From the IMG/VR virus record IMGVR_UViG_3300014656_000004, positions 1-53,303 of that record: a DNA stretch of 53,303 bases, one strand, 5' to 3'. Of the stretch, positions 1 through 53,303 are shown piece after piece (within the stretch, counting starts at the first letter, position 1; each line of letters starts with the position of its first letter). The notes beneath the pieces were generated by a model. That model saw nothing but the letters and a program-made list of their open reading frames with translations, was not told where the DNA came from and searched no databases. The translations under genes were made by a program, and so were the position numbers. This stretch comes from a virus. Lineage: Duplodnaviria; Caudoviricetes.

Positions 1-123
1 AAGGAACTCATCTCCACTCGCTTCGCCTTCAAGATACTCACAATCCACAATCTTGGCATTCGTCACCGCCGCCTCAATGTCCACACCGATAAGAACATCA
101 GCGTACCCAGGCATAAAGGTAAG
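1..123. repeat. Terminal direct repeat (assembly circularisation overlap), identical to 53181-53303
   Basis: AAGGAACTCATCTCC...GCATAAAGGTAAG is present at both ends and an ORF reads through the junction. Confidence 0.97.
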
Positions 124-534
124 GTTTGCGAGGGTTACATTACTTGCTCCAATATTGATAGAGGAAGCCGCAGCATCGAAATCAAATCTGGGCCGAAGTG
201 TCCCTGTACCGAGACCTATATATGTGACTCCAGCTACATCGAAATTAATAGCGGCGGAAAGGTTTTCGTTGTGTCCAGGGGCAAAAAGAATGATAGCCCC
301 TTCATCAGCCGTACAAAGACCGGTAGCATAATCCGCCGTAAGTAACGGTTTTTCAAACGAATGACCATGCTCGCCATCATCGGCATCGAGGCCATTCGCC
401 GTATTTCCACTATCTACAAACAAAACTTGAGCCTCCGCAAGACTGCGGACACCAAGATTTGAGAGATAGGGCATTATAGTCCAACCGTATTTCTTAATCA
501 GGTCGGACACCTTAAATGGATTTGTTGCAGCCAT
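1..534 (-). CDS. 5' part (MAATNPFKVSDLIKKYGW...) of an origin-spanning, about 971-aa virion protein; continues into 53180-50799
   Basis: ATG at 534 with GGAG RBS upstream; open frame in phase with MPGYADV at 114 (=53294); missed by the ORF track. Confidence 0.9.
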   Translation of the reverse strand, partial: MAATNPFKVSDLIKKYGWTIMPYLSNLGVRSLAEAQVLFVDSGNTANGLDADDGEHGHSFEKPLLTADYATGLCTADEGAIILFAPGHNENLSAAINFDVAGVTYIGLGTGTLRPRFDFDAAASSINIGASNVTLANLTFMPGYADVLIGVDIEAAVTNAKIVDCEYLEGEASGDEFL

Positions 535-580
535 TTTATTTTTACTCCTAAACTTCTAATCTACAAAAATTAATGGTTCA

Positions 581-640
581 AAAAAATTCGGGGAAGCCCA
601 CCGACTTGAGAAAGGAAGAAAATGACGACTTCCCCGAATA
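581..640 (-). terminator. Intrinsic terminator-like hairpin downstream of the capsid gene
   Basis: TTCGGGGAAG / CTTCCCCGAA 10-bp stem with a long loop, followed by a U-tract on the minus strand. Confidence 0.7.
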
Positions 641-670
641 TTCACTTTTCAATTAAACCCTGCGGAGGGC

Positions 671-2263
671 TTATAGCATCACGGCTTCTGTGAGTCCCGT
701 CAGCTTCACGGCTCTCGGGTCCGTAGGACAGATCAAGTTGAAATACCAGAAGGGAGCCTCAAGTAACTCCTGTGGAGCACCCGAAGAAGCGTGGGCAATC
801 ATAAATACGCCGGAAAGTCCACCAAGTGGGGCAAGAAATTCGATTTCCTGTCCCATACTTGCTTCCACTCCGCCCAATCTCGGAGGACTATATCTCTGGA
901 TATTGTCCCCACCGAACTTCATAGCATACAGGTTATTACTCAAACACATCGGACTCATAATCCACTCATAGGTTCGTCCACCGAACTCGTAGGATATCTG
1001 AGACCAACCGCCTTTGAAGCTCAAGGCTTTTCCAGTACGCTCATAATTTTGCCTGTTATTATACAGACCCGGCTGTTGGAGCCATTTCAACTGAACGCCC
1101 TGCGTAGTAATGATGGTATCAAGAGTTTCCCCGGGATACGCATCCAGATACCCACCGATATAACCATTGATTACATCATCGGTAAGAGGACCATTCACGG
1201 CCTTGACTTGGGATTTGAATTGAGGATAGTACGTCAAATCAAGAGCGGCAGCTGCCGAAGCCCCACCCAAAATCGTACCGGACGACTTAATCCAGCTATT
1301 GAGTCCCCAACTAAACTGGGGGCGATTGCTGACACGGCTCGTATGAGCTATCACTATCCAGTCCCCCGCCGCAGCGTCGTAACCGCTTTGGTTCCAATCT
1401 CCCGTTGTATTGCAGGTGGCCTGATAAGTCGCCTGTACACCGGTCACGGAGTTAATGGCCTTAAATGTGAATGCCTTGCCAAGGTAATCAACATTAGTGA
1501 TAATACATTGGCAATAGGAAGCAGCCGTATATTCATAGTTACGTACATCCGTCCCATTTGTATCCGTACCTTCCTGAATTACTCCATCACTATCGGCGAC
1601 AATATCAATCCGCATACCCTGACGGAAATTCGAGATTCGACCATAAGATTCATCAATAGTAATTTTGATGTAATTGGTAGAACCAACCTCTTCGATGACA
1701 GATATTCTCCCCAGAACCTGATTCACCGCACCCGAACCCGCAGAATTTAGAGGATTATAGGAGAAAAAGCTGGAGGCCTCATATATGGCTTTCAGTTTAG
1801 CCACAGCCTTCATATCCCGTGCCACCTTCTTAATCTGGGCGGCGTTCAACAAATCAGCCTGTTGCCAAGAAGCAGGAATACTAAAATTCCCCACTACTTT
1901 ATGCAGAACAAGCTCCCTCTTAATATCGCCCATGTGTGGCGATTCCGAAGCCTTCGGAAAAATTGACAGACCATCAATAGGAGAAGATATACCGTATCTC
2001 TGGTCTAACAACTGGGTCTGCGTTCCCGTAATCGTATCCATTGTCGGGCCAAGAGGATCACCCGACTCCATCAAACCGGCAACTCCGGTTTCGTAAAGGT
2101 GTATCACCTTATATCCACGTCCAAGACCTTCCTGACCTTTCACTCCAAACGCTGTCCGTTTAATTTTATCGAACACGGGAGCTATTTCCGGGCCAGCCTC
2201 GGAAATCATCATTGGAAGCTCTTCTTTGACGAGATTATTCAGAGCTTCTATTGCCTGTGCCAT
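671..2263 (-). CDS. Major capsid protein (530 aa)
   Basis: Follows terminase-portal-scaffold; capsid-like C-terminus (DTIITTQG...KGGWSQISYEFGG...SPMC...LYAM); terminator downstream. Confidence 0.8.
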   Translation of the reverse strand: MAQAIEALNNLVKEELPMMISEAGPEIAPVFDKIKRTAFGVKGQEGLGRGYKVIHLYETGVAGLMESGDPLGPTMDTITGTQTQLLDQRYGISSPIDGLSIFPKASESPHMGDIKRELVLHKVVGNFSIPASWQQADLLNAAQIKKVARDMKAVAKLKAIYEASSFFSYNPLNSAGSGAVNQVLGRISVIEEVGSTNYIKITIDESYGRISNFRQGMRIDIVADSDGVIQEGTDTNGTDVRNYEYTAASYCQCIITNVDYLGKAFTFKAINSVTGVQATYQATCNTTGDWNQSGYDAAAGDWIVIAHTSRVSNRPQFSWGLNSWIKSSGTILGGASAAAALDLTYYPQFKSQVKAVNGPLTDDVINGYIGGYLDAYPGETLDTIITTQGVQLKWLQQPGLYNNRQNYERTGKALSFKGGWSQISYEFGGRTYEWIMSPMCLSNNLYAMKFGGDNIQRYSPPRLGGVEASMGQEIEFLAPLGGLSGVFMIAHASSGAPQELLEAPFWYFNLICPTDPRAVKLTGLTEAVML

Positions 2264-2333
2264 TTTATTACCCCTTAACTAAACACATTTACACTAATAT
2301 GCAGTTAGTCGAGGGCTTCAATCCACGAATTCC

Positions 2334-3206
2334 CTACCGCATTTTTCGGGCAGCATGAACCGCCTTCTGAAGATACCTTGCGATAAGATTCTTCTCATTC
2401 GCATCCTCATTAGAAGGAACTCGCTTGATTGGTTCGTCAGCTTGGATTTCGGATGAAAGTCCTGCACTCGGCCCCAGGCCCAAAACGATGGGTTGCTGGT
2501 TGAGTCTTTTTGGAATACCAAGTTTAGTCAACTGCGACCGCACCCTCTGTACGCTTGCAGCAACCATCTCGGCCCCAAACGGTTTACCATCTTGAATCTT
2601 CCGAAGAACATCCTCAGCTACCATATCTTTAACAGCGAGGGTTACTTCCTCACTATCTTCACCTACTATCATTTTACCAATTATTTCATCTTTGTCAACC
2701 GCTTTGTCCGATATTTCTCGAATTTCTTTCCTGGCATCGTTGACATGCCTATTCTGGGAATGCTCCAAAACAGCTCTGACCTCCGCAGGAGAGGCTCCCA
2801 TCACCTCCTGAAATTGTTTATTAAAATCAGGTGTAGTGGCTTTTAAGTCCGGTTTCTGCGGAGGTTCTTCTTCCCGGAGGTACTGCATAAATTCTTTGGG
2901 GTCAATTTCCAATAAACCGGCCAATTCCCGAACATCGGTTTCTGACGGATTATCCCCTTCGGAAACCAACTTTACGAGTGTCTCTATCCTCATTCCCCGT
3001 TCGGCGGCTTTTGTGGCTTGAGCGGCAGCTTGGAATCTTTTATCTGCACCAGACGCTTTTGAGGCCAATTCCTTCAACTCTTCAAGGGTTAATGCAACAT
3101 CCTCCTTATCCACCTTAATAGTATAGGTTTCGACTTTTTTTTCCTCTTGCTTTTCCTCTTGCTTTTCTTCTTGTTTTTGCTCTTCTTGCTTTTCCTCTTT
3201 TGGCAT
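2334..3206 (-). CDS. Capsid scaffolding protein
   Basis: Charged EEKQ N-terminus and YTIKVDKEDVALTLEEL scaffold-type motif; lies between portal and capsid. Confidence 0.75.
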   Translation of the reverse strand: MPKEEKQEEQKQEEKQEEKQEEKKVETYTIKVDKEDVALTLEELKELASKASGADKRFQAAAQATKAAERGMRIETLVKLVSEGDNPSETDVRELAGLLEIDPKEFMQYLREEEPPQKPDLKATTPDFNKQFQEVMGASPAEVRAVLEHSQNRHVNDARKEIREISDKAVDKDEIIGKMIVGEDSEEVTLAVKDMVAEDVLRKIQDGKPFGAEMVAASVQRVRSQLTKLGIPKRLNQQPIVLGLGPSAGLSSEIQADEPIKRVPSNEDANEKNLIARYLQKAVHAARKMR

Positions 3207-3226
3207 TTTATCCCTTTCTATTCAAA

Positions 3227-3424
3227 TTATTTGGTTTCAAATAAGTTACAGTTATTTTCCTTATTTCTCCGTCTTGGACGCAAAATTCTTTTATAATATT
3301 TACTATACCAAGTCTGTTTGGTAAATCTGTAATTTTCAGGATGGTCACAATATAAATAACCCGGGTCTGATATACATCCCGTAGATTTCAGATATTTACA
3401 TTCGGAGCAAAAAACCTCTTTCAT
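3227..3424 (-). CDS. Small Cys-rich hypothetical protein
   Basis: CxxC...C...C pattern; AAGGA RBS. Confidence 0.65.
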   Translation of the reverse strand: MKEVFCSECKYLKSTGCISDPGYLYCDHPENYRFTKQTWYSKYYKRILRPRRRNKENNCNLFETK

Positions 3425-3447
3425 TTTTTTCCTTTCAGATTATTGTT

Positions 3448-5466
3448 TTATTGCGGAGGCATTATTCCCTGTGGGGGTTGTAATTCAAGTTCTGCTGCCT
3501 CTTCCATCGGAGGCATTCCTTCCGGCATTATTCCAAGCCCAACATTATGTTGCTCATAGTGTTCAACAAATTTATCCCTTACCACTGGAGTAGCGGCGTA
3601 AAATTCTGGCCTTGCCATAAAAGCATCGAGGACACTTTTATGGATTAAGTGCATATCTCGCTCACTTACTGTAACTTTCCCGGGGGTTTCTCCGTCTCCA
3701 AATAAGGCAAGATTTTCAAGTTTTGCTCTCCGGTAATTTTGATAAGCCACTTCGTTGCCAACCGGGGAAGTTAATCCCATCTCCCGCACCTTGAAACTGT
3801 ATTCATCAAGGGTGATTATTCCATCCTTGAGGGCTTCTTTTAATTCCATTTTCTGTTGTTCTTTTGAAATAGGAATTTCAGACGCAACATTTATATTTAC
3901 TTCGTCGGGGGACGGAATCGCATTTCGACCCAAAGTGATTTCACCAGTTTCCATATCGAAAACTATCCCAGCAAGAGAATCGTCGAGATTACTAATATTA
4001 ACGACTTTTTCAGCAGGCCATAAATCTCTACAAATCCCCAACATAGCCCGATAAACTCCTGAAATAGCTTCGGCTACATTCTTAGCGGTTGGTGATAGAG
4101 GGATAGCACTCGTTTCATATAAGAACCCCAAACCGGAAGCCGAATCAACACGCCCAGGTGCTCCGCCTTTCAACATTTCAGTCGGTTGATTCGCAAGTTT
4201 ATCCATCAAACTACCTGCAACCATAGCTGCATCTACCTGTGGCTTTGTCATTTTTGCGGGTTCAATCGTAAACGGTTTTAAGTCTGGAGACGTATAATCT
4301 GGTTCATACGTTATCCTTTTGACCCCATCTTGTCCTCGATGGGCGTCTGGGGGAGTACCAAGGGATGCAGGCCACATCAACAATCCATATAAATCGAAAT
4401 CGGTGACAGCTTGAAACAGGCTACTAAGACTAAACTCCGCTTCGGTATTTAATGGGATTAGGGTATCAACGAAGGAACGACCATAAAATCCCCCCACAAC
4501 AATATCACGTGCGATTTTCACGGGCATGTGGTACTTGCTTTGGGAATGGTCATGGCGATATAACTGAGCCAATTTATCATAAGAACCGGCAAGGATAAGG
4601 TACTCCGCCAAATACCCATCAGATGTTTCAGTCCAAACCTCGACGAGTAAGGTAACATCAACCTGCGTTTTATCTTTTTTAGTATGTCGTCCTTTCCACT
4701 GCGTCTCAACCTGACTTTGGCCGCTTCGGATATAGAAACCCCCCCCCGTATGAGTGAGAGATGCTGTCCCCTGAAATTTGGAGGACACATCTGCGGGTAA
4801 ATCCCCGAAAGGCACTTTCAAATCATCCATTCCTTTATAGACTTTTGAATTTTTACTCGGGGTTATTGAGAGTCCTTTTACATAATCTGTAGGGACGTAC
4901 CTAACCCGTATCAATCCCCGCACATCCGATGGAGTAGATACATCTATGGGGATAGGTATCAGTTCCCAAGGATTAATAACCTCAATCCCAATACTATCAA
5001 TTCCCTCTACCCATAACCCAAACCCAATCGTCCCATAATGGAGCAGAGGTGGGAAAGCATTAAGAACCAATTTAGAAACCTTTTCCTGTGGAAACGCCGA
5101 ATCCAAAACCACCTGGGCCGTACTCGCCTTCCTTAATCCGTCAAGACTGACCCCTCTCCGTGATACGGCGGGAGCCAAATTTATCGCCAACAACCTTCCA
5201 AGTTGAGCCTGATACTTGGCTACAATATCCTCATACCTGAATTTAAGAATCCCCGATTCATCCAAATAAGAAGCATTCAAGGTCCCACTACCATAATTTA
5301 TGTTTGAGAAATTTCTGATCCCTCTCATATAATAGTGGTTTATCCACCAATTAACGGAAATTGGATTCATTTTATTCTTGCCAGTGGAGACAAGATATTG
5401 AATGATTTGCTCGACTTGCGGTCTATTTGCAGACGTATCTTCTGGTAAAGAGAATTTATAACCCAT
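3448..5466 (-). CDS. Portal protein (672 aa)
   Basis: Size, position after terminase, GGFYGRSFVDTLIPL portal-like segment, Pro/Gln-rich tail. Confidence 0.75.
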   Translation of the reverse strand: MGYKFSLPEDTSANRPQVEQIIQYLVSTGKNKMNPISVNWWINHYYMRGIRNFSNINYGSGTLNASYLDESGILKFRYEDIVAKYQAQLGRLLAINLAPAVSRRGVSLDGLRKASTAQVVLDSAFPQEKVSKLVLNAFPPLLHYGTIGFGLWVEGIDSIGIEVINPWELIPIPIDVSTPSDVRGLIRVRYVPTDYVKGLSITPSKNSKVYKGMDDLKVPFGDLPADVSSKFQGTASLTHTGGGFYIRSGQSQVETQWKGRHTKKDKTQVDVTLLVEVWTETSDGYLAEYLILAGSYDKLAQLYRHDHSQSKYHMPVKIARDIVVGGFYGRSFVDTLIPLNTEAEFSLSSLFQAVTDFDLYGLLMWPASLGTPPDAHRGQDGVKRITYEPDYTSPDLKPFTIEPAKMTKPQVDAAMVAGSLMDKLANQPTEMLKGGAPGRVDSASGLGFLYETSAIPLSPTAKNVAEAISGVYRAMLGICRDLWPAEKVVNISNLDDSLAGIVFDMETGEITLGRNAIPSPDEVNINVASEIPISKEQQKMELKEALKDGIITLDEYSFKVREMGLTSPVGNEVAYQNYRRAKLENLALFGDGETPGKVTVSERDMHLIHKSVLDAFMARPEFYAATPVVRDKFVEHYEQHNVGLGIMPEGMPPMEEAAELELQPPQGIMPPQ

Positions 5467-5747
5467 TAGTTAGCCCCGATTTCCATAGTATAATTCATAT
5501 TCTTTGGGCCTTTATCGTCTGTTTTTCCTGTGGAAATCCCCCTTAAATTCCCTTGCGGAGGTTTTGCAGATGCAATTAATGCCCGTAATGCCTCTGGTTT
5601 CGCTTCTTTCCCCGCCACCAAAATCATAAGCTGCTTATTGACTTCCGCAAGGCGATTGGTGATTTTAAGCAACGCCATTATAAGGAGACATGAAAATATC
5701 CCCAGCAATGACGTTAAGAGTAATGCCCAAAGGGTTAATATGTCCAT
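5466..5747 (-). CDS. Hypothetical membrane protein
   Basis: N-terminal hydrophobic helix; stop/start coupled to the portal gene. Confidence 0.7.
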   Translation of the reverse strand: MDILTLWALLLTSLLGIFSCLLIMALLKITNRLAEVNKQLMILVAGKEAKPEALRALIASAKPPQGNLRGISTGKTDDKGPKNMNYTMEIGAN

Positions 5748-5773
5748 AGAAAGACCTTTCCTTTTATATTAGT

Positions 5774-5801
5774 ATTATATCACAATAATGTTTATTGTCA
5801 A
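5774..5801 (-). promoter_or_regulatory. sigma70-like promoter TTGACA-N16-TATAAT upstream of the portal operon
   Basis: Consensus hexamers; spacer overlaps an ACAATAA/TTATTGT inverted repeat. Confidence 0.7.
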
Positions 5802-5904
5802 CTAAAAATTCAAATATGCCTTTTGATAATAGTCATTATCCTATGTAGGGTATAAGTCCCAAATAAGATAACGACCAAACATTTAAGGAACCAAAGAAAC
5901 ATTT

Positions 5905-7752
5905 CTATCCTACAATGATATTTCGACCCCGCGTTATGCGACGATTGTTTTTATCAATAGCGGGTTTTCTGGCTCTTTTACTCAAGACATCCACCATTTC
6001 CTCCGTTATCTCCGCAGGAGAAACTCCCGACAATAGAGGCATTCCTTTTATCAGGGGAAGATTCCGTTTAATGCGTTCAAGTAAACTTGGCTTCTCTTTT
6101 TCCCTGACAAATTGCCCCCCCCGATTCTTAACGACATATTGACTCATCGAAAGCGTATCTATAACATCATCGTGCGGTAATAAGGCCAAATCAGGAGTGA
6201 AGTCCTCTGTCTGTTGGTACAGCTGGTCGAATGGCCATTTCCCAGCCAAGTGGGCGGGATACTTTATCTTCCCGGGGGAATACCGCCATTCCATCCCTGA
6301 AATTCGTTGAGATTTAGAGACTTTCGACGGGTACGTGATGGGGAAAACCCTCGCTCGCCAAGGCGTACCAACCTTACTTTCCATCTCATCAATATACTCT
6401 TTGACAGCCTCCGCAAAACTCATCTGAATACTTATGGCCTCTATCCCCAGAACTCTCGGACGCCAAGCCAATCCCTTCTCATATATCAATCGCAGAAGAG
6501 TTGCATCCTTCGCTCTCCCCAGCCATAAATCCAAAATCCATAACGTATTCAAAGTATCAAATCCGAGGATGGCAATACACGAATAATCGTTATATTGGGA
6601 CATACCACTGCCATAATCGAATAACAGAATTCGATACATCGGAAGGACGAGTTCCCGATACGGCTTCTCAAAATCCTTATAAATCCTCCGGCCAGGTTCC
6701 ATATAGCGTTCCGACCATTTTATATTCCCCGTATGAGCCAGAGGATTATTCCAATCGAATTCCCCCTCAACACTATATTCATTCTTGCGGGGGTCAATCA
6801 CAAGAATCCGGTCTTGCTCTGATACTGGTTCGTTACAATACTCGGATGCAAATGCAGATACTCCTATTTCCTCCCGACGTGCCTCCAAAATTTCTTGAGA
6901 CCATTTCTCCGGCCACAAAACATATACTTTTTTCGGGTCATCTTTGTCATACACTATTGCCTTTAGAACTTTACGATTCCAAAAATCAAATCTTGAGTCA
7001 TCACTTGTTGTAGCATGGTAAAGGAAAGACCGACGATTGATTAACGTCCCTGCCCAAAAAATACACGATCCAGATTCAAGCATTGGTATGATTTGACGGA
7101 ACAAAATCATCTCAAACTTTTCTACAACGGCCTGAGCAGATGCCTGTGAATCAGAATCGGGGTCATTTTCGGGGTCATCGAGTATAAATAATCTTGGGCG
7201 GCCTCCCCGCTTTTTCCCCATCACACTAAGTCCTTTTATCACCGCCCCATTCCGCAAATGAAGATGATGATGATTCCAAATAGACTTCCCCCGCAGAGGT
7301 TTTTGTTCCCCAAAATCTTGCAGTATTAACTCATTTTCGACAAATTGCTGAATCAGTTTGTCGAACCGTTCCTCCACTAACCTATCGGTTGCTAATCCAA
7401 GAGTCATCTCGTAATGAGATCGAGTCAGGGCAAGCAGCAAGGGAGCCTCAAGACCTATAACAGAAGATTTGGCCGAACCCCTGGGAGCCGCTTCCGCATT
7501 CCGACCGTATGTCCCCAAATCAGAAATCATCTCATAATGAAAATCAGGGGATTCCTCAAAACCATTTTTGTAAAAGAGTTTCCCGGCCCCTGCAAGATAG
7601 CATCGGCGAAAGAAATCCCAAGCCACTACCAAGTCAAAAGGAGTCGATTGATTATGCAGAACAGCCAACCTCGCTTGTTTCTGACTGTCCAGTGACAACT
7701 CCTCATAATCTTTTGGGAGAGGCCATATTGGATAAGGTCGTTTAATCCACAT
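5905..7752 (-). CDS. terL: Terminase large subunit
   Basis: Walker A PRGSAKS, Walker B ILDDPEND, RNase H-like LLFD...DYSCI...HDDVID. Confidence 0.92.
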   Translation of the reverse strand: MWIKRPYPIWPLPKDYEELSLDSQKQARLAVLHNQSTPFDLVVAWDFFRRCYLAGAGKLFYKNGFEESPDFHYEMISDLGTYGRNAEAAPRGSAKSSVIGLEAPLLLALTRSHYEMTLGLATDRLVEERFDKLIQQFVENELILQDFGEQKPLRGKSIWNHHHLHLRNGAVIKGLSVMGKKRGGRPRLFILDDPENDPDSDSQASAQAVVEKFEMILFRQIIPMLESGSCIFWAGTLINRRSFLYHATTSDDSRFDFWNRKVLKAIVYDKDDPKKVYVLWPEKWSQEILEARREEIGVSAFASEYCNEPVSEQDRILVIDPRKNEYSVEGEFDWNNPLAHTGNIKWSERYMEPGRRIYKDFEKPYRELVLPMYRILLFDYGSGMSQYNDYSCIAILGFDTLNTLWILDLWLGRAKDATLLRLIYEKGLAWRPRVLGIEAISIQMSFAEAVKEYIDEMESKVGTPWRARVFPITYPSKVSKSQRISGMEWRYSPGKIKYPAHLAGKWPFDQLYQQTEDFTPDLALLPHDDVIDTLSMSQYVVKNRGGQFVREKEKPSLLERIKRNLPLIKGMPLLSGVSPAEITEEMVDVLSKRARKPAIDKNNRRITRGRNIIVG

Positions 7753-7768
7753 TACCTTTCATTCCCAG

Positions 7769-8011
7769 TCACTTTTTTTTATGGCCTCCATTTAACTGGG
7801 CCAAAAAATGACTTATATCAGCTAAACAAGTTGAATTAAAAACAGTTTCCGGTTCCGGAAAAAAACAATACTGTCTCCATCTACTAAACCATTCCACTGT
7901 TCCTAACCAATAATTTGTATCTTTACTCCAACAAAAAAAAGTGCTCGTTTTTCTTTGAGGACGTCGTGAAGATACGTCCTCAAAATAAAGATATTTATAT
8001 TTAAGCTTCAT
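7769..8011 (-). CDS. Hypothetical phage protein
   Basis: LGTVEWFSRWRQYCFFP...CLADI small phage-protein pattern; coupled to the upstream ORF. Confidence 0.7.
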   Translation of the reverse strand: MKLKYKYLYFEDVSSRRPQRKTSTFFCWSKDTNYWLGTVEWFSRWRQYCFFPEPETVFNSTCLADISHFLAQLNGGHKKK

Positions 8012-8738
8012 TTTTGAATTCTTTAATGACAGGAAGCAGATGAATTACATCGAAGAAAGCTATCGTTATTGCAATTCCCGCAGACCACGCCGAATTTCCT
8101 TTATTTGATCCCATCACGATTCGCAGACTTGGCCAAATCCCTTCGATATACCCAGGTTGATTCAGAAGAGCAAAGACCATTTCAGGAATTTTAGCCCTAT
8201 CCGCAAAATCCCAAGTCGTTGTCGAAGGAGTCGTCATCGGCTCAGCACATAAAATCTTTATATGAAATGCAACAGTGGCTGGCACAAATCCATCCTCTCG
8301 GATATATTTCTTCAGAGCCGTAAGCTCAACATCCTCCGCAGGTTGATTTATCACGCTGTCTTCTGCTTCCCTAAACATTTTCTTCTGCATTTCTTTATCC
8401 AATTCCCCCTGCATAAAAGTTATTTCTTCTTTTTCACTCTGCGGAGGTAATTCCGGGGAAGAGGTCTCGGCTACAAGTTGGGGGTCTGGTTTTGATACAG
8501 GGATTGGTATTTCCTTCTCCAATTCCTGCTCTTGAAGTCTCTCCTCCGTCCGGCGGTTCAGTTCCTCCAGAGCCAGCATTTCCGACGGGGAAGGCTCGTC
8601 CGGTATCTCGGATGGGTTCTGTGGAACTGGGGTCAGAACTGCATTCTCCGGTAGGTCGCTCAGTTTCCCTTTTTTTGGATTGACTCTGTCCCCTATCGCT
8701 TCCTCTATTGGGTTCGGTTCGGGTTTCTTTTTTGTCAT
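8001..8738 (-). CDS. Hypothetical protein with Pro/Glu-rich N-terminus
   Basis: AAGGA RBS before ATG 8738; globular-looking C-terminus. Confidence 0.7.
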   Translation of the reverse strand: MTKKKPEPNPIEEAIGDRVNPKKGKLSDLPENAVLTPVPQNPSEIPDEPSPSEMLALEELNRRTEERLQEQELEKEIPIPVSKPDPQLVAETSSPELPPQSEKEEITFMQGELDKEMQKKMFREAEDSVINQPAEDVELTALKKYIREDGFVPATVAFHIKILCAEPMTTPSTTTWDFADRAKIPEMVFALLNQPGYIEGIWPSLRIVMGSNKGNSAWSAGIAITIAFFDVIHLLPVIKEFKNEA

Positions 8739-9105
8739 TTTGTGATTCCTTAATTTCGGTGGATTCTATTTGTTTCATTGGGTTAAGTACCTTTGCAATA
8801 CGTTTTGCAGAAAATGTAGTTGTCCCTCCGTGAGCATCGGAAATTGTTTGAGACACTCTTGCAGTGTACCCAGATGTCTCCGCAGCCTCCCGAAGCAATT
8901 CACGAAGATGTTTCAAAGCCTTGAATTTTATCGAAAGGTTTGAATTTTGCTTAGCCAAGGCAAGTGTTTCTCGGATTTCAAGACTATAATTCCATCCAAG
9001 CTCTCGAAACATATTCGTGATGATGCTTGGATCATTAAAACTCTGAATAGCAGCTAACACATCTTCCGGACTCGGCTGCTCAGATTTTTCAATTTCGTTA
9101 GGCAT
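8434..9105 (-). CDS. Hypothetical protein, candidate terminase small subunit
   Basis: Helical N-terminal 125 aa upstream of terL; C-terminus overlaps the next ORF; TerS call is positional only. Confidence 0.5.
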   Translation of the reverse strand: MPNEIEKSEQPSPEDVLAAIQSFNDPSIITNMFRELGWNYSLEIRETLALAKQNSNLSIKFKALKHLRELLREAAETSGYTARVSQTISDAHGGTTTFSAKRIAKVLNPMKQIESTEIKESQNDKKETRTEPNRGSDRGQSQSKKRETERPTGECSSDPSSTEPIRDTGRAFPVGNAGSGGTEPPDGGETSRAGIGEGNTNPCIKTRPPTCSRDLFPGITSAE

Positions 9106-9482
9106 TACACATATATAATAAAAGTTGGTTTCTTTGCTTTCTTTGCTTTTTCGATGGTATCGGCGGTTCCACTGGATTTACCATCCCAAAAGGCTAATAC
9201 CATATCACAATTATCAACTATTGTTTGGTTGCGAATGAACCCTGCCGACTTGCCATATTTTTTCCATTCAGGTAAATATCTTACTATTTCAATCCCCCAA
9301 GAAGTCGCCCACCTCTCTCCGATAGAATCTGCTCCTTTTGCCCCGCCTGAAATTAAGGTATCAAATTGACGGGGGGCTTCAGAGAATCGGGATAAGGTAT
9401 CTATCAACAAATCATAATCATTAAAAGTCCGACTACCTACGATTGCCAATCTGGTCATAACATTAACTCCAAATATGTTCAT
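9105..9482 (-). CDS. SLOG-superfamily (YspA/DUF2493-like) protein
   Basis: IVGSR...ISGGAKGAD...YGKSAGFIRN...AFWDGKSSGT motifs. Confidence 0.88.
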   Translation of the reverse strand: MNIFGVNVMTRLAIVGSRTFNDYDLLIDTLSRFSEAPRQFDTLISGGAKGADSIGERWATSWGIEIVRYLPEWKKYGKSAGFIRNQTIVDNCDMVLAFWDGKSSGTADTIEKAKKAKKPTFIIYV

Positions 9483-9584
9483 ACCCTGCCGCCATACTTG
9501 GTTTTAACCAACGCTCACGACGAACACTCCATATTTTACCAGTAGGCGTTATTTCATATTCAGGCCAACCCGGAATAGACTTTT

Positions 9585-10001
9585 TCATTTTTTTGGTTCC
9601 TTTCGAGCTTGAGCGTTAGATTGGGAAATTAGTTTTTTTATCATACTACTGTCTCGACCAGTGGCTGCTGCCATTTCAGCAAGGACTCGGGGAGAATTTG
9701 CCTCGTTCAAAATTTCATTGGTGACTTCGATGAGGAATCCCTTATCCCGAAGTCTTTTCTTGGTTTTATCATCTGTCCCAGGAAATAAAAATCCCGGACT
9801 TCCCGGACGAGAGAGAACAAAGAGAATCCGGTTGAAAGTTGGGAGAGAAAAAAAGATTCCATCCCCGAAATACAAGGGTTTTATCCTCAAGGCTCGGAGG
9901 TATCGCAGGGCCATTTTACGGGAAATTCCGAAGGTGGTTTCGAGATGTGAAATCTCAATTAATTCGTTGTCGCCAAAGTTATAGGTTTTCGGTAAATTCA
10001 T
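9585..10001 (-). CDS. Putative HTH DNA-binding protein
   Basis: ISHLETTFGISRKMALRYL helix-turn-helix-like segment; has its own promoter. Confidence 0.5.
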   Translation of the reverse strand: MNLPKTYNFGDNELIEISHLETTFGISRKMALRYLRALRIKPLYFGDGIFFSLPTFNRILFVLSRPGSPGFLFPGTDDKTKKRLRDKGFLIEVTNEILNEANSPRVLAEMAAATGRDSSMIKKLISQSNAQARKEPKK

Positions 10002-10020
10002 AGGTCTTCCTTATAGATAT

Positions 10021-10060
10021 AGTATAACAGATTTTGGTTTTATTTCAAGGCCTCCGCAGG
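10021..10060 (-). promoter_or_regulatory. Promoter TTGAAA-N16-TATACT with CCTGCGGAGG just upstream of -35
   Basis: Hexamers at 10043-10048 and 10021-10026; motif at 10051-10060. Confidence 0.6.
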
Positions 10061-11463
10061 TTATTTATTTTGGGGTCTCCTTTTACGACATGCTGCGGCG
10101 GCAGCGTCAATAATACTCTGCCTGCGTTCATCATTATGAGGAATAACCTTAGTAACCTCCGCAGGAATATTGTCGATGTGTAGGGGGATGGGATGGATAC
10201 CTTCAACTGCTGCAATTCGGCGAATCGCTATTTCACAGTATTCCGGCTCTTTCTCAATACCGATGAAGTTGATTCCTAATTCCTTACAAGCCATCCCTGT
10301 TGTACCTGATCCAAGAAATGGGTCAAGAATAATTTGTTCTGCGGAGGGCATTTTCAAAAGAGTACAGAGATATTTCATCAAGGCAAGAGGTTTGACCGTT
10401 GGATGTGTGTTGGTTCTGATTGTTTCTCCACGTTGGTAAGGATTGTCAATTGGGGTTTGACGACCATCATTTACTTTCTCTCCAGATTTATTTTCCAACC
10501 CCAGATTGCGTTCTCGTTTTGAAGTTTTTGCACAATAGAAAAATCGGGAAGCACCGCCGGAATCTTTGTGTCCTTGGGTATTCCCACCCGAAACACCAAA
10601 CATGCCAATACCTTTACCATCACCTTTATTCTTACGAAAACTGCTCGGCGTTTTTCCACTCTGCTCATCCAGCATTTCCCCCGCTTCTTTGTCCAAAATT
10701 AAATTGGCGGGCCAGCGACCTTGATGTTCTTCGGTTATTCCTCCTTCAAACGCTGTTCGCCATCTTGGGTCTGGTTTGCCTCTAACCTGTTTTGGAATTA
10801 TCTCTGTCCCAATTCTCCCCCCTTCAATATTCAAACCTGCAACTCCATACTTTTCAGCATTATCAGCAAACGAACCTTCTTTTGGTTTCATACAAACCAA
10901 AATCGGCTCCCAAGCTGGTTTTAGGGCGGTGCCGTAGCCTTCCCATTCGGATTGACCTTTTGTAATATCTGGATGTGTTGTTCTGCCACTTTGACATTTT
11001 CCTTCACTTGCTCTTTCTGCTTCATCACTTGCTTTATAAGGTGATATAGAAATCCACTCTCTTTTATTCCCCCGCAATTTGTCTATCGCCTTCCCAATAT
11101 TATGAGACTTCGGAAACCCACTCCCATACAACCACATCATACAATCCCTAATTTCCCAACCAGCATCTTCAATAGCACAAGCTAATCGGTGAAAAGTACG
11201 AGTGCCGCCGAAACAAAGAAGGAACCCTCCGGGTTTGGTGATTCGGAACATTTCTTTCCACATTGGGACATTATAAGCAATTCCAGAGGAATCCCATTTT
11301 TTTCCCATAAATCCCAATTCATACGTCACGGAGGGTCGGTGACTATGGCACTAATACTGTTTGAAGGCATTTTTCGCACTACCTCAAAACAATCGCCACA
11401 AATCACACGACCCACATACTCCTTCAAGTCCGGTTGTGTCGTTTTAGATGGCATTTTAGACAT
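10061..11463 (-). pseudogene. N6A/N4C DNA methyltransferase (beta class), interrupted in the DPPY motif by a 5-nt insert with an in-frame TGA; pseudogene or recoded gene
   Basis: Upstream 45-aa ORF 11463-11326 (ICGDCFEV...IVTDPP*) plus downstream YELGFMGKKWD...GFPKS...HPTVKP...DPFLGSGTT. Confidence 0.88.
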
Positions 11464-11484
11464 AACGTTATCAAGTTTCCTTTC

Positions 11485-11784
11485 TTATTGTTGTTCCTCA
11501 TTTAATCCCATGTGTCCGGTTATTAGTTCCCACAAGAGAGTTTTGGGGAATTCCTGGGGGGTTATTTTGAAGGTTAGTCGGGAATTGCCACGATGTACGT
11601 AGAATTCTTCTTTTTTGAAATTCATTTCGATTGTATCTCCGAAATCTATGGATGGGATTGTTGGGATGTAGAAAAAAGAGAAACTGGGAATATATCGGGA
11701 ACGCACGACTACCACACAATGGGACTCATCGTGATTGTAACATTCGACCACAATTCTCGTTTCAGTTTTACCTTTGGATTTCAT
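11485..11784 (-). CDS. Hypothetical protein
   Basis: ORF directly after a consensus promoter, probably near-leaderless. Confidence 0.6.
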   Translation of the reverse strand: MKSKGKTETRIVVECYNHDESHCVVVVRSRYIPSFSFFYIPTIPSIDFGDTIEMNFKKEEFYVHRGNSRLTFKITPQEFPKTLLWELITGHMGLNEEQQ

Positions 11785-11790
11785 AGTTAT

Positions 11791-11819
11791 ATTTTAACAT
11801 TTCCTCCGCAGGAAGTCAA
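11791..11819 (-). promoter_or_regulatory. Promoter TTGACT-N17-TAAAAT with the motif in the spacer
   Basis: TTGACT tCCTGCGGAGGaaatgt TAAAAT. Confidence 0.8.
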
Positions 11820-11841
11820 GTGTTTTTTAGTTATATTCTTT

Positions 11842-12516
11842 CTAAAACCCCGAGTTGGTGTTATTTATAAATTGTACTATATTCATATTAGCATTATCTG
11901 CATTTTTCTTTATCCTTTTCATACAAGAGACAATATCTATTATCATATCTTCTTTGGAAAATATTATAGATTGGGAAGAAATTGGTGTTCCAATTTTCGT
12001 ATTTGAATTATTAAGTTTTTGGAGTTTACGAGGATCAATTTGCATAATTGCTCTTATAAAATCATATTTTGAATCTAACTGGTTTGCACATTGCATCAGC
12101 ATATTAATACTCATCCCCGCACGAGCCATTCTACAGGTAACTAAAGAGGGGATATAATTTTTGCAGGCTTCGGGCTTATTATTATGGATAAGACATTTTT
12201 TATTATAGGAGAGAAAAGGACATCCTTGATGTGTACGGAATACATAGGGATATTTATTGCGATTGATCTTTACACTTTGAGGAACATCTCTCATAGGAAT
12301 CATAATTTCTTTTAGACGAGGTTCACGTTCAATATCTTCTGTAGTGAGTTCTACAAATTGATCTCTATGGCAACAGGCTCCACAATTTTCACATTCTAAA
12401 GAAACAGTGCACATTTTTAAGTTAAATTCTGCTATGGCTCTCAAATTTAACGATTTCTGTAGCGTTTTGTGTCTTCTTTTAATTTTTCGCCGTTTCTTCA
12501 TTTTAGTTTCTTTCAT
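11842..12516 (-). CDS. YkgJ-like CxxCxxCC (Fe-S/Zn cluster) protein
   Basis: CENCGACC...CPFL...CLIH..KPEACKNY. Confidence 0.85.
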   Translation of the reverse strand: MKETKMKKRRKIKRRHKTLQKSLNLRAIAEFNLKMCTVSLECENCGACCHRDQFVELTTEDIEREPRLKEIMIPMRDVPQSVKINRNKYPYVFRTHQGCPFLSYNKKCLIHNNKPEACKNYIPSLVTCRMARAGMSINMLMQCANQLDSKYDFIRAIMQIDPRKLQKLNNSNTKIGTPISSQSIIFSKEDMIIDIVSCMKRIKKNADNANMNIVQFINNTNSGF

Positions 12517-12545
12517 TTCTCTTTTTCAGGTTTCATATTTGGTAT

Positions 12546-12574
12546 ATTTTAACAAACCCTGCGGAGGAAGTCAA
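12546..12574 (-). promoter_or_regulatory. Promoter TTGACT-N17-TAAAAT with the motif, in the opposite orientation, in the spacer
   Basis: TTGACT tCCTCCGCAGGgtttgt TAAAAT. Confidence 0.8.
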
Positions 12575-12869
12575 ATGTTTTTTTTATTAATCCCCAAAAT
12601 CTTCGTTTCATTTTTTGCTCCTATATTTGTTACAGTTAATATAATCGCTACAATCAGCATAACCCCCTTCAAGACCGCCACAGGTACTTCCTGTTACACA
12701 TTGTTGGCGGTCTTGGTATCTTCGTATATTAGCATAATAATGCAGAATGACAGCACATTTTGAAACGGGGAAATTTTCAGAATGTGCGTTTTTAGCGAAA
12801 TATACGAAGGCACCAAGGCCGCCAATATTGTGTGACAGGAATCTCTTGAGTCAGATAAAAAGCTCATTT

Positions 12870-13931
12870 TCATGCCCTTAAAGCCCACTCCCATTTACCA
12901 TCCCCGCCACCTATGCCCCCTATTTTAGTAGATTGGATTCCAAGTTTGCTCTTGATTCGTTCCAATGTTCTTTTTGAGAAACCCATCTGGAGACCTACAT
13001 TGAATATTTCGTTGGCTGGTTTAGGGCCATCGGAAAGATATTCTTGAAGCCATTCGGTGGCAGCATCTTTTTTCGGGGAGCGTTTCTCAAATTTTATTGG
13101 GGCCAGAAGCTCCTCGGCGGAGGTGTGGATAGTTTCAGGGGAGAAGGCACAGTAGGGGGCATCGGCTGTTCCGCCGTCGAAGGTTGGAATAGAGGTGCTC
13201 ATTATCGTGAAAGACAGACCAGTGGGATTTTTGGATAAATTTCCTTTTGAGGGAACAAAAAGACGCCCAATTTCATTTTCAGGGTCTTGGTGGACTAACC
13301 AGACGGCTCGCACGGCGGCAGTAAAAGCTATTGACCCTAAGACACGGTAGTTTGCAGTTTGAGTCATTTGGTTTTTGTTAAGATGGGTGATGCCGATAAT
13401 GGCTATGTCGGCATTCCTGGCGAGGTCGGCAAGGGGAGTGAGGTATTCTCGGACTTCTGCATTTTTGTTTTCATTTTTGCCTTCCATATAGGCGGAGATA
13501 GGATCGATGATTACTAATTTTAAGTCCGGCATATCTTTTACTGTTTGAATCAAAACATCTAAATCTCTGGTTAGGTTATAGAGACCATGCCGTTTTCCGA
13601 TTTCATCGGTGTATGAAGAAAGAGAGCAGATTTTTGCCAAATCCGCTTGGGCGGCCATTAATCTTGGCCCCACTGTATCAGATAAATCATCTTCGGCAGT
13701 TAGGATGAGTACTGAGGCTGGGGTTCGGGGTGTGGAAGTATCTATCCAGGGGCGACCTGTTGAGACTTGGGCAGCTATATATAGAGATAAGAGAGATTTT
13801 CCCTTGCCTGGGTCACCAACGATAAGTGATATTTTACCAAGAGGGATACGGTTTGGCCAGAGCCAGCTTAACTTTTCCATTTTAAGTTCCTTAATGGGAT
13901 GGGGTTCAGGTTTTTTTATTAGATCTTTCAC
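12870..13931 (-). CDS. AAA_25 / RepA-like SF4 helicase, no primase domain
   Basis: WLWPNRIPLGK, Walker A GDPGKGKS, VIIDPI, HLNK, GSIAF. Confidence 0.88.
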   Translation of the reverse strand: MKDLIKKPEPHPIKELKMEKLSWLWPNRIPLGKISLIVGDPGKGKSLLSLYIAAQVSTGRPWIDTSTPRTPASVLILTAEDDLSDTVGPRLMAAQADLAKICSLSSYTDEIGKRHGLYNLTRDLDVLIQTVKDMPDLKLVIIDPISAYMEGKNENKNAEVREYLTPLADLARNADIAIIGITHLNKNQMTQTANYRVLGSIAFTAAVRAVWLVHQDPENEIGRLFVPSKGNLSKNPTGLSFTIMSTSIPTFDGGTADAPYCAFSPETIHTSAEELLAPIKFEKRSPKKDAATEWLQEYLSDGPKPANEIFNVGLQMGFSKRTLERIKSKLGIQSTKIGGIGGGDGKWEWALRA

Positions 13932-13944
13932 AAGAGGTTCCTAA

Positions 13945-13992
13945 AAATAAGTGGGGCCGGAAGGCGGACGCGGAGAAGGCAAACCGGCCCCT
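13945..13992 (-). terminator. GC-rich hairpin plus U-rich tract in the helicase leader
   Basis: GGGGCCGG...CCGGCCCC followed by ACTTATTTTT. Confidence 0.6.
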
Positions 13993-14086
13993 ATGACGGG
14001 TTGTGGCCCGTATTTGAAATGCGTATGATTGCTTCATCCACCTTTTTCCTGGCTCATAAGTCGAATATCCGACTCCGCTATTGTGT

Positions 14087-14114
14087 ATTATACCAGAAAT
14101 GGAATTGATGTCAA
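14087..14114 (-). promoter_or_regulatory. Promoter TTGACA-N16-TATAAT for the helicase
   Basis: Consensus hexamers with extended -10 TG. Confidence 0.72.
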
Positions 14115-14122
14115 GAATTTTT

Positions 14123-14434
14123 TTAGGGGTTTTGAAAAACATCTACTATAGAAATACCTTCTGATTGTATTCCCGTACATATTATCAAAGCTCCTATAGG
14201 AATATTTATAAATTCTGTGGGAGAATCATCTTCTGGTTTATCTGGAAATCTCTCACTAAGGCCATTTAGAATCAGGTAGTAAGTACACATCCATCCTTGG
14301 TCATTATAACGAGCAACCAAACCTTTGAAGTCCTGTCGCCACAGACGAGCTTTTTTATGAGGATACTCCGGCTGTATTTTCAAAATAAAATGCCAAATAT
14401 CAGGATGGGTTTTTTCTGTTATTTCTTCAACCAT
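14123..14434 (-). CDS. Hypothetical protein
   Basis: ORF directly after the promoter at 14441-14469. Confidence 0.6.
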   Translation of the reverse strand: MVEEITEKTHPDIWHFILKIQPEYPHKKARLWRQDFKGLVARYNDQGWMCTYYLILNGLSERFPDKPEDDSPTEFINIPIGALIICTGIQSEGISIVDVFQNP

Positions 14435-14440
14435 AAAAAC

Positions 14441-14469
14441 ATTATAACAAATCGTGAAATCAAAGTCAA
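14441..14469 (-). promoter_or_regulatory. Promoter TTGACT-N17-TATAAT
   Basis: Near-consensus hexamers and spacing. Confidence 0.78.
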
Positions 14470-14579
14470 GAGATTTTGGGGGGTTTTGAAAAAATTTTTT
14501 GGGAAAGCTCCTCCGCAGGATTGGGGGGATTATGCCAACTGTGGGGATTGAGGGGGTTGGTGGTTTATAAGGAAAACTT

Positions 14580-14890
14580 ATACTGCGTAAATTTCCACTC
14601 GGTTCGAGGATTTGCTTGACTGGGAATTTTTTTTGATTCCTTGCAAGCGAGGTCTTTGACCTAATATTTTAGAACTTTCGCAGGGGCCGACAGGGGGGCT
14701 GCAATCGACGATGTTATCGGACACCACAGTTATCGGACTGGGGATTTCATACTGGAAACGTAGGGATTATTGGCACTGTCCGATAATGCGACTACACTAA
14801 CCCTAAACCCTTGTCGGAAATGGACTTAGTTATCGGACATTTAGTTATTCAGACATATCGGACGTGATGGGACACTTGGTTATTCATACA
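14580..14890. repeat. Non-coding repeat cluster A: 22-mer plus TTATCGGAC iteron-like repeats
   Basis: GTTATCGGAC at 14713, 14729, 14829; inverted copy at 14778; variants at 14844, 14856, 14879; ATACTGCGTAAATTTCCACTCG at 14580. Confidence 0.85.
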
Positions 14891-15037
14891 AAAAAAGCCC
14901 TCATACCAGGCATGAAGGCATATATCCTGCGGAGGAGGACAGCACCGGCCTTGGTGAAAGTGAACATTTTGTGATGTTATCTATTTTGTTTTCCGGGGGC
15001 TATAACCACTAACCTTAAATTCTACCTTTTAGAACAC

Positions 15038-15085
15038 CTACTACATATAGTATGCCTTCTTTTTGGCCCATACTACATATAGTAT
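15038..15085. promoter_or_regulatory. Tandem NrdR-box-like palindromes
   Basis: CTACTACATATAGTAT (15038) and ATACTACATATAGTAT (15070), 32 bp apart. Confidence 0.6.
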
Positions 15086-15087
15086 AG

Positions 15088-15324
15088 TCATTTAAGCTCA
15101 TTGGTTTCCACAAACCAGGCTCCACTCTCCTTTTCTGCTTTATACTTATCCTCCTCCAACTGATAAGTCTCTTGGCTGATTTTCCCCACAATAATAGCCG
15201 GAAGAGGCATTACTCTTTGTTCATAATAAGCAGCGGCACTAATCCCATTGCAGCCTCCTGCACTAATCAGCATCCCTACCACTATTGACACAATCAATAG
15301 CTTTTTCATTTTGTTCCCCTTCAA
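15088..15324 (-). CDS. Small lipoprotein
   Basis: MKKLLIVSIVVGMLISAGGC signal peptide and lipobox-like Cys. Confidence 0.7.
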   Translation of the reverse strand: MKGNKMKKLLIVSIVVGMLISAGGCNGISAAAYYEQRVMPLPAIIVGKISQETYQLEEDKYKAEKESGAWFVETNELK

Positions 15325-15329
15325 TAAAG

Positions 15330-16028
15330 TTACTTTTTGCTTTTCTGGTATTTTGCTATCCTTGCCACGTGCTCAAGAAACTCCTTTTGAGAATAAGCCA
15401 ATTTCATTCGATTACACATTGCACAACAAGCCACAACATTCCCTTCCACATATCCTCTGGAGTTATCCACACGGTCAATTCCCTGATAAATATATTCACC
15501 ATGTTGCCCCTTATCTTTACAAATATTTGAAGGCTTCGCTCCGCAGTAGAAGCATTTCTGTCCGCATAGTTCTCGAAAATATTTTCGGGATAGTTGAAAG
15601 TTATAATTCCGCTCTTTTGCTCCATTTTTGCAGTTTCTAAGTATTCTATTAAAACCTGATTCCCCAAATGGGAGTCTACGCAAACAACCACAGGATTTCA
15701 CGTTTCCTTTTTTTAGACTTCCTCTGGAGACTATTTTAATTTTCTTGCAATCACACTGACATTTCCAAAAAGACCTCCCCTGCTTGCCATAACCTGCTTG
15801 TTCTAATACTACTAACATTCCAAAACGTTGTCCAACTAACGAAGATTGTTGAAGACATCCACAAGACTTAGTGTGTTCACTTCTTAGATGATAACCTGCT
15901 ACTATTTTAATCGTTCCACAAATACATTGACATTTCCAGATAGATCTGTGGTATTTGTCCATGTGGTCAAACCCCAATACTACAAGTCGGCCAAATCTCT
16001 GTCCTGTCAAATCTAATCGTTTGCCCAT
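15330..16028 (-). CDS. HNH-type endonuclease-like protein with two DLTGQRFGRL...WKCQC...SCGC repeats
   Basis: Repeated Cys motifs plus CFYCG...GIDRVDNSRGY..GNVVACC..CN. Confidence 0.8.
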   Translation of the reverse strand: MGKRLDLTGQRFGRLVVLGFDHMDKYHRSIWKCQCICGTIKIVAGYHLRSEHTKSCGCLQQSSLVGQRFGMLVVLEQAGYGKQGRSFWKCQCDCKKIKIVSRGSLKKGNVKSCGCLRRLPFGESGFNRILRNCKNGAKERNYNFQLSRKYFRELCGQKCFYCGAKPSNICKDKGQHGEYIYQGIDRVDNSRGYVEGNVVACCAMCNRMKLAYSQKEFLEHVARIAKYQKSKK

Positions 16029-16063
16029 CTTCCTCCCTCACAATAAAGTTATCATTTACTTTG

Positions 16064-16306
16064 TTACTGAAGCAATTGGACCTCAAGATCAAGCCGAGCG
16101 GCAATTGCCAGATTTTGCTCGGCAAATGCCTCAAGCTGTGATGCCTTACCAGCACAAACCTCCTCCTGACCTGCGTAAATTGGATGTTGTGCTTGTCGCA
16201 TGTGAGCAGCGGCGTATTCTTTTTGCCCCGCCGCCAAAGATCGCAATCTCGCTGCCTCTTCTCTTTTTTTTGTGACTTCCACATTATTGGCTTGTTCTTG
16301 TGTCAT
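16064..16306 (-). CDS. Hypothetical Ala/Gln-rich helical protein
   Basis: GAGGT RBS before ATG. Confidence 0.7.
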   Translation of the reverse strand: MTQEQANNVEVTKKREEAARLRSLAAGQKEYAAAHMRQAQHPIYAGQEEVCAGKASQLEAFAEQNLAIAARLDLEVQLLQ

Positions 16307-16373
16307 TTTTTACCTCACTTTCCGGCCTATTGACCTATCTCACAATAAAGTTATCATCTATCCTTCTTTTGAG

Positions 16374-16499
16374 TTAACGTGCTGATACCACTTTCTTAAA
16401 CAACCGTAGATAATCCCGATACATCTGATTAGCTTGTGTCTGTGTGATGTATCCCCACAAGACCAGCTGACGTAATCTGTCTTTTTTGTATTGCTTCAT
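16374..16499 (-). CDS. Small hypothetical protein (41 aa, MKQYKKDRLRQ...)
   Basis: Translated by hand; strong GAGGAGG RBS. Confidence 0.6.
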   Translation of the reverse strand: MKQYKKDRLRQLVLWGYITQTQANQMYRDYLRLFKKVVSAR

Positions 16500-16621
16500 A
16501 GTTTTTCCTCCTCTTTCATATTAGGCAGATATATGCCAATACCACAAGTAAAAGCATATATCATGCCGGTATGTTGTTAAATAGTGTATTTCATTTTCAA
16601 ATCCTCCAAAACTCTATATAC

Positions 16622-16650
16622 AGTATAACCTATTTTCTCCCACAATGCAA
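16622..16650 (-). promoter_or_regulatory. Promoter-like TTGCAT-N17-TATACT
   Basis: Paralogous to the cassette at 18383-18411. Confidence 0.55.
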
Positions 16651-16774
16651 ACAAAAAAGCCCACAAATAAAGATTTTTTCCTCTAACCTGCGGAGGTAAA
16701 AGAGGAAGGCCCCGGTTATCAGTGTGTGGAGGGCACTAACCGGGACCTCGTTGAAGTGAGCATTTCCTACAAAG

Positions 16775-17089
16775 TTATTCCAGTTTACCGTTTTCGATAC
16801 AATCCCGTTTCGATCCTTTCGATATTGTCCACAGTATGGGATAATTATTTTCCCGTTCATAATGAAATTGTGCATTTACATCCCGATACTTCGCTGGCAG
16901 CCACTTTGCTTCTGCCATCACTGTTAAGGCAGTTTGCTGATAATGCTCGCCATAACCGTATTGAAAAGGTCCAACAACAATAGCCCCATCTCGATTTCTG
17001 TAACATCGGACAGAATGATAAGTATTTCCATTTACTTTATCAAACCATTTTACCGCAATAACCATAAATTTAATTTGTCTCGTTTTCAT
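16775..17089 (-). CDS. Hypothetical phage protein
   Basis: WFDKVNGNTYHS...FQYGYGEHY motif; RBS present. Confidence 0.75.
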   Translation of the reverse strand: MKTRQIKFMVIAVKWFDKVNGNTYHSVRCYRNRDGAIVVGPFQYGYGEHYQQTALTVMAEAKWLPAKYRDVNAQFHYERENNYPILWTISKGSKRDCIENGKLE

Positions 17090-17234
17090 AGGTTTTTCTC
17101 CTCTTAAATTCCGCCGCCAAATTTCGTTTCACTTGTGCCACAATCTTTTTGGCGTTCTTTAATCCTGCCATACACAACAAATCCCTCGTGATGTTTTCCG
17201 CCATTTGGTCTAAATTCACCCTTGTCAATTTCAT
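17070..17234 (-). CDS. Small hypothetical protein (start MKLTRVN)
   Basis: GGAGG RBS before ATG 17234; promoter at 17280-17308. Confidence 0.65.
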   Translation of the reverse strand: MKLTRVNLDQMAENITRDLLCMAGLKNAKKIVAQVKRNLAAEFKRRKTYENETN

Positions 17235-17279
17235 TTTCAATCCTCCAAAAAAAGTTAAAATCCACAATCCACTACGCAA

Positions 17280-17308
17280 AGTATAACATATTCCCCCGGC
17301 CAAGTCAA
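17280..17308 (-). promoter_or_regulatory. Promoter TTGACT-N17-TATACT
   Basis: Near-consensus hexamers and spacing. Confidence 0.72.
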
Positions 17309-17452
17309 CCATAAAATGCTAATTATTAGAAAATATCCACAATTTTTTTACCCCTCCGCAGAATACCCCTCTTTCCTGCGGAGGTCCCCCAGAAAAATAT
17401 CTGTCTCAAATCCCCCACACAAAACAGAATCCAAAACCCGCACAAGAGGAAC

Positions 17453-17488
17453 CAAAAAAAGCCCGAGAGATATACATCGCCCGGGCTT
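17453..17488 (-). terminator. Intrinsic terminator
   Basis: AAGCCCG...CGGGC stem followed by a run of seven T on the minus strand. Confidence 0.7.
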
Positions 17489-17672
17489 CGTGGGAGGAGG
17501 AAAATGACATTTTAACGGTTTTTCTCGGCGTACCGAACGCCAATTACCAATAGCCACCCAAAACCCAATGCTACAATCCCCAGCAGTGGCAATCCAAATC
17601 CTAACCCATATAATATCAAATCTTTCATTTTTCAATCCTCACTTTCAAAATATTAAAGTTTGTTTTTCTTCA

Positions 17673-17861
17673 TCAATCGTTATTAACCGTTCCATATCTG
17701 GCCCTATCACAAGTCATATTTTTACCTACAGCATAACCTAACATTCCGTTATATTGAGCACCAACCATACAACGAATACGTTTTTCATACCAATCAGGTT
17801 CTTTGTGGTCGGCACAATCAGAACATTTAATATCGCCTTTTTTAGCTTTACGATAATTCAT
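17673..17861 (-). CDS. Small Cys-rich protein
   Basis: MNYRKA...CSDC...C...C. Confidence 0.7.
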   Translation of the reverse strand: MNYRKAKKGDIKCSDCADHKEPDWYEKRIRCMVGAQYNGMLGYAVGKNMTCDRARYGTVNND

Positions 17862-17876
17862 TTTTCATATTTCCTT

Positions 17877-18203
17877 TCAATCCTCACTTTCTATTTTGTG
17901 TAATTCGCATATAGGATAACCGTCTTCCTCCGTTAAATAAATGTGCTCCTCGTCACCGTCAATAGTGATTTCAGCCTCCAATGCCCCCGGGTTCAATTCC
18001 CCAGCCTCCACCAATGCTGCCAATATCTCTTTATTTGACGGCACAAAATCGGTAAACTGTCCGGGTTTCCCTTTGTTATACGTTTTCGGCATTGTCGGAA
18101 CCACAAAATCCCTATTGGCACAATACCTATCATTTAGGTCGAATCCCTCTTCTTCGTTTCCCCAAACATCATAAAGCCATAATTCGTAACTGTTGTTTTT
18201 CAT
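17877..18203 (-). CDS. Acidic hypothetical protein
   Basis: YDVWGNEEEGFDLND motif; GAGG RBS. Confidence 0.75.
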   Translation of the reverse strand: MKNNSYELWLYDVWGNEEEGFDLNDRYCANRDFVVPTMPKTYNKGKPGQFTDFVPSNKEILAALVEAGELNPGALEAEITIDGDEEHIYLTEEDGYPICELHKIESED

Positions 18204-18226
18204 TTTCAAACCTCTGCAAGAACGGT

Positions 18227-18355
18227 TTAGCGATAATATGATTCGTCCTCGGTTGGTGGGGGATTGACCCCAGGCGGTAATTCTTTGCTATGATCCCCCG
18301 ACCAGTCGTGCATTACTATTATCATATACATTACAAAAAATATCAAACCTGCCAT
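18227..18355 (-). CDS. Small membrane-anchored peptide (42 aa, MAGLIFFVMYMII...)
   Basis: Translated by hand; GGAGG RBS; promoter at 18383-18411. Confidence 0.55.
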   Translation of the reverse strand: MAGLIFFVMYMIIVMHDWSGDHSKELPPGVNPPPTEDESYYR

Positions 18356-18382
18356 TTTCAAATCCTCCAATAAACTATGTAA

Positions 18383-18411
18383 AGTATAAACTATTCCCAA
18401 ACAAATTGCAA
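18383..18411 (-). promoter_or_regulatory. Promoter TTGCAA-N17-TATACT
   Basis: Correct spacing; heads the small-gene region. Confidence 0.6.
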
Positions 18412-18530
18412 GTAAAAAATCCCTAAAATAAAAATTATTTTTCTCCTCCAGCGGAGGATTTTTCTCTTGTTTTACATTCAGGAAAATGCTATACTGATAC
18501 CGGCACGGATTCCCGCCAGCCCGAAATGGT

Positions 18531-18646
18531 TTATCGGACTTGGCTGGTTATAGGACGCTCCCTGCTTTCCGAGCGATTATCGGACGCAGGATATTATAGG
18601 ACGGAATCCCCCCGCAGCAATCGAATACTGCGTAAATTTTCACTCG
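18531..18646. repeat. Non-coding repeat cluster B: four TTAT(C/A)GGAC copies plus the 22-mer
   Basis: Copies at 18531, 18548, 18577, 18594; ATACTGCGTAAATTTTCACTCG at 18625. Confidence 0.85.
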
Positions 18647-18811
18647 CTATCCCACAACCCGTCCAGACCGCCGAATCAAACCCTGCCGCTTCAACTCTTC
18701 ATACCGCTTGTTGAAAGTTGCTATGGTTATTACTCCTTTTATAAGCAACCACCGTAAATCCGCTTCCTCTCGGGTAATCGTTTGTGGTCGAGGTCTGCTA
18801 CCTTTTCCCAT
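18647..18811 (-). CDS. Small basic protein (54 aa, MGKGSRPRP...)
   Basis: Translated by hand; AAGGAGG RBS. Confidence 0.7.
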   Translation of the reverse strand: MGKGSRPRPQTITREEADLRWLLIKGVITIATFNKRYEELKRQGLIRRSGRVVG

Positions 18812-18825
18812 AAAAATTACCTCCT

Positions 18826-19002
18826 TTATTCTGTAACCTTAAATGTAAATAACGGACGAACGTCAAATTCCCTTTTTTCAAGACACAATTCCGCCCAACA
18901 ACATTCATTGGAATATTCACAAACCATTTTCGTCCTAAAACAGGGGGTGTTCCCCTCCGAAGTCTGCAAGTCTCTAATCTTTTTTATTATTGTCTTATTC
19001 AA
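18826..19002 (-). CDS. Small Cys-rich protein (..LQTSEGNTPCF..C..CCW..C)
   Basis: Translated by hand; TTG start overlaps the upstream stop. Confidence 0.55.
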   Translation of the reverse strand: MNKTIIKKIRDLQTSEGNTPCFRTKMVCEYSNECCWAELCLEKREFDVRPLFTFKVTE

Positions 19003-19354
19003 GATATTTTCTTGCTTTTAATATAAAATCATAGTCTTCAAGAAAACCGAGTTTCTTATTACATTTATGGCAAAGTAATCCGCGAACTGCTCCAGTTTCA
19101 TGGTCAACCGATAGGCGTATTGCCCCAAATCTATTTCTACCTGTTTCCGGTAAATTACAGATAGCACAACAACCGTTTTGTTTGGTAAACATTTTGTTGT
19201 AATCTTCAACTGTTATACCATAATTGTACTTTAATTGGTATTCTCTCTCTTCCTTTTTATGTGTTCTTTTCCATTCGCGGTTGTGTTTCTGGAATCTCTC
19301 CTTATGCTCCAGGTAATACTTTCTATCATAGACTTTTTTGTCTTCTTTGTTCAT
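18995..19354 (-). CDS. Endonuclease VII-like protein
   Basis: YGIT..Y..M...Q...CAIC...VDH..G.VRGLLC..CN..LG. Confidence 0.85.
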   Translation of the reverse strand: MNKEDKKVYDRKYYLEHKERFQKHNREWKRTHKKEEREYQLKYNYGITVEDYNKMFTKQNGCCAICNLPETGRNRFGAIRLSVDHETGAVRGLLCHKCNKKLGFLEDYDFILKARKYLE

Positions 19355-20265
19355 TACAGGATAGGATAACTCCTTATTTCAATTTTGGGGGAAATATATT
19401 CCCGGCCCCCGATAACCTGTTCATAAAAAGGCCAAATCACAATTTTAGCGGTCATAAAAGCCCTTGCTGGATAACAGTTATTGGATTCATAAGTCCCTCT
19501 CCCAACGGAATGACTATCAAGCCAGCACCCTGGATTAAGAGCAAAACGATGTCGCCACAGCAAATCCGCAGGTAAATCCCCTCGTGTGGGAACATAAGCC
19601 ACCGGTTTCGGAGCTGAGTATGCAAATGTATGGGTATGACCACTAATACATATATCTGCTATTTCCCATTCTGCTTGCATTGCATAGAGCTTTAGGTGTT
19701 CCGCCGATACACTTCTCCCAGCCCCATAACCATGCCTGGCCACAACGATAACGGACGAGCTACTCTTTCCGCTATTCCTAATGAATCTAAACCGAATCAA
19801 AACCTCATCAGATAGATTAGGCACACCAAGGTTGTCACATAACATTTTTTGAATATCTTGGTTATACCATTTCCGTATGGCTTTTTCGTGATTCCCCTCA
19901 ATAGCTCCCAAAAGGATATGCTTTACAGGGTCAAGAATTTTAGTAATTCTTTTAACCTCGTGAGATGCAACATCAGAGAGTTTGTCCCTCACCTCTTCTT
20001 TATCCCCCTCAAGAAGCCAATCTGCCACGTCAGTGAAATCAAACCTCTTAGTATCCTTGGGTTTAACGGCATTAGCTGCATCTCCACCGAGCAAAACCCG
20101 AATATGACGATTGGGCATCCTATCCCGCTTAACTACCTCCCCAATCCATTTCCTTATCGCCAATTCATTACAATTAGATTTTCCAATGTGCATATCATAC
20201 AAAGGAAAAATCTCCACTCTGTCTCCACGTCCCTGACATTCTATTTCAACATTCAATAGTTTCAC
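19354..20265 (-). CDS. Calcineurin-like metallophosphoesterase
   Basis: DMHIG, GD, GNHE, HG, GHTH motifs. Confidence 0.88.
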   Translation of the reverse strand: MKLLNVEIECQGRGDRVEIFPLYDMHIGKSNCNELAIRKWIGEVVKRDRMPNRHIRVLLGGDAANAVKPKDTKRFDFTDVADWLLEGDKEEVRDKLSDVASHEVKRITKILDPVKHILLGAIEGNHEKAIRKWYNQDIQKMLCDNLGVPNLSDEVLIRFRFIRNSGKSSSSVIVVARHGYGAGRSVSAEHLKLYAMQAEWEIADICISGHTHTFAYSAPKPVAYVPTRGDLPADLLWRHRFALNPGCWLDSHSVGRGTYESNNCYPARAFMTAKIVIWPFYEQVIGGREYISPKIEIRSYPIL

Positions 20266-20275
20266 AAATTCTCCT

Positions 20276-20860
20276 TTAGTCTATTATTCTATAATATGTG
20301 CCAAGAAAAACTATTTCCGAATGGCGGGGACACCAAGGGATTATTTTTGCCGCTAATGGGTTCTTTCTTGGTGGCCCCCACTCAAAATCATCTGGCATCT
20401 TTGGCATCAAATCCCGAACCTCCGTCCAAAACATCCGGGTATCCGCCAATTTAATCTCTTTGTTTGGACTAAGATCAACTCCTAAAGCCATTCCAATCAC
20501 CGCCTCAAGCCTCTGCTCAAAAGCCCTAACTGGTTCATAATAGGCATTAATCAGTTTGGATTCGGGGATAGTTACACGAAGCAGTCCCTTCCAAGGACTG
20601 GTCAAATCCCCTATATAAGCCTCCGCAGAATCATGTAGCAATCTTGCCAACGGGTCTCCAGGTAAATCTGCATTAGCCATCAGCACACAATGTTGAGCCA
20701 CTGAATAAAACTGTTTGGCATGCCCCGTATATCTACACACATTCGCTAAAGCATGGGCAATGTCCTCAATACACACCATTTCCGGCTTAGGATTCAAAAA
20801 CTCAAACACTTTCCCTGTATAAGTCACGATATGTGTTATTTTCTTTGTCATTTCAGGCAT
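20276..20860 (-). CDS. HD-domain phosphohydrolase (5'-deoxynucleotidase YfdR-like)
   Basis: IEDIAHALANVCRYTGH...YSVAQH...LLHDSAEAYIGD. Confidence 0.9.
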   Translation of the reverse strand: MPEMTKKITHIVTYTGKVFEFLNPKPEMVCIEDIAHALANVCRYTGHAKQFYSVAQHCVLMANADLPGDPLARLLHDSAEAYIGDLTSPWKGLLRVTIPESKLINAYYEPVRAFEQRLEAVIGMALGVDLSPNKEIKLADTRMFWTEVRDLMPKMPDDFEWGPPRKNPLAAKIIPWCPRHSEIVFLGTYYRIID

Positions 20861-20875
20861 TTTCGTTCCTTTCTT

Positions 20876-21025
20876 TTATGTTTTCCCTCCTGTGAAAAAT
20901 AATAAACCGTTTACTACTGCAAGTAAAAATGCCGATATACCTGTTGCAATATTATGATTTCTTAAATCGACAATTCCCAAAACAACATACACAATAATTA
21001 AACCCACAATCAAACCAGTTCTCAT
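20876..21025 (-). CDS. Small two-helix membrane protein (49 aa)
   Basis: Translated by hand: MRTGLIVGLIIVYVVLGIVD...ISAFLLAVVNGLLFF. Confidence 0.6.
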   Translation of the reverse strand: MRTGLIVGLIIVYVVLGIVDLRNHNIATGISAFLLAVVNGLLFFTGGKT

Positions 21026-21026
21026 T

Positions 21027-21521
21027 TTAACCCTCTGATTTTTTCGGTAGTTTTGCTTTCAATATTTCATGCAACCACCCAGAAGCATTGAAAATACTTG
21101 CACAAAGGGAATCCTCTAATGTAACCGGCCCGTGATTATCCTCCGCAGAGAATCCTTGAGCGAGTAACCAAGTCGCCACAAAATGTCGGCCTAAACCTTC
21201 AAAATATACCTCAATCGGGATTCCTTTTTTCCAATTATCAAAATCCCTCAAAGACCCATCTGGTTGTTTCCTGTGTGCGTCCAAATACTGTACATATCGT
21301 TGCAATACAATGGGAGACAAAGCTCCCACATAGTTGAGTTTCCCACTATTGGTATCCCGAGTGGCTCCCGTCTCAAATTTACGTATTTCTGCGGAGGTTT
21401 TAGGCTTGAACTGAATACAAGCGATACTATCTCCCCCCGTAAAATTCCCGGGAAATTGGCAACCATCTAAACTGTCTGGCCTAAAAAAAGTACAATCCCC
21501 ACAAGTATATTTTGCTGGCAT
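21027..21521 (-). CDS. dATP/dGTP diphosphohydrolase (DUF5664-like) with N-terminal Cys motif
   Basis: RKFETGATRD...NWKKGIP...RH...FNA; start MPAKYTC has a GGAG RBS. Confidence 0.75.
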   Translation of the reverse strand: MPAKYTCGDCTFFRPDSLDGCQFPGNFTGGDSIACIQFKPKTSAEIRKFETGATRDTNSGKLNYVGALSPIVLQRYVQYLDAHRKQPDGSLRDFDNWKKGIPIEVYFEGLGRHFVATWLLAQGFSAEDNHGPVTLEDSLCASIFNASGWLHEILKAKLPKKSEG

Positions 21522-21540
21522 TTCTATTCTCCTAAAAAAT

Positions 21541-21822
21541 CTATTCCGTCCAAGACAATGTAATAGGACGGACTGTATATTTAACCCATTGCCAAGAAAC
21601 ATTTGTTTTTTTCGTCAATTCTTTTACTTTTTGCCTCGCTAATGTTCTGGTTCTAAAAAAGAAAGGCCGGTCCGAAAGACAATTAAGATAAAACCCGGGA
21701 AGCTCTCGTCCCACTATATACACTCCACAAGGCCCTGTCCAATCATTCCGTTCCCAGCGACTCATCGAATTTGCCCGAGTTGTATAATATAACCCCCAAA
21801 CCCGCTTTGTTTTTTTCGTCAT
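21541..21822 (-). CDS. Hypothetical protein
   Basis: Start/stop coupled to the upstream ORF. Confidence 0.6.
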   Translation of the reverse strand: MTKKTKRVWGLYYTTRANSMSRWERNDWTGPCGVYIVGRELPGFYLNCLSDRPFFFRTRTLARQKVKELTKKTNVSWQWVKYTVRPITLSWTE

Positions 21823-22256
21823 TTTAATTCTTCCTTTCCTAATAAAACTTCCACAGACAATTTTGGTATTTCCAAATAATAACAGGTAAATCCCGGAGCC
21901 TCGTATTTCCTAAAGATTCCGACTCCTTCAACTTTACCAAAATCCCCCGCCTTCAGTATAGTTTCAGGCAGATAAACCCTGAATCCCCCTTGTAATGGAT
22001 AAAGAGGAACTGTCCCAAGCCATTGAATATTCCTGCCATCCATCTGCGGGATTAAAATAGCCGCCTTAAAAACCGTATCCCAGGAAATAGGATGTACAAC
22101 CGTCACAAACAGAAAACCGTTGAATCCCACATATTGCTGCCTTGCCAATATCGGTTGGTCTTTTAGAAATAACCGTTTGGCCAATAAGTAACAACCTCGT
22201 GGTTTCCCTTGCGAAAAATGAGGACAAATCGAAATAGGTATCGTAACAGCTTCCAT
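21819..22256 (-). CDS. Hypothetical protein (probable start MEAVTIP)
   Basis: The GTG start given by the ORF track lies inside the tRNA-like T arm; the next ATG is at 22256. Confidence 0.6.
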   Translation of the reverse strand: MEAVTIPISICPHFSQGKPRGCYLLAKRLFLKDQPILARQQYVGFNGFLFVTVVHPISWDTVFKAAILIPQMDGRNIQWLGTVPLYPLQGGFRVYLPETILKAGDFGKVEGVGIFRKYEAPGFTCYYLEIPKLSVEVLLGKEELK

Positions 22257-22258
22257 AA

Positions 22259-22326
22259 AAGGATAGGTGGGAATCGAACCCACGCCCCCGGTACATTCCG
22301 GTGCTCTACCACCGAGCTTCTATCCT
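22259..22326 (-). tRNA. tRNA-like element / pseudo-tRNA with a truncated anticodon arm and no encoded CCA
   Basis: AGGATAG/CTATCCT acceptor, GCTC-GGTGGTA-GAGC D arm, CCGG-AATGTA-CCGG arm, GTGGG-TTCGATT-CCCAC T arm. Confidence 0.75.
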
Positions 22327-22358
22327 TAACCACGTGCTTTATTGCACTGAATTCTTTT

Positions 22359-22859
22359 TTACTCAATCGGTGGTGCTTCGGGTAGGCGTCCATCGCCCGC
22401 ATCGACCGGTTCAACGGAGGTTTCTGGAGTCGTATTAATGACATCAAGGATAAAGCAGTTGGTATATTCCTTGCCATTTTTCCGACTTATCGAAGTGCGA
22501 ACCTTCCCTCGGATAACCAAACCGACAGCAGCTTCGAGAACAGCATTGGCTTGACCAAGGTCGTTAATCGTGCCACCGGACAAAACATTCACGGCTCCTT
22601 TTAGAATACCGAATGCTCGGGAAGTGTAATACCCAACGCTGAATTCTTTACCGTTGAGTTGTTCATCCTGAACATCCTCAATTCTCCCTGTGAGCTTCCA
22701 CCATACCAAATTTTCCCCGTCCTTGCTGGAGGTTCCTTTGTCTAATTTGATGAGGGATATGATATATTCCCCATCGGGAGGCATCCAATCGGTGTAAACC
22801 TCCGCCTCCCTGTAGTTCTGATTATGCTCTGCAAGCATCTGCTCAAAATTCAAATCCAT
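22359..22859 (-). CDS. Putative single-stranded DNA-binding protein (DUF669-like)
   Basis: PPDGEY...GTSSK.G...YTN pattern, acidic tail, adjacent to the Sak4-like gene. Confidence 0.7.
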   Translation of the reverse strand: MDLNFEQMLAEHNQNYREAEVYTDWMPPDGEYIISLIKLDKGTSSKDGENLVWWKLTGRIEDVQDEQLNGKEFSVGYYTSRAFGILKGAVNVLSGGTINDLGQANAVLEAAVGLVIRGKVRTSISRKNGKEYTNCFILDVINTTPETSVEPVDAGDGRLPEAPPIE

Positions 22860-22877
22860 AACAGGTCTCCTAAAAAA

Positions 22878-23825
22878 TTATTTGTTTTGTTTTTTTGCAG
22901 CTTCAACTGCAACATTATAATTTCGGACAAACACATTCCACGCATTAACCCGTGGGATTTCAAATTTCCGAATCATCCCAGGAGCCGCTCTCCCCTTCCC
23001 TTCCCGCTCCGCTGTCGTATAGGAATCAAGGTAATACGTTGAGGACATTTCCGTTCCACAGATTACCTCAATAACCTGACCACTTTTAGTTTTCCGTTTT
23101 TCCTTTTTATCAATTTCCTGGTTGATACAATAAATCGTCAGCTTAAAATCACTACTTCGGACAATCTTGGCGGCAAATGAAGGAAACACAGCATCTCGGA
23201 CAACTGTTCTTTCCCTATGAGTAACGGGATTTGTCTCTGTTTTGGTAATCATGTGACCGACACAAGCCCACACAAATCCGGCTTCTTCCAACTCCCTCAA
23301 TCTCGACCAACATCGCTCCCGAATCATAGACCACCCATGTCCCTGACTACCGAATTCTGTAATATCATCGACACCTTTTTCAAATTGAAGCCGATTGACA
23401 ATCATTCCCACCCATTCATCAACGGTATCGACAGAAATCCGATGAACAAAGTGCTTCCCTCCCTTTCCCTCATCAATTAATTTTTGAGTAATCTCCATAT
23501 AGTGCTCGTAGTCCCTTATTGCAACCCGCATTGCTCTTGTTCCTATGATACTTTCTGCCGACTTGTCAAAATCCAAAATCAGGTTGTTCGGAATGCTTGA
23601 GTTAAATGTGGTTTTACCTTCTCCACTTGGTCCGACAATCCACAGGTTCAAATCCTCCGCAGGTTTAGGGTTATATCCGGTTTCGACCCCAAGTTTTGCC
23701 CAATCCATAGGAATCACCGGCACAGTATTAGGAGTTGCAGGCAATACCACATTTCCTTGTGGAGGTTTGACTCCCCCAGCTTGAACTGTTTGCTGAATAT
23801 TTTTTGGTTGTTCTATGGTTGCCAC
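22878..23825 (-). CDS. AAA_24 / Sak4-like recombination ATPase
   Basis: GPSGEGKTT, LILDFD, ISVDTVD, GHGWSM, VGH. Confidence 0.85.
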   Translation of the reverse strand: MATIEQPKNIQQTVQAGGVKPPQGNVVLPATPNTVPVIPMDWAKLGVETGYNPKPAEDLNLWIVGPSGEGKTTFNSSIPNNLILDFDKSAESIIGTRAMRVAIRDYEHYMEITQKLIDEGKGGKHFVHRISVDTVDEWVGMIVNRLQFEKGVDDITEFGSQGHGWSMIRERCWSRLRELEEAGFVWACVGHMITKTETNPVTHRERTVVRDAVFPSFAAKIVRSSDFKLTIYCINQEIDKKEKRKTKSGQVIEVICGTEMSSTYYLDSYTTAEREGKGRAAPGMIRKFEIPRVNAWNVFVRNYNVAVEAAKKQNK

Positions 23826-23836
23826 TGTATTCTCCT

Positions 23837-24499
23837 TTATGTAATCGGTAGTTTTGCCTTGATTTCTGCTACGGCCACTCGGGTCGAGGTATCTTGAGCC
23901 TTATTCATCAGTGTTTTGAAGGTATCAAGTAAATGAACATCTGGTTTGAAGGTTTTCTTCAAGTTCTCAAAACCCACTATCAATTCCGTAAGCTGTTTTT
24001 CCTTCTCTGATAATTCGGCCACAGACTTCCCCTGTACATCCGCCAATACCTGCTGATGTTCCTCTTTGGTTATGTCCCCGGGGCGTTTTCGCATAAGTCC
24101 TATGACTGATCCAAGACCGCCAACGCCCAAACAGCTTAATCCAAGAGTCACCAAACCATTTTCCCCGAATGTGGCCTGTTCCCGCTCCAATCCAGCCGTT
24201 ACATTGGGGACAGTTACCTTTTTGAGCAAACTATATTCCAGATTATTGTCCTCAACTAAATGTTTCACCTCTTGTGTCTTTATGGCATAAGCAGCATCCA
24301 CCTTCTCGTCCAGCAATTTAGCCTTGGCCAAGTTAGGATACCCGGCAAAATCATTCACATCAGCTACTCCTGCGGAGGTTACATACTTCACGGCATTTCC
24401 ATCCACAGTTGCCGGTGTAATATAGTAGGACAGCGGAACACATCCAATTCCTGCCACCAACAAAATCAAACTAACGACAACTATTGCTTTTTTCCACAT
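23837..24499 (-). CDS. Lipoprotein / membrane protein
   Basis: Signal peptide ending LLVAGIGC; second hydrophobic Gly-rich segment. Confidence 0.7.
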   Translation of the reverse strand: MWKKAIVVVSLILLVAGIGCVPLSYYITPATVDGNAVKYVTSAGVADVNDFAGYPNLAKAKLLDEKVDAAYAIKTQEVKHLVEDNNLEYSLLKKVTVPNVTAGLEREQATFGENGLVTLGLSCLGVGGLGSVIGLMRKRPGDITKEEHQQVLADVQGKSVAELSEKEKQLTELIVGFENLKKTFKPDVHLLDTFKTLMNKAQDTSTRVAVAEIKAKLPIT

Positions 24500-24639
24500 T
24501 TGTTTTACCTTTCATCTTACACAAAGTTTGCCACATATATTTTGGCATCTGCCCACAAAGCCGACACCGCACATATCTTTTTTGGCCGGGATAATGCTTC
24601 CAAAGATGTCGTCCTAATGTAATTACCCAACAAACTTTC

Positions 24640-25899
24640 CTATTGATTTTCAACTTTTCGTGTCTCCGTGAGGGTTCCGTCCTCAATGTAGAATCCGATT
24701 GTGTTTTCGTCGGTCATTTTCTCTATCCATACCTGATAATCCTTGTCGGTAATGAGTTTACCGATTGTCGCCAAGCTATCCTTATCGAGGTCATTGCCGT
24801 TAATCCGCAGGACTTTTAGTTCTGGGTTGAAGGCCATTGCAATCGCCACACAAATCTCCAATTTCTTGGCATCGTTCACCTGTTCCAGTGGAATCCCCTC
24901 AAATGCCAGCCCATCAGATTGAATCGTAAGTCCTTTAACTGGCATAATAGCCTCGGCCATTTTCCGTGCTTTACTGGCTTCCGTCATCTTAACTTGTTCC
25001 CCAAGGTCACTATACGCCTTACAATGTGTCTCATATTCGACCATTGCTTGTTTCTTGCGGTTATTCCGCCGAATAGCCTCATTGGTATCCCCCAAAGATT
25101 TTATTTTGGCTTCAACCTCCGCAGGGTTTTCCAGAATAGGGCTTGGTTTTATTTGCTTCTCTAATTCAGTTTTCATAGTTATAAGAGAAGCGACTTTCTT
25201 TTTCCATGCCTCAATCGCTTTTTGGGCAGCATCAATATCTTCGCGTATTGTCACTAATTGACTGGCTGTAACCGCATTATCTGTTTCAACTCGCTGACAT
25301 TGCTCGTTGTATTTTCGGATAGTCTCTAATTTTTTCAGTAATTCATCTGCACTTTGTTCCACCACAGGGATACCTGGCGTAAATGCAATGCTATCCACCT
25401 CGTAAAGTTTCCGTTCTTTTTCTTTCCGAACATCTGAACGTTCTGTTTTCAGAGCTTCAATTTTGTTATCGAACACGTCTAAATTCAAGCCGAGAAATTC
25501 CATCAAAGCATTTCGTTGTTCTGCGGGGGTTTTCTTCATAAAAGCCATCGGGTCAAAGGAAATAGCCCCAACTATTTTATCCAGAAAAGCCTGTGGACTC
25601 GAAACCTTGGATTTGGTTTCTCCTGTAGTTTCAACAGTTAAGGTAGAATTCGTCCCAAGGAATTTCCGAGTTACTTTATATTCCCCCATATCTATTTCCA
25701 CTTTTGCTCGATGTTCCCCAGTCTTAATCGGTTGTTTTGGAAGATTTCTGCCACCGCACAAGGCTGCTTCAATAGCATCAAGCACGCTACTTTTTCCAGC
25801 CGCATTCTTGCCGGAAATGATAACCATATTACCATCCGGCGTAATCTCCACCGCCGATAACTTCTTAAAATTATTCGCTGTCAGTTTCAGAATCTTCAT
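24640..25899 (-). CDS. SMC/Rad50-like coiled-coil ATPase
   Basis: MKILKLTANNFK...GKNAAGKSSVLDAI, central coiled coil, degenerate C-terminal ABC half. Confidence 0.85.
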   Translation of the reverse strand: MKILKLTANNFKKLSAVEITPDGNMVIISGKNAAGKSSVLDAIEAALCGGRNLPKQPIKTGEHRAKVEIDMGEYKVTRKFLGTNSTLTVETTGETKSKVSSPQAFLDKIVGAISFDPMAFMKKTPAEQRNALMEFLGLNLDVFDNKIEALKTERSDVRKEKERKLYEVDSIAFTPGIPVVEQSADELLKKLETIRKYNEQCQRVETDNAVTASQLVTIREDIDAAQKAIEAWKKKVASLITMKTELEKQIKPSPILENPAEVEAKIKSLGDTNEAIRRNNRKKQAMVEYETHCKAYSDLGEQVKMTEASKARKMAEAIMPVKGLTIQSDGLAFEGIPLEQVNDAKKLEICVAIAMAFNPELKVLRINGNDLDKDSLATIGKLITDKDYQVWIEKMTDENTIGFYIEDGTLTETRKVENQ

Positions 25900-26923
25900 T
25901 TTCTGGCTCCAATTCTCGGATTTTATATTTTGTTTCAAACAATTCCGGCCATCTTGATTTCGGCGACTCACACAAATCATAATAGATACATTGTGAACCA
26001 TATAGGAAGCAGTGGAATCTCGACGGGTCCCGACTATATGCTTCGGGAATATTTGGCCGACTCCCAAGATTCTGCATTGTCAACAATTCATGCATCAATT
26101 CCCAGGAGACTAATGGCTCATTGAACATTATGGCTTGAGACCGAATTGCAGCTGTACCACTTTCAGCATACCATTCCTTAACCCTGCGGAGGTAGGCTTC
26201 TTCAACATCGCAATTCCACAGTTTTGCATTTTTCTCGTCTTTGCCACAGAGCTTAATCCCTGGTTTCAAAATCCCATCCAGAATAAATCCTTTTAGGGAA
26301 GCAAAGTTTTTGTAGAAATCCTCGGCCAAGATTCGATATATCCTCGCTTGAGTTGACCAAGGAAACCCTGCGAAAATAACATCAAGTGTTTTCATCCCAG
26401 TGCTTTTATGGTCTCGAATCCAAATGTCTCCATTGCGGGTATCCTGGATGAGTTTGTCAATGGTTCCTCCTAACACCATCCCCTTCAATGCCCCATCTTG
26501 AATTATCATCGAATGTTTTATTTCGGTTCCGATTGTCTTTAGATAATCCGGAGTTGGATAACATTCCCAGAAGAGTTTGGCCATAGCCTCAGCCTTATTA
26601 TAAAGTGTCGTGAGTAGATTTGCCAGCCGAAGTATTTGTCCATCCAAGTCCTCCCCTCTATCAACTTGAGCCATCAAATCAGTTTGCATCTTGCGTACCC
26701 AAGCCTGCACTTCCTGTTCGTGGCCGGGGCCAAGTTGTTGGAACTTGTGATAAATTTTCCCGAGCGATGCTCCTTCTTTTACCTTGACTCCTCGCAACTC
26801 AACGCCCCATCTCTCTTTCAGAAAGAAACAGCGTTCACACCCATGTGCAAGAGATATAGATGATTGATGGCAGGTAAACGGCCTCATCTGAATATCTTCA
26901 ATTTTCATTTTCTGGCCTTTCAA
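25871..26923 (-). CDS. PD-(D/E)XK (RecB/Cas4-like) exonuclease
   Basis: GKIYH, GTIDKL...IRDHKS, QARIY, C-terminal Cys cluster. Confidence 0.85.
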   Translation of the reverse strand: MKGQKMKIEDIQMRPFTCHQSSISLAHGCERCFFLKERWGVELRGVKVKEGASLGKIYHKFQQLGPGHEQEVQAWVRKMQTDLMAQVDRGEDLDGQILRLANLLTTLYNKAEAMAKLFWECYPTPDYLKTIGTEIKHSMIIQDGALKGMVLGGTIDKLIQDTRNGDIWIRDHKSTGMKTLDVIFAGFPWSTQARIYRILAEDFYKNFASLKGFILDGILKPGIKLCGKDEKNAKLWNCDVEEAYLRRVKEWYAESGTAAIRSQAIMFNEPLVSWELMHELLTMQNLGSRPNIPEAYSRDPSRFHCFLYGSQCIYYDLCESPKSRWPELFETKYKIRELEPENEDSETDSE

Positions 26924-26946
26924 AATACTGTTTCATTCAAAACAGC

Positions 26947-26975
26947 ATTATACCACATCCAAAATCCCAAGTCAA
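26947..26975 (-). promoter_or_regulatory. Promoter TTGACT-N17-TATAAT
   Basis: Consensus-like with extended -10 TG. Confidence 0.8.
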
Positions 26976-26994
26976 GTCTTTTTTGGAAAAAATA

Positions 26995-27315
26995 TTAAGT
27001 TCGTGTCCAGGGAAATCGAGGTCTGAAAATCACGTAGGGGTCACAGCTAAAGATATGGGCAATATCATTCAATTCTTCCAATGTCATCCCCTCCTCTATT
27101 ATATTCTGTTTGGCATATTTTTCCCACATAGGATTTTTTTCTATTCCCCTCATCCCTAATAATCGACCCACGTCATTCCAAGTCATACCGAAATCTTCCA
27201 TCAACATTTCAATGGAATTTTTCAACTCAATCCGCATCCGCTCATAGCTTGCTTCCTTGAGCCTCCGCAGAACATCTTCACTGGTTTCACGATTAGGATT
27301 TATCACTTGTCCCAA
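26995..27315 (-). CDS. XRE-like HTH DNA-binding protein
   Basis: GMTWNDVGRLLGM...MTLEELNDIAHIFSC. Confidence 0.65.
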   Translation of the reverse strand: MGQVINPNRETSEDVLRRLKEASYERMRIELKNSIEMLMEDFGMTWNDVGRLLGMRGIEKNPMWEKYAKQNIIEEGMTLEELNDIAHIFSCDPYVIFRPRFPWTRT

Positions 27316-27488
27316 GCCTCCAAGAGTGTTTGCATTTTTTCGTAAAAATATCGGTCTGAAACGAGTATGACATCTGTGGGGATTACATTACCTGTATCGT
27401 CTGTATAGGTTTTGTCGGGGACAACAACTATTGGCGGCAACTTACGGGATTTTTCTTCAGACTTTTTCTGTTTATGTTTTGTTGTCAC
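27303..27488 (-). CDS. Small hypothetical protein
   Basis: GAAAGGAA RBS before GTG. Confidence 0.6.
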   Translation of the reverse strand: MTTKHKQKKSEEKSRKLPPIVVVPDKTYTDDTGNVIPTDVILVSDRYFYEKMQTLLEAWDK

Positions 27489-27631
27489 GGAATTCCTTTC
27501 TCAGAAAAACGGATGGGGCTGGAAACACATCTGTGAATCCAACCCCGTCCTGCGGAGGTTGAAGAAAAAAAGGGGCAAGTCCGTTCTTTATAGGGTGTTT
27601 GTAGTTTTTTAACGTCTGCCCCTACAACTAT

Positions 27632-27659
27632 ATTATACCAAATATTTGACATTAATCAA
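27632..27659 (-). promoter_or_regulatory. Promoter TTGATT-N16-TATAAT feeding a structured leader
   Basis: Hexamers plus extended -10 TG. Confidence 0.6.
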
Positions 27660-27927
27660 GCCCTATTTTATATAAAATTCCAATTTCTTTTGTATTTAAT
27701 ATTCGATATTGTGTGAGGGCTAACGCAATAATAAAGTCAACCTTTATTTTCATTATTTCTCCTTTTCAAATCGCCGATTACAAATTTTACAACGTTCATT
27801 TTGCTTTACTCTCTCGAAAAAGAATGCTATAAGACCCCCTGTTTTATATCCATCCCTTCCACATGCTGTTGTCATATCTGTCATGGGTTTATTGTTGGGA
27901 TAAAAATGGTATTTTTCTTTTCTAATT

Positions 27928-28509
27928 TTATTTCTCCTCTAATAATACGGGGGGCACATCGAAAGTCCTTTGCAGGGCATATCCCAACATCAAATGTAAA
28001 AGTAAATGTCCCACCTTACGCCGAGTATTGGCACATCGGCTTTTCCATGGTAAGAAGATAACATGAAAACCATACTTCGCAATAGCAAGGGATAGCCGAT
28101 GGGCAACTAATTCTGGATTCTGGATTTTTGGATCATCCCCAAGCAATTCCTGCGGAGAAGCCTCTACCAACAAAAGGGGATGTCGGCAGGATGCAATCAA
28201 TCGCCGAAATGCTTTTGCCTGTCTAATCCGGTCGTGGGACTCATTAAGGTTCTTATATATCTCAAGCTGGCTCGCCTTACGTTCTGCAATACATTCTTCG
28301 GGATATTCCTTGAGCCGGTAATCTCCACAGTCCAACTTGACTCGTTCCTGCTTTACTGCTATTGGAATCATTTTGTGGGTGAGTTCTGGGTCGCCTATTT
28401 TAATTATAGCTGGAAATAGTAACGGAAATTGTTCACGAGAATCAATCTGAATCGTAATAACATTTGGTATTTTATAACGCCAATGTTTATCGGTCTTTCG
28501 AGGTATCAT
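27928..28509 (-). CDS. ERCC4-domain nuclease (possible resolvase)
   Basis: IDSREQ...LDCGDY...AERK...LLVE. Confidence 0.85.
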   Translation of the reverse strand: MIPRKTDKHWRYKIPNVITIQIDSREQFPLLFPAIIKIGDPELTHKMIPIAVKQERVKLDCGDYRLKEYPEECIAERKASQLEIYKNLNESHDRIRQAKAFRRLIASCRHPLLLVEASPQELLGDDPKIQNPELVAHRLSLAIAKYGFHVIFLPWKSRCANTRRKVGHLLLHLMLGYALQRTFDVPPVLLEEK

Positions 28510-28747
28510 TTCCCAATTCCTTATCAAGCAAATCACAATCCGATGGACTTAAATGCTCCGCCACTTTCCAAAACCACAACAGAGCTTCTTTCCATCCTAA
28601 TCCAAAATCAATTTCGTCAGGAGGACGATTGGGAAATCTTTTCTTACATTCTTCATACACTTTTTTGACTTCTTTCATATTTTGTATTCCTTCTTTTGTA
28701 ATGGCATAGTCAGGAAATTCAGGAATAGTTTTCATTTCGTTACTCAT
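28487..28747 (-). CDS. Hypothetical protein, NUMOD4-like start
   Basis: KTIPEFPDYAITKEG. Confidence 0.55.
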   Translation of the reverse strand: MSNEMKTIPEFPDYAITKEGIQNMKEVKKVYEECKKRFPNRPPDEIDFGLGWKEALLWFWKVAEHLSPSDCDLLDKELGNDTSKDR

Positions 28748-31325
28748 ATACTCGTTTCTCCGTTACCCAAGGAATTTCCCTTCCAGCCCACCGATAGAAT
28801 ATATCGAGGACGTAGGGATGTTCCATATTTCTGATTATAATTTCATCGACGACTTCTTCCTCGCCGGGGAAAATGTCGGCGAAAAGGGCATCATAAATCT
28901 GCAAACAAATAAGAGTTTTCAAATGCAAATCTCGAAACTCTTGTATTATCTGATAATGTGCAGATTGTAAAAGTTGAGCACAAGGAGTCTGGTGCATAAA
29001 GTTACAGATTTCATTTGTATAGCTGGCTACTCCGCTCGGCCCAAGCCCAAAAGTCCTACTCCATCCCGTAGGCAATACAAGGTATCCCTGTTTTGATGCT
29101 AAATCAATTAATCTGTCTTGCCACTCTTTATAGACAGGATGTTTATTATACCATACATTTATAGCTCTTTGGCAAAAAGACAATTCCAACTCTACCCCGG
29201 CATCTCCGAGCACTACTTTTTGAAAAGCCTCCGGGCCTCCTTTGAAGATAACCAAAAAGTTTAGACTCTTACAAGCTGTATATTCTTTGGGGTATTTTTT
29301 CTTGAAGTCCGAACAAAATAAATCAGGGAAAACATCCGCTGCTGTTTTCAAATGAACACTCTCTCCTTCTTTTTGATAAATTTCCATCAATGGCGGGTCT
29401 CCTGAAAGTAAAGCCGCCATTCTTAAGTGGTCTTGATTATAATCATACTCAACTAACTTTCCCCCCCTCCATCGAGATGTGGAGCAATCTCTAATAGAAT
29501 GTGGTTCAGTTTGTCTCGCAGGTTTCTTACAACTAAAGCGTCCCTGGGTTTGACCTCCGACTTTATCATCGGAACTTCCTCCCCGCTCAAAGTAACTGGG
29601 AATGGGATACCACGATGGGAAAACCATCCCGACATTTCCATTTCGGATAACAATACCTTGTCTTGGATTGGACAGTAGAGGTTTTGTATAGGTATTGACA
29701 ATTTTGCTCCTTTCCTTATATTCCTGAAAGTTAGATACAATGTCCAAATGTATCCCCTCTGGTAAATGCTTTTTCAGCAGGTTAGCGTTCTCCACCCCAA
29801 TAGAAATATTTTTCGTCTTGTCAGTATATTGAACTCGGCTGTCTCCTATTAAGTCAGCTTCTTCCACACACTCCAAGAAAAATTGTCGTAATGGTTTATC
29901 CGAACCCCGACCCGCCAACTTTATACCATATTCTGTCTCTGTATATTCAAGAAGCTGCTGGCACCGTACTTGTTCTTCGTTATGAAATTTTTCCAACTTC
30001 GTGACATCCAAAGCACTGCCATTCAAATCCAAATCGAAAGTGTCCCACACAATAGCATTCCTCATCCAAGCACATTCGTCACTCAACTTTTCCGAATCCT
30101 CTCCGTATCGGTCAACGAGCCTTGTCAATAATTCTTCTCTCAACTTCAAGGTGGTGACACCATCGACTCCATTGTATTTATGTAACTCCTTATCCCAAGG
30201 GGACTTAGCATTACCAGACCCACCAGAAATCATTATCTTTTGGTAATCGGAAATACCAAATAACATCGACAATTCCTTGAGACCTTTCTCTGGCTGTTGC
30301 TCATATAAAAGAAAACTCAAAATCAAAGTATCATCCATTTTCAATCTGCGGGGGTCAATCCAATAACGAAGTTCCCTATCTGCGGAGGCTAAATACATCA
30401 AATCGAATTTTACATTTTGTCCGACAAGAGTAATCCCCTTTTGTGATAGGACTCTAAACCATTGTCGAATAATCTGTAAATGCTTCGAGTCACTGAAAAC
30501 GTATTCTGCGGAGTGTATTATCCCCGTCAAGTCTCGCCATGAAAAATTAATACAAATTACTTGGTCGGGGAAATCAACCCCGTCAATATATTTAGATTTA
30601 ATCGGATTGAAAACAGTCTGCTCTACTCCTTTCAAGATTCCATAAGTTTCAATATCACAAGACACGACATCAGGAAGTTCATCAGGGACAGATATTCCAA
30701 GTTCCGGTTCTTCAATCTCCTCATTTGGAATAAACTGTCCCTCCAAATACCTCCGCAGAAGAACAAAATGAGATTCAACCGCCCGTACCAATGCCGGTTT
30801 TCTCAATGGATGCAACATCGCCAAGTGAAAAGTGCTAAAGACTCGAATCATTGGGAAATCCAACATCGTTCCCCCTTGTTTCTTAAAGACATCTTTCAGG
30901 GCACTGTTGTTGGTGACACTATAAACGGCTTTTGCTCCGATAGCGAAGATAATAACTTCCTCATATTGACTCAACAAAAATAGGATATCTACAAATAAAT
31001 AATCCCGGCAGGCTCTCACTTGTGCTTGCGTTATGTCCCCGCCTTGAGGATGCCGACAACGACAGGCATTGGCCAAATAAATATCACAATACTTTTCTAA
31101 TTCGGATGCCTCAATGAATTTGCCAAGCAACTGCCCTGTATAACCAATCCAAGATTTCCCTGCTCTATCTTCATTTACGCCTGGATTTTGCCCGACAATC
31201 AACAGAACCTTATCTTTAGAAACAGGTTGATTGTCCCGGAAAGGTCTCGTCGGAATCCCAGGGTTAGAGGCCGATTCACAAAGAGAACATTTCGTACAAT
31301 CAGGATGGGATTGGAATTTAATCAT
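28740..31325 (-). CDS. Family A DNA polymerase with N-terminal family-4 UDG-like domain and 3'-5' exonuclease
   Basis: CxxC...GQNPG..ED...NACRCR (UDG); DIET, NVKFD, YNGVD (exo); TQGRFS, DYNQDHLR, KSLNF, QIYDAL (pol). Confidence 0.9.
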   Translation of the reverse strand: MIKFQSHPDCTKCSLCESASNPGIPTRPFRDNQPVSKDKVLLIVGQNPGVNEDRAGKSWIGYTGQLLGKFIEASELEKYCDIYLANACRCRHPQGGDITQAQVRACRDYLFVDILFLLSQYEEVIIFAIGAKAVYSVTNNSALKDVFKKQGGTMLDFPMIRVFSTFHLAMLHPLRKPALVRAVESHFVLLRRYLEGQFIPNEEIEEPELGISVPDELPDVVSCDIETYGILKGVEQTVFNPIKSKYIDGVDFPDQVICINFSWRDLTGIIHSAEYVFSDSKHLQIIRQWFRVLSQKGITLVGQNVKFDLMYLASADRELRYWIDPRRLKMDDTLILSFLLYEQQPEKGLKELSMLFGISDYQKIMISGGSGNAKSPWDKELHKYNGVDGVTTLKLREELLTRLVDRYGEDSEKLSDECAWMRNAIVWDTFDLDLNGSALDVTKLEKFHNEEQVRCQQLLEYTETEYGIKLAGRGSDKPLRQFFLECVEEADLIGDSRVQYTDKTKNISIGVENANLLKKHLPEGIHLDIVSNFQEYKERSKIVNTYTKPLLSNPRQGIVIRNGNVGMVFPSWYPIPSYFERGGSSDDKVGGQTQGRFSCKKPARQTEPHSIRDCSTSRWRGGKLVEYDYNQDHLRMAALLSGDPPLMEIYQKEGESVHLKTAADVFPDLFCSDFKKKYPKEYTACKSLNFLVIFKGGPEAFQKVVLGDAGVELELSFCQRAINVWYNKHPVYKEWQDRLIDLASKQGYLVLPTGWSRTFGLGPSGVASYTNEICNFMHQTPCAQLLQSAHYQIIQEFRDLHLKTLICLQIYDALFADIFPGEEEVVDEIIIRNMEHPYVLDIFYRWAGREIPWVTEKRVYE

Positions 31326-31578
31326 CTCCGATTAATGCTCCTCTGGATTGTTCACACGAATTGAAAGACCCATCGGAATCAACAAGATTTTGTTTGAAAG
31401 ATTCTCTCATTGCTTCGTAACATTCCGGATGTTGATATGACGAATTAAAATCCCCCTCGAATTTATAAACTCTAATAATAGCCTTTTCCTCTTTTTGAAT
31501 TATGATCCCACACCATTCACATTGCTGTTTTTTTCGACATTTCACAATTCGACCATTATCGTCTATATTTTCATACAT
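31318..31578 (-). CDS. Small Zn-finger-like protein
   Basis: RK...CEWCG..I...HPEC. Confidence 0.7.
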   Translation of the reverse strand: MYENIDDNGRIVKCRKKQQCEWCGIIIQKEEKAIIRVYKFEGDFNSSYQHPECYEAMRESFKQNLVDSDGSFNSCEQSRGALIGDD

Positions 31579-31581
31579 TTT

Positions 31582-31785
31582 TCACCCCAAAAATTTCTTT
31601 AGTCTATTGACGAATCGTGACCATAAGGAGTCTCGTTTATATCGCCTTCTTAAAATTTCAGTTGCACTTCTAATAGGGGGTTTCACATATACAGGAGTCT
31701 CTTCGTGCATCGCAATACGTTTCCTGATTTTGTTGGGAACACGAACCTCAAAAGGCTTCTTAGGATTGTTTTTGAAATATCCCAT
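31582..31785 (-). CDS. Small basic protein (start MGYFKNN)
   Basis: GAAAGGAA RBS after the promoter at 31810-31838. Confidence 0.6.
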   Translation of the reverse strand: MGYFKNNPKKPFEVRVPNKIRKRIAMHEETPVYVKPPIRSATEILRRRYKRDSLWSRFVNRLKKFLG

Positions 31786-31809
31786 TTTCGTTCCTTTCAA
31801 TATGTGTGT

Positions 31810-31857
31810 ATTATACCAAATCCTGCGGAGGGAGTCAAGTGAAAAATAAAAATTATT
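31810..31857 (-). promoter_or_regulatory. Promoter TTGACT-N17-TATAAT with the motif in the spacer; 48-bp exact repeat of 35480-35527
   Basis: TTGACT cCCTCCGCAGGatttgg TATAAT. Confidence 0.85.
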
Positions 31858-34800
31858 GCAAATATTTTCCAAGACCGACATCACCTACGTCAATGTCTCG
31901 TGTGATATTGGCAAGGCTGGCCTCACCTAAAATCTGGGAGAATAAAGGTCGATAGGCGGAAGGCAAACCACGTTCAATTCGGTGTAATCGTGAAATCTCC
32001 CGCCGGTTCTCAAGTGCTCTAATATCGGACTTCTTTATTTGTAGAGGGCCTAATTCCGGATAAGCCTTAGTGAACTCTTTCTGAACGGCTTCGGCCTTCC
32101 TGTTATCATTTTCCGACAATGCCTGTAGGTAATCTCGTTTGTACGCTCGAATTTTTTCCCGTTGGGCCAGTAACCACTGTGCCGCCGCTTGCTCTGCGGC
32201 TACACTTGAAGGCCGTAATCCCAATGTTTTCAATGTCAACTGAAAAGGAGTTACTGCCCCAATCAAAGCATGTTTATTATTATAAATCGGAATCCTTCCA
32301 TCTGGAGTTCTATTTTTATAATCTGCATATTTAGGATGCAAAGCTCGATACGCTTTCCTCGCCGCTATTCCGCCAGGCACTAATAAAGCTGCCGTAGCCC
32401 CTAAGTCTTTACCCTCTCCGGTCAACAGAGCCTTCGCCCCTGTGCCGATAACTCCTACTGCTGGCGGTACAAGAGGGAATGGATAGAAGGGAGACCCTTC
32501 GTATGTTGGTATAGGCAAAGCCCCCATCGCCAAACCAGATGATATATCCACTCCCAACAAGTTCTTTGCTCCCAAATACATAGCTGTAGAACCTGCCATA
32601 GTCCGTCCTATTGTACCCCAATCCAATTTAGAGGGGTCTGGCCCCATCCTAAGAGACTGGTGTAGGAAAGCTCCAAATCGCATAGGAAAGTGCATAAACT
32701 GCTTCCAAGGAGGCCACATATTAATTAGAGCTTTAGGAATCCCCAACGGCCCCCCTGTAAACTGAGTCGTCATCGTCAAAGTCTGTCCAACTTTCCCAGC
32801 TTCCTTGACTATCTTATCTCTTACTGCGGATGAAGCCCCGGCTAATATATGTTTATTTTCATACAGGTGTTGATTCCTACCTGCATAATATGACATAATT
32901 CTATTGCCACCTTCTGATGTGGCAAAAGGCATCAACATCCCCGTCTTAACTTTCTCCCATATTCTTTTCCACCCCGCCCCGCTAAACATCTTTCTTGAAA
33001 GTCCTTCTTTGGCAATATCCCCAGCAAGTAGTGATTCTACAATATTAGATGCTTCTCCCATATCAGCTACATATTCTGGAAATGCTAATCTAAAAGCCTC
33101 CTTCGTGGATTTTCTATCCACTATCATCATTTTAAGATATTTCCCCATCTTAGCAAGAGCACCTTCACTGCCTGGAACACCCTTCAATCCTCGATACATG
33201 CCCATTACACCAACTTGATTTAGTGTAGTTATTAGAGTTTGTAAACTATTTTTACTTGCCGGAGAAATGTTACCCCCTAATGTCGAAAGATGAAACCAAT
33301 GAGAAATATTTGCTCCTGCACCCTCCGCAGACCAAGAACCTGAAATGTCTCCTGTTCCTTTCATTAACCAATCCTTGCCCTTTTTACCAACAATCTGTTC
33401 CACCATCGGATGTGTTTTAACGAACTCATGCACCTTGGCTTTCTTGGTAGAAAACCAAATAGACCTTCGTAGTTCCTGCCATGATTTATTACCCATAAGA
33501 TGTGGAACTATATCGTCATACACATAAGATTCCCCCCAAGGCATGTTCTCCCACACCCCGGGTTTATTAGCTATAACGTTTATTCTCTCACCAGCCCCGG
33601 TTCCATGCCAGGAATAGGTAGTAGCGGTTGCATTAGTGTATCTTTTGGTAGCATCCCAAATATCGAGAGTATACTGCCGGGGAGTCCCCATAACCCGTCC
33701 CACATCTCGCACTTCGGCTCGAAAGAAATCTTCCCCTTTGATACGGGCTTCTGTTAAAGAGTCTGCCATAGCATTCAACGTATCTGCTGCGGTTTTTTTG
33801 CCCCCAAATCTCCCCGCAAAATCAAGTTTTTGCCCTGCCCCCTTCGTGAAATAATTTTCCATTCTACTTATAAATTCAACATTTGCTCGCCCAGAATCTA
33901 ATCCTAATCCCTGAACGTCCTTCCAAACTTTCTCCACTTCAAGAGCAGCATCGTCTCCCCATCTATTAAAAACAGTTCTGGCAGCATTAGTATAACCTCG
34001 TGGAATAAGCCCCGCCGATTCCATCTCTTGTAGTTGTTCTAAATTAGTAATTCCCCCGCCAGTTCTTGCAATAGATTCTTTAGATAATGGGCCAGTCTTA
34101 GCTTCTTTACGCATAAATGCTTTATAGTTGGTACGGGTTGTACCTCGTATTGCCTTCAAAGAATATTTATCATATTGAGCATTTCTTGGGAAATAATCAT
34201 CTATCTCATCCCCATAAGTTAATCCCAATTTTGCCAAAGAATCTTTAACTCGTTTCTCTCCTCCAGGAGTACCTTTTAACATATCTTTGACTTGATTTAA
34301 CCACCCCCGCATATCCCCATAAAGACCGTGCACTTCCTTTCTCATCTTGCCACTAATTCCGCCAGCAATAGGAACATCTTTGCCCCCCATAATAGCTACG
34401 ATTTCCGGTTCATTCCCAAGCATTTTTACCATTGCATGAGTTGGTTTGTCTAATCCATCTAATTTCGCAGCTACTGCATACCCTTCTACTTTAGAGAGAC
34501 GACCAGCCTTGCCAAACATCTTCTCAATTTTATCGATTTGTTTGGATAGATATTTCGTTTTAGAACTTATAACATCCGCCATAGCTTGGTACATTCCGGG
34601 GACACTGCGGAGATTATTAATGGCCGGATGTATCCCTGACATTATTTCTCCCATAGCTTTAGCCTTTGGCATCATCCCTTTTGCCAAATCAAGCATAGGC
34701 TTCGTAGAGCCAATCGGAAATTTCCACAACCCCACTACAAGTCCCATAATAACTAACGGATTCGTGGCAATATCCGTTATAGTTTTTAGTATAGGGTCTG

Positions 34801-35008
34801 GCTTCTTTCCTTTGAACAGAGCATTACGAAACGATTGAATCTCGTGTGGAGTCAAAGTTTGAGGGCTAAAGATAGCCCGAGTCATTGGGTCGATGTCCCC
34901 CCGCAGCAAATTAGCAAAAGCTAATTGAGGTCTATCATAGAATGTAATTGGAAAATCAGCCGCAGCAATACCATAAGGAACATCTTCGTCTGGATTATAT
35001 TTAGCCAT
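31853..35008 (-). CDS. Large internal virion / ejection protein (1051 aa)
   Basis: Size, helical Gly/Ala/Lys-rich composition, QFMHFP motif, last gene of the virion cluster. Confidence 0.6.
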   Translation of the reverse strand: MAKYNPDEDVPYGIAAADFPITFYDRPQLAFANLLRGDIDPMTRAIFSPQTLTPHEIQSFRNALFKGKKPDPILKTITDIATNPLVIMGLVVGLWKFPIGSTKPMLDLAKGMMPKAKAMGEIMSGIHPAINNLRSVPGMYQAMADVISSKTKYLSKQIDKIEKMFGKAGRLSKVEGYAVAAKLDGLDKPTHAMVKMLGNEPEIVAIMGGKDVPIAGGISGKMRKEVHGLYGDMRGWLNQVKDMLKGTPGGEKRVKDSLAKLGLTYGDEIDDYFPRNAQYDKYSLKAIRGTTRTNYKAFMRKEAKTGPLSKESIARTGGGITNLEQLQEMESAGLIPRGYTNAARTVFNRWGDDAALEVEKVWKDVQGLGLDSGRANVEFISRMENYFTKGAGQKLDFAGRFGGKKTAADTLNAMADSLTEARIKGEDFFRAEVRDVGRVMGTPRQYTLDIWDATKRYTNATATTYSWHGTGAGERINVIANKPGVWENMPWGESYVYDDIVPHLMGNKSWQELRRSIWFSTKKAKVHEFVKTHPMVEQIVGKKGKDWLMKGTGDISGSWSAEGAGANISHWFHLSTLGGNISPASKNSLQTLITTLNQVGVMGMYRGLKGVPGSEGALAKMGKYLKMMIVDRKSTKEAFRLAFPEYVADMGEASNIVESLLAGDIAKEGLSRKMFSGAGWKRIWEKVKTGMLMPFATSEGGNRIMSYYAGRNQHLYENKHILAGASSAVRDKIVKEAGKVGQTLTMTTQFTGGPLGIPKALINMWPPWKQFMHFPMRFGAFLHQSLRMGPDPSKLDWGTIGRTMAGSTAMYLGAKNLLGVDISSGLAMGALPIPTYEGSPFYPFPLVPPAVGVIGTGAKALLTGEGKDLGATAALLVPGGIAARKAYRALHPKYADYKNRTPDGRIPIYNNKHALIGAVTPFQLTLKTLGLRPSSVAAEQAAAQWLLAQREKIRAYKRDYLQALSENDNRKAEAVQKEFTKAYPELGPLQIKKSDIRALENRREISRLHRIERGLPSAYRPLFSQILGEASLANITRDIDVGDVGLGKYLQ

Positions 35009-35203
35009 TCAATTTCTCTGTTTTATATCGTATATAACATTGAATAGTGAAAAGAATTACTATTATTGTTGTTATTGTCAAATTGAATATCCCCCCAAAA
35101 ATGAAAAATAAACTAATCATAAAAGCCACACAAAAAACTGAAATCATTGTAAATAAATTCATTTTCTATTCCTTTCAAATAAAATTCATTTTCTAAATTA
35201 TAT

Positions 35204-35461
35204 TTAGGCGTAAGAATCTTCTGGAACTTTCCAATCAGAAAAATCAAGAATGGGCGACAACACAATACAATTTTCTGTTAAACCCGTAGCCATTTTTAAG
35301 GTGCAACTTATAATCTCCCGAGCTTGTCCAAAAGCATCATCTCCATTTGGTTTTTTTCCTCTCCAAAATAGAACTACCCTGTTTCCATAAGAAGGACTCA
35401 ACGTCAAAATTTCTTCAATTTTTGTGTGTAATTCTTTTAGAGTCATTTTTCTATCTTTCAA
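35204..35461 (-). CDS. Inserted hypothetical protein (MTLKEL...)
   Basis: Has its own promoter and is flanked by leader repeats. Confidence 0.65.
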   Translation of the reverse strand: MKDRKMTLKELHTKIEEILTLSPSYGNRVVLFWRGKKPNGDDAFGQAREIISCTLKMATGLTENCIVLSPILDFSDWKVPEDSYA

Positions 35462-35479
35462 TTAAATTTCATTTTCTAA

Positions 35480-35527
35480 ATTATACCAAATCCTGCGGAG
35501 GGAGTCAAGTGAAAAATAAAAATTATT
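35480..35527 (-). promoter_or_regulatory. Promoter with the motif in the spacer; copy 2 of the 48-bp repeat
   Basis: Identical to 31810-31857. Confidence 0.85.
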
Positions 35528-35744
35528 TTACTAATCCACCTTTTAGAATAGTCTTTAATATAGCGTCTGTATTTTTTTTTGTAAAAGACATGCCCATTGG
35601 TTGTACTTTTTTTGCACCTAAAATAAAATTCATTAATGCCTGATTTATATTTTGTGCCCCTATTGAGGACTGAGCTGCCCTCACATATCCGGCACGATAC
35701 ATTTGAATAAGTTTAGCAAGGATTTTTGCAGCATTTTTAGGCAT
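35523..35744 (-). CDS. Small hypothetical virion-cluster protein
   Basis: Tightly packed in the operon. Confidence 0.6.
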   Translation of the reverse strand: MPKNAAKILAKLIQMYRAGYVRAAQSSIGAQNINQALMNFILGAKKVQPMGMSFTKKNTDAILKTILKGGLVK

Positions 35745-36149
35745 TTAGCCCCCAATTCTATATTCCCCTTTTGCAAGAGAAGGCCCCAAAACACCCCCGC
35801 TTATTTGTTGCATTAAAGCTTGGTGTGCCATAGCCTCTTCCTCTTGAGCTTGTGGTAAGGCGGCCTGATAATATAGATTTTCCGGTGTTATCATTTCGGC
35901 CTGACTTCTCAATCCCGCCCTCTGAATCCCACGCATTCCCCGACCATGTATCCCTCCCATTACCTGATTCAAAAGCCAATCAAAAAATAACGAACCCCCT
36001 ATTCCCTTTGCAAGAGGAGACTGCATTCCCCTACTCAAACTTTCCTGAATACCTTTTAGAGAAGGCTTTCCTTTAAGAATCCCTCCAGCACCTTGTCCGG
36101 CTTCTGGCCCGAATAATTGGTCATAATAGGCATCGCTTCCATTAGGCAT
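35745..36149 (-). CDS. Gly/Gln-rich putative ejection protein
   Basis: Composition and operon position. Confidence 0.55.
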   Translation of the reverse strand: MPNGSDAYYDQLFGPEAGQGAGGILKGKPSLKGIQESLSRGMQSPLAKGIGGSLFFDWLLNQVMGGIHGRGMRGIQRAGLRSQAEMITPENLYYQAALPQAQEEEAMAHQALMQQISGGVLGPSLAKGEYRIGG

Positions 36150-36150
36150 G

Positions 36151-36600
36151 TTAAAATCCTCCTCTCAATAATCCAAGTACCCCAGCCCCTCCTCTTCCTG
36201 GCTGACGTTGTCCTATTGCTTGCACTGCTTGAAGCACCAAGGCCATTTGTTGATTTTGACTTTCTGTAAAAGCCTGCATAGCGGCAATATCACGAGACTC
36301 TCTCATTTCCTCTTTTCTCATTTTCAATAAGGCTTCCGTATATTCTTTTGCTTTGGCACGAGATTCCTTATAACCCCGCTCTGTAGCCTCCGCAGAAGCC
36401 TTCTGCATCAATTCTTGCAGCCTCATTTGTTCTCGGGTTAATCCCCGCTCTCCGGCCTGTTCAGCGGCAGTAATTCCTTTGCCCCCCAAATACCCCGCTC
36501 CAAGTAATAAATGAAGAAAATACTTAGACCCCATTAATGCTTTAAGTGCCATCCCCGCTTTACCTGCTGCCAATCCCGCTCCGTATGCTACAGGAACCAT
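36151..36600 (-). CDS. Putative ejection/pilot protein
   Basis: Gly/Ala hydrophobic N-terminus followed by coiled coil. Confidence 0.55.
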   Translation of the reverse strand: MVPVAYGAGLAAGKAGMALKALMGSKYFLHLLLGAGYLGGKGITAAEQAGERGLTREQMRLQELMQKASAEATERGYKESRAKAKEYTEALLKMRKEEMRESRDIAAMQAFTESQNQQMALVLQAVQAIGQRQPGRGGAGVLGLLRGGF

Positions 36601-37955
36601 TATCGTAATCCTCCAATTCCAACTTGTTTTTCATAAAGAGGAAAAATCTGTTCATTGTACCATTGTATAGGTTCAAGGTCATATTTGCTCATACCTTCAG
36701 TAATCTGCATAGGCTCATAAGGTTCCATTGGGGCTGACATTTCCTCTAAAACAATATCCACTCCTTTGTCCCCCCCTGCCGCTCTCGCACGAGAAACACG
36801 ATTCCCAGGAGAACTATTTCTAATGGTTCTTAAAGCATACGAAACCCGTTTACCAACTGTCTCTGTTTCAGAACCTTTTATCTTCGTATCGCTATGTTCC
36901 AACTTAGTAAGATTCCTTTTAAGCTGGGAAATCCTGATATGAGTATCCCCCAAGAAATCAGATTCCCGACTTTTACTATCCACAGACTGCTTCTTGTCAG
37001 CAATAACCTCAAGCATTGCATCCATTACTCCCAGAGTCTCATTAATATCTTCAGTCTGGATAGTTCCCTCTATAATCTGTTCTTTGATTCTATGGATATT
37101 CTCTGTGGTTAAATCCTCCACTGATATTTTTCCCTGTCGCCGAGTAATCTGATCCTGAAGAACCCCCATCGGATTAATAACTCCTTCTTCTTCGACTTTT
37201 TTCTTCTCTTTATAAAATCTATGCCCAATGGCCGCAGGAGACACAAAACCCAATGTGCTTACACCAACTTCCTTCCCCCCCGTATATACCTCCCAAGCAG
37301 ACCGAGGAATGATGCCATCCATTCTTTTATCATTCTCAATGCTCATTTTCACATTTTCCTTCGCCGAATCATACTTATCCTTATCCCTATCGAATTGGTC
37401 GGCTTGATTGAACATTGTTGTTTTCATTCTTTCTTCGTTTTCACTACTTTTTTTCATTCCTTTAATAAGGGAAACAATCACATTCGTATCTCGAATCTGT
37501 GCCTTCTCCCCTAATACAGCATTGAACTTGTCCCAAGCCAACTGTTTCTCTGCTATTTCTTTCTTAGCGGCATGGTCTTGTTCAAACATCGCCTTTTGCA
37601 TTGCTCTCGAAAGCTCTGATTCTTTGGCTTGAAATTCCATATTGATTTTAGCCATAACCTCAGTAAACTCTCTATCCTCCCGTCTTGCCTTTTCATTCTC
37701 CGCAGCACGTTTATCGGCCATTTCCATTTCGGCAGCTTGCCTTCTTCGCTCCAAAACTGCTTGTGCTCCCATTTGCACCCCTGATTGCATAGCCGCTGTT
37801 CTTCCCTGCTGGGTCGCTCGTTGGGCCGCTCCTTTTTCTTGCATAGCCGCCAGTAACCTATTTTCCTGCTGTTGCTTGCTTTGTTGCATAGACTGTTGAA
37901 CGTACGGGTCTAATTGACCCCCCGTCTGTATAGGAGCATCTTTTCCTCTTGGCAT
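36600..37955 (-). CDS. Putative internal virion protein, coiled coil
   Basis: Gln/Ala/Glu-rich N-terminus; operon position. Confidence 0.55.
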   Translation of the reverse strand: MPRGKDAPIQTGGQLDPYVQQSMQQSKQQQENRLLAAMQEKGAAQRATQQGRTAAMQSGVQMGAQAVLERRRQAAEMEMADKRAAENEKARREDREFTEVMAKINMEFQAKESELSRAMQKAMFEQDHAAKKEIAEKQLAWDKFNAVLGEKAQIRDTNVIVSLIKGMKKSSENEERMKTTMFNQADQFDRDKDKYDSAKENVKMSIENDKRMDGIIPRSAWEVYTGGKEVGVSTLGFVSPAAIGHRFYKEKKKVEEEGVINPMGVLQDQITRRQGKISVEDLTTENIHRIKEQIIEGTIQTEDINETLGVMDAMLEVIADKKQSVDSKSRESDFLGDTHIRISQLKRNLTKLEHSDTKIKGSETETVGKRVSYALRTIRNSSPGNRVSRARAAGGDKGVDIVLEEMSAPMEPYEPMQITEGMSKYDLEPIQWYNEQIFPLYEKQVGIGGLR

Positions 37956-37989
37956 AATTAAATCCTAAAATAAAAAAATCTATCATTAA

Positions 37990-39246
37990 TCAAAAAAGGT
38001 CACCAATAGCACCACCAACACCTGCCCCAACTCCTCCGAAAAGACTCCCCACTCCCATACCAGCTAATTGTCCCCAATCAATTCCACCTCCGCCTTCTGC
38101 TGCTTTTGCTACTCGTGCCGCTTGCTGTCCAGTTACTTGTGTAGAATATAAATCAAATAGCATAGTTATAAGTGGAGTGGCATCCATTGTGAAGGTAGGA
38201 GTCTCAATTATCCAATTAGCAAGATTTTCCATTCCTGCCGACTTTAATTGCTCAACACCTACTTCAAATTGAGCCACTTGTAAATCATAAGCGTTCTGTG
38301 CGTCCGCCTTATACTTCAACATATCCACATGCTGTTGTTCCTGAAATCCCAAATACATATTGGATTTAGTATAGGCATCACTAACGGTGCTAAGATAAGT
38401 CTCCCCTTGTTTCTCCTGCAACTGCTGATATGCTGCATGTATATTACTCTGGACAGTCCCCAGAGCATTCATTTTGCTCGCCTGAAACTGTTGATATTCT
38501 TTACTTCCCGTCCCATAAGTTTCCAGAATATTCCTTTCCTCCGCCTTCATCGAACCAAGAGTTGCCTGCACCGAAGCCTGCATAGCATGTGCCTTAGAGA
38601 AATCCCGGTCTTTCCCTATTTCAGCATTTATCTCATCAAGTTTGGCCATTACCTCCCCAACTCTGCCTTTGGCCGCCTGCACATATTCATCCGCTTTTTC
38701 TGCCGCAGCCGAAAAAGAATCTCGAACCGAAGTAGCCTGAGTGGTAACTCCTTTCCTTATATTTTCCAACCGCTCCAAATAATCTATTGTAGCTCCCCCC
38801 TGCATCTTCAGAGCAGTTGCGGCCTTTTCTGCACTCTCTTTTTGGGCTTCGGCCTGCTTCCCATATTCAGAAACAGCCATTTCCCCTATCCCCTTATACC
38901 CTCCTGTAAGTGATTCGAGGGTTTTTTCCACTCCAGCCGGAACAGTAGTATCTCCAATATCCCTCGTTTGAGCCGCTGTCCGTTGCAATATATCCCTATA
39001 CTGTTCAGGATTAATTCCTCCTCCAATACTTGCCGCTTCCTGTTTTGCTGCCGCTTGCTCCGCTGTTGCCTTCTGCTCTGCCGCTGTCTTTGCTGCTACT
39101 TCCCGTGCTGCTGCTTCTTGTGCTGCCGCTTGTTCTGTCGCCTTTGTTGACGCTGCTGCTGCTCTCGCTTTCTCAACCCGTTTTCGTAGTACAAGTGGGG
39201 CAGACAATGTTAAGTCATTGACGTATTTCTGGATAACATCAGCCAT
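37990..39246 (-). CDS. Putative DNA pilot/ejection protein
   Basis: Ala/Gln helical body and Gly-rich hydrophobic C-terminus (GMGVGSLFGGVGAGVGGAIG). Confidence 0.6.
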   Translation of the reverse strand: MADVIQKYVNDLTLSAPLVLRKRVEKARAAAASTKATEQAAAQEAAAREVAAKTAAEQKATAEQAAAKQEAASIGGGINPEQYRDILQRTAAQTRDIGDTTVPAGVEKTLESLTGGYKGIGEMAVSEYGKQAEAQKESAEKAATALKMQGGATIDYLERLENIRKGVTTQATSVRDSFSAAAEKADEYVQAAKGRVGEVMAKLDEINAEIGKDRDFSKAHAMQASVQATLGSMKAEERNILETYGTGSKEYQQFQASKMNALGTVQSNIHAAYQQLQEKQGETYLSTVSDAYTKSNMYLGFQEQQHVDMLKYKADAQNAYDLQVAQFEVGVEQLKSAGMENLANWIIETPTFTMDATPLITMLFDLYSTQVTGQQAARVAKAAEGGGGIDWGQLAGMGVGSLFGGVGAGVGGAIGDLF

Positions 39247-39287
39247 TATAAAATTCCTTCAATTTTTATAGACTTTCTTATATTATA

Positions 39288-39315
39288 ATTATAACACATT
39301 ATTTGATTTTGTCAA
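39288..39315 (-). promoter_or_regulatory. Promoter TTGACA-N16-TATAAT for the ejection-protein operon
   Basis: Consensus hexamers. Confidence 0.7.
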
Positions 39316-41963
39316 CAAGTAGCACTCACAGACCTACTTTCCGTAAAACTTGCAGCAAATTCCGTATCCGTAAGCTCAAATTTCACCCCAGACGCAATCT
39401 GCTCTATATACGGTTCTATATCAATCCCTTCCACATTCAAACCCTCCGCAGAATCGGCTGGGTTAGAATCAACCGTTGGATAGGCTACGGTACTTTCAAT
39501 GGAAGTTCCACTATTCCGATAGGCCCCCACACGCCATTTATTGTTCACATTATCACCAAATCCCGACAATTTCCTAACCTTCAAAGCCACCCCAGATGTA
39601 ATCCAACGATTAAATCTGGATACTTCCTCGGCTTGTAATGCCCAAGCCCTCAAAGAAAATGGAACAGGACTAATTGCATAATTATCCCCCGATGTTATAT
39701 CGTTATCGAAATTTGACGTAAATGTGAATACCTTCGTTGAATTATCTATTGTGGCTATTTCCCGGGAATCCCCCGCATTATCCCCACTCGTCATATACAA
39801 CTTAGCCCCCACCATATCCGCATGTAGGGTAGCTCCTGAATCTGTTAGGGTAGAACTGGATGTTGCAGTGGCCGTTCCGTTAAGGGTAAGGGAAGAATCC
39901 AAATCCCACATCGTACCACTACCGGTCTCCAATTTATCCGGGCTGACTATAAGTCCTGTAGCCGTAACGAAAAAGGCTCGGTCATTTTTGCCGGTTGCAA
40001 TATCCGGTCCCGAAGTAGCCCCCACAAAATTAGCTCCGTCAATCATAGAGCATATTTGAGTTGAGTGCCATATAACAAGCATCTCCGCCCGAGTCGGATT
40101 CAGGAAAAAAGAAGCATTCATCAACGAATCATAACAACTCTTAATAGTGGATAATTCCGATTTCCAATCATCAAATATAACTCGGTCGGCAGCCGTTATA
40201 TTTCCCATTCCCCCATCCGAGGCATTAAGAATAACAAGACCAAGCCCAGAAATCATAAACACACTATTCCCGGACGAATGGGCAACTTCTTTCCCCACAA
40301 TTCCCCGTTTCTTGTGCAACCGAGAAAACTGTAAAGGTTTGAGTTTCCCCGACTTGAAAATATGTATCACGGCGTTATACCCGAGTTGAAACAAAGAATC
40401 CCCCGCAGGAATAAATCTCAATGGTCTCCCATCCTCCGGGTCTCCTACTCTTGTATTATAGGTGCTAAAGTACTCCGGCGAATTATGTTCTGGACTACTC
40501 GACAAAGTATCATATCCCCCATTCGTACTCGATGCTTGAGCCATAAAGGTTATTTCACTATACCGTCCAATTGTTCCACTCTGCGGAGGTGCAACTACTA
40601 TATCTTTCTCGGGGTCATACATCGTCTGGAATGGCAAAGCCTCATCAACAAGACCCCCAATATCGGCGGTTAAAGAATCCCAATCATCTGCGGTTGCCCA
40701 ATTCCCCGTTTTGGCGATTGTCTGTTCAAGATAGAATATAGCCCCCATAGTAGCGGTTGTATTACCTAAGTCGATTGTGCGGAATATATCGACCGTATCG
40801 AATAGATTTGCAAATCCGCCACCAGCTTCATTGGAATAATCCTCTCCAGCTACAACAGCATCATTGGCGGGGAAATCAATAGTAACTTTGACCTGTGTTT
40901 CTGGGTCGGCAGTAACGACCCCGCCCCCCGACAAAGTGCTCCCTGATACTGCAATATCATCCGTATTAGGTTCGACTTCCGTCACACTAAGAGTATAGGC
41001 ATTTCCCCCCGTACCTCTTGCGATGGCTTCCAGCAACACACTTGCGGCCTGTGCAGATGCAGTAACCTCCGCAGAACTATCTCCATTGATTGCATCGGCT
41101 AAAGCAGTTGCATGGGCTGAAATTGTGGCAGCAGAAGCGGCGGCAATAGTTACATCCGATCCCGCATCAATATATTCATAAGTTCTCCCGTTGATTGTAA
41201 ACACATCCCCGGCAACTATTAACCCGTCTCCACTTCCTGCGGAGGAAAAACTAATTGTCCCCACCGCCTTGGTTGTCTTGTAGTGGTCTAACCGCACCAC
41301 AAGCGGGGCACTCAAAGCACTATATATACCTCTCGTAGAATCATAAAAACGATAAGCTATTTGATAAGTACCATTCCCCCTCAACTGATAACTTGTATTC
41401 ACTGCGGAGGTATTAAATGTGGGAGCTGTGAGTTCAACATCAAAACCCCCGGGGCCAGAATCCACCACCGTTAATGCTGCCCCATTCCAATATACCGTTT
41501 TCGTGGCTTTGGTATCTACAGCCACAAGTAAATAACCTCCCGATACGGCACAATCCATTTCAAGACTCGAAGTAATCCCATTCCCAGTCGCCCATATAGC
41601 GAGTTTTGCCCAACTGCCCCCATTATCGTCTGTATAAACTAAGTCAATTTGTCTATCTGATGTCCCCAGACTGTCCCATCGTACGACAAATCCACGATAA
41701 ATGGTCGAAGTATTTCTCTTTTGGAAAGTGACATATCGTATAAAATCAGGCCCAGTATAGGCATCAATCCCCCCCATCCCCGATACATCATCTAAATCGA
41801 GAACTTTTTTATTCCCATAGTATTTCCGAAGTCCCCCGAAAAATCTTCCATCTATCCCCGACAATCTCCCAAAAGACCCAGGACGGACTTGATTTGGAGG
41901 TATTGAGGCATCCATCCTTGGTGTACGAAAGCTATATGGAATGTACAAACGATCTTCGGCCAT
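39312..41963 (-). CDS. Tail nozzle / tubular-B-like structural protein (883 aa)
   Basis: Beta-rich; lies between the tail fibre and the ejection genes. Confidence 0.55.
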   Translation of the reverse strand: MAEDRLYIPYSFRTPRMDASIPPNQVRPGSFGRLSGIDGRFFGGLRKYYGNKKVLDLDDVSGMGGIDAYTGPDFIRYVTFQKRNTSTIYRGFVVRWDSLGTSDRQIDLVYTDDNGGSWAKLAIWATGNGITSSLEMDCAVSGGYLLVAVDTKATKTVYWNGAALTVVDSGPGGFDVELTAPTFNTSAVNTSYQLRGNGTYQIAYRFYDSTRGIYSALSAPLVVRLDHYKTTKAVGTISFSSAGSGDGLIVAGDVFTINGRTYEYIDAGSDVTIAAASAATISAHATALADAINGDSSAEVTASAQAASVLLEAIARGTGGNAYTLSVTEVEPNTDDIAVSGSTLSGGGVVTADPETQVKVTIDFPANDAVVAGEDYSNEAGGGFANLFDTVDIFRTIDLGNTTATMGAIFYLEQTIAKTGNWATADDWDSLTADIGGLVDEALPFQTMYDPEKDIVVAPPQSGTIGRYSEITFMAQASSTNGGYDTLSSSPEHNSPEYFSTYNTRVGDPEDGRPLRFIPAGDSLFQLGYNAVIHIFKSGKLKPLQFSRLHKKRGIVGKEVAHSSGNSVFMISGLGLVILNASDGGMGNITAADRVIFDDWKSELSTIKSCYDSLMNASFFLNPTRAEMLVIWHSTQICSMIDGANFVGATSGPDIATGKNDRAFFVTATGLIVSPDKLETGSGTMWDLDSSLTLNGTATATSSSTLTDSGATLHADMVGAKLYMTSGDNAGDSREIATIDNSTKVFTFTSNFDNDITSGDNYAISPVPFSLRAWALQAEEVSRFNRWITSGVALKVRKLSGFGDNVNNKWRVGAYRNSGTSIESTVAYPTVDSNPADSAEGLNVEGIDIEPYIEQIASGVKFELTDTEFAASFTESRSVSATC

Positions 41964-42027
41964 TTTACTTCCCCCATTTACCTAAATAGACTGTTCCTTG
42001 TGGTTGTAATATTGGCATTATATACTC

Positions 42028-45000
42028 CTATGATAATCTATGGGCACAAAAAGATGTTGGTCGTGTTGCTGCTCCTAATAAAGTTCCATTTGCTCCAAAA
42101 TTATGATTAACTTCACCTTCAATAAAATCATTTGCAGCTAAATAAACTAACCCAAAACAAATAGTATTTTGACCATCGGTAGTATTAGTATGTGTTTGTG
42201 AAGATAATACATAGTCTGTACCATTCTTTTTTATGGCGGCTTGAATATATTTATTAGCCACACAAGGAAGAAACCGTGCTGTTAAACCAACCCAATAATA
42301 ACCAGCATTTGTCACTGTAAATCTATGGTTGGTTACATTATCATATTCTCCATCTCCATCAAATACTTCTGAATCACACAACACTTTAGTCCACGTTGTA
42401 GATGCTATAGTTTGACTTGAACTAAGTGAAGCATAAAATCTTGAACTAAAAGCTCCCCCGCCACCTGTTCCTAATTGAACATCAGTACCAACATCATTTG
42501 TAAACCACAATGTATTTGGGGTATCGTTCTTAACCCAAATTTGTCCCTTGGCGGCTATATCCGCTCCAGCGGCGGCAATTTCAGTTAGGTAGAGACCTCC
42601 ACCGGAATTTATCCTTACCCTTTCTAAAGGTGTTGAACTCCCTGCCGGACAGGTATAAATTGACAATCTACCAGGTAAATCTCCTGCACCAGGAGCACCA
42701 TCAACAAAAAATCTAAGCTGGGCACAATCTTCATAAACTCCCACTGTGTATCCATACGCTTCAAATCTGCCAAGCTCATCCCCAGAATTAACAATTACCT
42801 CGGCCCCCAAACTACCCCTTGATTTATAGTATTTAACCGAGGAACCATAAGCACCATCTGAATTATTTATGGTACTAAAATAATGATTAAAATATTGGGC
42901 TATGTTACCGGTAAGAGTTAAACCAGCAAATTCTGGGGAATCTCCTGTTCCCAATCCTATTGAAGTTCTCGCAGTAGCCCCTGATTCCCAAGCCAATGCC
43001 CCAGCCCCAGTACCCACAAGAAATTCACTATCAGCAGCATTTGCCCCCAATGTATTCAAATCATCAAGTACCGCACCAAATGCCTGTACATTAGTACCTA
43101 TTACAAGACTTAATTCCGCAGGTGTAACACTATGAGGATTACCAGCCACTAATTGACTATGCGTATAAGCAGTATCCCAGTTAGTGTTTTCAGTAGTTGA
43201 TACATGCACACTGTTCCCACCAGCAATCTGTGAATGGTCATACGCCGTATCATAATTGGTATGATTGTAAGTAGATTCATGTGTTGTAATTAACGAGGCC
43301 GCTATTCCTAATTGTACATCTGTTCCGGCATCATTGGTAAACCAAAACTCATTAGGTGTTGTGTTCTTAACCCACAACTGTCCTTTACCGGCTATATCTA
43401 CCCCAGCAGCAGTAATTTCAGTTAGATAAACACCCCCGCCAGAGTTTATTCTCATCCTTTCTACCGGAGTTGCCCCATCACTGGGGGATGTATAAAATGA
43501 TATTCTTCCTGGCATAACACCGGAACTTGGAGCAGCGTCAACAAAAAATCTCAACTGAGCCGCATCTAACCAACCAGCACCATCGTGTCCATAAGCCTCG
43601 AATCGCCCTAATTCGTCCCCGTTATTAACAATAACTTCTGCATTATGAGCACCCCTCGATTTAAGTAATTGAAAAGAGTTACCATAAGCACTATCTGTCA
43701 TTACATAAGACCGAACAATCGCTCCCGAATTGGTTATAATATTTAGATGGCTTGAAAGGTCTAAACCCGTAAATGTTGGGCTATCCCCCGTCCCCAATCC
43801 GAGAGTTGTCGCCATAGCCGCCGCAGTTAAATCATCCAATAAAGCCCTGCCTGCGGAGGTTATTGTAGTTTCGGCCCACGTAGCTTCCCCATAAAGTAAA
43901 TCCCCCGCCCCTGTAAATAATTTGTACTCTGTGGTTGCTGCTATTGCATAAGACCCATCTGAATTAAGGTCTGCAACATACCAATGTTTATCTTCCTCAT
44001 CAATTTGAGGTGCTTCAGTCCAAGTGACTCCATAATCCTCGGACATATATAGCTTCCCATCCCATATATGGGCTATTAAATGAGACCCATCCGAATCCGA
44101 TGATACTCCCTGCCAATTTTGGTTCCCATCTCCCGCTGGCTGTCTCTCTGTCCAGCTCACTCCATAGTCTGCTGATGTATATAGTCTCCCACCATATACA
44201 CACGCCACCAAATGAGACCCATCAGAATCAGAGGCTACTCTACTCCAATTTTTAGTTGTAGCTCCTGCTGGTTGTCTTTCCACCCAATTCACACCATAAT
44301 CCGATGAAGTATATAGCTTATATCCATATATTCCCGCTATCAAATGAGACCCATCACTATCAGAAGCCGAGCAATACCAATTTGCAGTTTGGCCTGGATT
44401 GGGCTGCCTCTCAGTCCAATTTACTCCATAATCTGCTGAAGTATATAACCTTCCTCCAGGGGTTTGATGTGCTACCAAATGAGACCCATCAGAATCAGAA
44501 GCCACTCCATACCAAGCCTTATCTGCATCCCCCCCCGGCTGCCTCTCAGTCCAATTTACTCCATAATCTGCTGAAGTATATAACCTGCCATATAGAACCG
44601 CCGCTATTAGATGAGAACCATCTGCATCGGAGGCTACATAAATCCAATTTTTATCGGCGTCTCCTGCCGGTTGGCGTTCAGTCCAGGTAACTCCATAATC
44701 CGCTGATGTATATAATCTACCACCAGAACCATATATTGCTGCTATCAGATGAGAACCATCTGAATCAGAAGCAGCACACCGCCAATATTTAGTCGTAGCC
44801 CCCGCAGGTTGTCTTTCAGTCCAAGTAGCAATCCCAACACCATAATTGGAATCATAGGCACTGGTGTAAATCATTTGGTCCACAGCCGTACCAAGGTTGT
44901 TTATCAAGTCAAGATTATGAGGAAGTGCTACCAAAAAGTTAGAATTCGAGCCTTCATGTAGGATTGTTGTAACACCATCTATCCCTGGAATTCCCTGAAT

Positions 45001-45288
45001 TCCTTGTGGCCCAATTAAACCTTCAAGATTATATGTTATTCCTGCCGCCCCGGGAATGAAACCCCCCGCCAAATCATTGAGTTGTGTACTTTGTCGAGAA
45101 ACCTCCGCAGAATAACCATAATCTCCATAGCGTCTCGCTGTCCCCCCACCGCCCCAGGGGGTAACGATTCCCAATCCATCTATGGCCATGGCATTATCTA
45201 TACCAGGAACGAACATTCCCTGTAGTTGAGGAGTAGGGACAGATACGTTTTCGGCGTTTTCTCCAGAGATGGTAAATACTTCTGCCAC
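42028..45288 (-). CDS. Tail fibre / receptor-binding protein with BNR (Asp-box) propeller repeats, a duplicated domain and a C1q-like tip
   Basis: About six YTSADYGVxWTERQP repeats; short collagen-like GPQGIQGIPG; C-terminal FTVTNAGYYWV. Confidence 0.8.
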   Translation of the reverse strand: MAEVFTISGENAENVSVPTPQLQGMFVPGIDNAMAIDGLGIVTPWGGGGTARRYGDYGYSAEVSRQSTQLNDLAGGFIPGAAGITYNLEGLIGPQGIQGIPGIDGVTTILHEGSNSNFLVALPHNLDLINNLGTAVDQMIYTSAYDSNYGVGIATWTERQPAGATTKYWRCAASDSDGSHLIAAIYGSGGRLYTSADYGVTWTERQPAGDADKNWIYVASDADGSHLIAAVLYGRLYTSADYGVNWTERQPGGDADKAWYGVASDSDGSHLVAHQTPGGRLYTSADYGVNWTERQPNPGQTANWYCSASDSDGSHLIAGIYGYKLYTSSDYGVNWVERQPAGATTKNWSRVASDSDGSHLVACVYGGRLYTSADYGVSWTERQPAGDGNQNWQGVSSDSDGSHLIAHIWDGKLYMSEDYGVTWTEAPQIDEEDKHWYVADLNSDGSYAIAATTEYKLFTGAGDLLYGEATWAETTITSAGRALLDDLTAAAMATTLGLGTGDSPTFTGLDLSSHLNIITNSGAIVRSYVMTDSAYGNSFQLLKSRGAHNAEVIVNNGDELGRFEAYGHDGAGWLDAAQLRFFVDAAPSSGVMPGRISFYTSPSDGATPVERMRINSGGGVYLTEITAAGVDIAGKGQLWVKNTTPNEFWFTNDAGTDVQLGIAASLITTHESTYNHTNYDTAYDHSQIAGGNSVHVSTTENTNWDTAYTHSQLVAGNPHSVTPAELSLVIGTNVQAFGAVLDDLNTLGANAADSEFLVGTGAGALAWESGATARTSIGLGTGDSPEFAGLTLTGNIAQYFNHYFSTINNSDGAYGSSVKYYKSRGSLGAEVIVNSGDELGRFEAYGYTVGVYEDCAQLRFFVDGAPGAGDLPGRLSIYTCPAGSSTPLERVRINSGGGLYLTEIAAAGADIAAKGQIWVKNDTPNTLWFTNDVGTDVQLGTGGGGAFSSRFYASLSSSQTIASTTWTKVLCDSEVFDGDGEYDNVTNHRFTVTNAGYYWVGLTARFLPCVANKYIQAAIKKNGTDYVLSSQTHTNTTDGQNTICFGLVYLAANDFIEGEVNHNFGANGTLLGAATRPTSFCAHRLS

Positions 45289-45291
45289 TAT

Positions 45292-46875
45292 TTACCCCCT
45301 CCAATAACGTCTATTATTCGGGGAATCCGACCGGTCGATAGGAGCTTCCGGCATGTAAGAGTAGTAAGATGTTAGTCGGACATTTCTGATTTCATTCCGG
45401 TATGACTTGAGGATGCTTGCTGCCCTTTTTGCATTTCCTTCTCCAGCCACAATCCGATAGGCAGCATATAGGGCGACAACCGTATCCATACCCTTGCTAA
45501 TACAGGGGGCTATTTCATAATAGATACTTCCATCATCTGTCGTTGGAATTGGAGAAAGAGCAGCATCAAGTGTGGCTGCCTGAGTAGTTTCATCATACGC
45601 AGTTATTACACGTTCTTGCAAATAGTTCCCTGTAATGGAATTACCGTCAACTCCAAGACAACGGAAAATACTACCGGCATAAGCCTCATGGTGAGTATCA
45701 AGAGTTCCCGCATTAGGAGTCGCCCCAAACGTAACAATGGTTCCGGCAGCGTTTAAGGTACAGATTCCATTATGAAGTCTCGCAATTCCTGATGGGATAT
45801 ATTCTATCGTTATTTCTTCCCCTACACCACCTATGGCAGTGGTTTGAATATGCAAGGTTTGATTCTCTAACCAAAGACCTCTGCCAAATGGATTATATTT
45901 GCTTCTGGAATCGTAAAAGATTTTCCCCCCAGATTCATCTGCTTTATAAATTCCATGAATAGACCCAACAGTGTGGGGCAAGGTATAAGCGGTAGTGCCC
46001 GAAGCGATTGTTTTAGTAATCTTGGCAACAGCCGGAGTTCTTGAGTTTCTATTTATCTCGTTGAGAACAAGAATATAGGCTCTTTCAATGTGTTCAATAA
46101 TCCTTGCGGTTGTATATTTTGCTTTTTGGGTCGGCTCATCCGTACTTTCCCGCACATCGGCTATAGCCCTTGTCAGGAAACTATCAGCATAAAAATCACT
46201 CGCCCCTGCCCCCGCACCCAAGAACGTAGCAATATCTTTCGTAAAAGCAACACTCCCAGATGCAGCGGTAAAAGAGGCCGCTGCAAATGAATACCTCGAT
46301 AAAGAACAAAATATGTAATAGGTAGTATATTCCAAATTAAAAATAACCTGCCCGTTTACATCGGTTACTTTTGTACCCGCCACAGAACCAGAACGACTAT
46401 TGGTATTATTAACCCAAACGGAAACCCCCGAAACCGGAGTTCCTCCTGTAGTCCGAATTGTCAATGTAACCTGATAATCCCCAACTCCATTTCTCCCCGC
46501 CCTATTTTCTACACTGAATATTGCAGCACAAAACCGTACAGTTTGCCCGTCAACAGTTACGGCATTTACCATAACCATATAATCACTTCCACGAGCGAAA
46601 AATCCCGCATCCGAATTATCGCTTAAATCTATCGAAATTCCGTGGCATCCGGTAGCCGCATCAATATCAGTCCCATCGGTATCAATAAGGGTATAACCAT
46701 TATCACTTGCCCGTTGGGTCATACTTGCATTCTTGTATATTTCAATATCTGTTACGGCTAATCCGGTTAAAGTAACAGAAGCATTACTGGAATTAAATGT
46801 ATTCCAATAAATATAAACAGTAGAATCTACCAAGTAGTCCCCAAGATACGGAGGAAGTGTAATAGGATTAGGCAT
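45292..46875 (-). CDS. Head-tail adaptor-like protein with N-terminal Ig-like extensions
   Basis: C-terminal TIASGTTAYTLP...ITIEY...VALYAAY pattern; GTPVSGVSVWV...TDVNG Ig-like domain. Confidence 0.55.
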   Translation of the reverse strand: MPNPITLPPYLGDYLVDSTVYIYWNTFNSSNASVTLTGLAVTDIEIYKNASMTQRASDNGYTLIDTDGTDIDAATGCHGISIDLSDNSDAGFFARGSDYMVMVNAVTVDGQTVRFCAAIFSVENRAGRNGVGDYQVTLTIRTTGGTPVSGVSVWVNNTNSRSGSVAGTKVTDVNGQVIFNLEYTTYYIFCSLSRYSFAAASFTAASGSVAFTKDIATFLGAGAGASDFYADSFLTRAIADVRESTDEPTQKAKYTTARIIEHIERAYILVLNEINRNSRTPAVAKITKTIASGTTAYTLPHTVGSIHGIYKADESGGKIFYDSRSKYNPFGRGLWLENQTLHIQTTAIGGVGEEITIEYIPSGIARLHNGICTLNAAGTIVTFGATPNAGTLDTHHEAYAGSIFRCLGVDGNSITGNYLQERVITAYDETTQAATLDAALSPIPTTDDGSIYYEIAPCISKGMDTVVALYAAYRIVAGEGNAKRAASILKSYRNEIRNVRLTSYYSYMPEAPIDRSDSPNNRRYWRG

Positions 46876-46878
46876 AAA

Positions 46879-47058
46879 CTAACTCCTTACTATAAAATAT
46901 ATTGCAATAAGAATAACTACGGGAATAGTTCCTCCGATGACACCCCATATCCCCGACTTTACCTTTAATTGGGCAATATCCACCCGGAGCAGAGCAAACT
47001 GTTCCTGAACTTTGGCAAAGTGGTCATTTATCCATTGTTGTTCCTGTTTAGTCATCAT
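46879..47058 (-). CDS. Small membrane protein, holin/XhlA-like (59 aa)
   Basis: Translated by hand: coiled coil followed by one C-terminal TM helix (GIWGVIGGTIPVVILIAIYFIV). Confidence 0.6.
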   Translation of the reverse strand: MMTKQEQQWINDHFAKVQEQFALLRVDIAQLKVKSGIWGVIGGTIPVVILIAIYFIVRS

Positions 47059-47061
47059 CTG

Positions 47062-47310
47062 CTATTTGATCCTCTTTATCCATTTTGTGGGAATATATAA
47101 TTTCCCCATAATATCATTATCCTTTGTTTTCCCCTTAGTATGACAAACAATCAAAATTCCATCTTTTTCACCAACATAAAAAGCATTAGTATAACAAAAT
47201 CTATCATCGTCCAACTTGAGAGAATCTGTCACAGAACCCCATTGTTCTTCAGTTTGGGCATCTTCCCATTCAACGTAAATCTTATCCCCAAACTTCTTGT
47301 TTATCTTCAT
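47062..47310 (-). CDS. Hypothetical protein (VEWEDA...IP..WI family)
   Basis: Recurrent small phage-protein pattern. Confidence 0.7.
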   Translation of the reverse strand: MKINKKFGDKIYVEWEDAQTEEQWGSVTDSLKLDDDRFCYTNAFYVGEKDGILIVCHTKGKTKDNDIMGKLYIPTKWIKRIK

Positions 47311-47495
47311 TTCCGTTTCCGTCTAATTGCCTTGGCGATTCCCCGAGCAACTCTTTTTTTCTTCTTTGGAATATTTGCCCCAGAACGTCTTGCCACATCA
47401 AGGGCAATAGCAACGGCTTGAGCGTGTGGTTTCCCGTGAGCCTCTTCCGTTTCTATATTATGCCCTATATTCTTTTTACCTTTTAATAATGGCAC
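47307..47495 (-). CDS. Small basic protein (MPLLKGK...QAVAIAL family)
   Basis: Motif typical of small phage proteins. Confidence 0.75.
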   Translation of the reverse strand: MPLLKGKKNIGHNIETEEAHGKPHAQAVAIALDVARRSGANIPKKKKRVARGIAKAIRRKRK

Positions 47496-48049
47496 TATTC
47501 ATACTCCTGATTTAGAGCTATTTTCAATATTTGGCCGATAAAATCTGTTCTGTTGAGGTTCATTTTCATTTTATTGCATAATCCACAACAAGAAACTACA
47601 TTACTTTCTAAGTAACCAATAGTATTGTCTAATCTATCTATTCCATTATAGATAAAATGGCTCCCCTTAACTTTTACTATTTGTTGTGGGGTTGTTCCAC
47701 AATAAAAGCAAGATTGTTGAGTTAATTTTCTAAATTTTTCTTTGCTTAATTCAAATAATAAACCTCGTTCAAATGCTCGATTCTTATATTTTGAATATAA
47801 AGCGTTGAACCCAGCTACTCCTTTAGGTAGTTGTAACCTTTTTCTCTGTACATCTTTTAACAAACAACCGCAACTTTTAGACGTTCCATTTTTAAGACTG
47901 CCACCTCTTATCACTTTTTCAGTTCCACAGTTACAACGGCATTTCCACCAAGTTCCTTGGTTACGTCCTTTAGAATCCCAATGATTGTGGTCAAAACCTA
48001 TAATAAACCAACGACCAAAAGTCTTACCTGTTAAATCTTTAGTTTGCAT
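47495..48049 (-). CDS. HNH-type endonuclease-like protein, paralogue of 15330-16028
   Basis: DLTGKTFGRW...WWKCRCNCG...SCGC...CFYCG...GIDRLDN..GY..NVVSCC. Confidence 0.8.
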   Translation of the reverse strand: MQTKDLTGKTFGRWFIIGFDHNHWDSKGRNQGTWWKCRCNCGTEKVIRGGSLKNGTSKSCGCLLKDVQRKRLQLPKGVAGFNALYSKYKNRAFERGLLFELSKEKFRKLTQQSCFYCGTTPQQIVKVKGSHFIYNGIDRLDNTIGYLESNVVSCCGLCNKMKMNLNRTDFIGQILKIALNQEYE

Positions 48050-48719
48050 TTTGTATTGCCTTAATAGCAAAATATTTCCACAAGGAAAGTTCAATAATTT
48101 CAGAGCGAACAAAGTAAGACATCCCTTGGGAATATCTATATCCCCAAGAACATATACCTAAAATATTTCCTCTCTCATCAAAAAGAGGACAGCCACTATT
48201 TCCAGCATTAATTGCTGCATCTGTGATAATCATATCTTTAGTTTTCATAAAATCATCTGGAGACTCAACAGCCGATATGATTCCTTTAGTTAAGAGAGGA
48301 AAAACTCCGAATGGATTTCCATATGTCCAAACGGTTTCTCCAAGTTTAGCATCATCAAAAGACAAAGTAGTTTCAACATCATTTGTATCAACTTCAATAA
48401 ACCCAATGTCCGCCTCTGTCTCTAAATACCAAGATTTTGCCTTATATTCTTTATTATCAATAGTAAATACAGTAGCTTCCTTTATTCCATCAACAATGTG
48501 ACCGGCAGTAAGTATTAGATTATCTCTAATAAATATACCACTACCCTGCCAACCATTAGGATGACAATATTCATCATAATATGCAACATATTCAACTTCA
48601 CATTTAATCTGAACTACATTCCCTAATGGCAAAAAGGATTTTGGCTCATCTTTTGGTAAATTAAAAATAAATATCAATACCAATAAAGCTATGATACCCC
48701 AAAAACATCTTCGTTTCAT
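48039..48719 (-). CDS. Membrane-anchored trypsin-like serine protease
   Basis: N-terminal TM; catalytic triad LTAGH, DIG, GNSG. Confidence 0.9.
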   Translation of the reverse strand: MKRRCFWGIIALLVLIFIFNLPKDEPKSFLPLGNVVQIKCEVEYVAYYDEYCHPNGWQGSGIFIRDNLILTAGHIVDGIKEATVFTIDNKEYKAKSWYLETEADIGFIEVDTNDVETTLSFDDAKLGETVWTYGNPFGVFPLLTKGIISAVESPDDFMKTKDMIITDAAINAGNSGCPLFDERGNILGICSWGYRYSQGMSYFVRSEIIELSLWKYFAIKAIQNAN

Positions 48720-48720
48720 T

Positions 48721-49113
48721 TTATTCTCCTATCGCTACACGCTCCTGCCTTTCGGTTTCTTCGGCATCTTCATCTTGTAGCCTGTGGTAATAATCACTAT
48801 CCCCTCGGATAATCGCCTTGGAAGTCTCCTCCGCAGTAAGGGGGGCAAATAATAATTTGCGTAACTCTTGGGCTTTTTTATGTGTGAAATTACCAAGAGA
48901 TTTCCCGAGATTCATTACATCTACAAAAGTATCTTGGTAATCATCCGTCCATTCACAGACACAAAAAACCCCAAGTTTATTATATCGAAGAAGAAAAAGG
49001 TGACCCCTCCTTTTAGGATCACCTTCTACTATTCGATTCAACCATTCCGGGAGACCGCTTCCATTGATAAGCGTGTGTTCTTCGGAATCATATAAAGAAA
49101 CTAATCCGAGCAT
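48721..49113 (-). CDS. Hypothetical protein
   Basis: Operon packing. Confidence 0.65.
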   Translation of the reverse strand: MLGLVSLYDSEEHTLINGSGLPEWLNRIVEGDPKRRGHLFLLRYNKLGVFCVCEWTDDYQDTFVDVMNLGKSLGNFTHKKAQELRKLLFAPLTAEETSKAIIRGDSDYYHRLQDEDAEETERQERVAIGE

Positions 49114-49115
49114 CT

Positions 49116-49331
49116 CTACTCCTTTTTCTTATCGTCCTTCTTGATGGCTTTGGGGGCGTTAGCAACAGCCTGACTTGCTTTATCAAATTGAATCGCTTTT
49201 TCGTACAGCATTTGCTCCCCCTGAAGAATCATACTCAACTCATTGGCCGTCAGGGGTAATCCGTTCACCAATATTCGTCCTGTGAGTAATACACTCTTCA
49301 AACTCTGATGTGCTTGTTCTACTGGATTCAT
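49116..49331 (-). CDS. Hypothetical protein
   Basis: RBS and operon packing. Confidence 0.65.
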   Translation of the reverse strand: MNPVEQAHQSLKSVLLTGRILVNGLPLTANELSMILQGEQMLYEKAIQFDKASQAVANAPKAIKKDDKKKE

Positions 49332-49352
49332 CTTTCATCCTTTCTAAAAAAA

Positions 49353-49607
49353 TTACTTTTTCTGTTTCTTCTTCTTATTAAATCTACTTGTGTCAACCTT
49401 TGATTCTCGTAATTGAGCTTCAACAGTTGTACTGCGGAGGCCTGGCCCTTTGAAGTAAGTTGGTTGTTCCCCTTCCTTCAACCATTGGGCATAAGTCATA
49501 GCGTGCTCCGGCCCTGCTTTTTTGTAATGTTCAAGATACCGTTTTTTCTTTTCAGTATCCCTCTTAGTCGTCCCCAATATAGCACGAAGTAAATTGCTTT
49601 TAGCCAT
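49353..49607 (-). CDS. Basic hypothetical protein
   Basis: GGAG RBS and operon packing. Confidence 0.65.
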   Translation of the reverse strand: MAKSNLLRAILGTTKRDTEKKKRYLEHYKKAGPEHAMTYAQWLKEGEQPTYFKGPGLRSTTVEAQLRESKVDTSRFNKKKKQKK

Positions 49608-49617
49608 AATTCATCTC

Positions 49618-50715
49618 CTAAGCATCTGCCGTAAAACCGAACAGAATTAAACTAAAACTACCATCTGTTTCCAAAATCCGCACCGGATTATTCCGCCCTA
49701 TTTTAATCGCCTCTGGAAAGACTACCGATACTGGTTGCATAACCCCAGCAGCCGCCACAATTCCCGTACTGAAAAATCCAACGGACGGAAGCGGATCATC
49801 AGCGTCATTTTCCCCTAACTTTCTAAAAGGAGGCCCACATTTCTTAATAGCGGCAGTTGCCCCGGATTGTTTGCTGGGAGACCAATCGACCCCACTCAAT
49901 GTCGATTTATAACCATCATTGTTCCCGATTTCATAACAAGTACTCCCTGTACCTTCATCGTTATTCCAAGCTAAAACCAATCCGGTTTCCCCTCCATCAT
50001 ATTTCCGACCTATTCCTTCATTATAATTGGCAAGAACGGTCGCAGCCGATAGGTTAGCACTCGACCCCGTATAGAAACCAATCGGGCCAACCCACATATC
50101 TTTGTTTGCTACCCCTGTGCAAATAAGAGTACCAGCAGCATCTATAGCATCATTCATCGCCACAGTGGTGACAGCAGTAGCATCAGCAACTCCATCAATA
50201 TATATCTGCAATCCTGTAGCTGAGTCACGCTCTCCAACCACTGTGATTAAATGCCACCCATCAAAGATAGATGTGCTTCCCGTTATCGTAATCGAGGTCG
50301 TACCATCTTTGATTGTAAATGTAACCAAACCTGCGGCGGTTACTTCAAGTGTAAACCCTTCCGTACCAACGGTTGCTCTGGTAAGTAATCCGGCCACTGC
50401 ACCTGTAGCCGTAGGAATATAAACCCACATTTCAATAGCAAAGTGACCATCACTTGCTTCGTTAGCTATATCTAATTTTGCTCCACCATCCGCAGCAGTC
50501 CAAGTATCATTTGTATCAAAGTAAAGACAACTCCTCCGCAGAAGGTGAAAACCGTCTTCGGTGGCTAAAGGCCCATCAAGCTGGTAGCCGGTTATCCAGT
50601 GGCTACTTCTTCCCTCAACACTATTTAATAGGGTTGTGGATTTTGCAATGTTGCCGTTAAGATGAACTATAGGCCAATTACGTCCACATTTCATAGGTCT
50701 CGTTTCTTGTGGCAT
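49618..50715 (-). CDS. LamG / concanavalin-A-like virion protein
   Basis: FAIEMWVY...DGWHLITVV...IYIDG...LVLAWNNDEGTG. Confidence 0.8.
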   Translation of the reverse strand: MPQETRPMKCGRNWPIVHLNGNIAKSTTLLNSVEGRSSHWITGYQLDGPLATEDGFHLLRRSCLYFDTNDTWTAADGGAKLDIANEASDGHFAIEMWVYIPTATGAVAGLLTRATVGTEGFTLEVTAAGLVTFTIKDGTTSITITGSTSIFDGWHLITVVGERDSATGLQIYIDGVADATAVTTVAMNDAIDAAGTLICTGVANKDMWVGPIGFYTGSSANLSAATVLANYNEGIGRKYDGGETGLVLAWNNDEGTGSTCYEIGNNDGYKSTLSGVDWSPSKQSGATAAIKKCGPPFRKLGENDADDPLPSVGFFSTGIVAAAGVMQPVSVVFPEAIKIGRNNPVRILETDGSFSLILFGFTADA

Positions 50716-50750
50716 TTTAATACCCTTTATGATAAAAAGATAACAAAATT

Positions 50751-50779
50751 GGTAGGCTCCATATCCTCAGAGCCTACCG
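50751..50779 (-). terminator. Hairpin between the repeat-protein and LamG genes
   Basis: GGTAGGCTC / GAGCCTACC 9-bp stem. Confidence 0.6.
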
Positions 50780-50798
50780 CAATTATAAGTATTCAATT

Positions 50799-53180
50799 TT
50801 AGGAAGCGGCTGCTATAGCAGCACCTGATACGAGAGGTTCATAACGGATATACCATTCGATTGAATCGTCTGCATCTCCATTAGCATCCAGATTCATTAC
50901 GATATTTCCAGCATCCATCACGAAGTCAAATCCCATATCCCCTATTACACCATTGGCGGTTAAGACTAATGCAGCCCCGAATGTAGCACCTGGGGTAAGA
51001 GTTGTGCCTGCCGCTGCGGTATCAATATCTACTACATTAGTAACATCAACAGCATTTCCAGGGGCTGTAGGTTGGGCCTGTATTTTGCAGTTAATTGTGG
51101 CATTTTTGATTACGTTAGCAACAACACCAACAATACTGGTAACTTTAACCGGCCCACCACTAACGGTGAATATGTTAGTTGCACCAGAAGCCGCTGAAAG
51201 ATTAGTAATTGTTTTCGTTACTGATTTGGCAATTAAAGGATCACTAACCGAGGTATCACCAAGAATGGCCTGACTGTCGGTATAAATCAAATCAAGATGT
51301 GCCATTATGGTATCTTCATCATCGCCCCCGTCGTCAAAGGTGTATGCCCCGATTTTATTTGAAAGTGCCTCAAGCGAATCTGTCCGACAATCAAAGGTAG
51401 TCACATCTGCACCAACAGATAAGACATGAGTTAATAGAGACCCAGCAACACAACTGTCTTCCAAATCAGAGCCAGCAGCAATACCTGTCGTTGTTCCTGC
51501 TAAAGTATGAAGCAGGTCTCCATCTAAAGCTGTAGAACAACCAGTACCAGCCGCTAAAGCTACGGAGATGGCTTCCAGAGAATCAGTAGAACACTTGAAC
51601 GTAGTTGCATCTTTCGTGGCAGACAAAATGTGAGCTAACAAAGAACCGGCAACACAGTGGGCCTCCAAATCACCATCTACCGCTACAGTAGTATCTACTC
51701 CTGCAAGTGTGTCAAGCTGGATACCCGCAAGAACAGTCGCTCCATCCAAATGGTCACGAATAGCCTCCAACGAATCTGTGGTTTTATTATATCCAGTGGG
51801 GTCTCCGTCCGAAGCCATAATCATAGCCAACTGGCTATTGGTTGCCATCGAGGCTGGATAATTAGCCGAACCATCTGCTGTCTTTGATAGATGGTCGAGA
51901 TATATGCCACCTAATACAGTTGTACCATCCAGATGGTCTCTTATTGCTTGTAAAGAATCGGTAGTTTTGTTGAATCCACTTGGATTGCCGTTAGCTGACA
52001 TTATCATTCCAAGGAAACTATCAGTCGTAACCTCGGTGGGGTAATTCGTTCCGGCACTCGCCGTTTTAGCTAAATGGTCAAGTTGGATTCCACCAAGAAT
52101 AGTTGTACCATCCAGATGGTCTCTGATAGCTTCTAACGAATCAGTTGCATCATCGAAAGTTCCGGAATTATCCTTTTCCAAAATATCCTGCATTGACCTC
52201 GGTGTTGGACTTTGACTTACAGCCGCATCCCAAGAAAGTGCAGCTACAGCATCAGCTATTGATTGCAATGAATCAGTAGAGGCATTAAAATTGGCTGGGT
52301 CTGCATCTGTGGACATAATGTGCCCCAGAATAGAACCAGCAACAACGATACCACTTATATCCTCATCCGCTGCAACGCCTGTGTCTGTCAATGCTAAATG
52401 GTCAAGGTTGATTGCATCCAGAGCAGTTATACCTGCTATATAATCCCGGATAGCTTGCAACGAATCTGTAGTTTTGGAATAGTCACAATTACCATCTTTA
52501 TGAAGAATATCCTGCAACGACTTTGCAGTTGGGGCGGCACTGATTGCCCCGGTTACATCTGTTGGTGACTCAATCAAGCCAACAGCATCCCTAATTGATT
52601 GCAGGGAATCGGTTGACTTATCGAAATTGCTAACATCGCCATCAGTGGACATAATCATCCCGAGGATACTATTGGTCGTCACCGATGCAGGATACGCAGC
52701 ACTTCCATCTGCTGTTTTGGCTAAATGGTCAAGATTGTAAGCCACTATCTCGGGGGCTACAGTCCCGCCACCAATAATCTCACCGGATGTTCCATCAGTG
52801 GTAATACCAACGTTCTGGTCTAACTCGCCAATCGTTGCCACTATCATACTATCAATCGCCAATCCAGTGGATATTATTGTGTTGTGGCGAATTACAGCGG
52901 GGGTGGTCGCTATCACTTCGATACCGGATTCCCCATCCTTAACCTTCATTATGTTGTTCTCAATAAGAAGGTCAAGACACACGCCTGTGCTGTTGGATAT
53001 AGCAGCAGTTACGCCTTCACCATCGCCATACGGGCCGGATAATCTATTATTCCGGATGGTGACATTATTTGAAGCTCCTTTCAGGCTAATACCATCATCA
53101 GGATTTGAACTCCAGCCAGCACGAAAGATATTGTCCTCAATTATCGTATCGTGACAACCAGCCTTCAATTCGATAGCGGC
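50799..53180 (-). CDS. 3' part of the origin-spanning virion protein: beta-helix domain, tandem LDHLA...TDSL.AIRD repeats, C-terminal beta domain
   Basis: Continues from ATG 534; pectin-lyase-like IEDNIF/IRNNRL/IENNIM rungs. Confidence 0.85.
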   Translation of the reverse strand, partial: AAIELKAGCHDTIIEDNIFRAGWSSNPDDGISLKGASNNVTIRNNRLSGPYGDGEGVTAAISNSTGVCLDLLIENNIMKVKDGESGIEVIATTPAVIRHNTIISTGLAIDSMIVATIGELDQNVGITTDGTSGEIIGGGTVAPEIVAYNLDHLAKTADGSAAYPASVTTNSILGMIMSTDGDVSNFDKSTDSLQSIRDAVGLIESPTDVTGAISAAPTAKSLQDILHKDGNCDYSKTTDSLQAIRDYIAGITALDAINLDHLALTDTGVAADEDISGIVVAGSILGHIMSTDADPANFNASTDSLQSIADAVAALSWDAAVSQSPTPRSMQDILEKDNSGTFDDATDSLEAIRDHLDGTTILGGIQLDHLAKTASAGTNYPTEVTTDSFLGMIMSANGNPSGFNKTTDSLQAIRDHLDGTTVLGGIYLDHLSKTADGSANYPASMATNSQLAMIMASDGDPTGYNKTTDSLEAIRDHLDGATVLAGIQLDTLAGVDTTVAVDGDLEAHCVAGSLLAHILSATKDATTFKCSTDSLEAISVALAAGTGCSTALDGDLLHTLAGTTTGIAAGSDLEDSCVAGSLLTHVLSVGADVTTFDCRTDSLEALSNKIGAYTFDDGGDDEDTIMAHLDLIYTDSQAILGDTSVSDPLIAKSVTKTITNLSAASGATNIFTVSGGPVKVTSIVGVVANVIKNATINCKIQAQPTAPGNAVDVTNVVDIDTAAAGTTLTPGATFGAALVLTANGVIGDMGFDFVMDAGNIVMNLDANGDADDSIEWYIRYEPLVSGAAIAAAS

Positions 53181-53303
53181 AAGGAACTCATCTCCACTCG
53201 CTTCGCCTTCAAGATACTCACAATCCACAATCTTGGCATTCGTCACCGCCGCCTCAATGTCCACACCGATAAGAACATCAGCGTACCCAGGCATAAAGGT
53301 AAG
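53181..53303. repeat. Terminal direct repeat, copy 2 (= 1-123)
   Basis: Exact match to the first 123 nt. Confidence 0.97.

Follow-up and report, generated by a model that had tools for sequence, protein, structure and literature searches.

An exact nine-base word, CCTCCGCAG (in the opposite orientation CTGCGGAGG), spans the whole chromosome of the phage analyzed here, and our results support the view that it is a selected, DNA-level signal rather than a protein or codon artefact. We tentatively favor, at clearly less than even confidence, the idea that a helicase-nuclease tracking along DNA reads it as a polar signal, similar to Chi in the phages P1, LLS and MD8. The window, i.e. the whole stretch of DNA analyzed (53,303 nucleotides), represents the complete 53.3-kb genome of an uncultured groundwater phage.

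Enrichment, exactness and asymmetry of the word

Exact matching on both strands yielded 40 copies of the word, 20 on each strand, corresponding to an overall density of about one per 1.3 kb. The initial annotation had listed about 40 copies with the same 20/20 split, and all 40 of its coordinates are correct. Its estimate of well under one expected copy is borne out by dinucleotide-preserving shuffles (n = 100; mean 0.20, maximum 2), and the codon-aware null against which it had proposed to compare the word is exceeded as well: 29 of the 40 copies, about three quarters, are genic by the ORF set used in this report, compared with a mean of 0.94 (s.d. 0.97, maximum 7 in 1000) after codon-preserving shuffling within this set. 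Of the synonymous opportunities permitted by the encoded proteins, 12/37 and 17/25 are occupied by the word. Moreover, among the 7-, 8- and 9-mers of the whole genome, CCTCCGCAG ranks first at each length, with 40 exact copies against 0–7 for each single-mismatch variant. One-mismatch copies amount to 27 in total, giving 67 sites with at most one mismatch versus 6.4 expected; the four examples of such copies named previously all exist, but only three of them are one base off. Such exactness, down to the single base, is what recognition by an enzyme typically shows.

The base following the word is G in 20 copies, A in 17, T in 3 and C in none, indicating that the conserved unit is an asymmetric 9-mer followed by a purine. 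The imperfectly palindromic 10-mer described earlier is thus an accurate description of one half of the copies but not of the other. The strand balance noted earlier holds, even though all long ORFs lie on the minus strand. Of the 17 genic copies with sense CTGCGGAGG, 14 encode x-Ala-Glu-x; of the 12 with sense CCTCCGCAG, 7 encode x-Ser-Ala-x. Several reading frames are therefore used, though unevenly, which, together with the codon-preserving null, agrees with the previous notion that neither protein sequence nor codon use lies behind the word.

Arrangement along the chromosome

In all but one of 18 strand series, taken from nine genomes, the coefficient of variation (CV) of the spacing between copies on one strand was lower than the random mean (0.31–0.73 versus 0.81–0.95), the lone exception being the plus strand of G008 (0.90 versus 0.91). 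When both orientations were combined, by contrast, the spacing was no different from random in these genomes, except in G006. Regularity that exists per orientation but disappears in the combined set implies that orientation matters, and, given the asymmetry of the conserved unit, the symmetric dimer site proposed initially is unlikely. Orientation switches in 31 of 39 neighbor steps (permutation p = 0.00015). Neighboring pairs in the convergent order CCTCCGCAG...CTGCGGAGG lie closer together than those in the divergent order, with 28/131 and 2/129, respectively, less than 150 bp apart. Close convergent pairs form hairpins resembling bidirectional terminators. The closest opposed copies, 17353–17361 (+) and 17376–17384 (−), start 23 bp apart and constitute the 5' and 3' arms of such a hairpin (loop 14 nt), both kept in G002. 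The flanks of the copies are mutually unrelated, so that the copies do not belong to a mobile repeat.

Many copies reside in genes with recognizable products, including the N6/N4 DNA methylase ORF 10061–11329 (10156–10164, +; 10339–10347, −), the dNMP phosphatase-like ORF 20276–20860 (20620–20628, +; absent at this place in G001–G003), the AAA_24 ATPase ORF 22878–23825 (23654–23662, +), the SbcC-like ATPase ORF 24640–26067 (25116–25124, +), the PD-(D/E)XK nuclease ORF 25871–26923 (26184–26192, −), the DNA polymerase ORF 28740–31325 (30380–30388, −, aa 314; 30750–30758, +, aa 191), the polyvalent-protein-like ORF 31853–35008 of 1051 aa (33322–33330, +) and the tail-fibre-like ORF 42028–45288 (43851–43859, −; 45102–45110, +). 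Others lie in ORFs 21027–21602 (21140–21148, +; 21389–21397, −), 23837–24499 (24370–24378, −), 36151–36600 (36387–36395, +), 49353–49607 (49432–49440, −) and 49618–50715 (50533–50541, +), or in or beside the small ORF 16630–16875 (16688–16696, −). Intergenic copies are found at 660–668 (−), just past the stop of ORF 671–2263, at 14510–14518 (+) and at 14927–14935 (−).

Four copies begin 1–2 nt past a −35 hexamer, within promoter-like spacers: 11803–11811 (+) in the 17-nt spacer of TTGACT-N17-TAAAAT (11819–11791, minus strand), 12559–12567 (−) in that of a TTGACT-N17-TAAAAT site at 12574–12546, 31823–31831 (−) in that of TTGACT-N17-TATAAT (minus strand) and 35493–35501 (−) in a second, near-identical TTGACT-N17-TATAAT site. 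This fixed position is also compatible with a repressor binding double-stranded DNA. The initial annotation had named two helix-turn-helix (HTH) proteins as candidate binders, each with a copy in its upstream control region, but there is little support for this assignment. ORF 9585–10001 has no match in Pfam, NCBIfam or PHROGs, and the 106-aa protein encoded by ORF 26995–27315 (minus strand) has a sub-threshold match to the Cro/C1-type HTH_26 profile (E 0.0063, 17.2 bits versus a cut-off of 22). Relatives of the latter were detected by tblastn in G001–G006 and G008, with 30–59% identity across the family, and none in the partial record G007. The intergenic copy at 10051–10059 (+), which adjoins a promoter-like −35 element (TTGAAA at 10048), is indeed upstream of ORF 9585–10001, whereas the one at 27262–27270 (+) lies inside ORF 26995–27315, in codons 16–18, where it is kept in G001–G003. 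A further copy, at 27550–27558 (−), is located about 75 nt downstream of a promoter-like site (27659–27632) and upstream of ORFs 27303–27488 and 26995–27315.

Conservation in related phages and occurrence elsewhere

The same exact word is present at 0.6–1.3 copies per kb in eleven related IMG/VR phage records, whose GC content ranges from 0.41 to 0.55 in the nine records measured and whose protein identity falls to about 43%. Aligned sites are conserved far better than the surrounding sequence, as the initial annotation had suggested examining, with exact retention in 14/23, 19/27 and 13/23 cases at approximately 72% nucleotide identity. Some sites keep their codon position throughout the family, while others turn over, with the density staying similar. 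Deeply conserved places are found in ORF 39312–41963 at 39443–39451 (+, aa 839; same codon in G001, G002, G003, G005 and G008, one codon off in G006), 40581–40589 (−, aa 460) and 41402–41410 (−, aa 186); this ORF also contains the copies 41066–41074 (+, aa 298) and 41237–41245 (−, aa 241). In ORF 2334–3206, the copy at 2780–2788 (+; sense CTGCGGAGG, P-A-E) is exact in G001–G003 and falls on the same codon in G005, G007 and G019; of G001–G003, its convergent partner 76 bp away, 2856–2864 (−; sense CCTCCGCAG, P-P-Q), is kept in G001 only. The convergent pair 8333–8341 (+) and 8439–8447 (−) in ORF 8001–8738 is kept in G001, G002 and G003, as is the copy at 48828–48836 (+) in ORF 48721–49113. Palindrome-avoidance profiles and GC content vary among family members while the word is unchanged, a constancy that fits a conserved core machine.

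An unrelated siphovirus lineage carries the word at similarly short intervals (L075, 6 copies in 6.9 kb; L361, 7 in 8.0 kb; L251, 6 in 8.1 kb), and its contigs, of only about 6–8 kb each, showed no protein match to the phage family described here. In 21.7 kb of G010, a relative of this lineage, the word occurs 2 times, and of 77 loci from capsid relatives of the lineage, 75 contain one copy or none. The convergent gain of the word by this lineage fits a shared external reader and suggests such a reader no less than a phage protein. Among 433 sampled and 18 hand-picked bacterial genomes, none had a Chi-like density of the word, the maximum being 57 copies per genome. Taken together, the earlier interpretation of a selected, chromosome-wide DNA-level feature is supported, but its dimer site, its named binders and the idea of a system private to one phage lineage are weakened or lack support.

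Candidate readers and comparison with Chi

Of the alternatives to a Chi-like signal, a phage-encoded protein that binds or marks the duplex word chromosome-wide, the idea of the initial annotation, is a serious contender, though somewhat less probable; it might act in repression or silencing, compaction, self-recognition or as a nuclease shield. Such a protein, for which mycobacteriophage stoperators or operators distributed over a whole chromosome would be the model, would explain why the word is inherited family-wide whatever the GC or palindrome-avoidance profile, and would block RNA polymerase when bound at the four promoter-spacer copies. In its favor, the small HTH-like gene 26995–27315 has a conserved pair of copies on either side of its start, and the extended version of the word in G006, GGCCTCCGCAGG, is as expected of a drifting, co-evolving reader. 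However, most copies are genic, and the exact word dominates, whereas operator sets usually tolerate variation. Regularity per strand but not in combination would be unexpected for an orientation-blind binder, the siphoviruses share the word but no detected gene (in about 6–8 kb per contig), the candidate binders lack profile support, and a reader as divergent as the HTH-like protein would have to hold its nine-base specificity unchanged. It is improbable that the word instead tags self-DNA for a translocating uptake or packaging machine, like the DUS/USS of Neisseria and Haemophilus or dispersed packaging signals. The hallmarks of USS/DUS, namely a density of about one per kb, equal strand numbers, even spacing per orientation and terminator-like inverted pairs, are all present here, but none of the searched bacterial genomes has such a density, and uptake by the host is of no obvious gain to a lytic phage. 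In addition, packaging normally requires one site, and the two phage lineages have unrelated terminases, with no match between L361 and the family by tblastn.

The remaining possibilities appear still more remote. Site-specific single-strand nicking by a phage nickase, as in T5, phiKMV and phage tf, is quite improbable. Of the 14 nicks described in tf, all on one strand, 11 share an identical 9-base word (PMC3517423). The length and exactness of that consensus are matched here, yet 20 sites per strand contrast with the single strand reported for tf, opposed copies 23 bp apart would break the duplex, 40 nicks in 53 kb would be extreme, and the word is common to an unrelated lineage. We regard it as very unlikely that the word acts in RNA. 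Because all genes lie on one strand, each long transcript can contain both orientations as mutually complementary words (CCUCCGCAG ... CUGCGGAGG), which could pair into stems; the favored sense order below 150 bp, the equal strand numbers, the alternation and the terminator-like short pairs would all agree. But a single word shared by all stems would favor mispairing, loops of hundreds of bases make weak structures, the exact CTGC/GCAG half is left unexplained, and the promoter-spacer copies lie outside those promoters' own transcripts. As a side observation, the second word includes GGAGG, which resembles a strong Shine-Dalgarno sequence, and the first resembles an anti-Shine-Dalgarno sequence. 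Least probable of all is accumulation without selection for function, through a mobile element or through a bias in mismatch repair, the mechanism suggested for cyanobacterial HIP1. It could account for the large share of synonymous opportunities occupied, but words one mismatch away (27 copies) show no depletion, the copies on each strand are regularly spaced, and the unrelated flanks speak against a mobile repeat.

For the Chi-like reading, we infer a reader of host origin, putatively a RecBCD/AddAB-type helicase-nuclease tracking from a DNA end, with a protective or recombinogenic effect: on meeting a correctly oriented word, degradation would stop and recombination would start, as at Chi. 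The end repeats of 123 bp in G000 and 121 bp in G001 lie at non-homologous places, which identifies them, the terminal repeat of this record included, as overlaps arising in the assembly of circular or permuted genomes; the genome thus appears to be circularly permuted, and its physical ends probably vary between molecules. Injected and replicating molecules might then expose ends anywhere, and the phage would need an oriented copy near each end in both directions, i.e. words at short, regular intervals on both strands, evenly spaced on each. Short convergent pairs could double as terminator-like hairpins, and intergenic copies may occupy free sequence such as promoter spacers.

Known systems speak on both sides. 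Chi is the commonest octamer of P1 (50 sites, one per 1.9 kb; 31 plus 19 in our recount) and of LLS (23 sites), and in MD8 the Pseudomonas Chi occurs 32 times (PMC12315714). However, in P1, the one Chi-rich headful phage tested, Chi is distributed in clusters (per-strand CV 1.25 and 1.35) and without alternation of orientation (23/49 steps), and in the closest inverted pairs the G-rich word comes first. In spacing, alternation and pair order, P1 is thus the opposite of this phage, which counts against a Chi-like signal, as does the bacterial survey. A Chi-like mechanism also leaves unexplained the shorter distances within convergent pairs compared with divergent pairs. Furthermore, the Chi-rich phages of the lambdoid study are without recombination genes of their own, whereas this phage has several (AAA_24, SbcC-like ATPase, Mre11-like exonuclease, PD-(D/E)XK nuclease, ERCC4 and endonuclease VII). 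With nine to ten bases, the word is longer than the Chi sequences of 5 and 8 bases given in PMC4614115, but the helicase-like fold that scans for Chi is described there as covering eight or nine bases, so that a nine-base Chi is structurally possible. By analogy with the Chi sites accumulated by some E. coli phages, the word resembles a "this is my DNA" signal that depends on direction.

Abundance and exact form of the word

The nine-base word CCTCCGCAG occurs 40 times in the 53,303-bp record, which is complete according to IMG/VR, corresponding to one copy per 1.33 kb. The initial annotation had reported 20 copies on each strand of a genome whose genes all run in one direction; all 40 of its coordinates are correct, and the long open reading frames (ORFs) indeed all lie on the minus strand. 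Dinucleotide-preserving shuffles (n = 100) contained 0.20 copies on average and 2 at most, and CCTCCGCAG ranks first among the 7-, 8- and 9-mers of the genome. The enrichment also stands against a codon-aware null, obtained by shuffling synonymous codons within 52 minus-strand ORFs, which yielded 0.94 genic copies (standard deviation 0.97, maximum 7 in 1000), compared with the 29 of 40 copies that are genic in the crude ORF set used; the copies at 16688 and 26184 also fall within ORFs, which had been dropped from this set. Among the places where the word is synonymously permitted, 12 of 37 are occupied by sense CCTCCGCAG and 17 of 25 by sense CTGCGGAGG, its reverse complement. We conclude that the word is real, strongly selected, at the DNA level, wherever the encoded proteins permit it.

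Individual single-mismatch variants are present in 0-7 copies each, compared with the 40 exact copies, and the same holds for three relatives. Altogether, there are 27 one-mismatch copies, bringing the number of sites with at most one mismatch to 67, against 6.4 expected. The 9-mer is followed by G in 20 copies, by A in 17 and by T in 3, but never by C. The quasi-palindromic 10-mer proposed in the initial annotation therefore describes one half of the copies and fails for the remainder, and the recognition unit is an asymmetric 9-mer followed by a purine; the 9-mer itself lacks the palindromic symmetry of HIP1-type elements. Since the sequences flanking the copies are otherwise unrelated from site to site, an origin from a repeat family or mobile element was ruled out.

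Profile searches of the phage identified a large terminase (5905-7752), a family-A-type DNA polymerase (28740-31325), an N6/N4 DNA methylase (10061-11329), an AAA_25/DnaB-like helicase, a trypsin-like protease, and tail-fibre and sheath-like structural proteins. They also revealed recombination and nuclease genes of the phage's own, encoding AAA_24 and SbcC-like ATPases, an Mre11-like exonuclease, a PD-(D/E)XK nuclease, an ERCC4 nuclease and endonuclease VII. The methylase region is adjoined by the gene of a small SLOG family protein (9105-9482), which matches YAcAr at E 4e-16 and, more weakly, DprA-like proteins. A core gene at 20276-20860 encodes a dNMP-phosphatase-like protein (phrog_318, E 2e-52); because enzymes of this kind are found in phages replacing a canonical base, the phage DNA may be modified. 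The 1051-aa protein encoded at 31853-35008 has no match in Pfam, NCBIfam, PHROGs or PDB sequences. Its nearest ESM-Atlas look-alikes, compared by cluster and not by alignment, are viral proteins annotated with a 'large polyvalent protein associated domain', a lead that suggests a polyvalent virion protein, which may be injected to counteract defence. Most of the small proteins of the phage also stayed unnamed after searches of these four collections. The ~52 ORFs scanned, part of them against one library only, matched no family of integrases or repressors, and the phage yielded no tRNA genes. Shine-Dalgarno-like sequences precede most ORFs, and strong sigma-70-like promoters are present on the gene strand.

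Repeats at the ends of the record, 123 bp in the window (1-123 and 53181-53303) and 121 bp in its relative G001, occupy non-homologous genome positions and are therefore assembly overlaps rather than physical ends. The genome looks circular or circularly permuted.

Conservation and arrangement in related phages

Relatives of the phage, which together with it form family A, were gathered through a polymerase search and pattern scans of IMG/VR. The word was counted in forward and reverse orientation, respectively, 17 and 18 times in G001 (54.3 kb), 16 and 20 times in G002 (56.7 kb), 19 and 17 times in G003 (55.7 kb), 11 and 20 times in G004 (30.9 kb), 25 and 32 times in G005 (50.6 kb), 16 and 14 times in G006 (52.0 kb), 7 and 8 times in G007 (24.5 kb), 16 and 22 times in G008 (55.5 kb), 22 and 21 times in G019 (42.7 kb), 17 times each in G020 (26.0 kb) and 4 and 5 times in G021 (14.8 kb). 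A control word, composed of the letters of the 9-mer in backward order, has 0-3 copies per family-A record. In G001-G008, 16-35 of 53 proteins from the window have tblastn matches, with mean identities of 43-69%. The GC content is 0.41-0.48 in these records, 0.55 in G019, 0.54 in G020 and 0.59-0.60 in some shorter family-A loci. The flank preference drifts, with G006 using GGCCTCCGCAGG, and C at base 10 is rare throughout. In G004 (L089-L090), a second, very frequent word, CCGATGCCGCC, together with its overlapping frames, occurs 22-25 times in 30.9 kb and may represent either a tandem repeat in coding sequence or another dispersed signal.

Short palindromes are avoided to an extreme degree in the window, including CTAG (0 observed, 86 expected), GCGC (0 and 45), CGCG (5 and 38), GATC (29 and 184) and CATG (58 and 137), and there are 0 copies of CTGCAG, CTCGAG and CGGCCG. 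This avoidance varies within family A, with G006 keeping CTAG and G019 largely keeping GCGC, while the 9-mer is constant. Members of the family thus seem to face unequal restriction pressures and perhaps infect different hosts.

Exact copies persist at 14 of 23 alignable sites of the window in G001, at 19 of 27 in G002 and at 13 of 23 in G003, genomes about 72% identical to it in nucleotide sequence, compared with ~5% expected from neutral decay at this identity. In protein alignments, nearly family-wide sites occupy the same codon at amino acids 186, 460 and 839 of ORF 39312-41963, at amino acids 93, 401 and 803 of the DNA polymerase and at amino acid 665 of ORF 3448-5466, and other sites are lineage-specific. 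This mixture indicates that the system is old and held in place, yet turns over at an approximately constant density. The possibility that the word is the target of the N6/N4 methylase was rejected, because the methylase gene has no tblastn relative in G003, G006 and G008, which carry 36, 30 and 38 copies, respectively.

The copies on each strand are evenly spaced. In the window, the coefficient of variation (CV) of same-strand gaps is 0.52 and 0.59, compared with 0.93 for random placement (P 0.003 and 0.008), and it lies under the random mean in 17 of 18 strand series from nine genomes (0.31-0.73), the sole exception being the plus strand of G008 (0.90 versus 0.91). When both orientations are pooled, the CV resembles that of random placement (0.85-1.00) in all nine genomes except G006 (0.65). 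Orientation alternates in 31 of 39 neighbour steps in the window (permutation mean 20.0, p 0.00015), and in 25 of 34 in G001 (p 0.007); G002 and G003 each show 22 alternations in 35 steps (p about 0.1). Neighbours in the convergent order CCTCCGCAG...CTGCGGAGG, which is identical whichever strand is read, are separated by a median of 417 bp in the window, as against 1357 bp for the divergent order (p 0.002). Convergent pairs tend to be closer in eight of nine genomes, G003 showing an opposite, non-significant trend, and gaps under 150 bp account for 28 of 131 convergent versus 2 of 129 divergent pairs when 11 genomes are pooled, counts that are non-independent in these related genomes. The tightest pairs are hairpins flanked by A-runs and T-runs, resembling bidirectional terminators, and opposed copies lie as near as 23 bp in the window.

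Four intergenic copies (11803, 12559, 31823 and 35493) are located in 17-nt promoter spacers, starting 1-2 nt past the -35 hexamer. Those at 31823 and 35493 sit in near-identical duplicated promoters (31790-31850 and 35460-35520). Each of these comprises a perfect TTGACT-N17-TATAAT arrangement within ~47 bp, with the word in the spacer, and lies upstream of a small ORF (31318-31578, 86 aa, and 35204-35461, 85 aa, respectively).

Unrelated carriers and the search for a host

The feature described in the initial annotation is thus real and extends beyond that description, being even per strand, alternating, biased in pair order, conserved over GC contents of 0.41-0.55 in the relatives measured, and gained convergently in an unrelated lineage. 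This lineage B comprises several short, word-rich IMG/VR contigs encoding a classical siphovirus module with an HK97-type capsid protein (phrog_29), neck and tail-terminator proteins, a chaperone and a tape measure protein, to which contig L361 adds terminase and portal homologues. None of the lineage-B ORFs has a tblastn match to the family-A genomes at E 1e-4 or better. The word is present in 6 copies in L075 (6.9 kb), 5 in L067 (6.4 kb), 3 in L047 (6.5 kb), 4 in L169 (4.2 kb), 6 in L251 (8.1 kb) and 7 in L361 (8.0 kb). A relative of the lineage with a 70% identical capsid protein, G010, carries 2 copies in 21.7 kb, and 75 of 77 loci with related capsid genes (L273-L349) have 0 or 1 copy, with no other word being prominent. 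The word was therefore enriched within a narrow subclade, in a group of phages unrelated to family A. A metagenome scan returned no longer lineage-B contigs; with this lineage known from structural-gene contigs alone, both lineages could conceivably encode a common reader of the word.

All nine sequencing runs containing at least half of a sampled 10-kb stretch are labelled as groundwater metagenomes, and four of them are possibly the source. GenBank phages provided no near DNA match to the window. Its DNA polymerase is <27% identical to those of cultured phages, and the matches of the polymerase and the lineage-B terminase to cultured phages, at most 31% identical, have mixed hosts, so that this comparison gives no usable host clue. 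A scan for the hairpin pattern in one genome per species returned no locus with >4 copies among the matches listed. There were at most 39 copies (control word 21) in 251 Patescibacteria genomes, including the unpublished G182, and at most 57 in 18 single genomes. For one Campylobacterota order (121 genomes) and one genus (61 genomes), the maximum was 37. None of the genomes in these four sets thus exceeds 57 copies, and the host possibly lies outside the sample.

A Sedimentisphaerales-labelled metagenome-assembled genome (MAG) holding a lineage-B contig contains 28 copies, compared with 16 of the control word, and is not enriched. Three cyanobacterial genomes have 39-57 copies versus 1-6 of the control word. 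In filamentous cyanobacteria (L149, L209 and L172, three loci from two genomes), the 9-mer is part of a longer conserved hairpin repeat, ...GCCTG-CCTCCGCAGGCT-loop-AGCCTGCGGAGG-CAGGC..., and a Calothrix genome shows about ten similarly spaced hairpin pairs among the matches listed. A Sulfurovum-labelled MAG of 1.7 Mb (G280; e.g. L399-L418) carries 37 dispersed copies with unrelated flanks, versus 2 of the control word. Its density is 1 copy per 46 kb, a purine follows in 22 of 37 copies, which amounts to no preference, and a similar enrichment is absent from the other 120 genomes of its order and 60 of its genus; G280 is a lead, not a host.

Several further occurrences are of a more local nature. 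A Brocadiaceae contig (L350, G025:C364) has three copies, two of them inside a 24-bp inverted repeat that flanks ~3.4 kb (9834-13282), as in an insertion element, and overlaps the word by chance. At the end of a contig from an unrelated 44.9-kb viral record (G023, L254 1-300), four copies are found within 170 bp, inside a 54-bp tandem repeat; this cluster looks iteron-like and is not genome-wide. About 20 viral contigs with a GC content near 0.55 (L363, L366, L368 and about 17 others) share a single convergent pair, whose gap is always 91 nt, and lack further copies; the pair probably lies in coding sequence conserved within another group of phages.

Possible readers of the word and known systems

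As the word is exact, selected at the DNA level, present in both orientations at regular intervals and gained independently, its reader is orientation-sensitive and probably common to both phage lineages. By analogy with Chi, this reader would be a DNA-end-tracking helicase-nuclease, such as the RecBCD or AddAB enzyme of the host, that meets the word as a single strand and is switched by it; a permuted genome would expose ends everywhere, which would account for balanced and evenly spaced copies. There are precedents for such a signal in phages. In phages P1 and LLS, no octamer is more frequent than Chi (50 and 23 sites, respectively), Pseudomonas phage MD8 carries 32 sites of its own host's Chi, and the authors conclude that phages of this type accumulate Chi in order to make use of RecBCD (PMC12315714). 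Our own count reproduced the P1 sites (31 + 19). Moreover, the Chi-scanning fold accommodates eight or nine bases (PMC4614115). We nevertheless favour the Chi-type reading only tentatively, because several observations speak against it. Chi logic predicts balanced orientation for a permuted genome, but P1, the comparable Chi-rich phage tested and also a headful phage, has clustered, non-alternating sites with a pair polarity opposite to that in the window. In addition, the 9-mer is longer than the Chi sequences in the literature consulted (5-8 bases), no enriched host was found among the genomes searched, and the phage has its own recombination genes, in departure from the lambdoid rule that Chi-rich phages lack such a module. 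Finally, Chi logic leaves the convergent-pair bias unexplained.

The initial annotation had instead invoked a phage-encoded protein that binds or marks duplex DNA. The copies within promoter spacers, a pair of copies around an HTH-like gene and the co-inheritance of one word in a family with differing GC and restriction-avoidance profiles are in line with such a protein, which is however difficult to reconcile with the exactness of the word, the copies inside genes, the regular spacing per strand and the presence of the word in lineage B. In addition, the ORFs named as candidates are without profile support, with no family found for 9585-10001 in three libraries and an HTH_26 match below threshold for 26995-27315. 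We consider this explanation unlikely, albeit deserving of serious attention. A more speculative and rather doubtful scenario is that the word represents a new polar 'self' code common to unrelated phages of one uncultured groundwater host community. An as yet undescribed DNA-tracking nuclease or defence motor, encoded by host or phage, would then destroy any DNA in which it does not meet a copy in the right orientation every 2-3 kb; lineage B would have adopted the word by mimicry, and the CCTCCGCAG...CTGCGGAGG pairing would reflect two-site, head-to-head reading rather than single-site reading of the Chi type. A self tag for uptake or packaging agrees with the spacing statistics, but it would confer no obvious benefit and no enriched host was found among the genomes searched, making it improbable. 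Even less credible are nick sites as in phage tf. They resemble the word in length and exactness, but are confined to one strand in tf (PMC3517423), whereas there are 20 copies per strand here, and nicking both members of an opposed pair separated by 23 bp would sever the molecule. A role at the RNA level would account for the bias in pair order and for little beyond it, and appears very improbable, while non-selective accumulation, at odds with the regular spacing and the abundance of near-cognate words, can be all but dismissed.

If it is of the Chi type, the word would give an uncultured groundwater lineage its first candidate Chi, one deduced from phages alone and unusually long, with a spacing rule (even per strand, alternating) unseen in P1. 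It would also provide a sequence tag linking phages to hosts, in that any enriched bacterium or phage would belong to the same interaction network. If it is read by a phage protein or an unknown defence motor, it would represent a compact, testable case of a virus marking its entire genome as self. In both cases, experiments can start directly from the exact word, the 40 sites mapped here and the roughly 19 records that carry it.

Several known systems share part of these properties. The uptake sequences of Neisseria (DUS) and the Pasteurellaceae (USS) are exact words of 9-12 bases that occur about once per kb on both strands, evenly spaced and with inverted pairs serving as terminators. The word in the window has a similar density, lies on both strands, is evenly spaced and forms terminator-like inverted pairs. 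However, uptake sequences reside in the chromosome of a competent bacterium and are read by its uptake machinery, whereas the word belongs to a lytic-looking phage family, and no enriched genome of the competent-bacterium kind was found among the matches listed in the genome-collection scan or the genomes searched. The stoperators of cluster A mycobacteriophages likewise comprise tens of asymmetric sites distributed over the phage genome, part of which overlap promoters. Yet, stoperators follow the direction of transcription, lie mostly between genes and vary somewhat in sequence, and their carriers are temperate phages whose repressor is known, whereas the copies in the window are balanced in orientation (20/20), mostly intragenic and exact. 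Cyanobacterial HIP1 is also a short, highly iterated word, but a true palindrome of host genomes, unlike the non-palindromic word of the window, and none of the ten phage genomes counted contains a copy of it. In phage tf, an exact 9-base word is repeated genome-wide at 14 nick sites (PMC3517423); however, the nick sites of tf, T5 and phiKMV number 4-14 and lie on one strand, compared with 40 sites on both strands here, some of them 23 bp apart. Literature searches by motif, by phrase or by pairing with Chi or uptake yielded, among the matches listed, no description of the word or of evenly spaced, strand-balanced phage motifs. Matches to the motif itself were primers and unrelated uses, and the Hardycor1 paper is concerned with motif avoidance (PMC7911831).

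Among known systems, the Chi enrichment seen in some phages comes closest. In P1, the LLS class of lambdoid phages and MD8, as in the window, no oligomer is more frequent than one short, asymmetric word, which recurs about once per 1.3-1.9 kb, lies far above chance, does not result from codon usage and turns over in evolution (PMC12315714); very close inverted Chi pairs are also present in P1. The word departs from this kind in its length, with 9 bases and a purine versus 5-8 bases, in its spacing rule and in its gene context. Chi is strongly one-oriented and end-clustered in LLS and MD8 (PMC12315714), and clustered and non-alternating in P1, whereas the word is balanced, even per strand and alternating, and, unlike the Chi-rich lambdoid phages, its carrier has recombination and nuclease genes of its own. 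There is a sizeable chance that the reader of the word is something new.

Follow-up and report, generated by a model that had tools for sequence, protein, structure and literature searches.

In phage lambda, the same operator motif is found in two clusters, OL and OR, which lie ~2.4 kb apart on either side of the immunity region, are associated with outward promoters and are joined by a repressor loop. Stoperators are distributed genome-wide, at about one per several genes, and keep a single orientation relative to transcription. Origins with a second cis site include those of P4 (ori/crr), P1 (incC/incA) and the iteron pairs of F; IncQ oriV consists of iterons, a G-rich and then a T-rich segment; the origins of T7 and oriF/oriG of T4 are activated by transcription. 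The nick-and-displace scheme for duplicating a repeat calls for inverted border repeats, and Twort-like phages have short border repeats that are inverted rather than direct.

The stoperators of Cluster A mycobacteriophages are described as asymmetric sites at which a monomeric repressor stops the elongating RNA polymerase (PMC9283540). The long terminal repeats of phage K are reported to hold early genes or the earliest transcription units (PMC11598898), and PeSLs are described as mediating modular shuffling in the hyperplastic regions of T4-type phages (PMC2839356, PMC4122927).

Two conserved regions bordering a small-gene block

The window (the whole stretch of 53,303 nucleotides analysed here) is the complete, circularly assembled 53.2-kb genome of an uncultivated phage, with its genes on the minus strand. 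Its sole large non-coding regions, A and B, border a 4-kb block placed amid replication and recombination genes, the neighbours being recombination and helicase genes. The features are as follows.

12870-13931, minus strand: helicase gene of AAA_25 (RepA/DnaB-like) type, first of the large genes past region A (Pfam AAA_25, 2.8e-35; PHROG primase/helicase families)
14441-14469, minus strand: sigma-70-type promoter TTGACT-N17-TATAAT (11/12 positions, with TG), serving a 103-aa ORF and the helicase operon; conserved in relatives (alignment A1)
14508-14937, no strand: core of region A, enclosed by a perfect 14-nt inverted pair, CTCCTCCGCAGGAT / ATCCTGCGGAGGAG
14580-14601, plus strand: 22-mer copy A, with the conserved core ACTGCGTRAATTT
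14650-14662, no strand: conserved palindrome AGGTCTTTGACCT, largely invariant in alignment A1
14683-14698, plus strand: conserved G-rich block GGGGCCGACAGGGGGG, mostly invariant in alignment A1
14714-14890, plus strand: motif array A, TTATCGGAC at 14714, 14730, 14778 (inverted), 14830 and 14855 (1 mismatch), plus degenerate TTATTCAGAC / TTATTCATAC
14897-14919, minus strand: intrinsic-terminator-like hairpin with a T run behind it, closing the small-gene block
15088-18355, minus strand: block of ~12 small genes, with repeated promoter/RBS cassettes throughout
15330-16028, minus strand: HNH endonuclease (block gene)
17070-17234, minus strand: 54-aa helical protein (block gene)
18383-18411, minus strand: promoter TTGCAA-N17-TATACT driving the first block gene, with a -10 that is invariant in 5/5 relatives
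18467-18495, plus strand: outward promoter TTGTTT-N17-TATACT, reading into array B
18531-18602, plus strand: motif array B, two pairs TTATCGGAC-N8-TTATAGGAC
18625-18646, plus strand: 22-mer copy B, immediately abutting the stop codon of the 54-aa ORF
18647-18811, minus strand: conserved 54-aa basic ORF (MGKGSRPRP...), adjoining region B in most relatives

The 22-mer, ATACTGCGTAAATTTYCACTCG, was described in the sequence-only reading as standing in direct orientation at 14580 and 18625. These are indeed its only two matches in the window with up to three mismatches allowed (none of 100 shuffles gives any); both copies are on the plus strand and differ by one base. The same reading had GCAATCGA as common to both clusters. 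Its placement beside the arrays, at 14701 and 18617 only, is notable, but its count is not, as 42 of 100 shuffles contain two or more matches.

The motif TTATMGGAC has eight exact matches in the window (0.66 expected; none of 100 shuffles reaches eight), all within 14714-14838 or 18531-18602. Start-to-start spacings of 16 nt (14714/14730) and 17 nt (18531/18548 and 18577/18594) agree with the pairs 16-17 nt apart noted before, and the arrays lie, as had been stated, on the inner side of the 22-mer in both regions. Cluster A had been drawn from 14713 to 14890: exact copies occupy 14714-14838, but beyond these, up to 14890, only degenerate copies occur (ATATCGGAC at 14855 in addition to the degenerate pair listed above). 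The copy at 14778-14786 is inverted, which corrects an earlier description. When one mismatch is allowed, 25 matches are found versus 10.9 expected, 16 of them scattered singles outside the clusters. The candidate sites are asymmetric, (A/G)TTATCGGAC(G/T). That they occur in both orientations, at spacings that vary (14-17, 25-27 or 33-37 nt), and that nothing beyond ~11 nt is conserved would suit a small or monomeric protein binding dsDNA.

Region A is composite (arrays, G-rich block, palindrome, T run and 13-mer), with array A between the terminator (14919-14897) and the helicase-operon promoter. Identity in region A is 55-66% for genomes that agree in the helicase gene by only 45-51% in DNA and 33-41% in protein; the adjacent helicase gene is less conserved than region A, which argues for purifying selection on the non-coding DNA. 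In region B, the order plus-strand promoter, array B, 22-mer is kept in 5/5 G1 genomes, divergent from the first block promoter. The outward promoter, conserved in those five genomes, was read from the sequence and alignment, its window copy being below the promoter-scan threshold; in relatives it reads TTGACT or TTGCCT, N17, TATAAT or TACAAT. A and B are conserved cis-elements. The two-copy layout (helicase, A, a block of 1.5-5.1 kb, B) recurs across the lineage (L064, L081 and 7 more contigs), the 13-mer core being present in two copies 1.5-5.1 kb apart in at least 9 further related contigs, and the 13-22-nt element is conserved in direct orientation at both borders in 10 genomes.

Besides the genes listed, the block encodes a lipoprotein-like ORF, a phrog_6246 protein and small membrane proteins. 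Its genes had been credited with their own promoters and strong RBSs. Repeated promoter/RBS elements (families D1-D6) and sigma-70-like promoters are present, but the overall number of promoter-like sites in 14000-19400 (21, versus 14.2 ± 4.0 in shuffles) is not strongly above chance. Among assembled contigs, strain variants join at repeated elements within the block. The helicase gene has a GC skew opposite to that of the other genes, and no integrase or CI-like gene was found among the ORFs scanned in the phage.

The motif in other phages and in bacteria

In an unrelated complete phage, G002, motif clusters are confined to 54692-55056 and 57508-57651. Promoters and terminator are arranged there as in the window, and G002 has a counterpart of the array-B promoter (TTGACG-N17-TACACT) and a G-rich element similar to that of region A. 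The two genomes have only 4 protein families in common, and their replication proteins differ (RepB-primase/SF3 helicase in G002, AAA_25 in the window); the G002 primase and polymerase lie ~40 kb away from the motif clusters. Two clusters 2.4-5.8 kb apart were found in at least 12 of 85 viral loci. A third phage group, G3, has dispersed arrays of up to 79 motif sites; in this group, 34-113 sites are scattered through small ORFs across 1.4-5 kb, occupying all three reading frames, with 79-91% on one strand. An origin or a packaging site would fit such a spread less well than a signal for regulation or coating. Relative to the genes, the sites are antisense in G1 and G2 and sense in G3.

The paired motif is also multi-copy in bacterial MAGs (19 copies in one Phycisphaeraceae MAG and 6 in one Acidobacteriota MAG, versus 0 for a reversed control pattern). 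The contexts are mixed: a repeat element beside palindromes of parS type, one site lying upstream of a gene of TetR type and another between an enolase-like and a response-regulator-like ORF, all named from ORF translations rather than by database search. Of the matches to bacterial genomes, many are isolated and at chance level, or are coding repeats.

No binder of the motif emerged among the proteins compared across phage groups: no phage protein is common to all three, and the AAA_25 helicase is absent from 5/5 G2/G3 records. Two small proteins among the 4 families of the window and G002 are each present in 3/5 records; one is modelled as a single long helix and the other as a helical hairpin, the latter having no PDB match at E <= 0.001. 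Recurrence of motif and layout in unrelated phages points to a shared DNA-binding factor rather than to a proven terminal repeat.

Possible roles of the paired arrays

That A and B are functional paired boundary elements, as had been suggested, is borne out by the conserved elements, their geometry and their recurrence in other phages. Iteron-like repeated binding sites, named as an alternative in the sequence-only reading, come close to the comparative data. As for their role, we tentatively propose that the paired binding-site arrays are border and control elements of an early cassette block. A (about 14470-14940) and B (about 18380-18646) would be the conserved borders of an early accessory-gene block, and one sequence-specific DNA-binding protein, probably monomeric, would bind the array sites, each array being coupled to a second conserved element, ACTGCGTRAATTT. 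With array B just past the outward promoter and upstream of the first block promoter, and array A between the block terminator and the strong helicase-operon promoter, the bound arrays would most likely stop read-through into and out of the block; A-B bridging could time the block, or shut it off, relative to the flanking replication operons. The binder could come from the host or be a small, unrecognised protein of the phage. Both its identity and its attachment to the sites are inferences, as is a role in looping or as a roadblock. Against border control, no binder emerged from the comparison of proteins, the arrays sit 120-420 nt from the promoters supposedly controlled, the orientation of the sites relative to the genes is reversed between G1/G2 and G3, and the composite region A resembles a plain operator less than it does a plasmid-type origin or a packaging site.

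A bipartite replication origin appears somewhat unlikely; A would be the origin proper, beside the helicase gene, and B a second cis site acting as an enhancer, a handcuffing locus or a transcription-primed start fed by the plus-strand promoter. In its support, region A is a long composite that exceeds the helicase gene in conservation, its order of arrays, G-rich block and T-rich tract resembles IncQ oriV, the adjacent helicase is of the AAA_25/RepA family, and a conserved promoter fires into array B, as at transcription-activated origins. Moreover, the helicase C-terminus matches DNA-binding PHROGs, and P4 alpha is described as having a C-terminal winged-helix DNA-binding domain (PMC2777425). 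However, phages that lack the AAA_25 helicase and have non-homologous replication proteins carry the identical motif, the G002 primase/polymerase is distant from the clusters, and arrays of 34-113 sites across small ORFs are not origin-like. The window has no RepB-primase match (in a RepC search, the control matched in 0 control genomes), and GC skew, put forward earlier as a check, has no genome-wide cumulative turning point at A or B. We regard as unlikely the main proposal of the sequence-only reading, that the 22-mers are terminase cut sites and 14580-18646 a 4-kb direct terminal repeat with early genes, or its variant in which the ends lie within B or A, with a short repeat. In its favour, this one-strand genome has no large non-coding regions other than A and B, the small genes of the block are of early type and have promoters of their own, and a direct element conserved in 10 genomes stands at both borders; the nearest cultured TerL relatives, at 22-24% identity only, include Paenibacillus phages described as direct-terminal-repeat packagers (PMC6070908). 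Depths, taken as per-contig values of Logan contigs, are inconsistent across the four runs. In X1, the block-spanning contig (9123-21033) has a depth of 12.4, versus 10.2 and 9.9 beside it, where a collapsed 4-kb repeat predicts ~13.4 and no repeat ~10; in X6, the block is at 5.7 and the flanks at 4.05-4.2. The strain-resolved block contigs of X5 (5.4-5.9; flanks 7.4-7.8) and X8 (4.0-5.0; flanks 4.0-5.7), on the other hand, are not above the flanks. No point at which many molecules start or stop was reported from the contigs, a form of data in which such points do not show. The block also lies amid replication and recombination genes, its direct border repeats misfit the nick-and-displace scheme, and the array motif is present in unrelated phages with a different terminase family as well as in bacterial MAGs; arrays of up to 79 sites and pairs in MAGs do not look like a terminase recognition signal.

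The 9-mer could also be the site of a host DNA-binding protein (nucleoid, defence or global regulator), the arrays being decoys, sponges or nucleation platforms on first-expressed DNA. A host-protein site would explain why the motif is common to unrelated phages; the lack of a phage protein shared by all three groups, the multi-copy pairs in MAGs and the existence of arrays of up to 79 sites are in line with it. Yet the heterogeneous bacterial contexts, the many chance-level singles or coding repeats and the window's ~9 sites, few for a sponge, make this explanation quite improbable. Least credible are attL/attR-like sites of an excisable 4-kb module, with the 22-mer as core and the arrays as arm-type sites. 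The core is direct, the arrays lie inside both copies and a circle would give array, core, array, but no recombinase was found in the 8 block ORFs of at least 54 aa scanned (the only functional match being the HNH endonuclease), and none of the 12 listed joints in four runs links 14.6 and 18.6 kb. Of 51 metagenome loci, 22 carry lineage genes, all but L243 (methylase match only) with arrays beside the element, and none presents an empty site or a circle junction. The junction check proposed earlier likewise found neither a deleted form nor a circle junction in the contigs of the four runs or the metagenome loci, and genomes whose helicases share 33-41% identity keep the layout; we disfavour this alternative.

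Comparison with known systems

The block interior resembles the PeSL regions of T4-type phages in that its promoter/RBS elements D1-D6 coincide with strain-variant joints, but the likeness does not extend to arrays A and B, and the sequences are unrelated to T4's. With the terminal repeats of T5, SPO1 and phage K it has in common small early-type genes with their own promoters and non-coding borders; here, however, the block lies between recombination and helicase genes and the contig-level depths disagree. The iteron origins of P4, P1 and IncQ are matched here by two short-repeat clusters a few kb apart and by the RepA-family helicase adjoining A, whereas no initiator co-occurs with the motif, which is common to unrelated replication systems, and another phage group carries arrays of 34-113 sites.

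A precedent for border control is offered by the stoperators described for L5 and Bxb1, which are found both at promoters and elsewhere. Like them, the sites are short, asymmetric and multi-copy, the arrays being likewise in transcribed intergenic DNA; they differ in forming two concentrated border arrays of mixed orientation, and no repressor gene was found. Lambda OL/OR shares with this locus the arrangement of two clusters of one motif and their association with outward promoters. It differs in that genes for a repressor or for lysogeny were not found here, that the sites stand clear of the promoters and that the block carries accessory genes, not an immunity cassette.

Genome form and gene order

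The two ends of the window share an exact 123-bp overlap, located within an ORF, so that the window is a circularly assembled genome of about 53,180 bp; the IMG/VR entry places it in the class 'direct terminal repeats' and gives it as 100% complete. The minus strand holds 33 of the 37 ORFs of at least 150 aa, the four on the plus strand overlapping longer minus-strand ORFs, and no tRNAs were found in the window. As transcribed, the gene order starts with the DNA polymerase and continues with an ERCC4-type nuclease, an exonuclease, SbcC-like and Sak4-like proteins, a dNMP phosphatase, a further exonuclease, endonuclease VII and a 54-aa ORF. Then come non-coding region B, about 12 small genes (the block), non-coding region A, a 103-aa ORF, the AAA_25 helicase and a DNA methylase, downstream of which lie the large terminase, a portal-sized ORF and structural genes.

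Landmarks of the gene order in the window
28740-31325, minus strand: DNA polymerase, start of the order as transcribed
18995-19354, minus strand: endonuclease VII, last before the 54-aa ORF
12870-13931, minus strand: AAA_25 helicase, after the 103-aa ORF
5905-7752, minus strand: large terminase, after the DNA methylase
3448-5466, minus strand: portal-sized ORF, without a family match

Apart from the intergenic gaps within the block itself, sizeable non-coding DNA is confined to regions A (14435-15087) and B (18401-18646); the remaining gaps of the greedy gene call are occupied by overlapping ORFs. An Rfam scan of 13500-19500 returned only two sub-threshold chance matches, and a blastn search with 12001-20000 gave no match among cultured phages.

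Two observations concern individual genes. The GC skew over the helicase gene (12950-14150) is positive on the plus strand, opposite to all other genes, and in the related locus L001 the helicase and its neighbours are on opposite strands, which suggests that this gene may have been recently inverted or acquired. Elsewhere, two minus-strand ORFs (8001-8738 and 8434-9105) have about 300 nt in common, read in different frames; each has relatives in 6-7 related loci, and one of the two starts has probably been called wrongly.

Paired elements at the block borders

A 22-mer occurs in direct orientation at 14580 and 18625 and nowhere else in the window, both copies being on the plus strand with 21 of 22 bases the same; no match arose in any of 100 shuffles. 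The motif TTATMGGAC is present in 8 copies (0.66 expected), one of them inverted, all within 14714-14838 or 18531-18602 and with a pair spacing of 16-17 nt. In these respects the sequence-only reading was borne out, as it was in placing the arrays just inside each 22-mer: on the plus strand, the order is 22-mer, about 100 nt, GCAATCGA and array at A, and array, GCAATCGA and 22-mer at B, which puts both arrays inside the 4,045-bp interval. The sharing of GCAATCGA by the two clusters held up in part, since it does adjoin both arrays but its count of two is not above chance.

Together, the arrays comprise 9 sites of an asymmetric 9-11-mer, array B lying downstream of a conserved promoter. Within an array the sites face either way, and between phage groups their orientation is reversed. 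The A+T-rich unwinding segment that an iteron origin would have beside such arrays could at most be a short T8 run or a T/G-rich tract in region A. The 9-mer shares TTATC with the DnaA box but differs from it at four of nine positions, and that identification was set aside. The 9-mer stands in 230 papers; among the 20 matches listed, the occurrences were primers or, to judge by title and abstract, unrelated.

A paired-motif scan of viral contigs yielded 84 loci. Viral loci were divided into three groups (G1, G2 and G3) by the neighbouring ORFs that they have in common, G1 being the window and the loci sharing genes with it (L001, L006, L009, L019, L029, L056, L060, L064, L077 and L081). Region A could be aligned across the window, L064, L081 and L009, with invariant or near-invariant blocks: the minus-strand promoter of the helicase operon, the T/G-rich tract, ACTGCGTRAATTT, a T run, the palindrome AGGTCTTTGACC, GGGGCCGAyGGGGG, TTATCGGAC-N7-TTATCGGAC and two units of the TTAGTTATTCAGAC type. 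At 55-66% DNA identity, region A is better conserved than the neighbouring helicase gene, for which the same genome pairs agree at 45-51% (DNA) and 33-41% (protein). Region B could be aligned across the window, L064, L081, L019 and L077, and the order of its elements is the same in all five: the -10 box of the promoter that opens the block, a plus-strand promoter diverging from it, two motif pairs and GATACTGCGTRAATTTCCACTC. That plus-strand promoter reads TTGACT or TTGCCT, N17, TATAAT or TACAAT in the relatives; the window's version (18467-18495) is weaker. It is the sole conserved plus-strand promoter that we found in this minus-strand genome.

The exact 22-mer had no match in the viral contigs searched. 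Its 13-mer core occurs twice in direct orientation in L064 (8120 and 12225) and L081 (8773 and 12000), as well as in 7 metagenome contigs, with the copies 1.5-5.1 kb apart. Contigs of sufficient length have the order helicase, A, block, B and then the 54-aa ORF or an exonuclease. In region A of L064, L081 and a further locus, L260, some motif sites also lie outside the 13-mer, so that the recurring unit is sites followed by the 13-mer. Co-variation between the two copies at the purine (R) position of the 13-mer was also considered and discarded, the base being concordant in 6 of 10 genomes overall, including 3 of the 7 metagenome contigs, which gives no signal. To judge from the alignments, regions A and B are conserved cis-elements.

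Region A is also bracketed by a perfect 14-nt inverted pair of another sequence, CCTCCGCAG(R), which is found 40 times in the window against 0.20 expected (as many in 0 of 100 shuffles). Copies are spread genome-wide, 20 per strand (e.g., 660, 2780, 14510, 14927, 17353/17376 and 50533), and 30 of the 40 fall within ORFs, in all frames. The sequence is enriched in all seven G1 relatives checked (L001, of 19 kb, has 19 copies); neither the complete G2 phage genome (G002) nor four G2/G3 loci contain it. By this distribution, it is a lineage-specific genome-wide signal.

Within the block, an 88-nt promoter/RBS element is repeated at 16592-16679 and 18353-18440 with 77% identity. In sequencing runs X5 and X6, the joints of variant strains (16633/18211, 18388/16644, 18395/16643 and 16679/18656) coincide with such repeated regulatory elements, where the small-gene cassettes therefore appear to be shuffled in the manner of PeSLs, a comparison case described in PMC2839356 and PMC4122927. 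The block also includes a 78-aa ORF (15088-15324) with a lipoprotein-type signal sequence, which suggests a putative superinfection-exclusion lipoprotein, and an HNH endonuclease (15330-16028) with a paralogue among the head genes (47495-48112).

The motif in other phages and in bacteria

Clusters of at least 4 sites were found in 70 of 206 sequences, and in at least 12 of 85 viral loci two clusters lie 2.4-5.8 kb apart. The motif logo is (A/G)TTATCGGAC(G/C/T); there is no conservation outside it, and spacings are variable.

G002 has 63,855 bp and a 99-bp end overlap, and its ORFs of at least 200 aa are almost all on one strand. Its motif clusters are confined to 54692-55056 and 57508-57651, with the replication genes about 40 kb away. 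Their geometry matches that of the window: at the B-like array, a plus-strand promoter (TTGACG-N17-TACACT) reads into the array beside a divergent block promoter, and the A-like array is accompanied by a minus-strand promoter (TTGACC-N17-TAGAAT), G-rich elements, a terminator hairpin and a tract rich in T and G. Homology between the two A regions was rejected, because they cannot be aligned beyond the sites and the general layout. By phmmer, the window and G002 have only four protein families in common (two 54-aa proteins, a membrane protein and a protease), and their replication proteins are unrelated (AAA_25 in the window, RepB-primase/DUF5906 in G002). Another direct repeat, CCAACCCACCCT, is present in about 7 copies beside the B-like array of G002 (57690-57830, locus L208).

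In loci of G3, some of which are on contigs of 100-170 kb, stretches of 1.4-5 kb with small ORFs contain 34-113 sites. These sites are dispersed rather than tandem and occur in all three frames, with 79-91% on the ORF strand. Large contigs of this type, with 34-113 TTATCGGAC-like sites, include L070 (4701-9660), L024 (305-2800), L065, L079, L073, L023 and L014. In dispersed arrays, the variant TTATGGGAC often supplies an ATG start codon directly after a GGAGG ribosome-binding site.

Bacterial genome contigs gave at least 120 matches against about 200 that we estimate by chance, numbers on which no taxon enrichment can be claimed; most were single chance-level matches or coding repeats, and the gene context of the paired motif was heterogeneous, with no common regulon. 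A Phycisphaeraceae MAG (G007), however, has 19 copies of TTATCGGAC-N6-TTATMGGAC genome-wide, 18 of them with TTATAGGAC, as against 0 for a control pattern, and in an Acidobacteriota MAG TTATCGGAC with a spacer of 8-9 nt is present 6 times (5 of them N9). The occurrence of the motif both in three phage groups and in these MAGs suggests a host or factor connection. The Phycisphaeraceae element is multi-copy, loci L091, L117, L140 and L162 all coming from one MAG; each of the four copies inspected also contains a conserved linker and, next to the motif pair, two palindromes resembling parS (TGTTTCACGTGAAACA or TGTTTCGCGCGAAACA).

When the proteins of the window were examined for a binder of the motif, none was found by co-occurrence, profile searches or structure models, and no repressor was identified among the proteins scanned. 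The helicase was discarded as a common binder, being absent from all five motif-carrying G2/G3 records; the RepB-primase/SF3 protein of G002 has no similarity to it, and the window gave no RepB-primase match. In iterated profile searches from 25 window proteins, only three tiny proteins crossed the group borders. Two small families common to the window and G002 each occur in 3 of 5 further records, neither convincingly in G3, and the protein atlas gave no usable match for these two proteins.

The product of 17070-17234 was rejected as a ribbon-helix-helix protein, since its model is one long helix (pLDDT 92.8). This family is the most conserved gene of the G1 block; in 11 metagenome contigs its member sits between the two elements or just within B. 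For the 54-aa ORF product (18647-18811), the model (pLDDT 75.7) shows a basic arm and a helical hairpin, and the hairpin matched no PDB entry at E ≤ 0.001. Relatives of an 80-aa protein whose gene (7769-8011) adjoins that of the terminase occur in L044 and L014, though not next to the arrays there, and ORF 26995-27315 has a weak Cro/C1 HTH match (E 0.0063, below the cut-off) and no counterpart in the other groups.

Terminal repeat, origin, excision or border control

The sequence-only reading took the interval between the 22-mers for a direct terminal repeat of about 4 kb, which would show as a sharply bounded doubling of read depth, with read starts and ends piled up at its borders. The genome occurs in 19 runs (groundwater metagenomes and one biofilm metagenome), present as contigs only, with one depth figure per Logan contig; no pile-ups are listed for them, a feature that contigs do not display. 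We compared four runs from four studies (X1, X5, X6 and X8), setting aside X12-X19, with small word shares, and contig-free stretches. In X1, a single contig over 9123-21033, with one figure for its whole length, has depth 12.4 against 10.2 and 9.9 beside it, where a collapsed 4-kb repeat should give about 13.4 and no repeat about 10; a second strain, also present at depth about 5, could explain the excess. With figures that again hold for entire contigs, block and flanks stand at 5.4-5.9 and 7.4-7.8 for the window-like strain of X5 (two strains being separable there), 4.0-5.0 and 4.0-5.7 in X8, and 5.7 and 4.05-4.2 in X6. The variant strain of X5 has depth 10-12 inside and outside the block. 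High contig depths were seen over region A in X8 (9.8) and over region B in X6 (7.7), but conserved k-mers shared by strains would produce them too.

The best cultured matches of the window's terminase, at 22-24% identity, include the Paenibacillus phages Tripp, Halcyone, Unity, Heath, Scottie, Ash, Ley and C7Cdelta, which PMC6070908 describes as direct-terminal-repeat packagers. Given this resemblance, physical ends fixed somewhere within A or B are still plausible. A 4-kb terminal repeat, or packaging borders at A and B, we nevertheless consider improbable; if true, a long terminal repeat would be bracketed by a conserved direct repeat, usable to call termini in metagenomic phages.

Excision of the block through attL/attR sites would account for a near-identical core (21/22) in direct orientation at both ends, yet it strikes us as highly improbable: the block ORFs scanned match no recombinase family, the HNH endonuclease being their only functional match, and the layout is stable across a long evolutionary distance. 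The 4,045-bp circle that such excision would leave did not turn up either, as none of 12 listed joints (four runs) connects 14.6 and 18.6 kb and the 22 metagenome loci with lineage genes show neither an empty site nor a circle junction. The composite, highly conserved region A and the promoter feeding array B would suit a bipartite replication origin, which we hold to be unlikely, though the strongest of the rivals. An iteron origin would call for a cognate initiator, but none co-occurs with the motif (the helicase is in 0 of 5 G2/G3 records carrying it); the identical motif stands beside unrelated replication proteins and, in G002, far from them, and the giant arrays of G3 also argue against it. 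That the arrays are a sponge for a host factor seems to us rather remote. Broader, and only slightly less doubtful, is the idea that TTATCGGAC is the site of one conserved factor, cellular or a universal phage protein, on which at least three unrelated phage lineages would build arrays (borders or up to 79 sites) on early DNA, as a decoy, sponge or nucleation platform protecting or silencing the first-expressed region. If so, phages would possess a cis-element of a new class, common to them through host range and not through descent.

Weighing the evidence for and against an origin, att sites and control, we tentatively favour border control, with somewhat less than even confidence. The arrays keep their place at the two operon borders of the early block, and their asymmetric sites, mixed orientation and variable spacing support such a role, with which the G3 pattern is compatible. 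From this sequence, conservation and geometry we infer that a factor would bind the arrays as paired sites at the borders, and that the bound arrays might then act by roadblock and looping, insulating and timing the early cassette block.

To our knowledge, the cis-regulatory logic of uncultivated phage genomes is almost wholly uncharted. Should the arrays prove to be border controls, or an origin, under a factor common to unrelated phages, TTATCGGAC arrays together with ACTGCGTRAATTT would provide a sequence handle, which could locate early regions, control points and perhaps hosts in such genomes.

A precedent for border control is offered by stoperators, described in PMC9283540. Like stoperators, the arrays are asymmetric, multi-copy sites in transcribed DNA; unlike them, they have no single orientation relative to transcription, and no phage repressor binding them turned up among the proteins scanned.

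Follow-up and report, generated by a model that had tools for sequence, protein, structure and literature searches.

Histidine at the steric-gate position defines a clade of UDG-fused phage family A DNA polymerases that probably check incoming nucleotides somewhat differently

A complete phage genome of 53,303 bp, analysed here over its full length (the window), encodes a family A DNA polymerase whose motifs A, B and C depart from those of Klenow and Taq. An earlier note, made by reading the DNA alone, had proposed from these departures an altered substrate selectivity or even self-priming, and had linked them to the lack of a recognisable primase. This raises the question of whether the replacements are real, how far they are shared among related polymerases, and what they are likely to mean for the way in which the enzyme selects its nucleotides.

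The gene lies on the minus strand (28740..31325) and, from its ORF and Pfam matches, encodes an 861-aa fusion of a UDG, a 3'-5' exonuclease and a family A DNA polymerase (P0001). With 77 bits over residues 501-837 the DNA_pol_A match exceeded its cut-off of 34.3, and UDG was matched with 48.6 bits (residues 39-171), while DNA_pol_A_exo1 was matched weakly (17.5 bits, under the cut-off of 23.6). The DNA polymerase family phrog_17 matched with an E-value of 2.5e-58. The record (G000) has direct terminal repeats and is a 100% complete virus genome; P0001 is its sole PF00476 match, and no second polymerase family was found in Pfam and PHROG scans covering 49 of the 51 ORFs. The gene is kept across every related genome examined. 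P0001 is probably the phage's own replicative polymerase, and it falls in a clade of UDG-fused family A polymerases that is large and uncultured. Megablast of window positions 20000-44000 against a GenBank phage collection returned no close DNA relative. The AlphaFold2 model of P0001 (mean pLDDT 87.9) has a Klenow-like fold, and its best Foldseek matches were the Aquifex, Bst and Klenow Pol I enzymes (TM-score by target 0.75-0.79; E-values of 2e-24 and below for these and Taq Pol I). The best full-length viral structural matches were phage PolAs of 820-1050 aa, with TM-scores by query of 0.70-0.72.

The N-terminal family-4-like UDG domain (about residues 1-195; 30741..31325, minus strand) was recognised by Pfam and by alignment to the Thermus UDG 1ui0 (E-value 2.5e-13), in which 'ivgqnpgvnedragk' is aligned with 'ivgegpgeeedktgr'. 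It carries four conserved cysteines (C10, C13, C90 and C106). In this alignment its motif A reads GQNPG and not GE[AG]PG (31179-31196, minus strand), and the missing Glu is presumably the catalytic one of family 4 enzymes. GQ[NS]PG was found in 72 of the 87 members of the clade described below; outside it GEAPG is the commonest form (68/153). The proofreading exonuclease domain (30096..30683, minus strand) was placed by translation and the weak Pfam match. Its motifs Exo I (DIETY), Exo II (NVKFD) and Exo III (YNGVD) are intact, and across the same clade they are found in 84, 81 and 79 of the 87 sequences as DxE, N..D and Y..D, respectively. A 5'-nuclease domain is absent from P0001.

We located the polymerase motifs, all on the minus strand, by alignment to Taq and by translation. 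Motif A, DYNQDHLR (D628-R635; 29421..29444), falls on Taq DYSQIELR, and phmmer aligned 'lveydynqdhlrmaallsgdp' with Taq 'lvaldysqielrvlahlsgde'. The catalytic Asp (D628) is retained, the Ile is replaced by D632 and the steric-gate Glu by H633. Motif B on the O-helix, YTACKSLNFLVIFK (Y682-K695; 29241..29282), falls on Taq RRAAKTINFGVLYG in the HMMER alignment, with 'eytackslnflvifkgg' opposite 'mrraaktinfgvlygms' in phmmer, and is covered by helix 679-693 of the model. Here the Arg has become Y682 and the Tyr F694, and K686 and F690 are retained. Motif C, YDA (Y811-D812-A813; 28887..28895), where 'lqiydalfad' is aligned with 'lqvhdelvle', keeps D812 and has Tyr for His and Ala for Glu. We take the D632 site to be Klenow I709 (Taq I614), the H633 site E710 (E615), the Y682 site R754 (R659), which is the gamma-phosphate Arg, and the F694 site Y766 (Y671); Y811 and A813 presumably occupy the sites of H881 and E883. 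In Klenow, E710 hydrogen-bonds Y766. P0001 also retains H658, Q779 and R596, which we equate with Klenow H734, Q849 and R668. Two further stretches are PARQTEP (29502..29522), opposite the 'PNLQNIP' loop of Taq and Klenow, and HQTPCAQ in the motif 6 region (28974..28994), which includes the conserved Q779. Relatives whose residues are canonical, such as D[LF]SQIELR and R...K...F...Y, have them in identical alignment columns, and the motif columns are therefore correctly placed. The residue changes read by the earlier note in motifs A and B, and the retained Asp pair, Lys and exonuclease motifs, were thus borne out, and a misplacement of the canonical residues is excluded.

We then examined the conservation of these positions in 240 of 267 homologous proteins (27 were excluded for lengths outside 780-1000 aa) and in a midpoint-rooted FastTree phylogeny of the 240. 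The catalytic sites D628, D812, K686 and F690 are conserved in 239, 238, 236 and 236 sequences, and the contact residues H658, Q779 and R596 in 239, 238 and 240. The gate site has His in 88 sequences and Glu in 151. All 88 His-gate sequences have Phe at the Y766 site, and 87 of them also pair Asp (I709 site) with Tyr (R754 site). The 87 sequences that thus combine Asp-His in motif A with Tyr and Phe in motif B, and whose identity to P0001 ranges from 84% to about 47%, form a single exclusive clade with support of 1.0, nested within Ile-Glu relatives; the alignment and phylogeny suggested in the earlier note thus show that the variant residues define one clade. In 19 Asp-His genes D632, H633, Y682 and F694 do not vary, and both synonymous codons occur at each. 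The four-residue package is a clade signature kept under purifying selection and not noise.

The gate and the R754 site are found in all four combinations (Glu+Arg 126, Glu+Tyr 25, His+Arg 1 and His+Tyr 87), and therefore viable intermediates exist. By parsimony the Arg/Tyr site, at which R and Y are the only residues, has changed at least 5 times, and the gate site 3 times, at least 2 of these being Glu-to-His origins. Phe at the Y766 site (B4) is present in 144 of the 240, 56 of which have the gate Glu. The description of motif C as a change from HDE to YDA was right in its residues, but these are not distinctive: the H881 site has Y in 161 and H in 68 sequences, the E883 site A in 145, S in 61 and E in only 17, and [HY]D[AS] prevails family-wide. 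Loss of the motif C Glu is common among UDG-fused PolAs and hence not special.

Other positions change together with the four residues. R604 and E607, in the PARQTEP stretch, are present in 87/87 of the Asp-His clade and in fractions of 0.01 and 0.06 of the other sequences. In the motif 6 region H778 (0.94 against 0.00 outside) and C782 (0.97 against 0.00) are specific to the clade, as is P781. The stem branch of the clade is longer than the median (0.195 against 0.083). Such a number of clade-specific active-site changes, together with the long stem, look like a functional shift rather than drift. R604, which the alignment puts in the primer-side 'PNLQNIP' loop, was considered as a general replacement for the lost Arg and rejected, as the Glu+Tyr relatives nearest to the Asp-His clade (P0122, P0097, P0096, P0113, P0129 and P0111) have A, V or L there. 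One idea is a candidate His/Cys cluster or metal site among D632, H633, Y682, F694, R604, H778, C782 and C807.

The reading that we favour, with a probability of roughly 0.6, is that P0001 would be a working replicase that proofreads, its sugar/triphosphate pocket having been rebuilt with His as the steric gate, as in PolC. The pocket appears to have been rebuilt as a package in one sub-clade, comprising the change of Ile-Glu to Asp-His in motif A, of Arg to Tyr and Tyr to Phe in the O-helix, an Arg and a Glu newly invariant in the 'PNLQNIP' loop, and the motif 6 residues His, Pro and Cys. The two-metal core, namely the Asp pair, the general-acid Lys, the sugar-stacking Phe and the His/Gln/Arg contacts, is unaltered, and dNTP-dependent copying of DNA on a primed template would persist. 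The imidazole of H633 may occupy the space below C2' and shut out ribonucleotides, like the His of the C-family PolC, and the remaining changes, Phe for the Glu-bonding Tyr and Tyr for Arg, may be compensatory. The substrate range would then be essentially normal, with a phage polymerase that, going by its residues, probably checks incoming nucleotides somewhat differently. In PolC, His1275 / His1268 is described as the steric gate against rNTPs (PMC13492167), and normal sugar discrimination in P0001 is therefore at least as likely as altered discrimination. The O-helix Arg counts against this reading. It is reported to be needed for gamma-phosphate binding and non-mutable in Taq (PMC8599892) and to be among the residues least tolerant of substitution (PMC6345897), so that a loss that is merely compensated would be surprising. 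The apparent functional shift noted above and the Taq studies of I614 described below also weigh against it.

Alternatively, the rebuilt pocket could alter sugar selectivity, with ribonucleotides or other 2'/3'-variant nucleotides tolerated or preferred, for example in RNA extension or insertion during replication. We regard this as possible but doubtful. The altered sites contact the incoming nucleotide (I614 and R659; PMC6345897) and its 2' position (E615; PMC9738464) in Taq, and the proposal of altered selectivity in the earlier note was a legitimate hypothesis on this account, although none of our computed results shows such a change. According to the Taq studies, hydrophilic changes at I614 reduce fidelity and I614K lets rNTPs in (PMC6345897), and engineered polymerases that take 2'-modified nucleotides are built around I614E/E615G (PMC9738464). 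The natural Asp-His pair, with a carboxylate one residue upstream and the Glu lost, parallels this design and could therefore relax sugar selection, which lends the hypothesis slight support. In addition, the Phe at the Y766 site lacks a hydroxyl that, as stated in the DpoZ papers, aids dNTP/NTP discrimination (PMC10201439, PMC8599892). On the other hand, the engineered gate-openers carry Gly or Ala where P0001 has a bulky His, and His gates PolC (PMC13492167); the 'gate assistant' F690 is retained in 236/240; a Taq Tyr-to-Phe mutant at the Y766 site is reported as active in vivo (PMC8599892); and the proofreading domain is intact. A broader form of the same idea, which we hold just as tentatively from the residues present, is that the Asp-His/Tyr/Phe clade is a natural replicase with a different nucleotide-recognition chemistry, made up of a shifted carboxylate, an imidazole under the sugar, no gamma-phosphate Arg and new Arg, Glu, His and Cys residues nearby, and with relaxed or re-targeted sugar/phosphate selectivity. 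Ribo-, 2'-substituted or altered-phosphate nucleotides could then be substrates, and the polymerase may act together with a clade-specific HD-domain nucleotide phosphohydrolase. A polymerase domain that is catalytically dead or a vestige, with host enzymes replicating the phage instead, is hardly credible. The 'immutable' Arg, the gate Glu and the motif C Glu are all lost, but there is little or no variation at the catalytic Asp pair and at the Lys, Phe, His, Gln and Arg sites, the substituted sites show synonymous codon turnover with no change of amino acid, the exonuclease motifs are intact and the gene is never missing from the related genomes examined.

A further explanation, which we consider improbable, is an adaptation to a non-canonical nucleotide pool (a modified base or an edited pool), as in the SPO1-like, SP15-like and DpoZ systems. 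In cultured phages UDG-fused PolAs are described as accompanying thymine-modified genomes (PMC13697223, PMC10201439), and Phe at B4 as common to both DpoZ clusters (PMC10201439); the Glu of UDG motif A is lost in the Asp-His clade. An HD-domain phosphohydrolase (20276-20860; phrog_318, 'deoxyribonucleoside 5' monophosphate phosphatase') is present in 5/5 other Asp-His genomes against 0/5 of the nearest Ile-Glu genomes. When the 51 window proteins were compared by tblastn with 4 Asp-His and 4 Ile-Glu complete genomes, it was the only recognisable enzyme found at 4/4 against 0/4. Two small unknown ORFs (5466-5747 and 11485-11784) gave the same split, as did two structural-module ORFs (35745-36149 and 36151-36600), possibly via divergence, and an exonuclease-like protein was found in 3/4 against 0/4. 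This Asp-His-specific gene set is a lead and not a correlation test, because all of it reflects a single clade; the co-occurrence of the phosphatase likewise amounts to a single phylogenetic event. Moreover, a homologue of 37% identity is also present at two more distant Glu-type loci (L030 and L040), and in a PDB search the phosphohydrolase gave no match to DatZ chains, its only hit being Atu1052. No thymidylate-synthase-like protein, dUTPase, deaminase, PurZ-like protein or glycosyltransferase was found among the 41 Pfam-scanned window proteins, in contrast to the Serbin polymerase, which is adjoined by dUTPase, thymidylate synthase and deaminase genes. We rejected a Z-genome and a thymine modification as main explanations, as the biosynthetic genes are lacking. 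Base modifications would also lie in the major groove and would not call for changes in the sugar/phosphate pocket, and the Phe at B4 is shared with the 56 Glu-gate sequences counted above.

The earlier note had also connected the variant motifs with a missing primase. Its observation stands: no primase family was found among the minus-strand ORFs of this complete genome (41/51 with Pfam, 49/51 with PHROGs or Pfam, that is all but 5466-5747 and 31582-31884), and primase-helicase PHROGs are matched by the AAA_25/DnaB_C-like helicase (12870-13931) over their C-terminal helicase parts alone. Six-frame searches with PF09250 and PF13155, two families beside which remote AEP-like or novel primases would escape, gave matches in 0/5 genomes, these being the window record and four relatives (together 2 Asp-His and 3 Ile-Glu). 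Self-priming by the polymerase (de novo initiation) would account for such a gap. However, the two families are equally absent from the 3 complete canonical Ile-Glu genomes, ten otherwise unmatched ORFs of these three matched no primase family in Pfam, and no recognisable primase was seen in the scanned parts of the canonical-motif relatives G003, G004, G005, G009 and G010. Canonical relatives are thus equally without a detectable primase, whose absence therefore does not go together with the change in the motifs. P0001 itself has no evident initiating-nucleotide site or primase-like domain, its Pfam matches being the UDG, the weak exonuclease and the polymerase. The genome encodes a recombination set (Sak4-like, SbcC-like ATPase, PD-(D/E)XK, ERCC4 and endonuclease VII), and initiation could be recombination-dependent or host-primed instead. 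We found no evidence for self-priming and consider it extremely unlikely.

The steric-gate Glu and the O-helix Arg are regarded as near-universal in family A, and according to the 2023 reclassification the key motif positions are strictly conserved throughout its 19 clusters (PMC10201439). Both residues are replaced in this widespread environmental phage clade, which keeps the replacements under purifying selection. A search of a literature collection for E710H, E615H, E658H and E480H returned nothing, and one for UDG-PolA by that term only the 2023 reclassification, although the supplementary alignments of the cited papers may contain such sequences. With natural intermediates of the types Glu+Tyr and His+Arg, and with either Tyr or Phe at B4, the family provides an evolutionary series for probing the ways in which a polymerase can rebuild its sugar discrimination and its binding of the triphosphate. 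Its members are also natural starting points for polymerase engineering, because XNA polymerases are mutated at the same two motif A positions.

Among known systems, the best named sequence matches to P0001 are the SPO1-like UDG-PolAs of the Bacillus phages SPO1, SP-10, Shanette and CP-51 (about 23% identity, with some 71% of the query aligned), which likewise join a family 4 UDG at the N terminus to an exonuclease and a family A polymerase. Shanette (HDS) and Serbin (HDA) resemble P0001 in lacking the motif C Glu; unlike P0001, Shanette has the canonical DYSQLELR and R...K...F...Y. The SPO1-like phages are described as having 5hmU genomes and active-looking UDG motifs (PMC10201439, PMC13697223), where P0001 has GQNPG, and no hmU pathway was found in the window. 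PolAs of Vibrio, Erwinia and Achromobacter phages (873-1055 aa), which we take to be N4-like, also rank high among the full-length structural matches, with TM-scores by query of 0.65-0.70 and only 13-16% identity in the structural alignments. The N4-like UDG-PolAs, cluster 17 of Czernecki et al. 2023, are given as 800-900 aa long with UDG catalytic residues that are not conserved (PMC10201439). The SP15-like DNAPs (YerA41 and phiLo) are also UDG-fused replicative family A phage polymerases (PMC13697223). They are reported as considerably larger proteins (1306 aa for YerA41) that have two large inserts, a C-terminal domain and active UDG motifs, and PolX and ligase co-occur with them (PMC13697223). 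None of these distinguishing features was seen here, and at 861 aa against 1306 aa P0001 lacks the inserts and the C-terminal domain.

DpoZ, the 2-aminoadenine-specific PolA of the phiVC8-like and Wayne-like phages, has Phe at B4, as P0001 has F694. In the phiVC8 enzyme Ser stands at the site of the motif C Glu, where P0001 has Ala, and DpoZ keeps the Arg (R440) that P0001 lacks (PMC8599892); PurZ-, DatZ- and MazZ-like families were absent from the 41 Pfam-scanned window proteins. Klenow, Taq and Bst Pol I share with P0001 the fold, the catalytic Asp pair and the Lys/Phe/His/Gln/Arg contacts, and differ from it by Ile-Glu for Asp-His, the O-helix Arg for Tyr, Tyr for Phe, HDE for YDA and the absence of the UDG. 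The His gate of PolC belongs to an unrelated polymerase fold and serves as an analogy only. In the engineered Taq variants SFM19 and SFM4-3 a carboxylate stands at the Ile position and the gate Glu is gone (PMC9738464), as in P0001. Their gate is an open Gly and that of P0001 a bulky His, and they retain the O-helix Arg and Tyr. SFM4-3 chains were, by a narrow margin, the best PDB sequence hits to P0001 (33.6 bits, compared with 32.3 bits for wild-type Taq).

The 861-codon ORF at 28740-31325 (minus strand) encodes P0001, which was the only protein of the window to match the family A polymerase model. Pfam and PHROG scans detected no other polymerase family in the window, a virus record that is complete and bears direct terminal repeats. 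The DNA_pol_A match covered residues 501-837 (Pfam, 77 bits; cut-off 34.3), preceded by an N-terminal UDG domain at residues 39-171 (48.6 bits) and a weak match to a 3'-5' exonuclease at residues 273-402 (17.5 bits, below the cut-off). P0001 also matched phrog_17, DNA polymerase (PHROGs, E 2.5e-58). PDB sequence searches matched its N-terminus to family 4 UDGs (Thermus 1ui0, E 2.5e-13) and its C-terminus to the Pol I enzymes Taq, Bst and Klenow. The AlphaFold2 model, built with 31 homologues as input, had a mean pLDDT of 87.9. Foldseek matched it to Pol I large fragments (TM-score by target 0.75-0.79), and the best full-length viral structure matches were phage polymerases of 820-1050 aa (TM-score by query 0.70-0.72) with an identity of only 13-16%. 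Profile, fold and catalytic core place P0001 among the family A polymerases, and its architecture makes it a UDG-fused PolA. Three classical motif features are missing from it: the Glu of the gate, the Arg and Tyr of the O-helix, and HDE.

From the sequence alone, the earlier note had claimed a non-canonical active site with an otherwise intact catalytic core. HMMER alignment to Taq bore this out. Motif A, DYNQDHLR, fell unambiguously on DYSQIELR, motif B (Y-TAC-K-SLN-F-LVI-F-K) on R-RAA-K-TIN-F-GVL-Y-G, and motif C, YDA, on HDE; motif coordinates were confirmed by translation of the window. We also checked whether canonical residues might lie elsewhere, and found that relatives of the same family have them in exactly these columns. 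In Klenow numbering, the changes are I709D, E710H, R754Y, Y766F, G767K, H881Y and E883A. The catalytic Asp pair (D705 and D882), the Lys (K758), F762, H734, Q849, R668 and all three exonuclease motifs are kept. The motif A and B deviations stood as listed, but the absence of Glu from motif C is not distinctive, since most members of this family lack it. The named UDG-PolAs Shanette (HDS) and Serbin (HDA) lack it too, and both retain the canonical motif A and the motif B Arg and Tyr. The phiVC8 DpoZ has Ser at this position, as do other phage PolAs such as that of T5 (PMC8599892). Similarly, Phe at the Y766 site (B4) was common in the family of P0001, although PMC10201439 presents it as unique to the DpoZ clusters and shared by them.

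A word-seeded search returned 208 relatives (120 listed); the matches listed came mostly from environmental contigs, the longest of which clustered at 50-57 kb. Representatives at 50% identity were searched exhaustively with HMMER; 423 proteins passed E ≤ 1e-30, 10,370 passed E ≤ 0.001, and the best 150 of these 10,370 were used. Proteins of 780-1000 aa were aligned (240 of 267, with 27 left out for length). Close relatives of the query are over-represented among these proteins, so the counts among the 240 homologues are not prevalences: Glu 151, His 88 and Arg 1 at the E710 site; Ile 117, Asp 87 and other residues in the remainder at I709; Arg 128, Tyr 112 and nothing else at R754; Phe 144, Tyr 95 and Leu 1 at Y766; and Ala 145, Ser 61, Glu 17 and Asp 9 at E883. 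The gate and R754-site residues combined as Glu with Arg (126), Glu with Tyr (25), His with Arg (1) and His with Tyr (87). All 88 His-gate sequences had Phe at the Y766 site, and in 87 of them the I709 site was also Asp and the R754 site Tyr. The exception, the homologous protein P0093, has S-H in motif A together with Arg and Phe. Among Glu-gate proteins that keep the motif C Glu, 15/17 bear Tyr at the R754 site; Glu-gate proteins with Arg at that site almost all have Ala or Ser in place of the motif C Glu.

In a midpoint-rooted FastTree phylogeny (LG+gamma; 627 exonuclease and polymerase columns), the 87 Asp-His sequences formed one exclusive clade with a support of 1.0, nested inside sequences with the canonical Ile-Glu pair. 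The substitution set is a clade signature. P0093 was placed outside this clade, and therefore the Glu-to-His change arose at least twice. Parsimony gave three changes at the Glu site and five at the Arg/Tyr site; the latter toggles between these two residues only, with at least five changes on the tree. The O-helix changes probably preceded the motif A change, since the nearest outgroups include Ile-Glu proteins already carrying Tyr and, in one case (P0096), Tyr and Phe. The stem branch of the clade, at 0.195, lies above the median internal branch (0.083) and below the 95th percentile (0.293), and identity to the query ranged from 84% down to about 47% across the clade. We then read the codons of 19 Asp-His genes (18 viral-contig loci and the window): D632 was encoded by GAC in 14 and GAT in 5, and H633 by CAT in 12 and CAC in 7. 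For the 17/19 genes in which motif B was matched by pattern, Y682 was TAT in 10 and TAC in 7, and F694 was TTC in 11 and TTT in 6. The four residues were constant in every gene read despite the use of both codons. As synonymous codons vary while the residues stay fixed, the new residues are under purifying selection.

The remodelling of the Asp-His clade extends beyond the sites flagged earlier. R604 and E607 in PARQTEP, aligned to PNLQNIP of Taq and Klenow, were present in 87/87 clade members and in ≤6% of the others. Also diagnostic of the clade were Q592; in motif 6 (HQTPCAQ vs [IV]QT[TLI][AS]AQ), H778, P781 and C782; C807 just ahead of motif C, and likewise F815, E626, R612 and S615. The exonuclease motifs are intact, with DxE in 84/87. 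UDG motif A (31179-31196, minus strand) reads GQNPG in P0001 vs GE[AG]PG in family 4; GQ[NS]PG occurred in 72/87 clade members, and GEAPG was the commonest form outside the clade (68/153). The glycosylase of the clade may be inactive or re-specified. Lineages neighbouring the clade have GMAPG at this motif, and four Cys of the UDG domain (C10, C13, C90 and C106) are conserved.

The altered motifs had also been tied to a missing primase, and this link was not borne out. No primase family was found in Pfam scans of 41/51 window ORFs, nor in PHROG or Pfam scans of 49/51. Six-frame searches with PF09250 and PF13155 gave no match in the window, in the Asp-His relative G001 or in three Ile-Glu relatives (G003, G004 and G005), and Pfam found no primase or helicase family in ten unmatched ORFs of the latter three, which are otherwise collinear with the window. 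As far as detectable families go, the missing primase is a trait of the whole phage family, with the Ile-Glu relatives equally devoid of it. The absence falls on both sides of the motif change and lends the self-priming idea no support. The AAA_25/DnaB_C-like helicase (12870-13931) matched just the helicase halves of primase-helicase PHROGs; neither a homologue of it nor a DnaB_C match was detected in G003-G005. Another Ile-Glu genome, G009, carries a homologue of it with 38% identity.

All window genes lie on the minus strand. Around the polymerase, along with the helicase and an HD-domain phosphohydrolase, are an ERCC4-like nuclease (27928-28536), a PD-(D/E)XK nuclease (25871-26923), an SMC/SbcC-like ATPase (24640-25899), a Sak4-like protein (22878-23825), an exonuclease-like protein (19354-20265) and an endonuclease VII (18995-19354). 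The ERCC4-like nuclease is ∼200 bp from the polymerase on its downstream side, separated from it by a small ORF of 86 aa, and the two form a conserved pair, as the nuclease was found at 16/18 Asp-His and 33/36 Glu-type loci. Upstream, at ∼530 bp and beyond two small ORFs, is a 1051-aa protein (31853-35008), rich in Gly and containing hydrophobic segments, that is probably the first of the structural module. Its homologues throughout the family share 35-76% identity, and it had no PHROG match. Elsewhere are a YAcAr/SLOG-domain protein (9105-9482), a CxxCxxCC zinc/iron-chelating domain protein (11842-12516) and an N6/N4 DNA methylase (10061-11329), which probably carries a large insertion because its residues 18-369 match a 221-position profile. 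An HNH endonuclease among the small early genes (15330-16028; phrog_374, E 1e-40) is patchy (2/4 Asp-His and 1/4 Ile-Glu genomes) and probably mobile. The large terminase homologue in G003 (46355-49408) has 1017 aa vs 615 aa in the window, possibly owing to an intein or insertion, and the G004 homologue (25906-30349) of the 883-aa window protein (39312-41963) is spread over three separate ORFs, with 181, 601 and 697 aa.

An HD-domain phosphohydrolase (20276-20860; PDB 2gz4, E 1e-10) was the one recognisable enzyme co-occurring with the Asp-His polymerase: it was present in 5/5 other Asp-His genomes and 0/5 of the nearest Ile-Glu genomes, which amounts to one phylogenetic event. A homologue with 37% identity occurs at two distant Glu-type loci. 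Its family, phrog_318, is annotated 'deoxyribonucleoside 5' monophosphate phosphatase', which we take to resemble the T5 Dmp deoxyribonucleotidase; that enzyme serves host-DNA disposal, not base substitution. In Serbin, genes for dUTPase, thymidylate synthase and deaminase adjoin the polymerase gene; none of the three was found among the scanned window proteins. As regards a modified-DNA reading, those cultured phages that have a UDG-PolA carry thymine-modified DNA (PMC13697223).

The literature on the changed positions leads us to favour, at a probability of about 0.6, a stepwise rebuilding of the nucleotide pocket in a DNA polymerase that remains active, proofreads and depends on a primer. 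His would take over as steric gate, as in PolC, where the gate is His (PMC13492167). Phe would replace Tyr, the partner of the lost Glu; a Tyr-to-Phe mutant at this site is viable (PMC8599892). Tyr would stand in for the O-helix Arg, a residue described as stabilising the gamma-phosphate and as non-mutable in Taq (PMC8599892). KlenTaq I614, H639, F667, K663 and R659 touch the incoming nucleotide, and R659 and K663 rank among the Taq positions least tolerant of substitution (PMC6345897). The main rival, which we regard as unlikely, is that the substitution package relaxes or re-targets sugar and phosphate selectivity. The Arg-to-Tyr change is radical and the remodelling in the clade is broad, both of which speak for it, as does the parallel between the Asp-His pair and the engineered I614E/E615G, on which polymerases for 2'-modified nucleotides are built; the Taq E615 side chain packs against the 2' position (PMC9738464). 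Changes at Taq I614 are tolerated with a fall in fidelity, and I614K lets in rNTPs (PMC6345897).

No record of the GenBank phage collection reached 60% identity to P0001, all 182 matching records falling below it. Judged by its length, P0001 has neither SP15-like inserts nor their C-terminal domain and is probably not SP15-like, nor is it a DpoZ, as no Z-cluster was found among the scanned window proteins; SPO1-like enzymes share only about 23% identity with it. We found no paper on E710H-type substitutions, supplementary alignments lying outside this search. Excerpts of the 2023 reclassification describe the key positions as strictly conserved in its 19 clusters and mention unclassified UDG-PolAs (PMC10201439). 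To a polymerase specialist, the surprise would be that a His gate occurs naturally, is conserved and is accompanied by the loss of the 'immutable' Arg. The family offers natural intermediates for direct tests.
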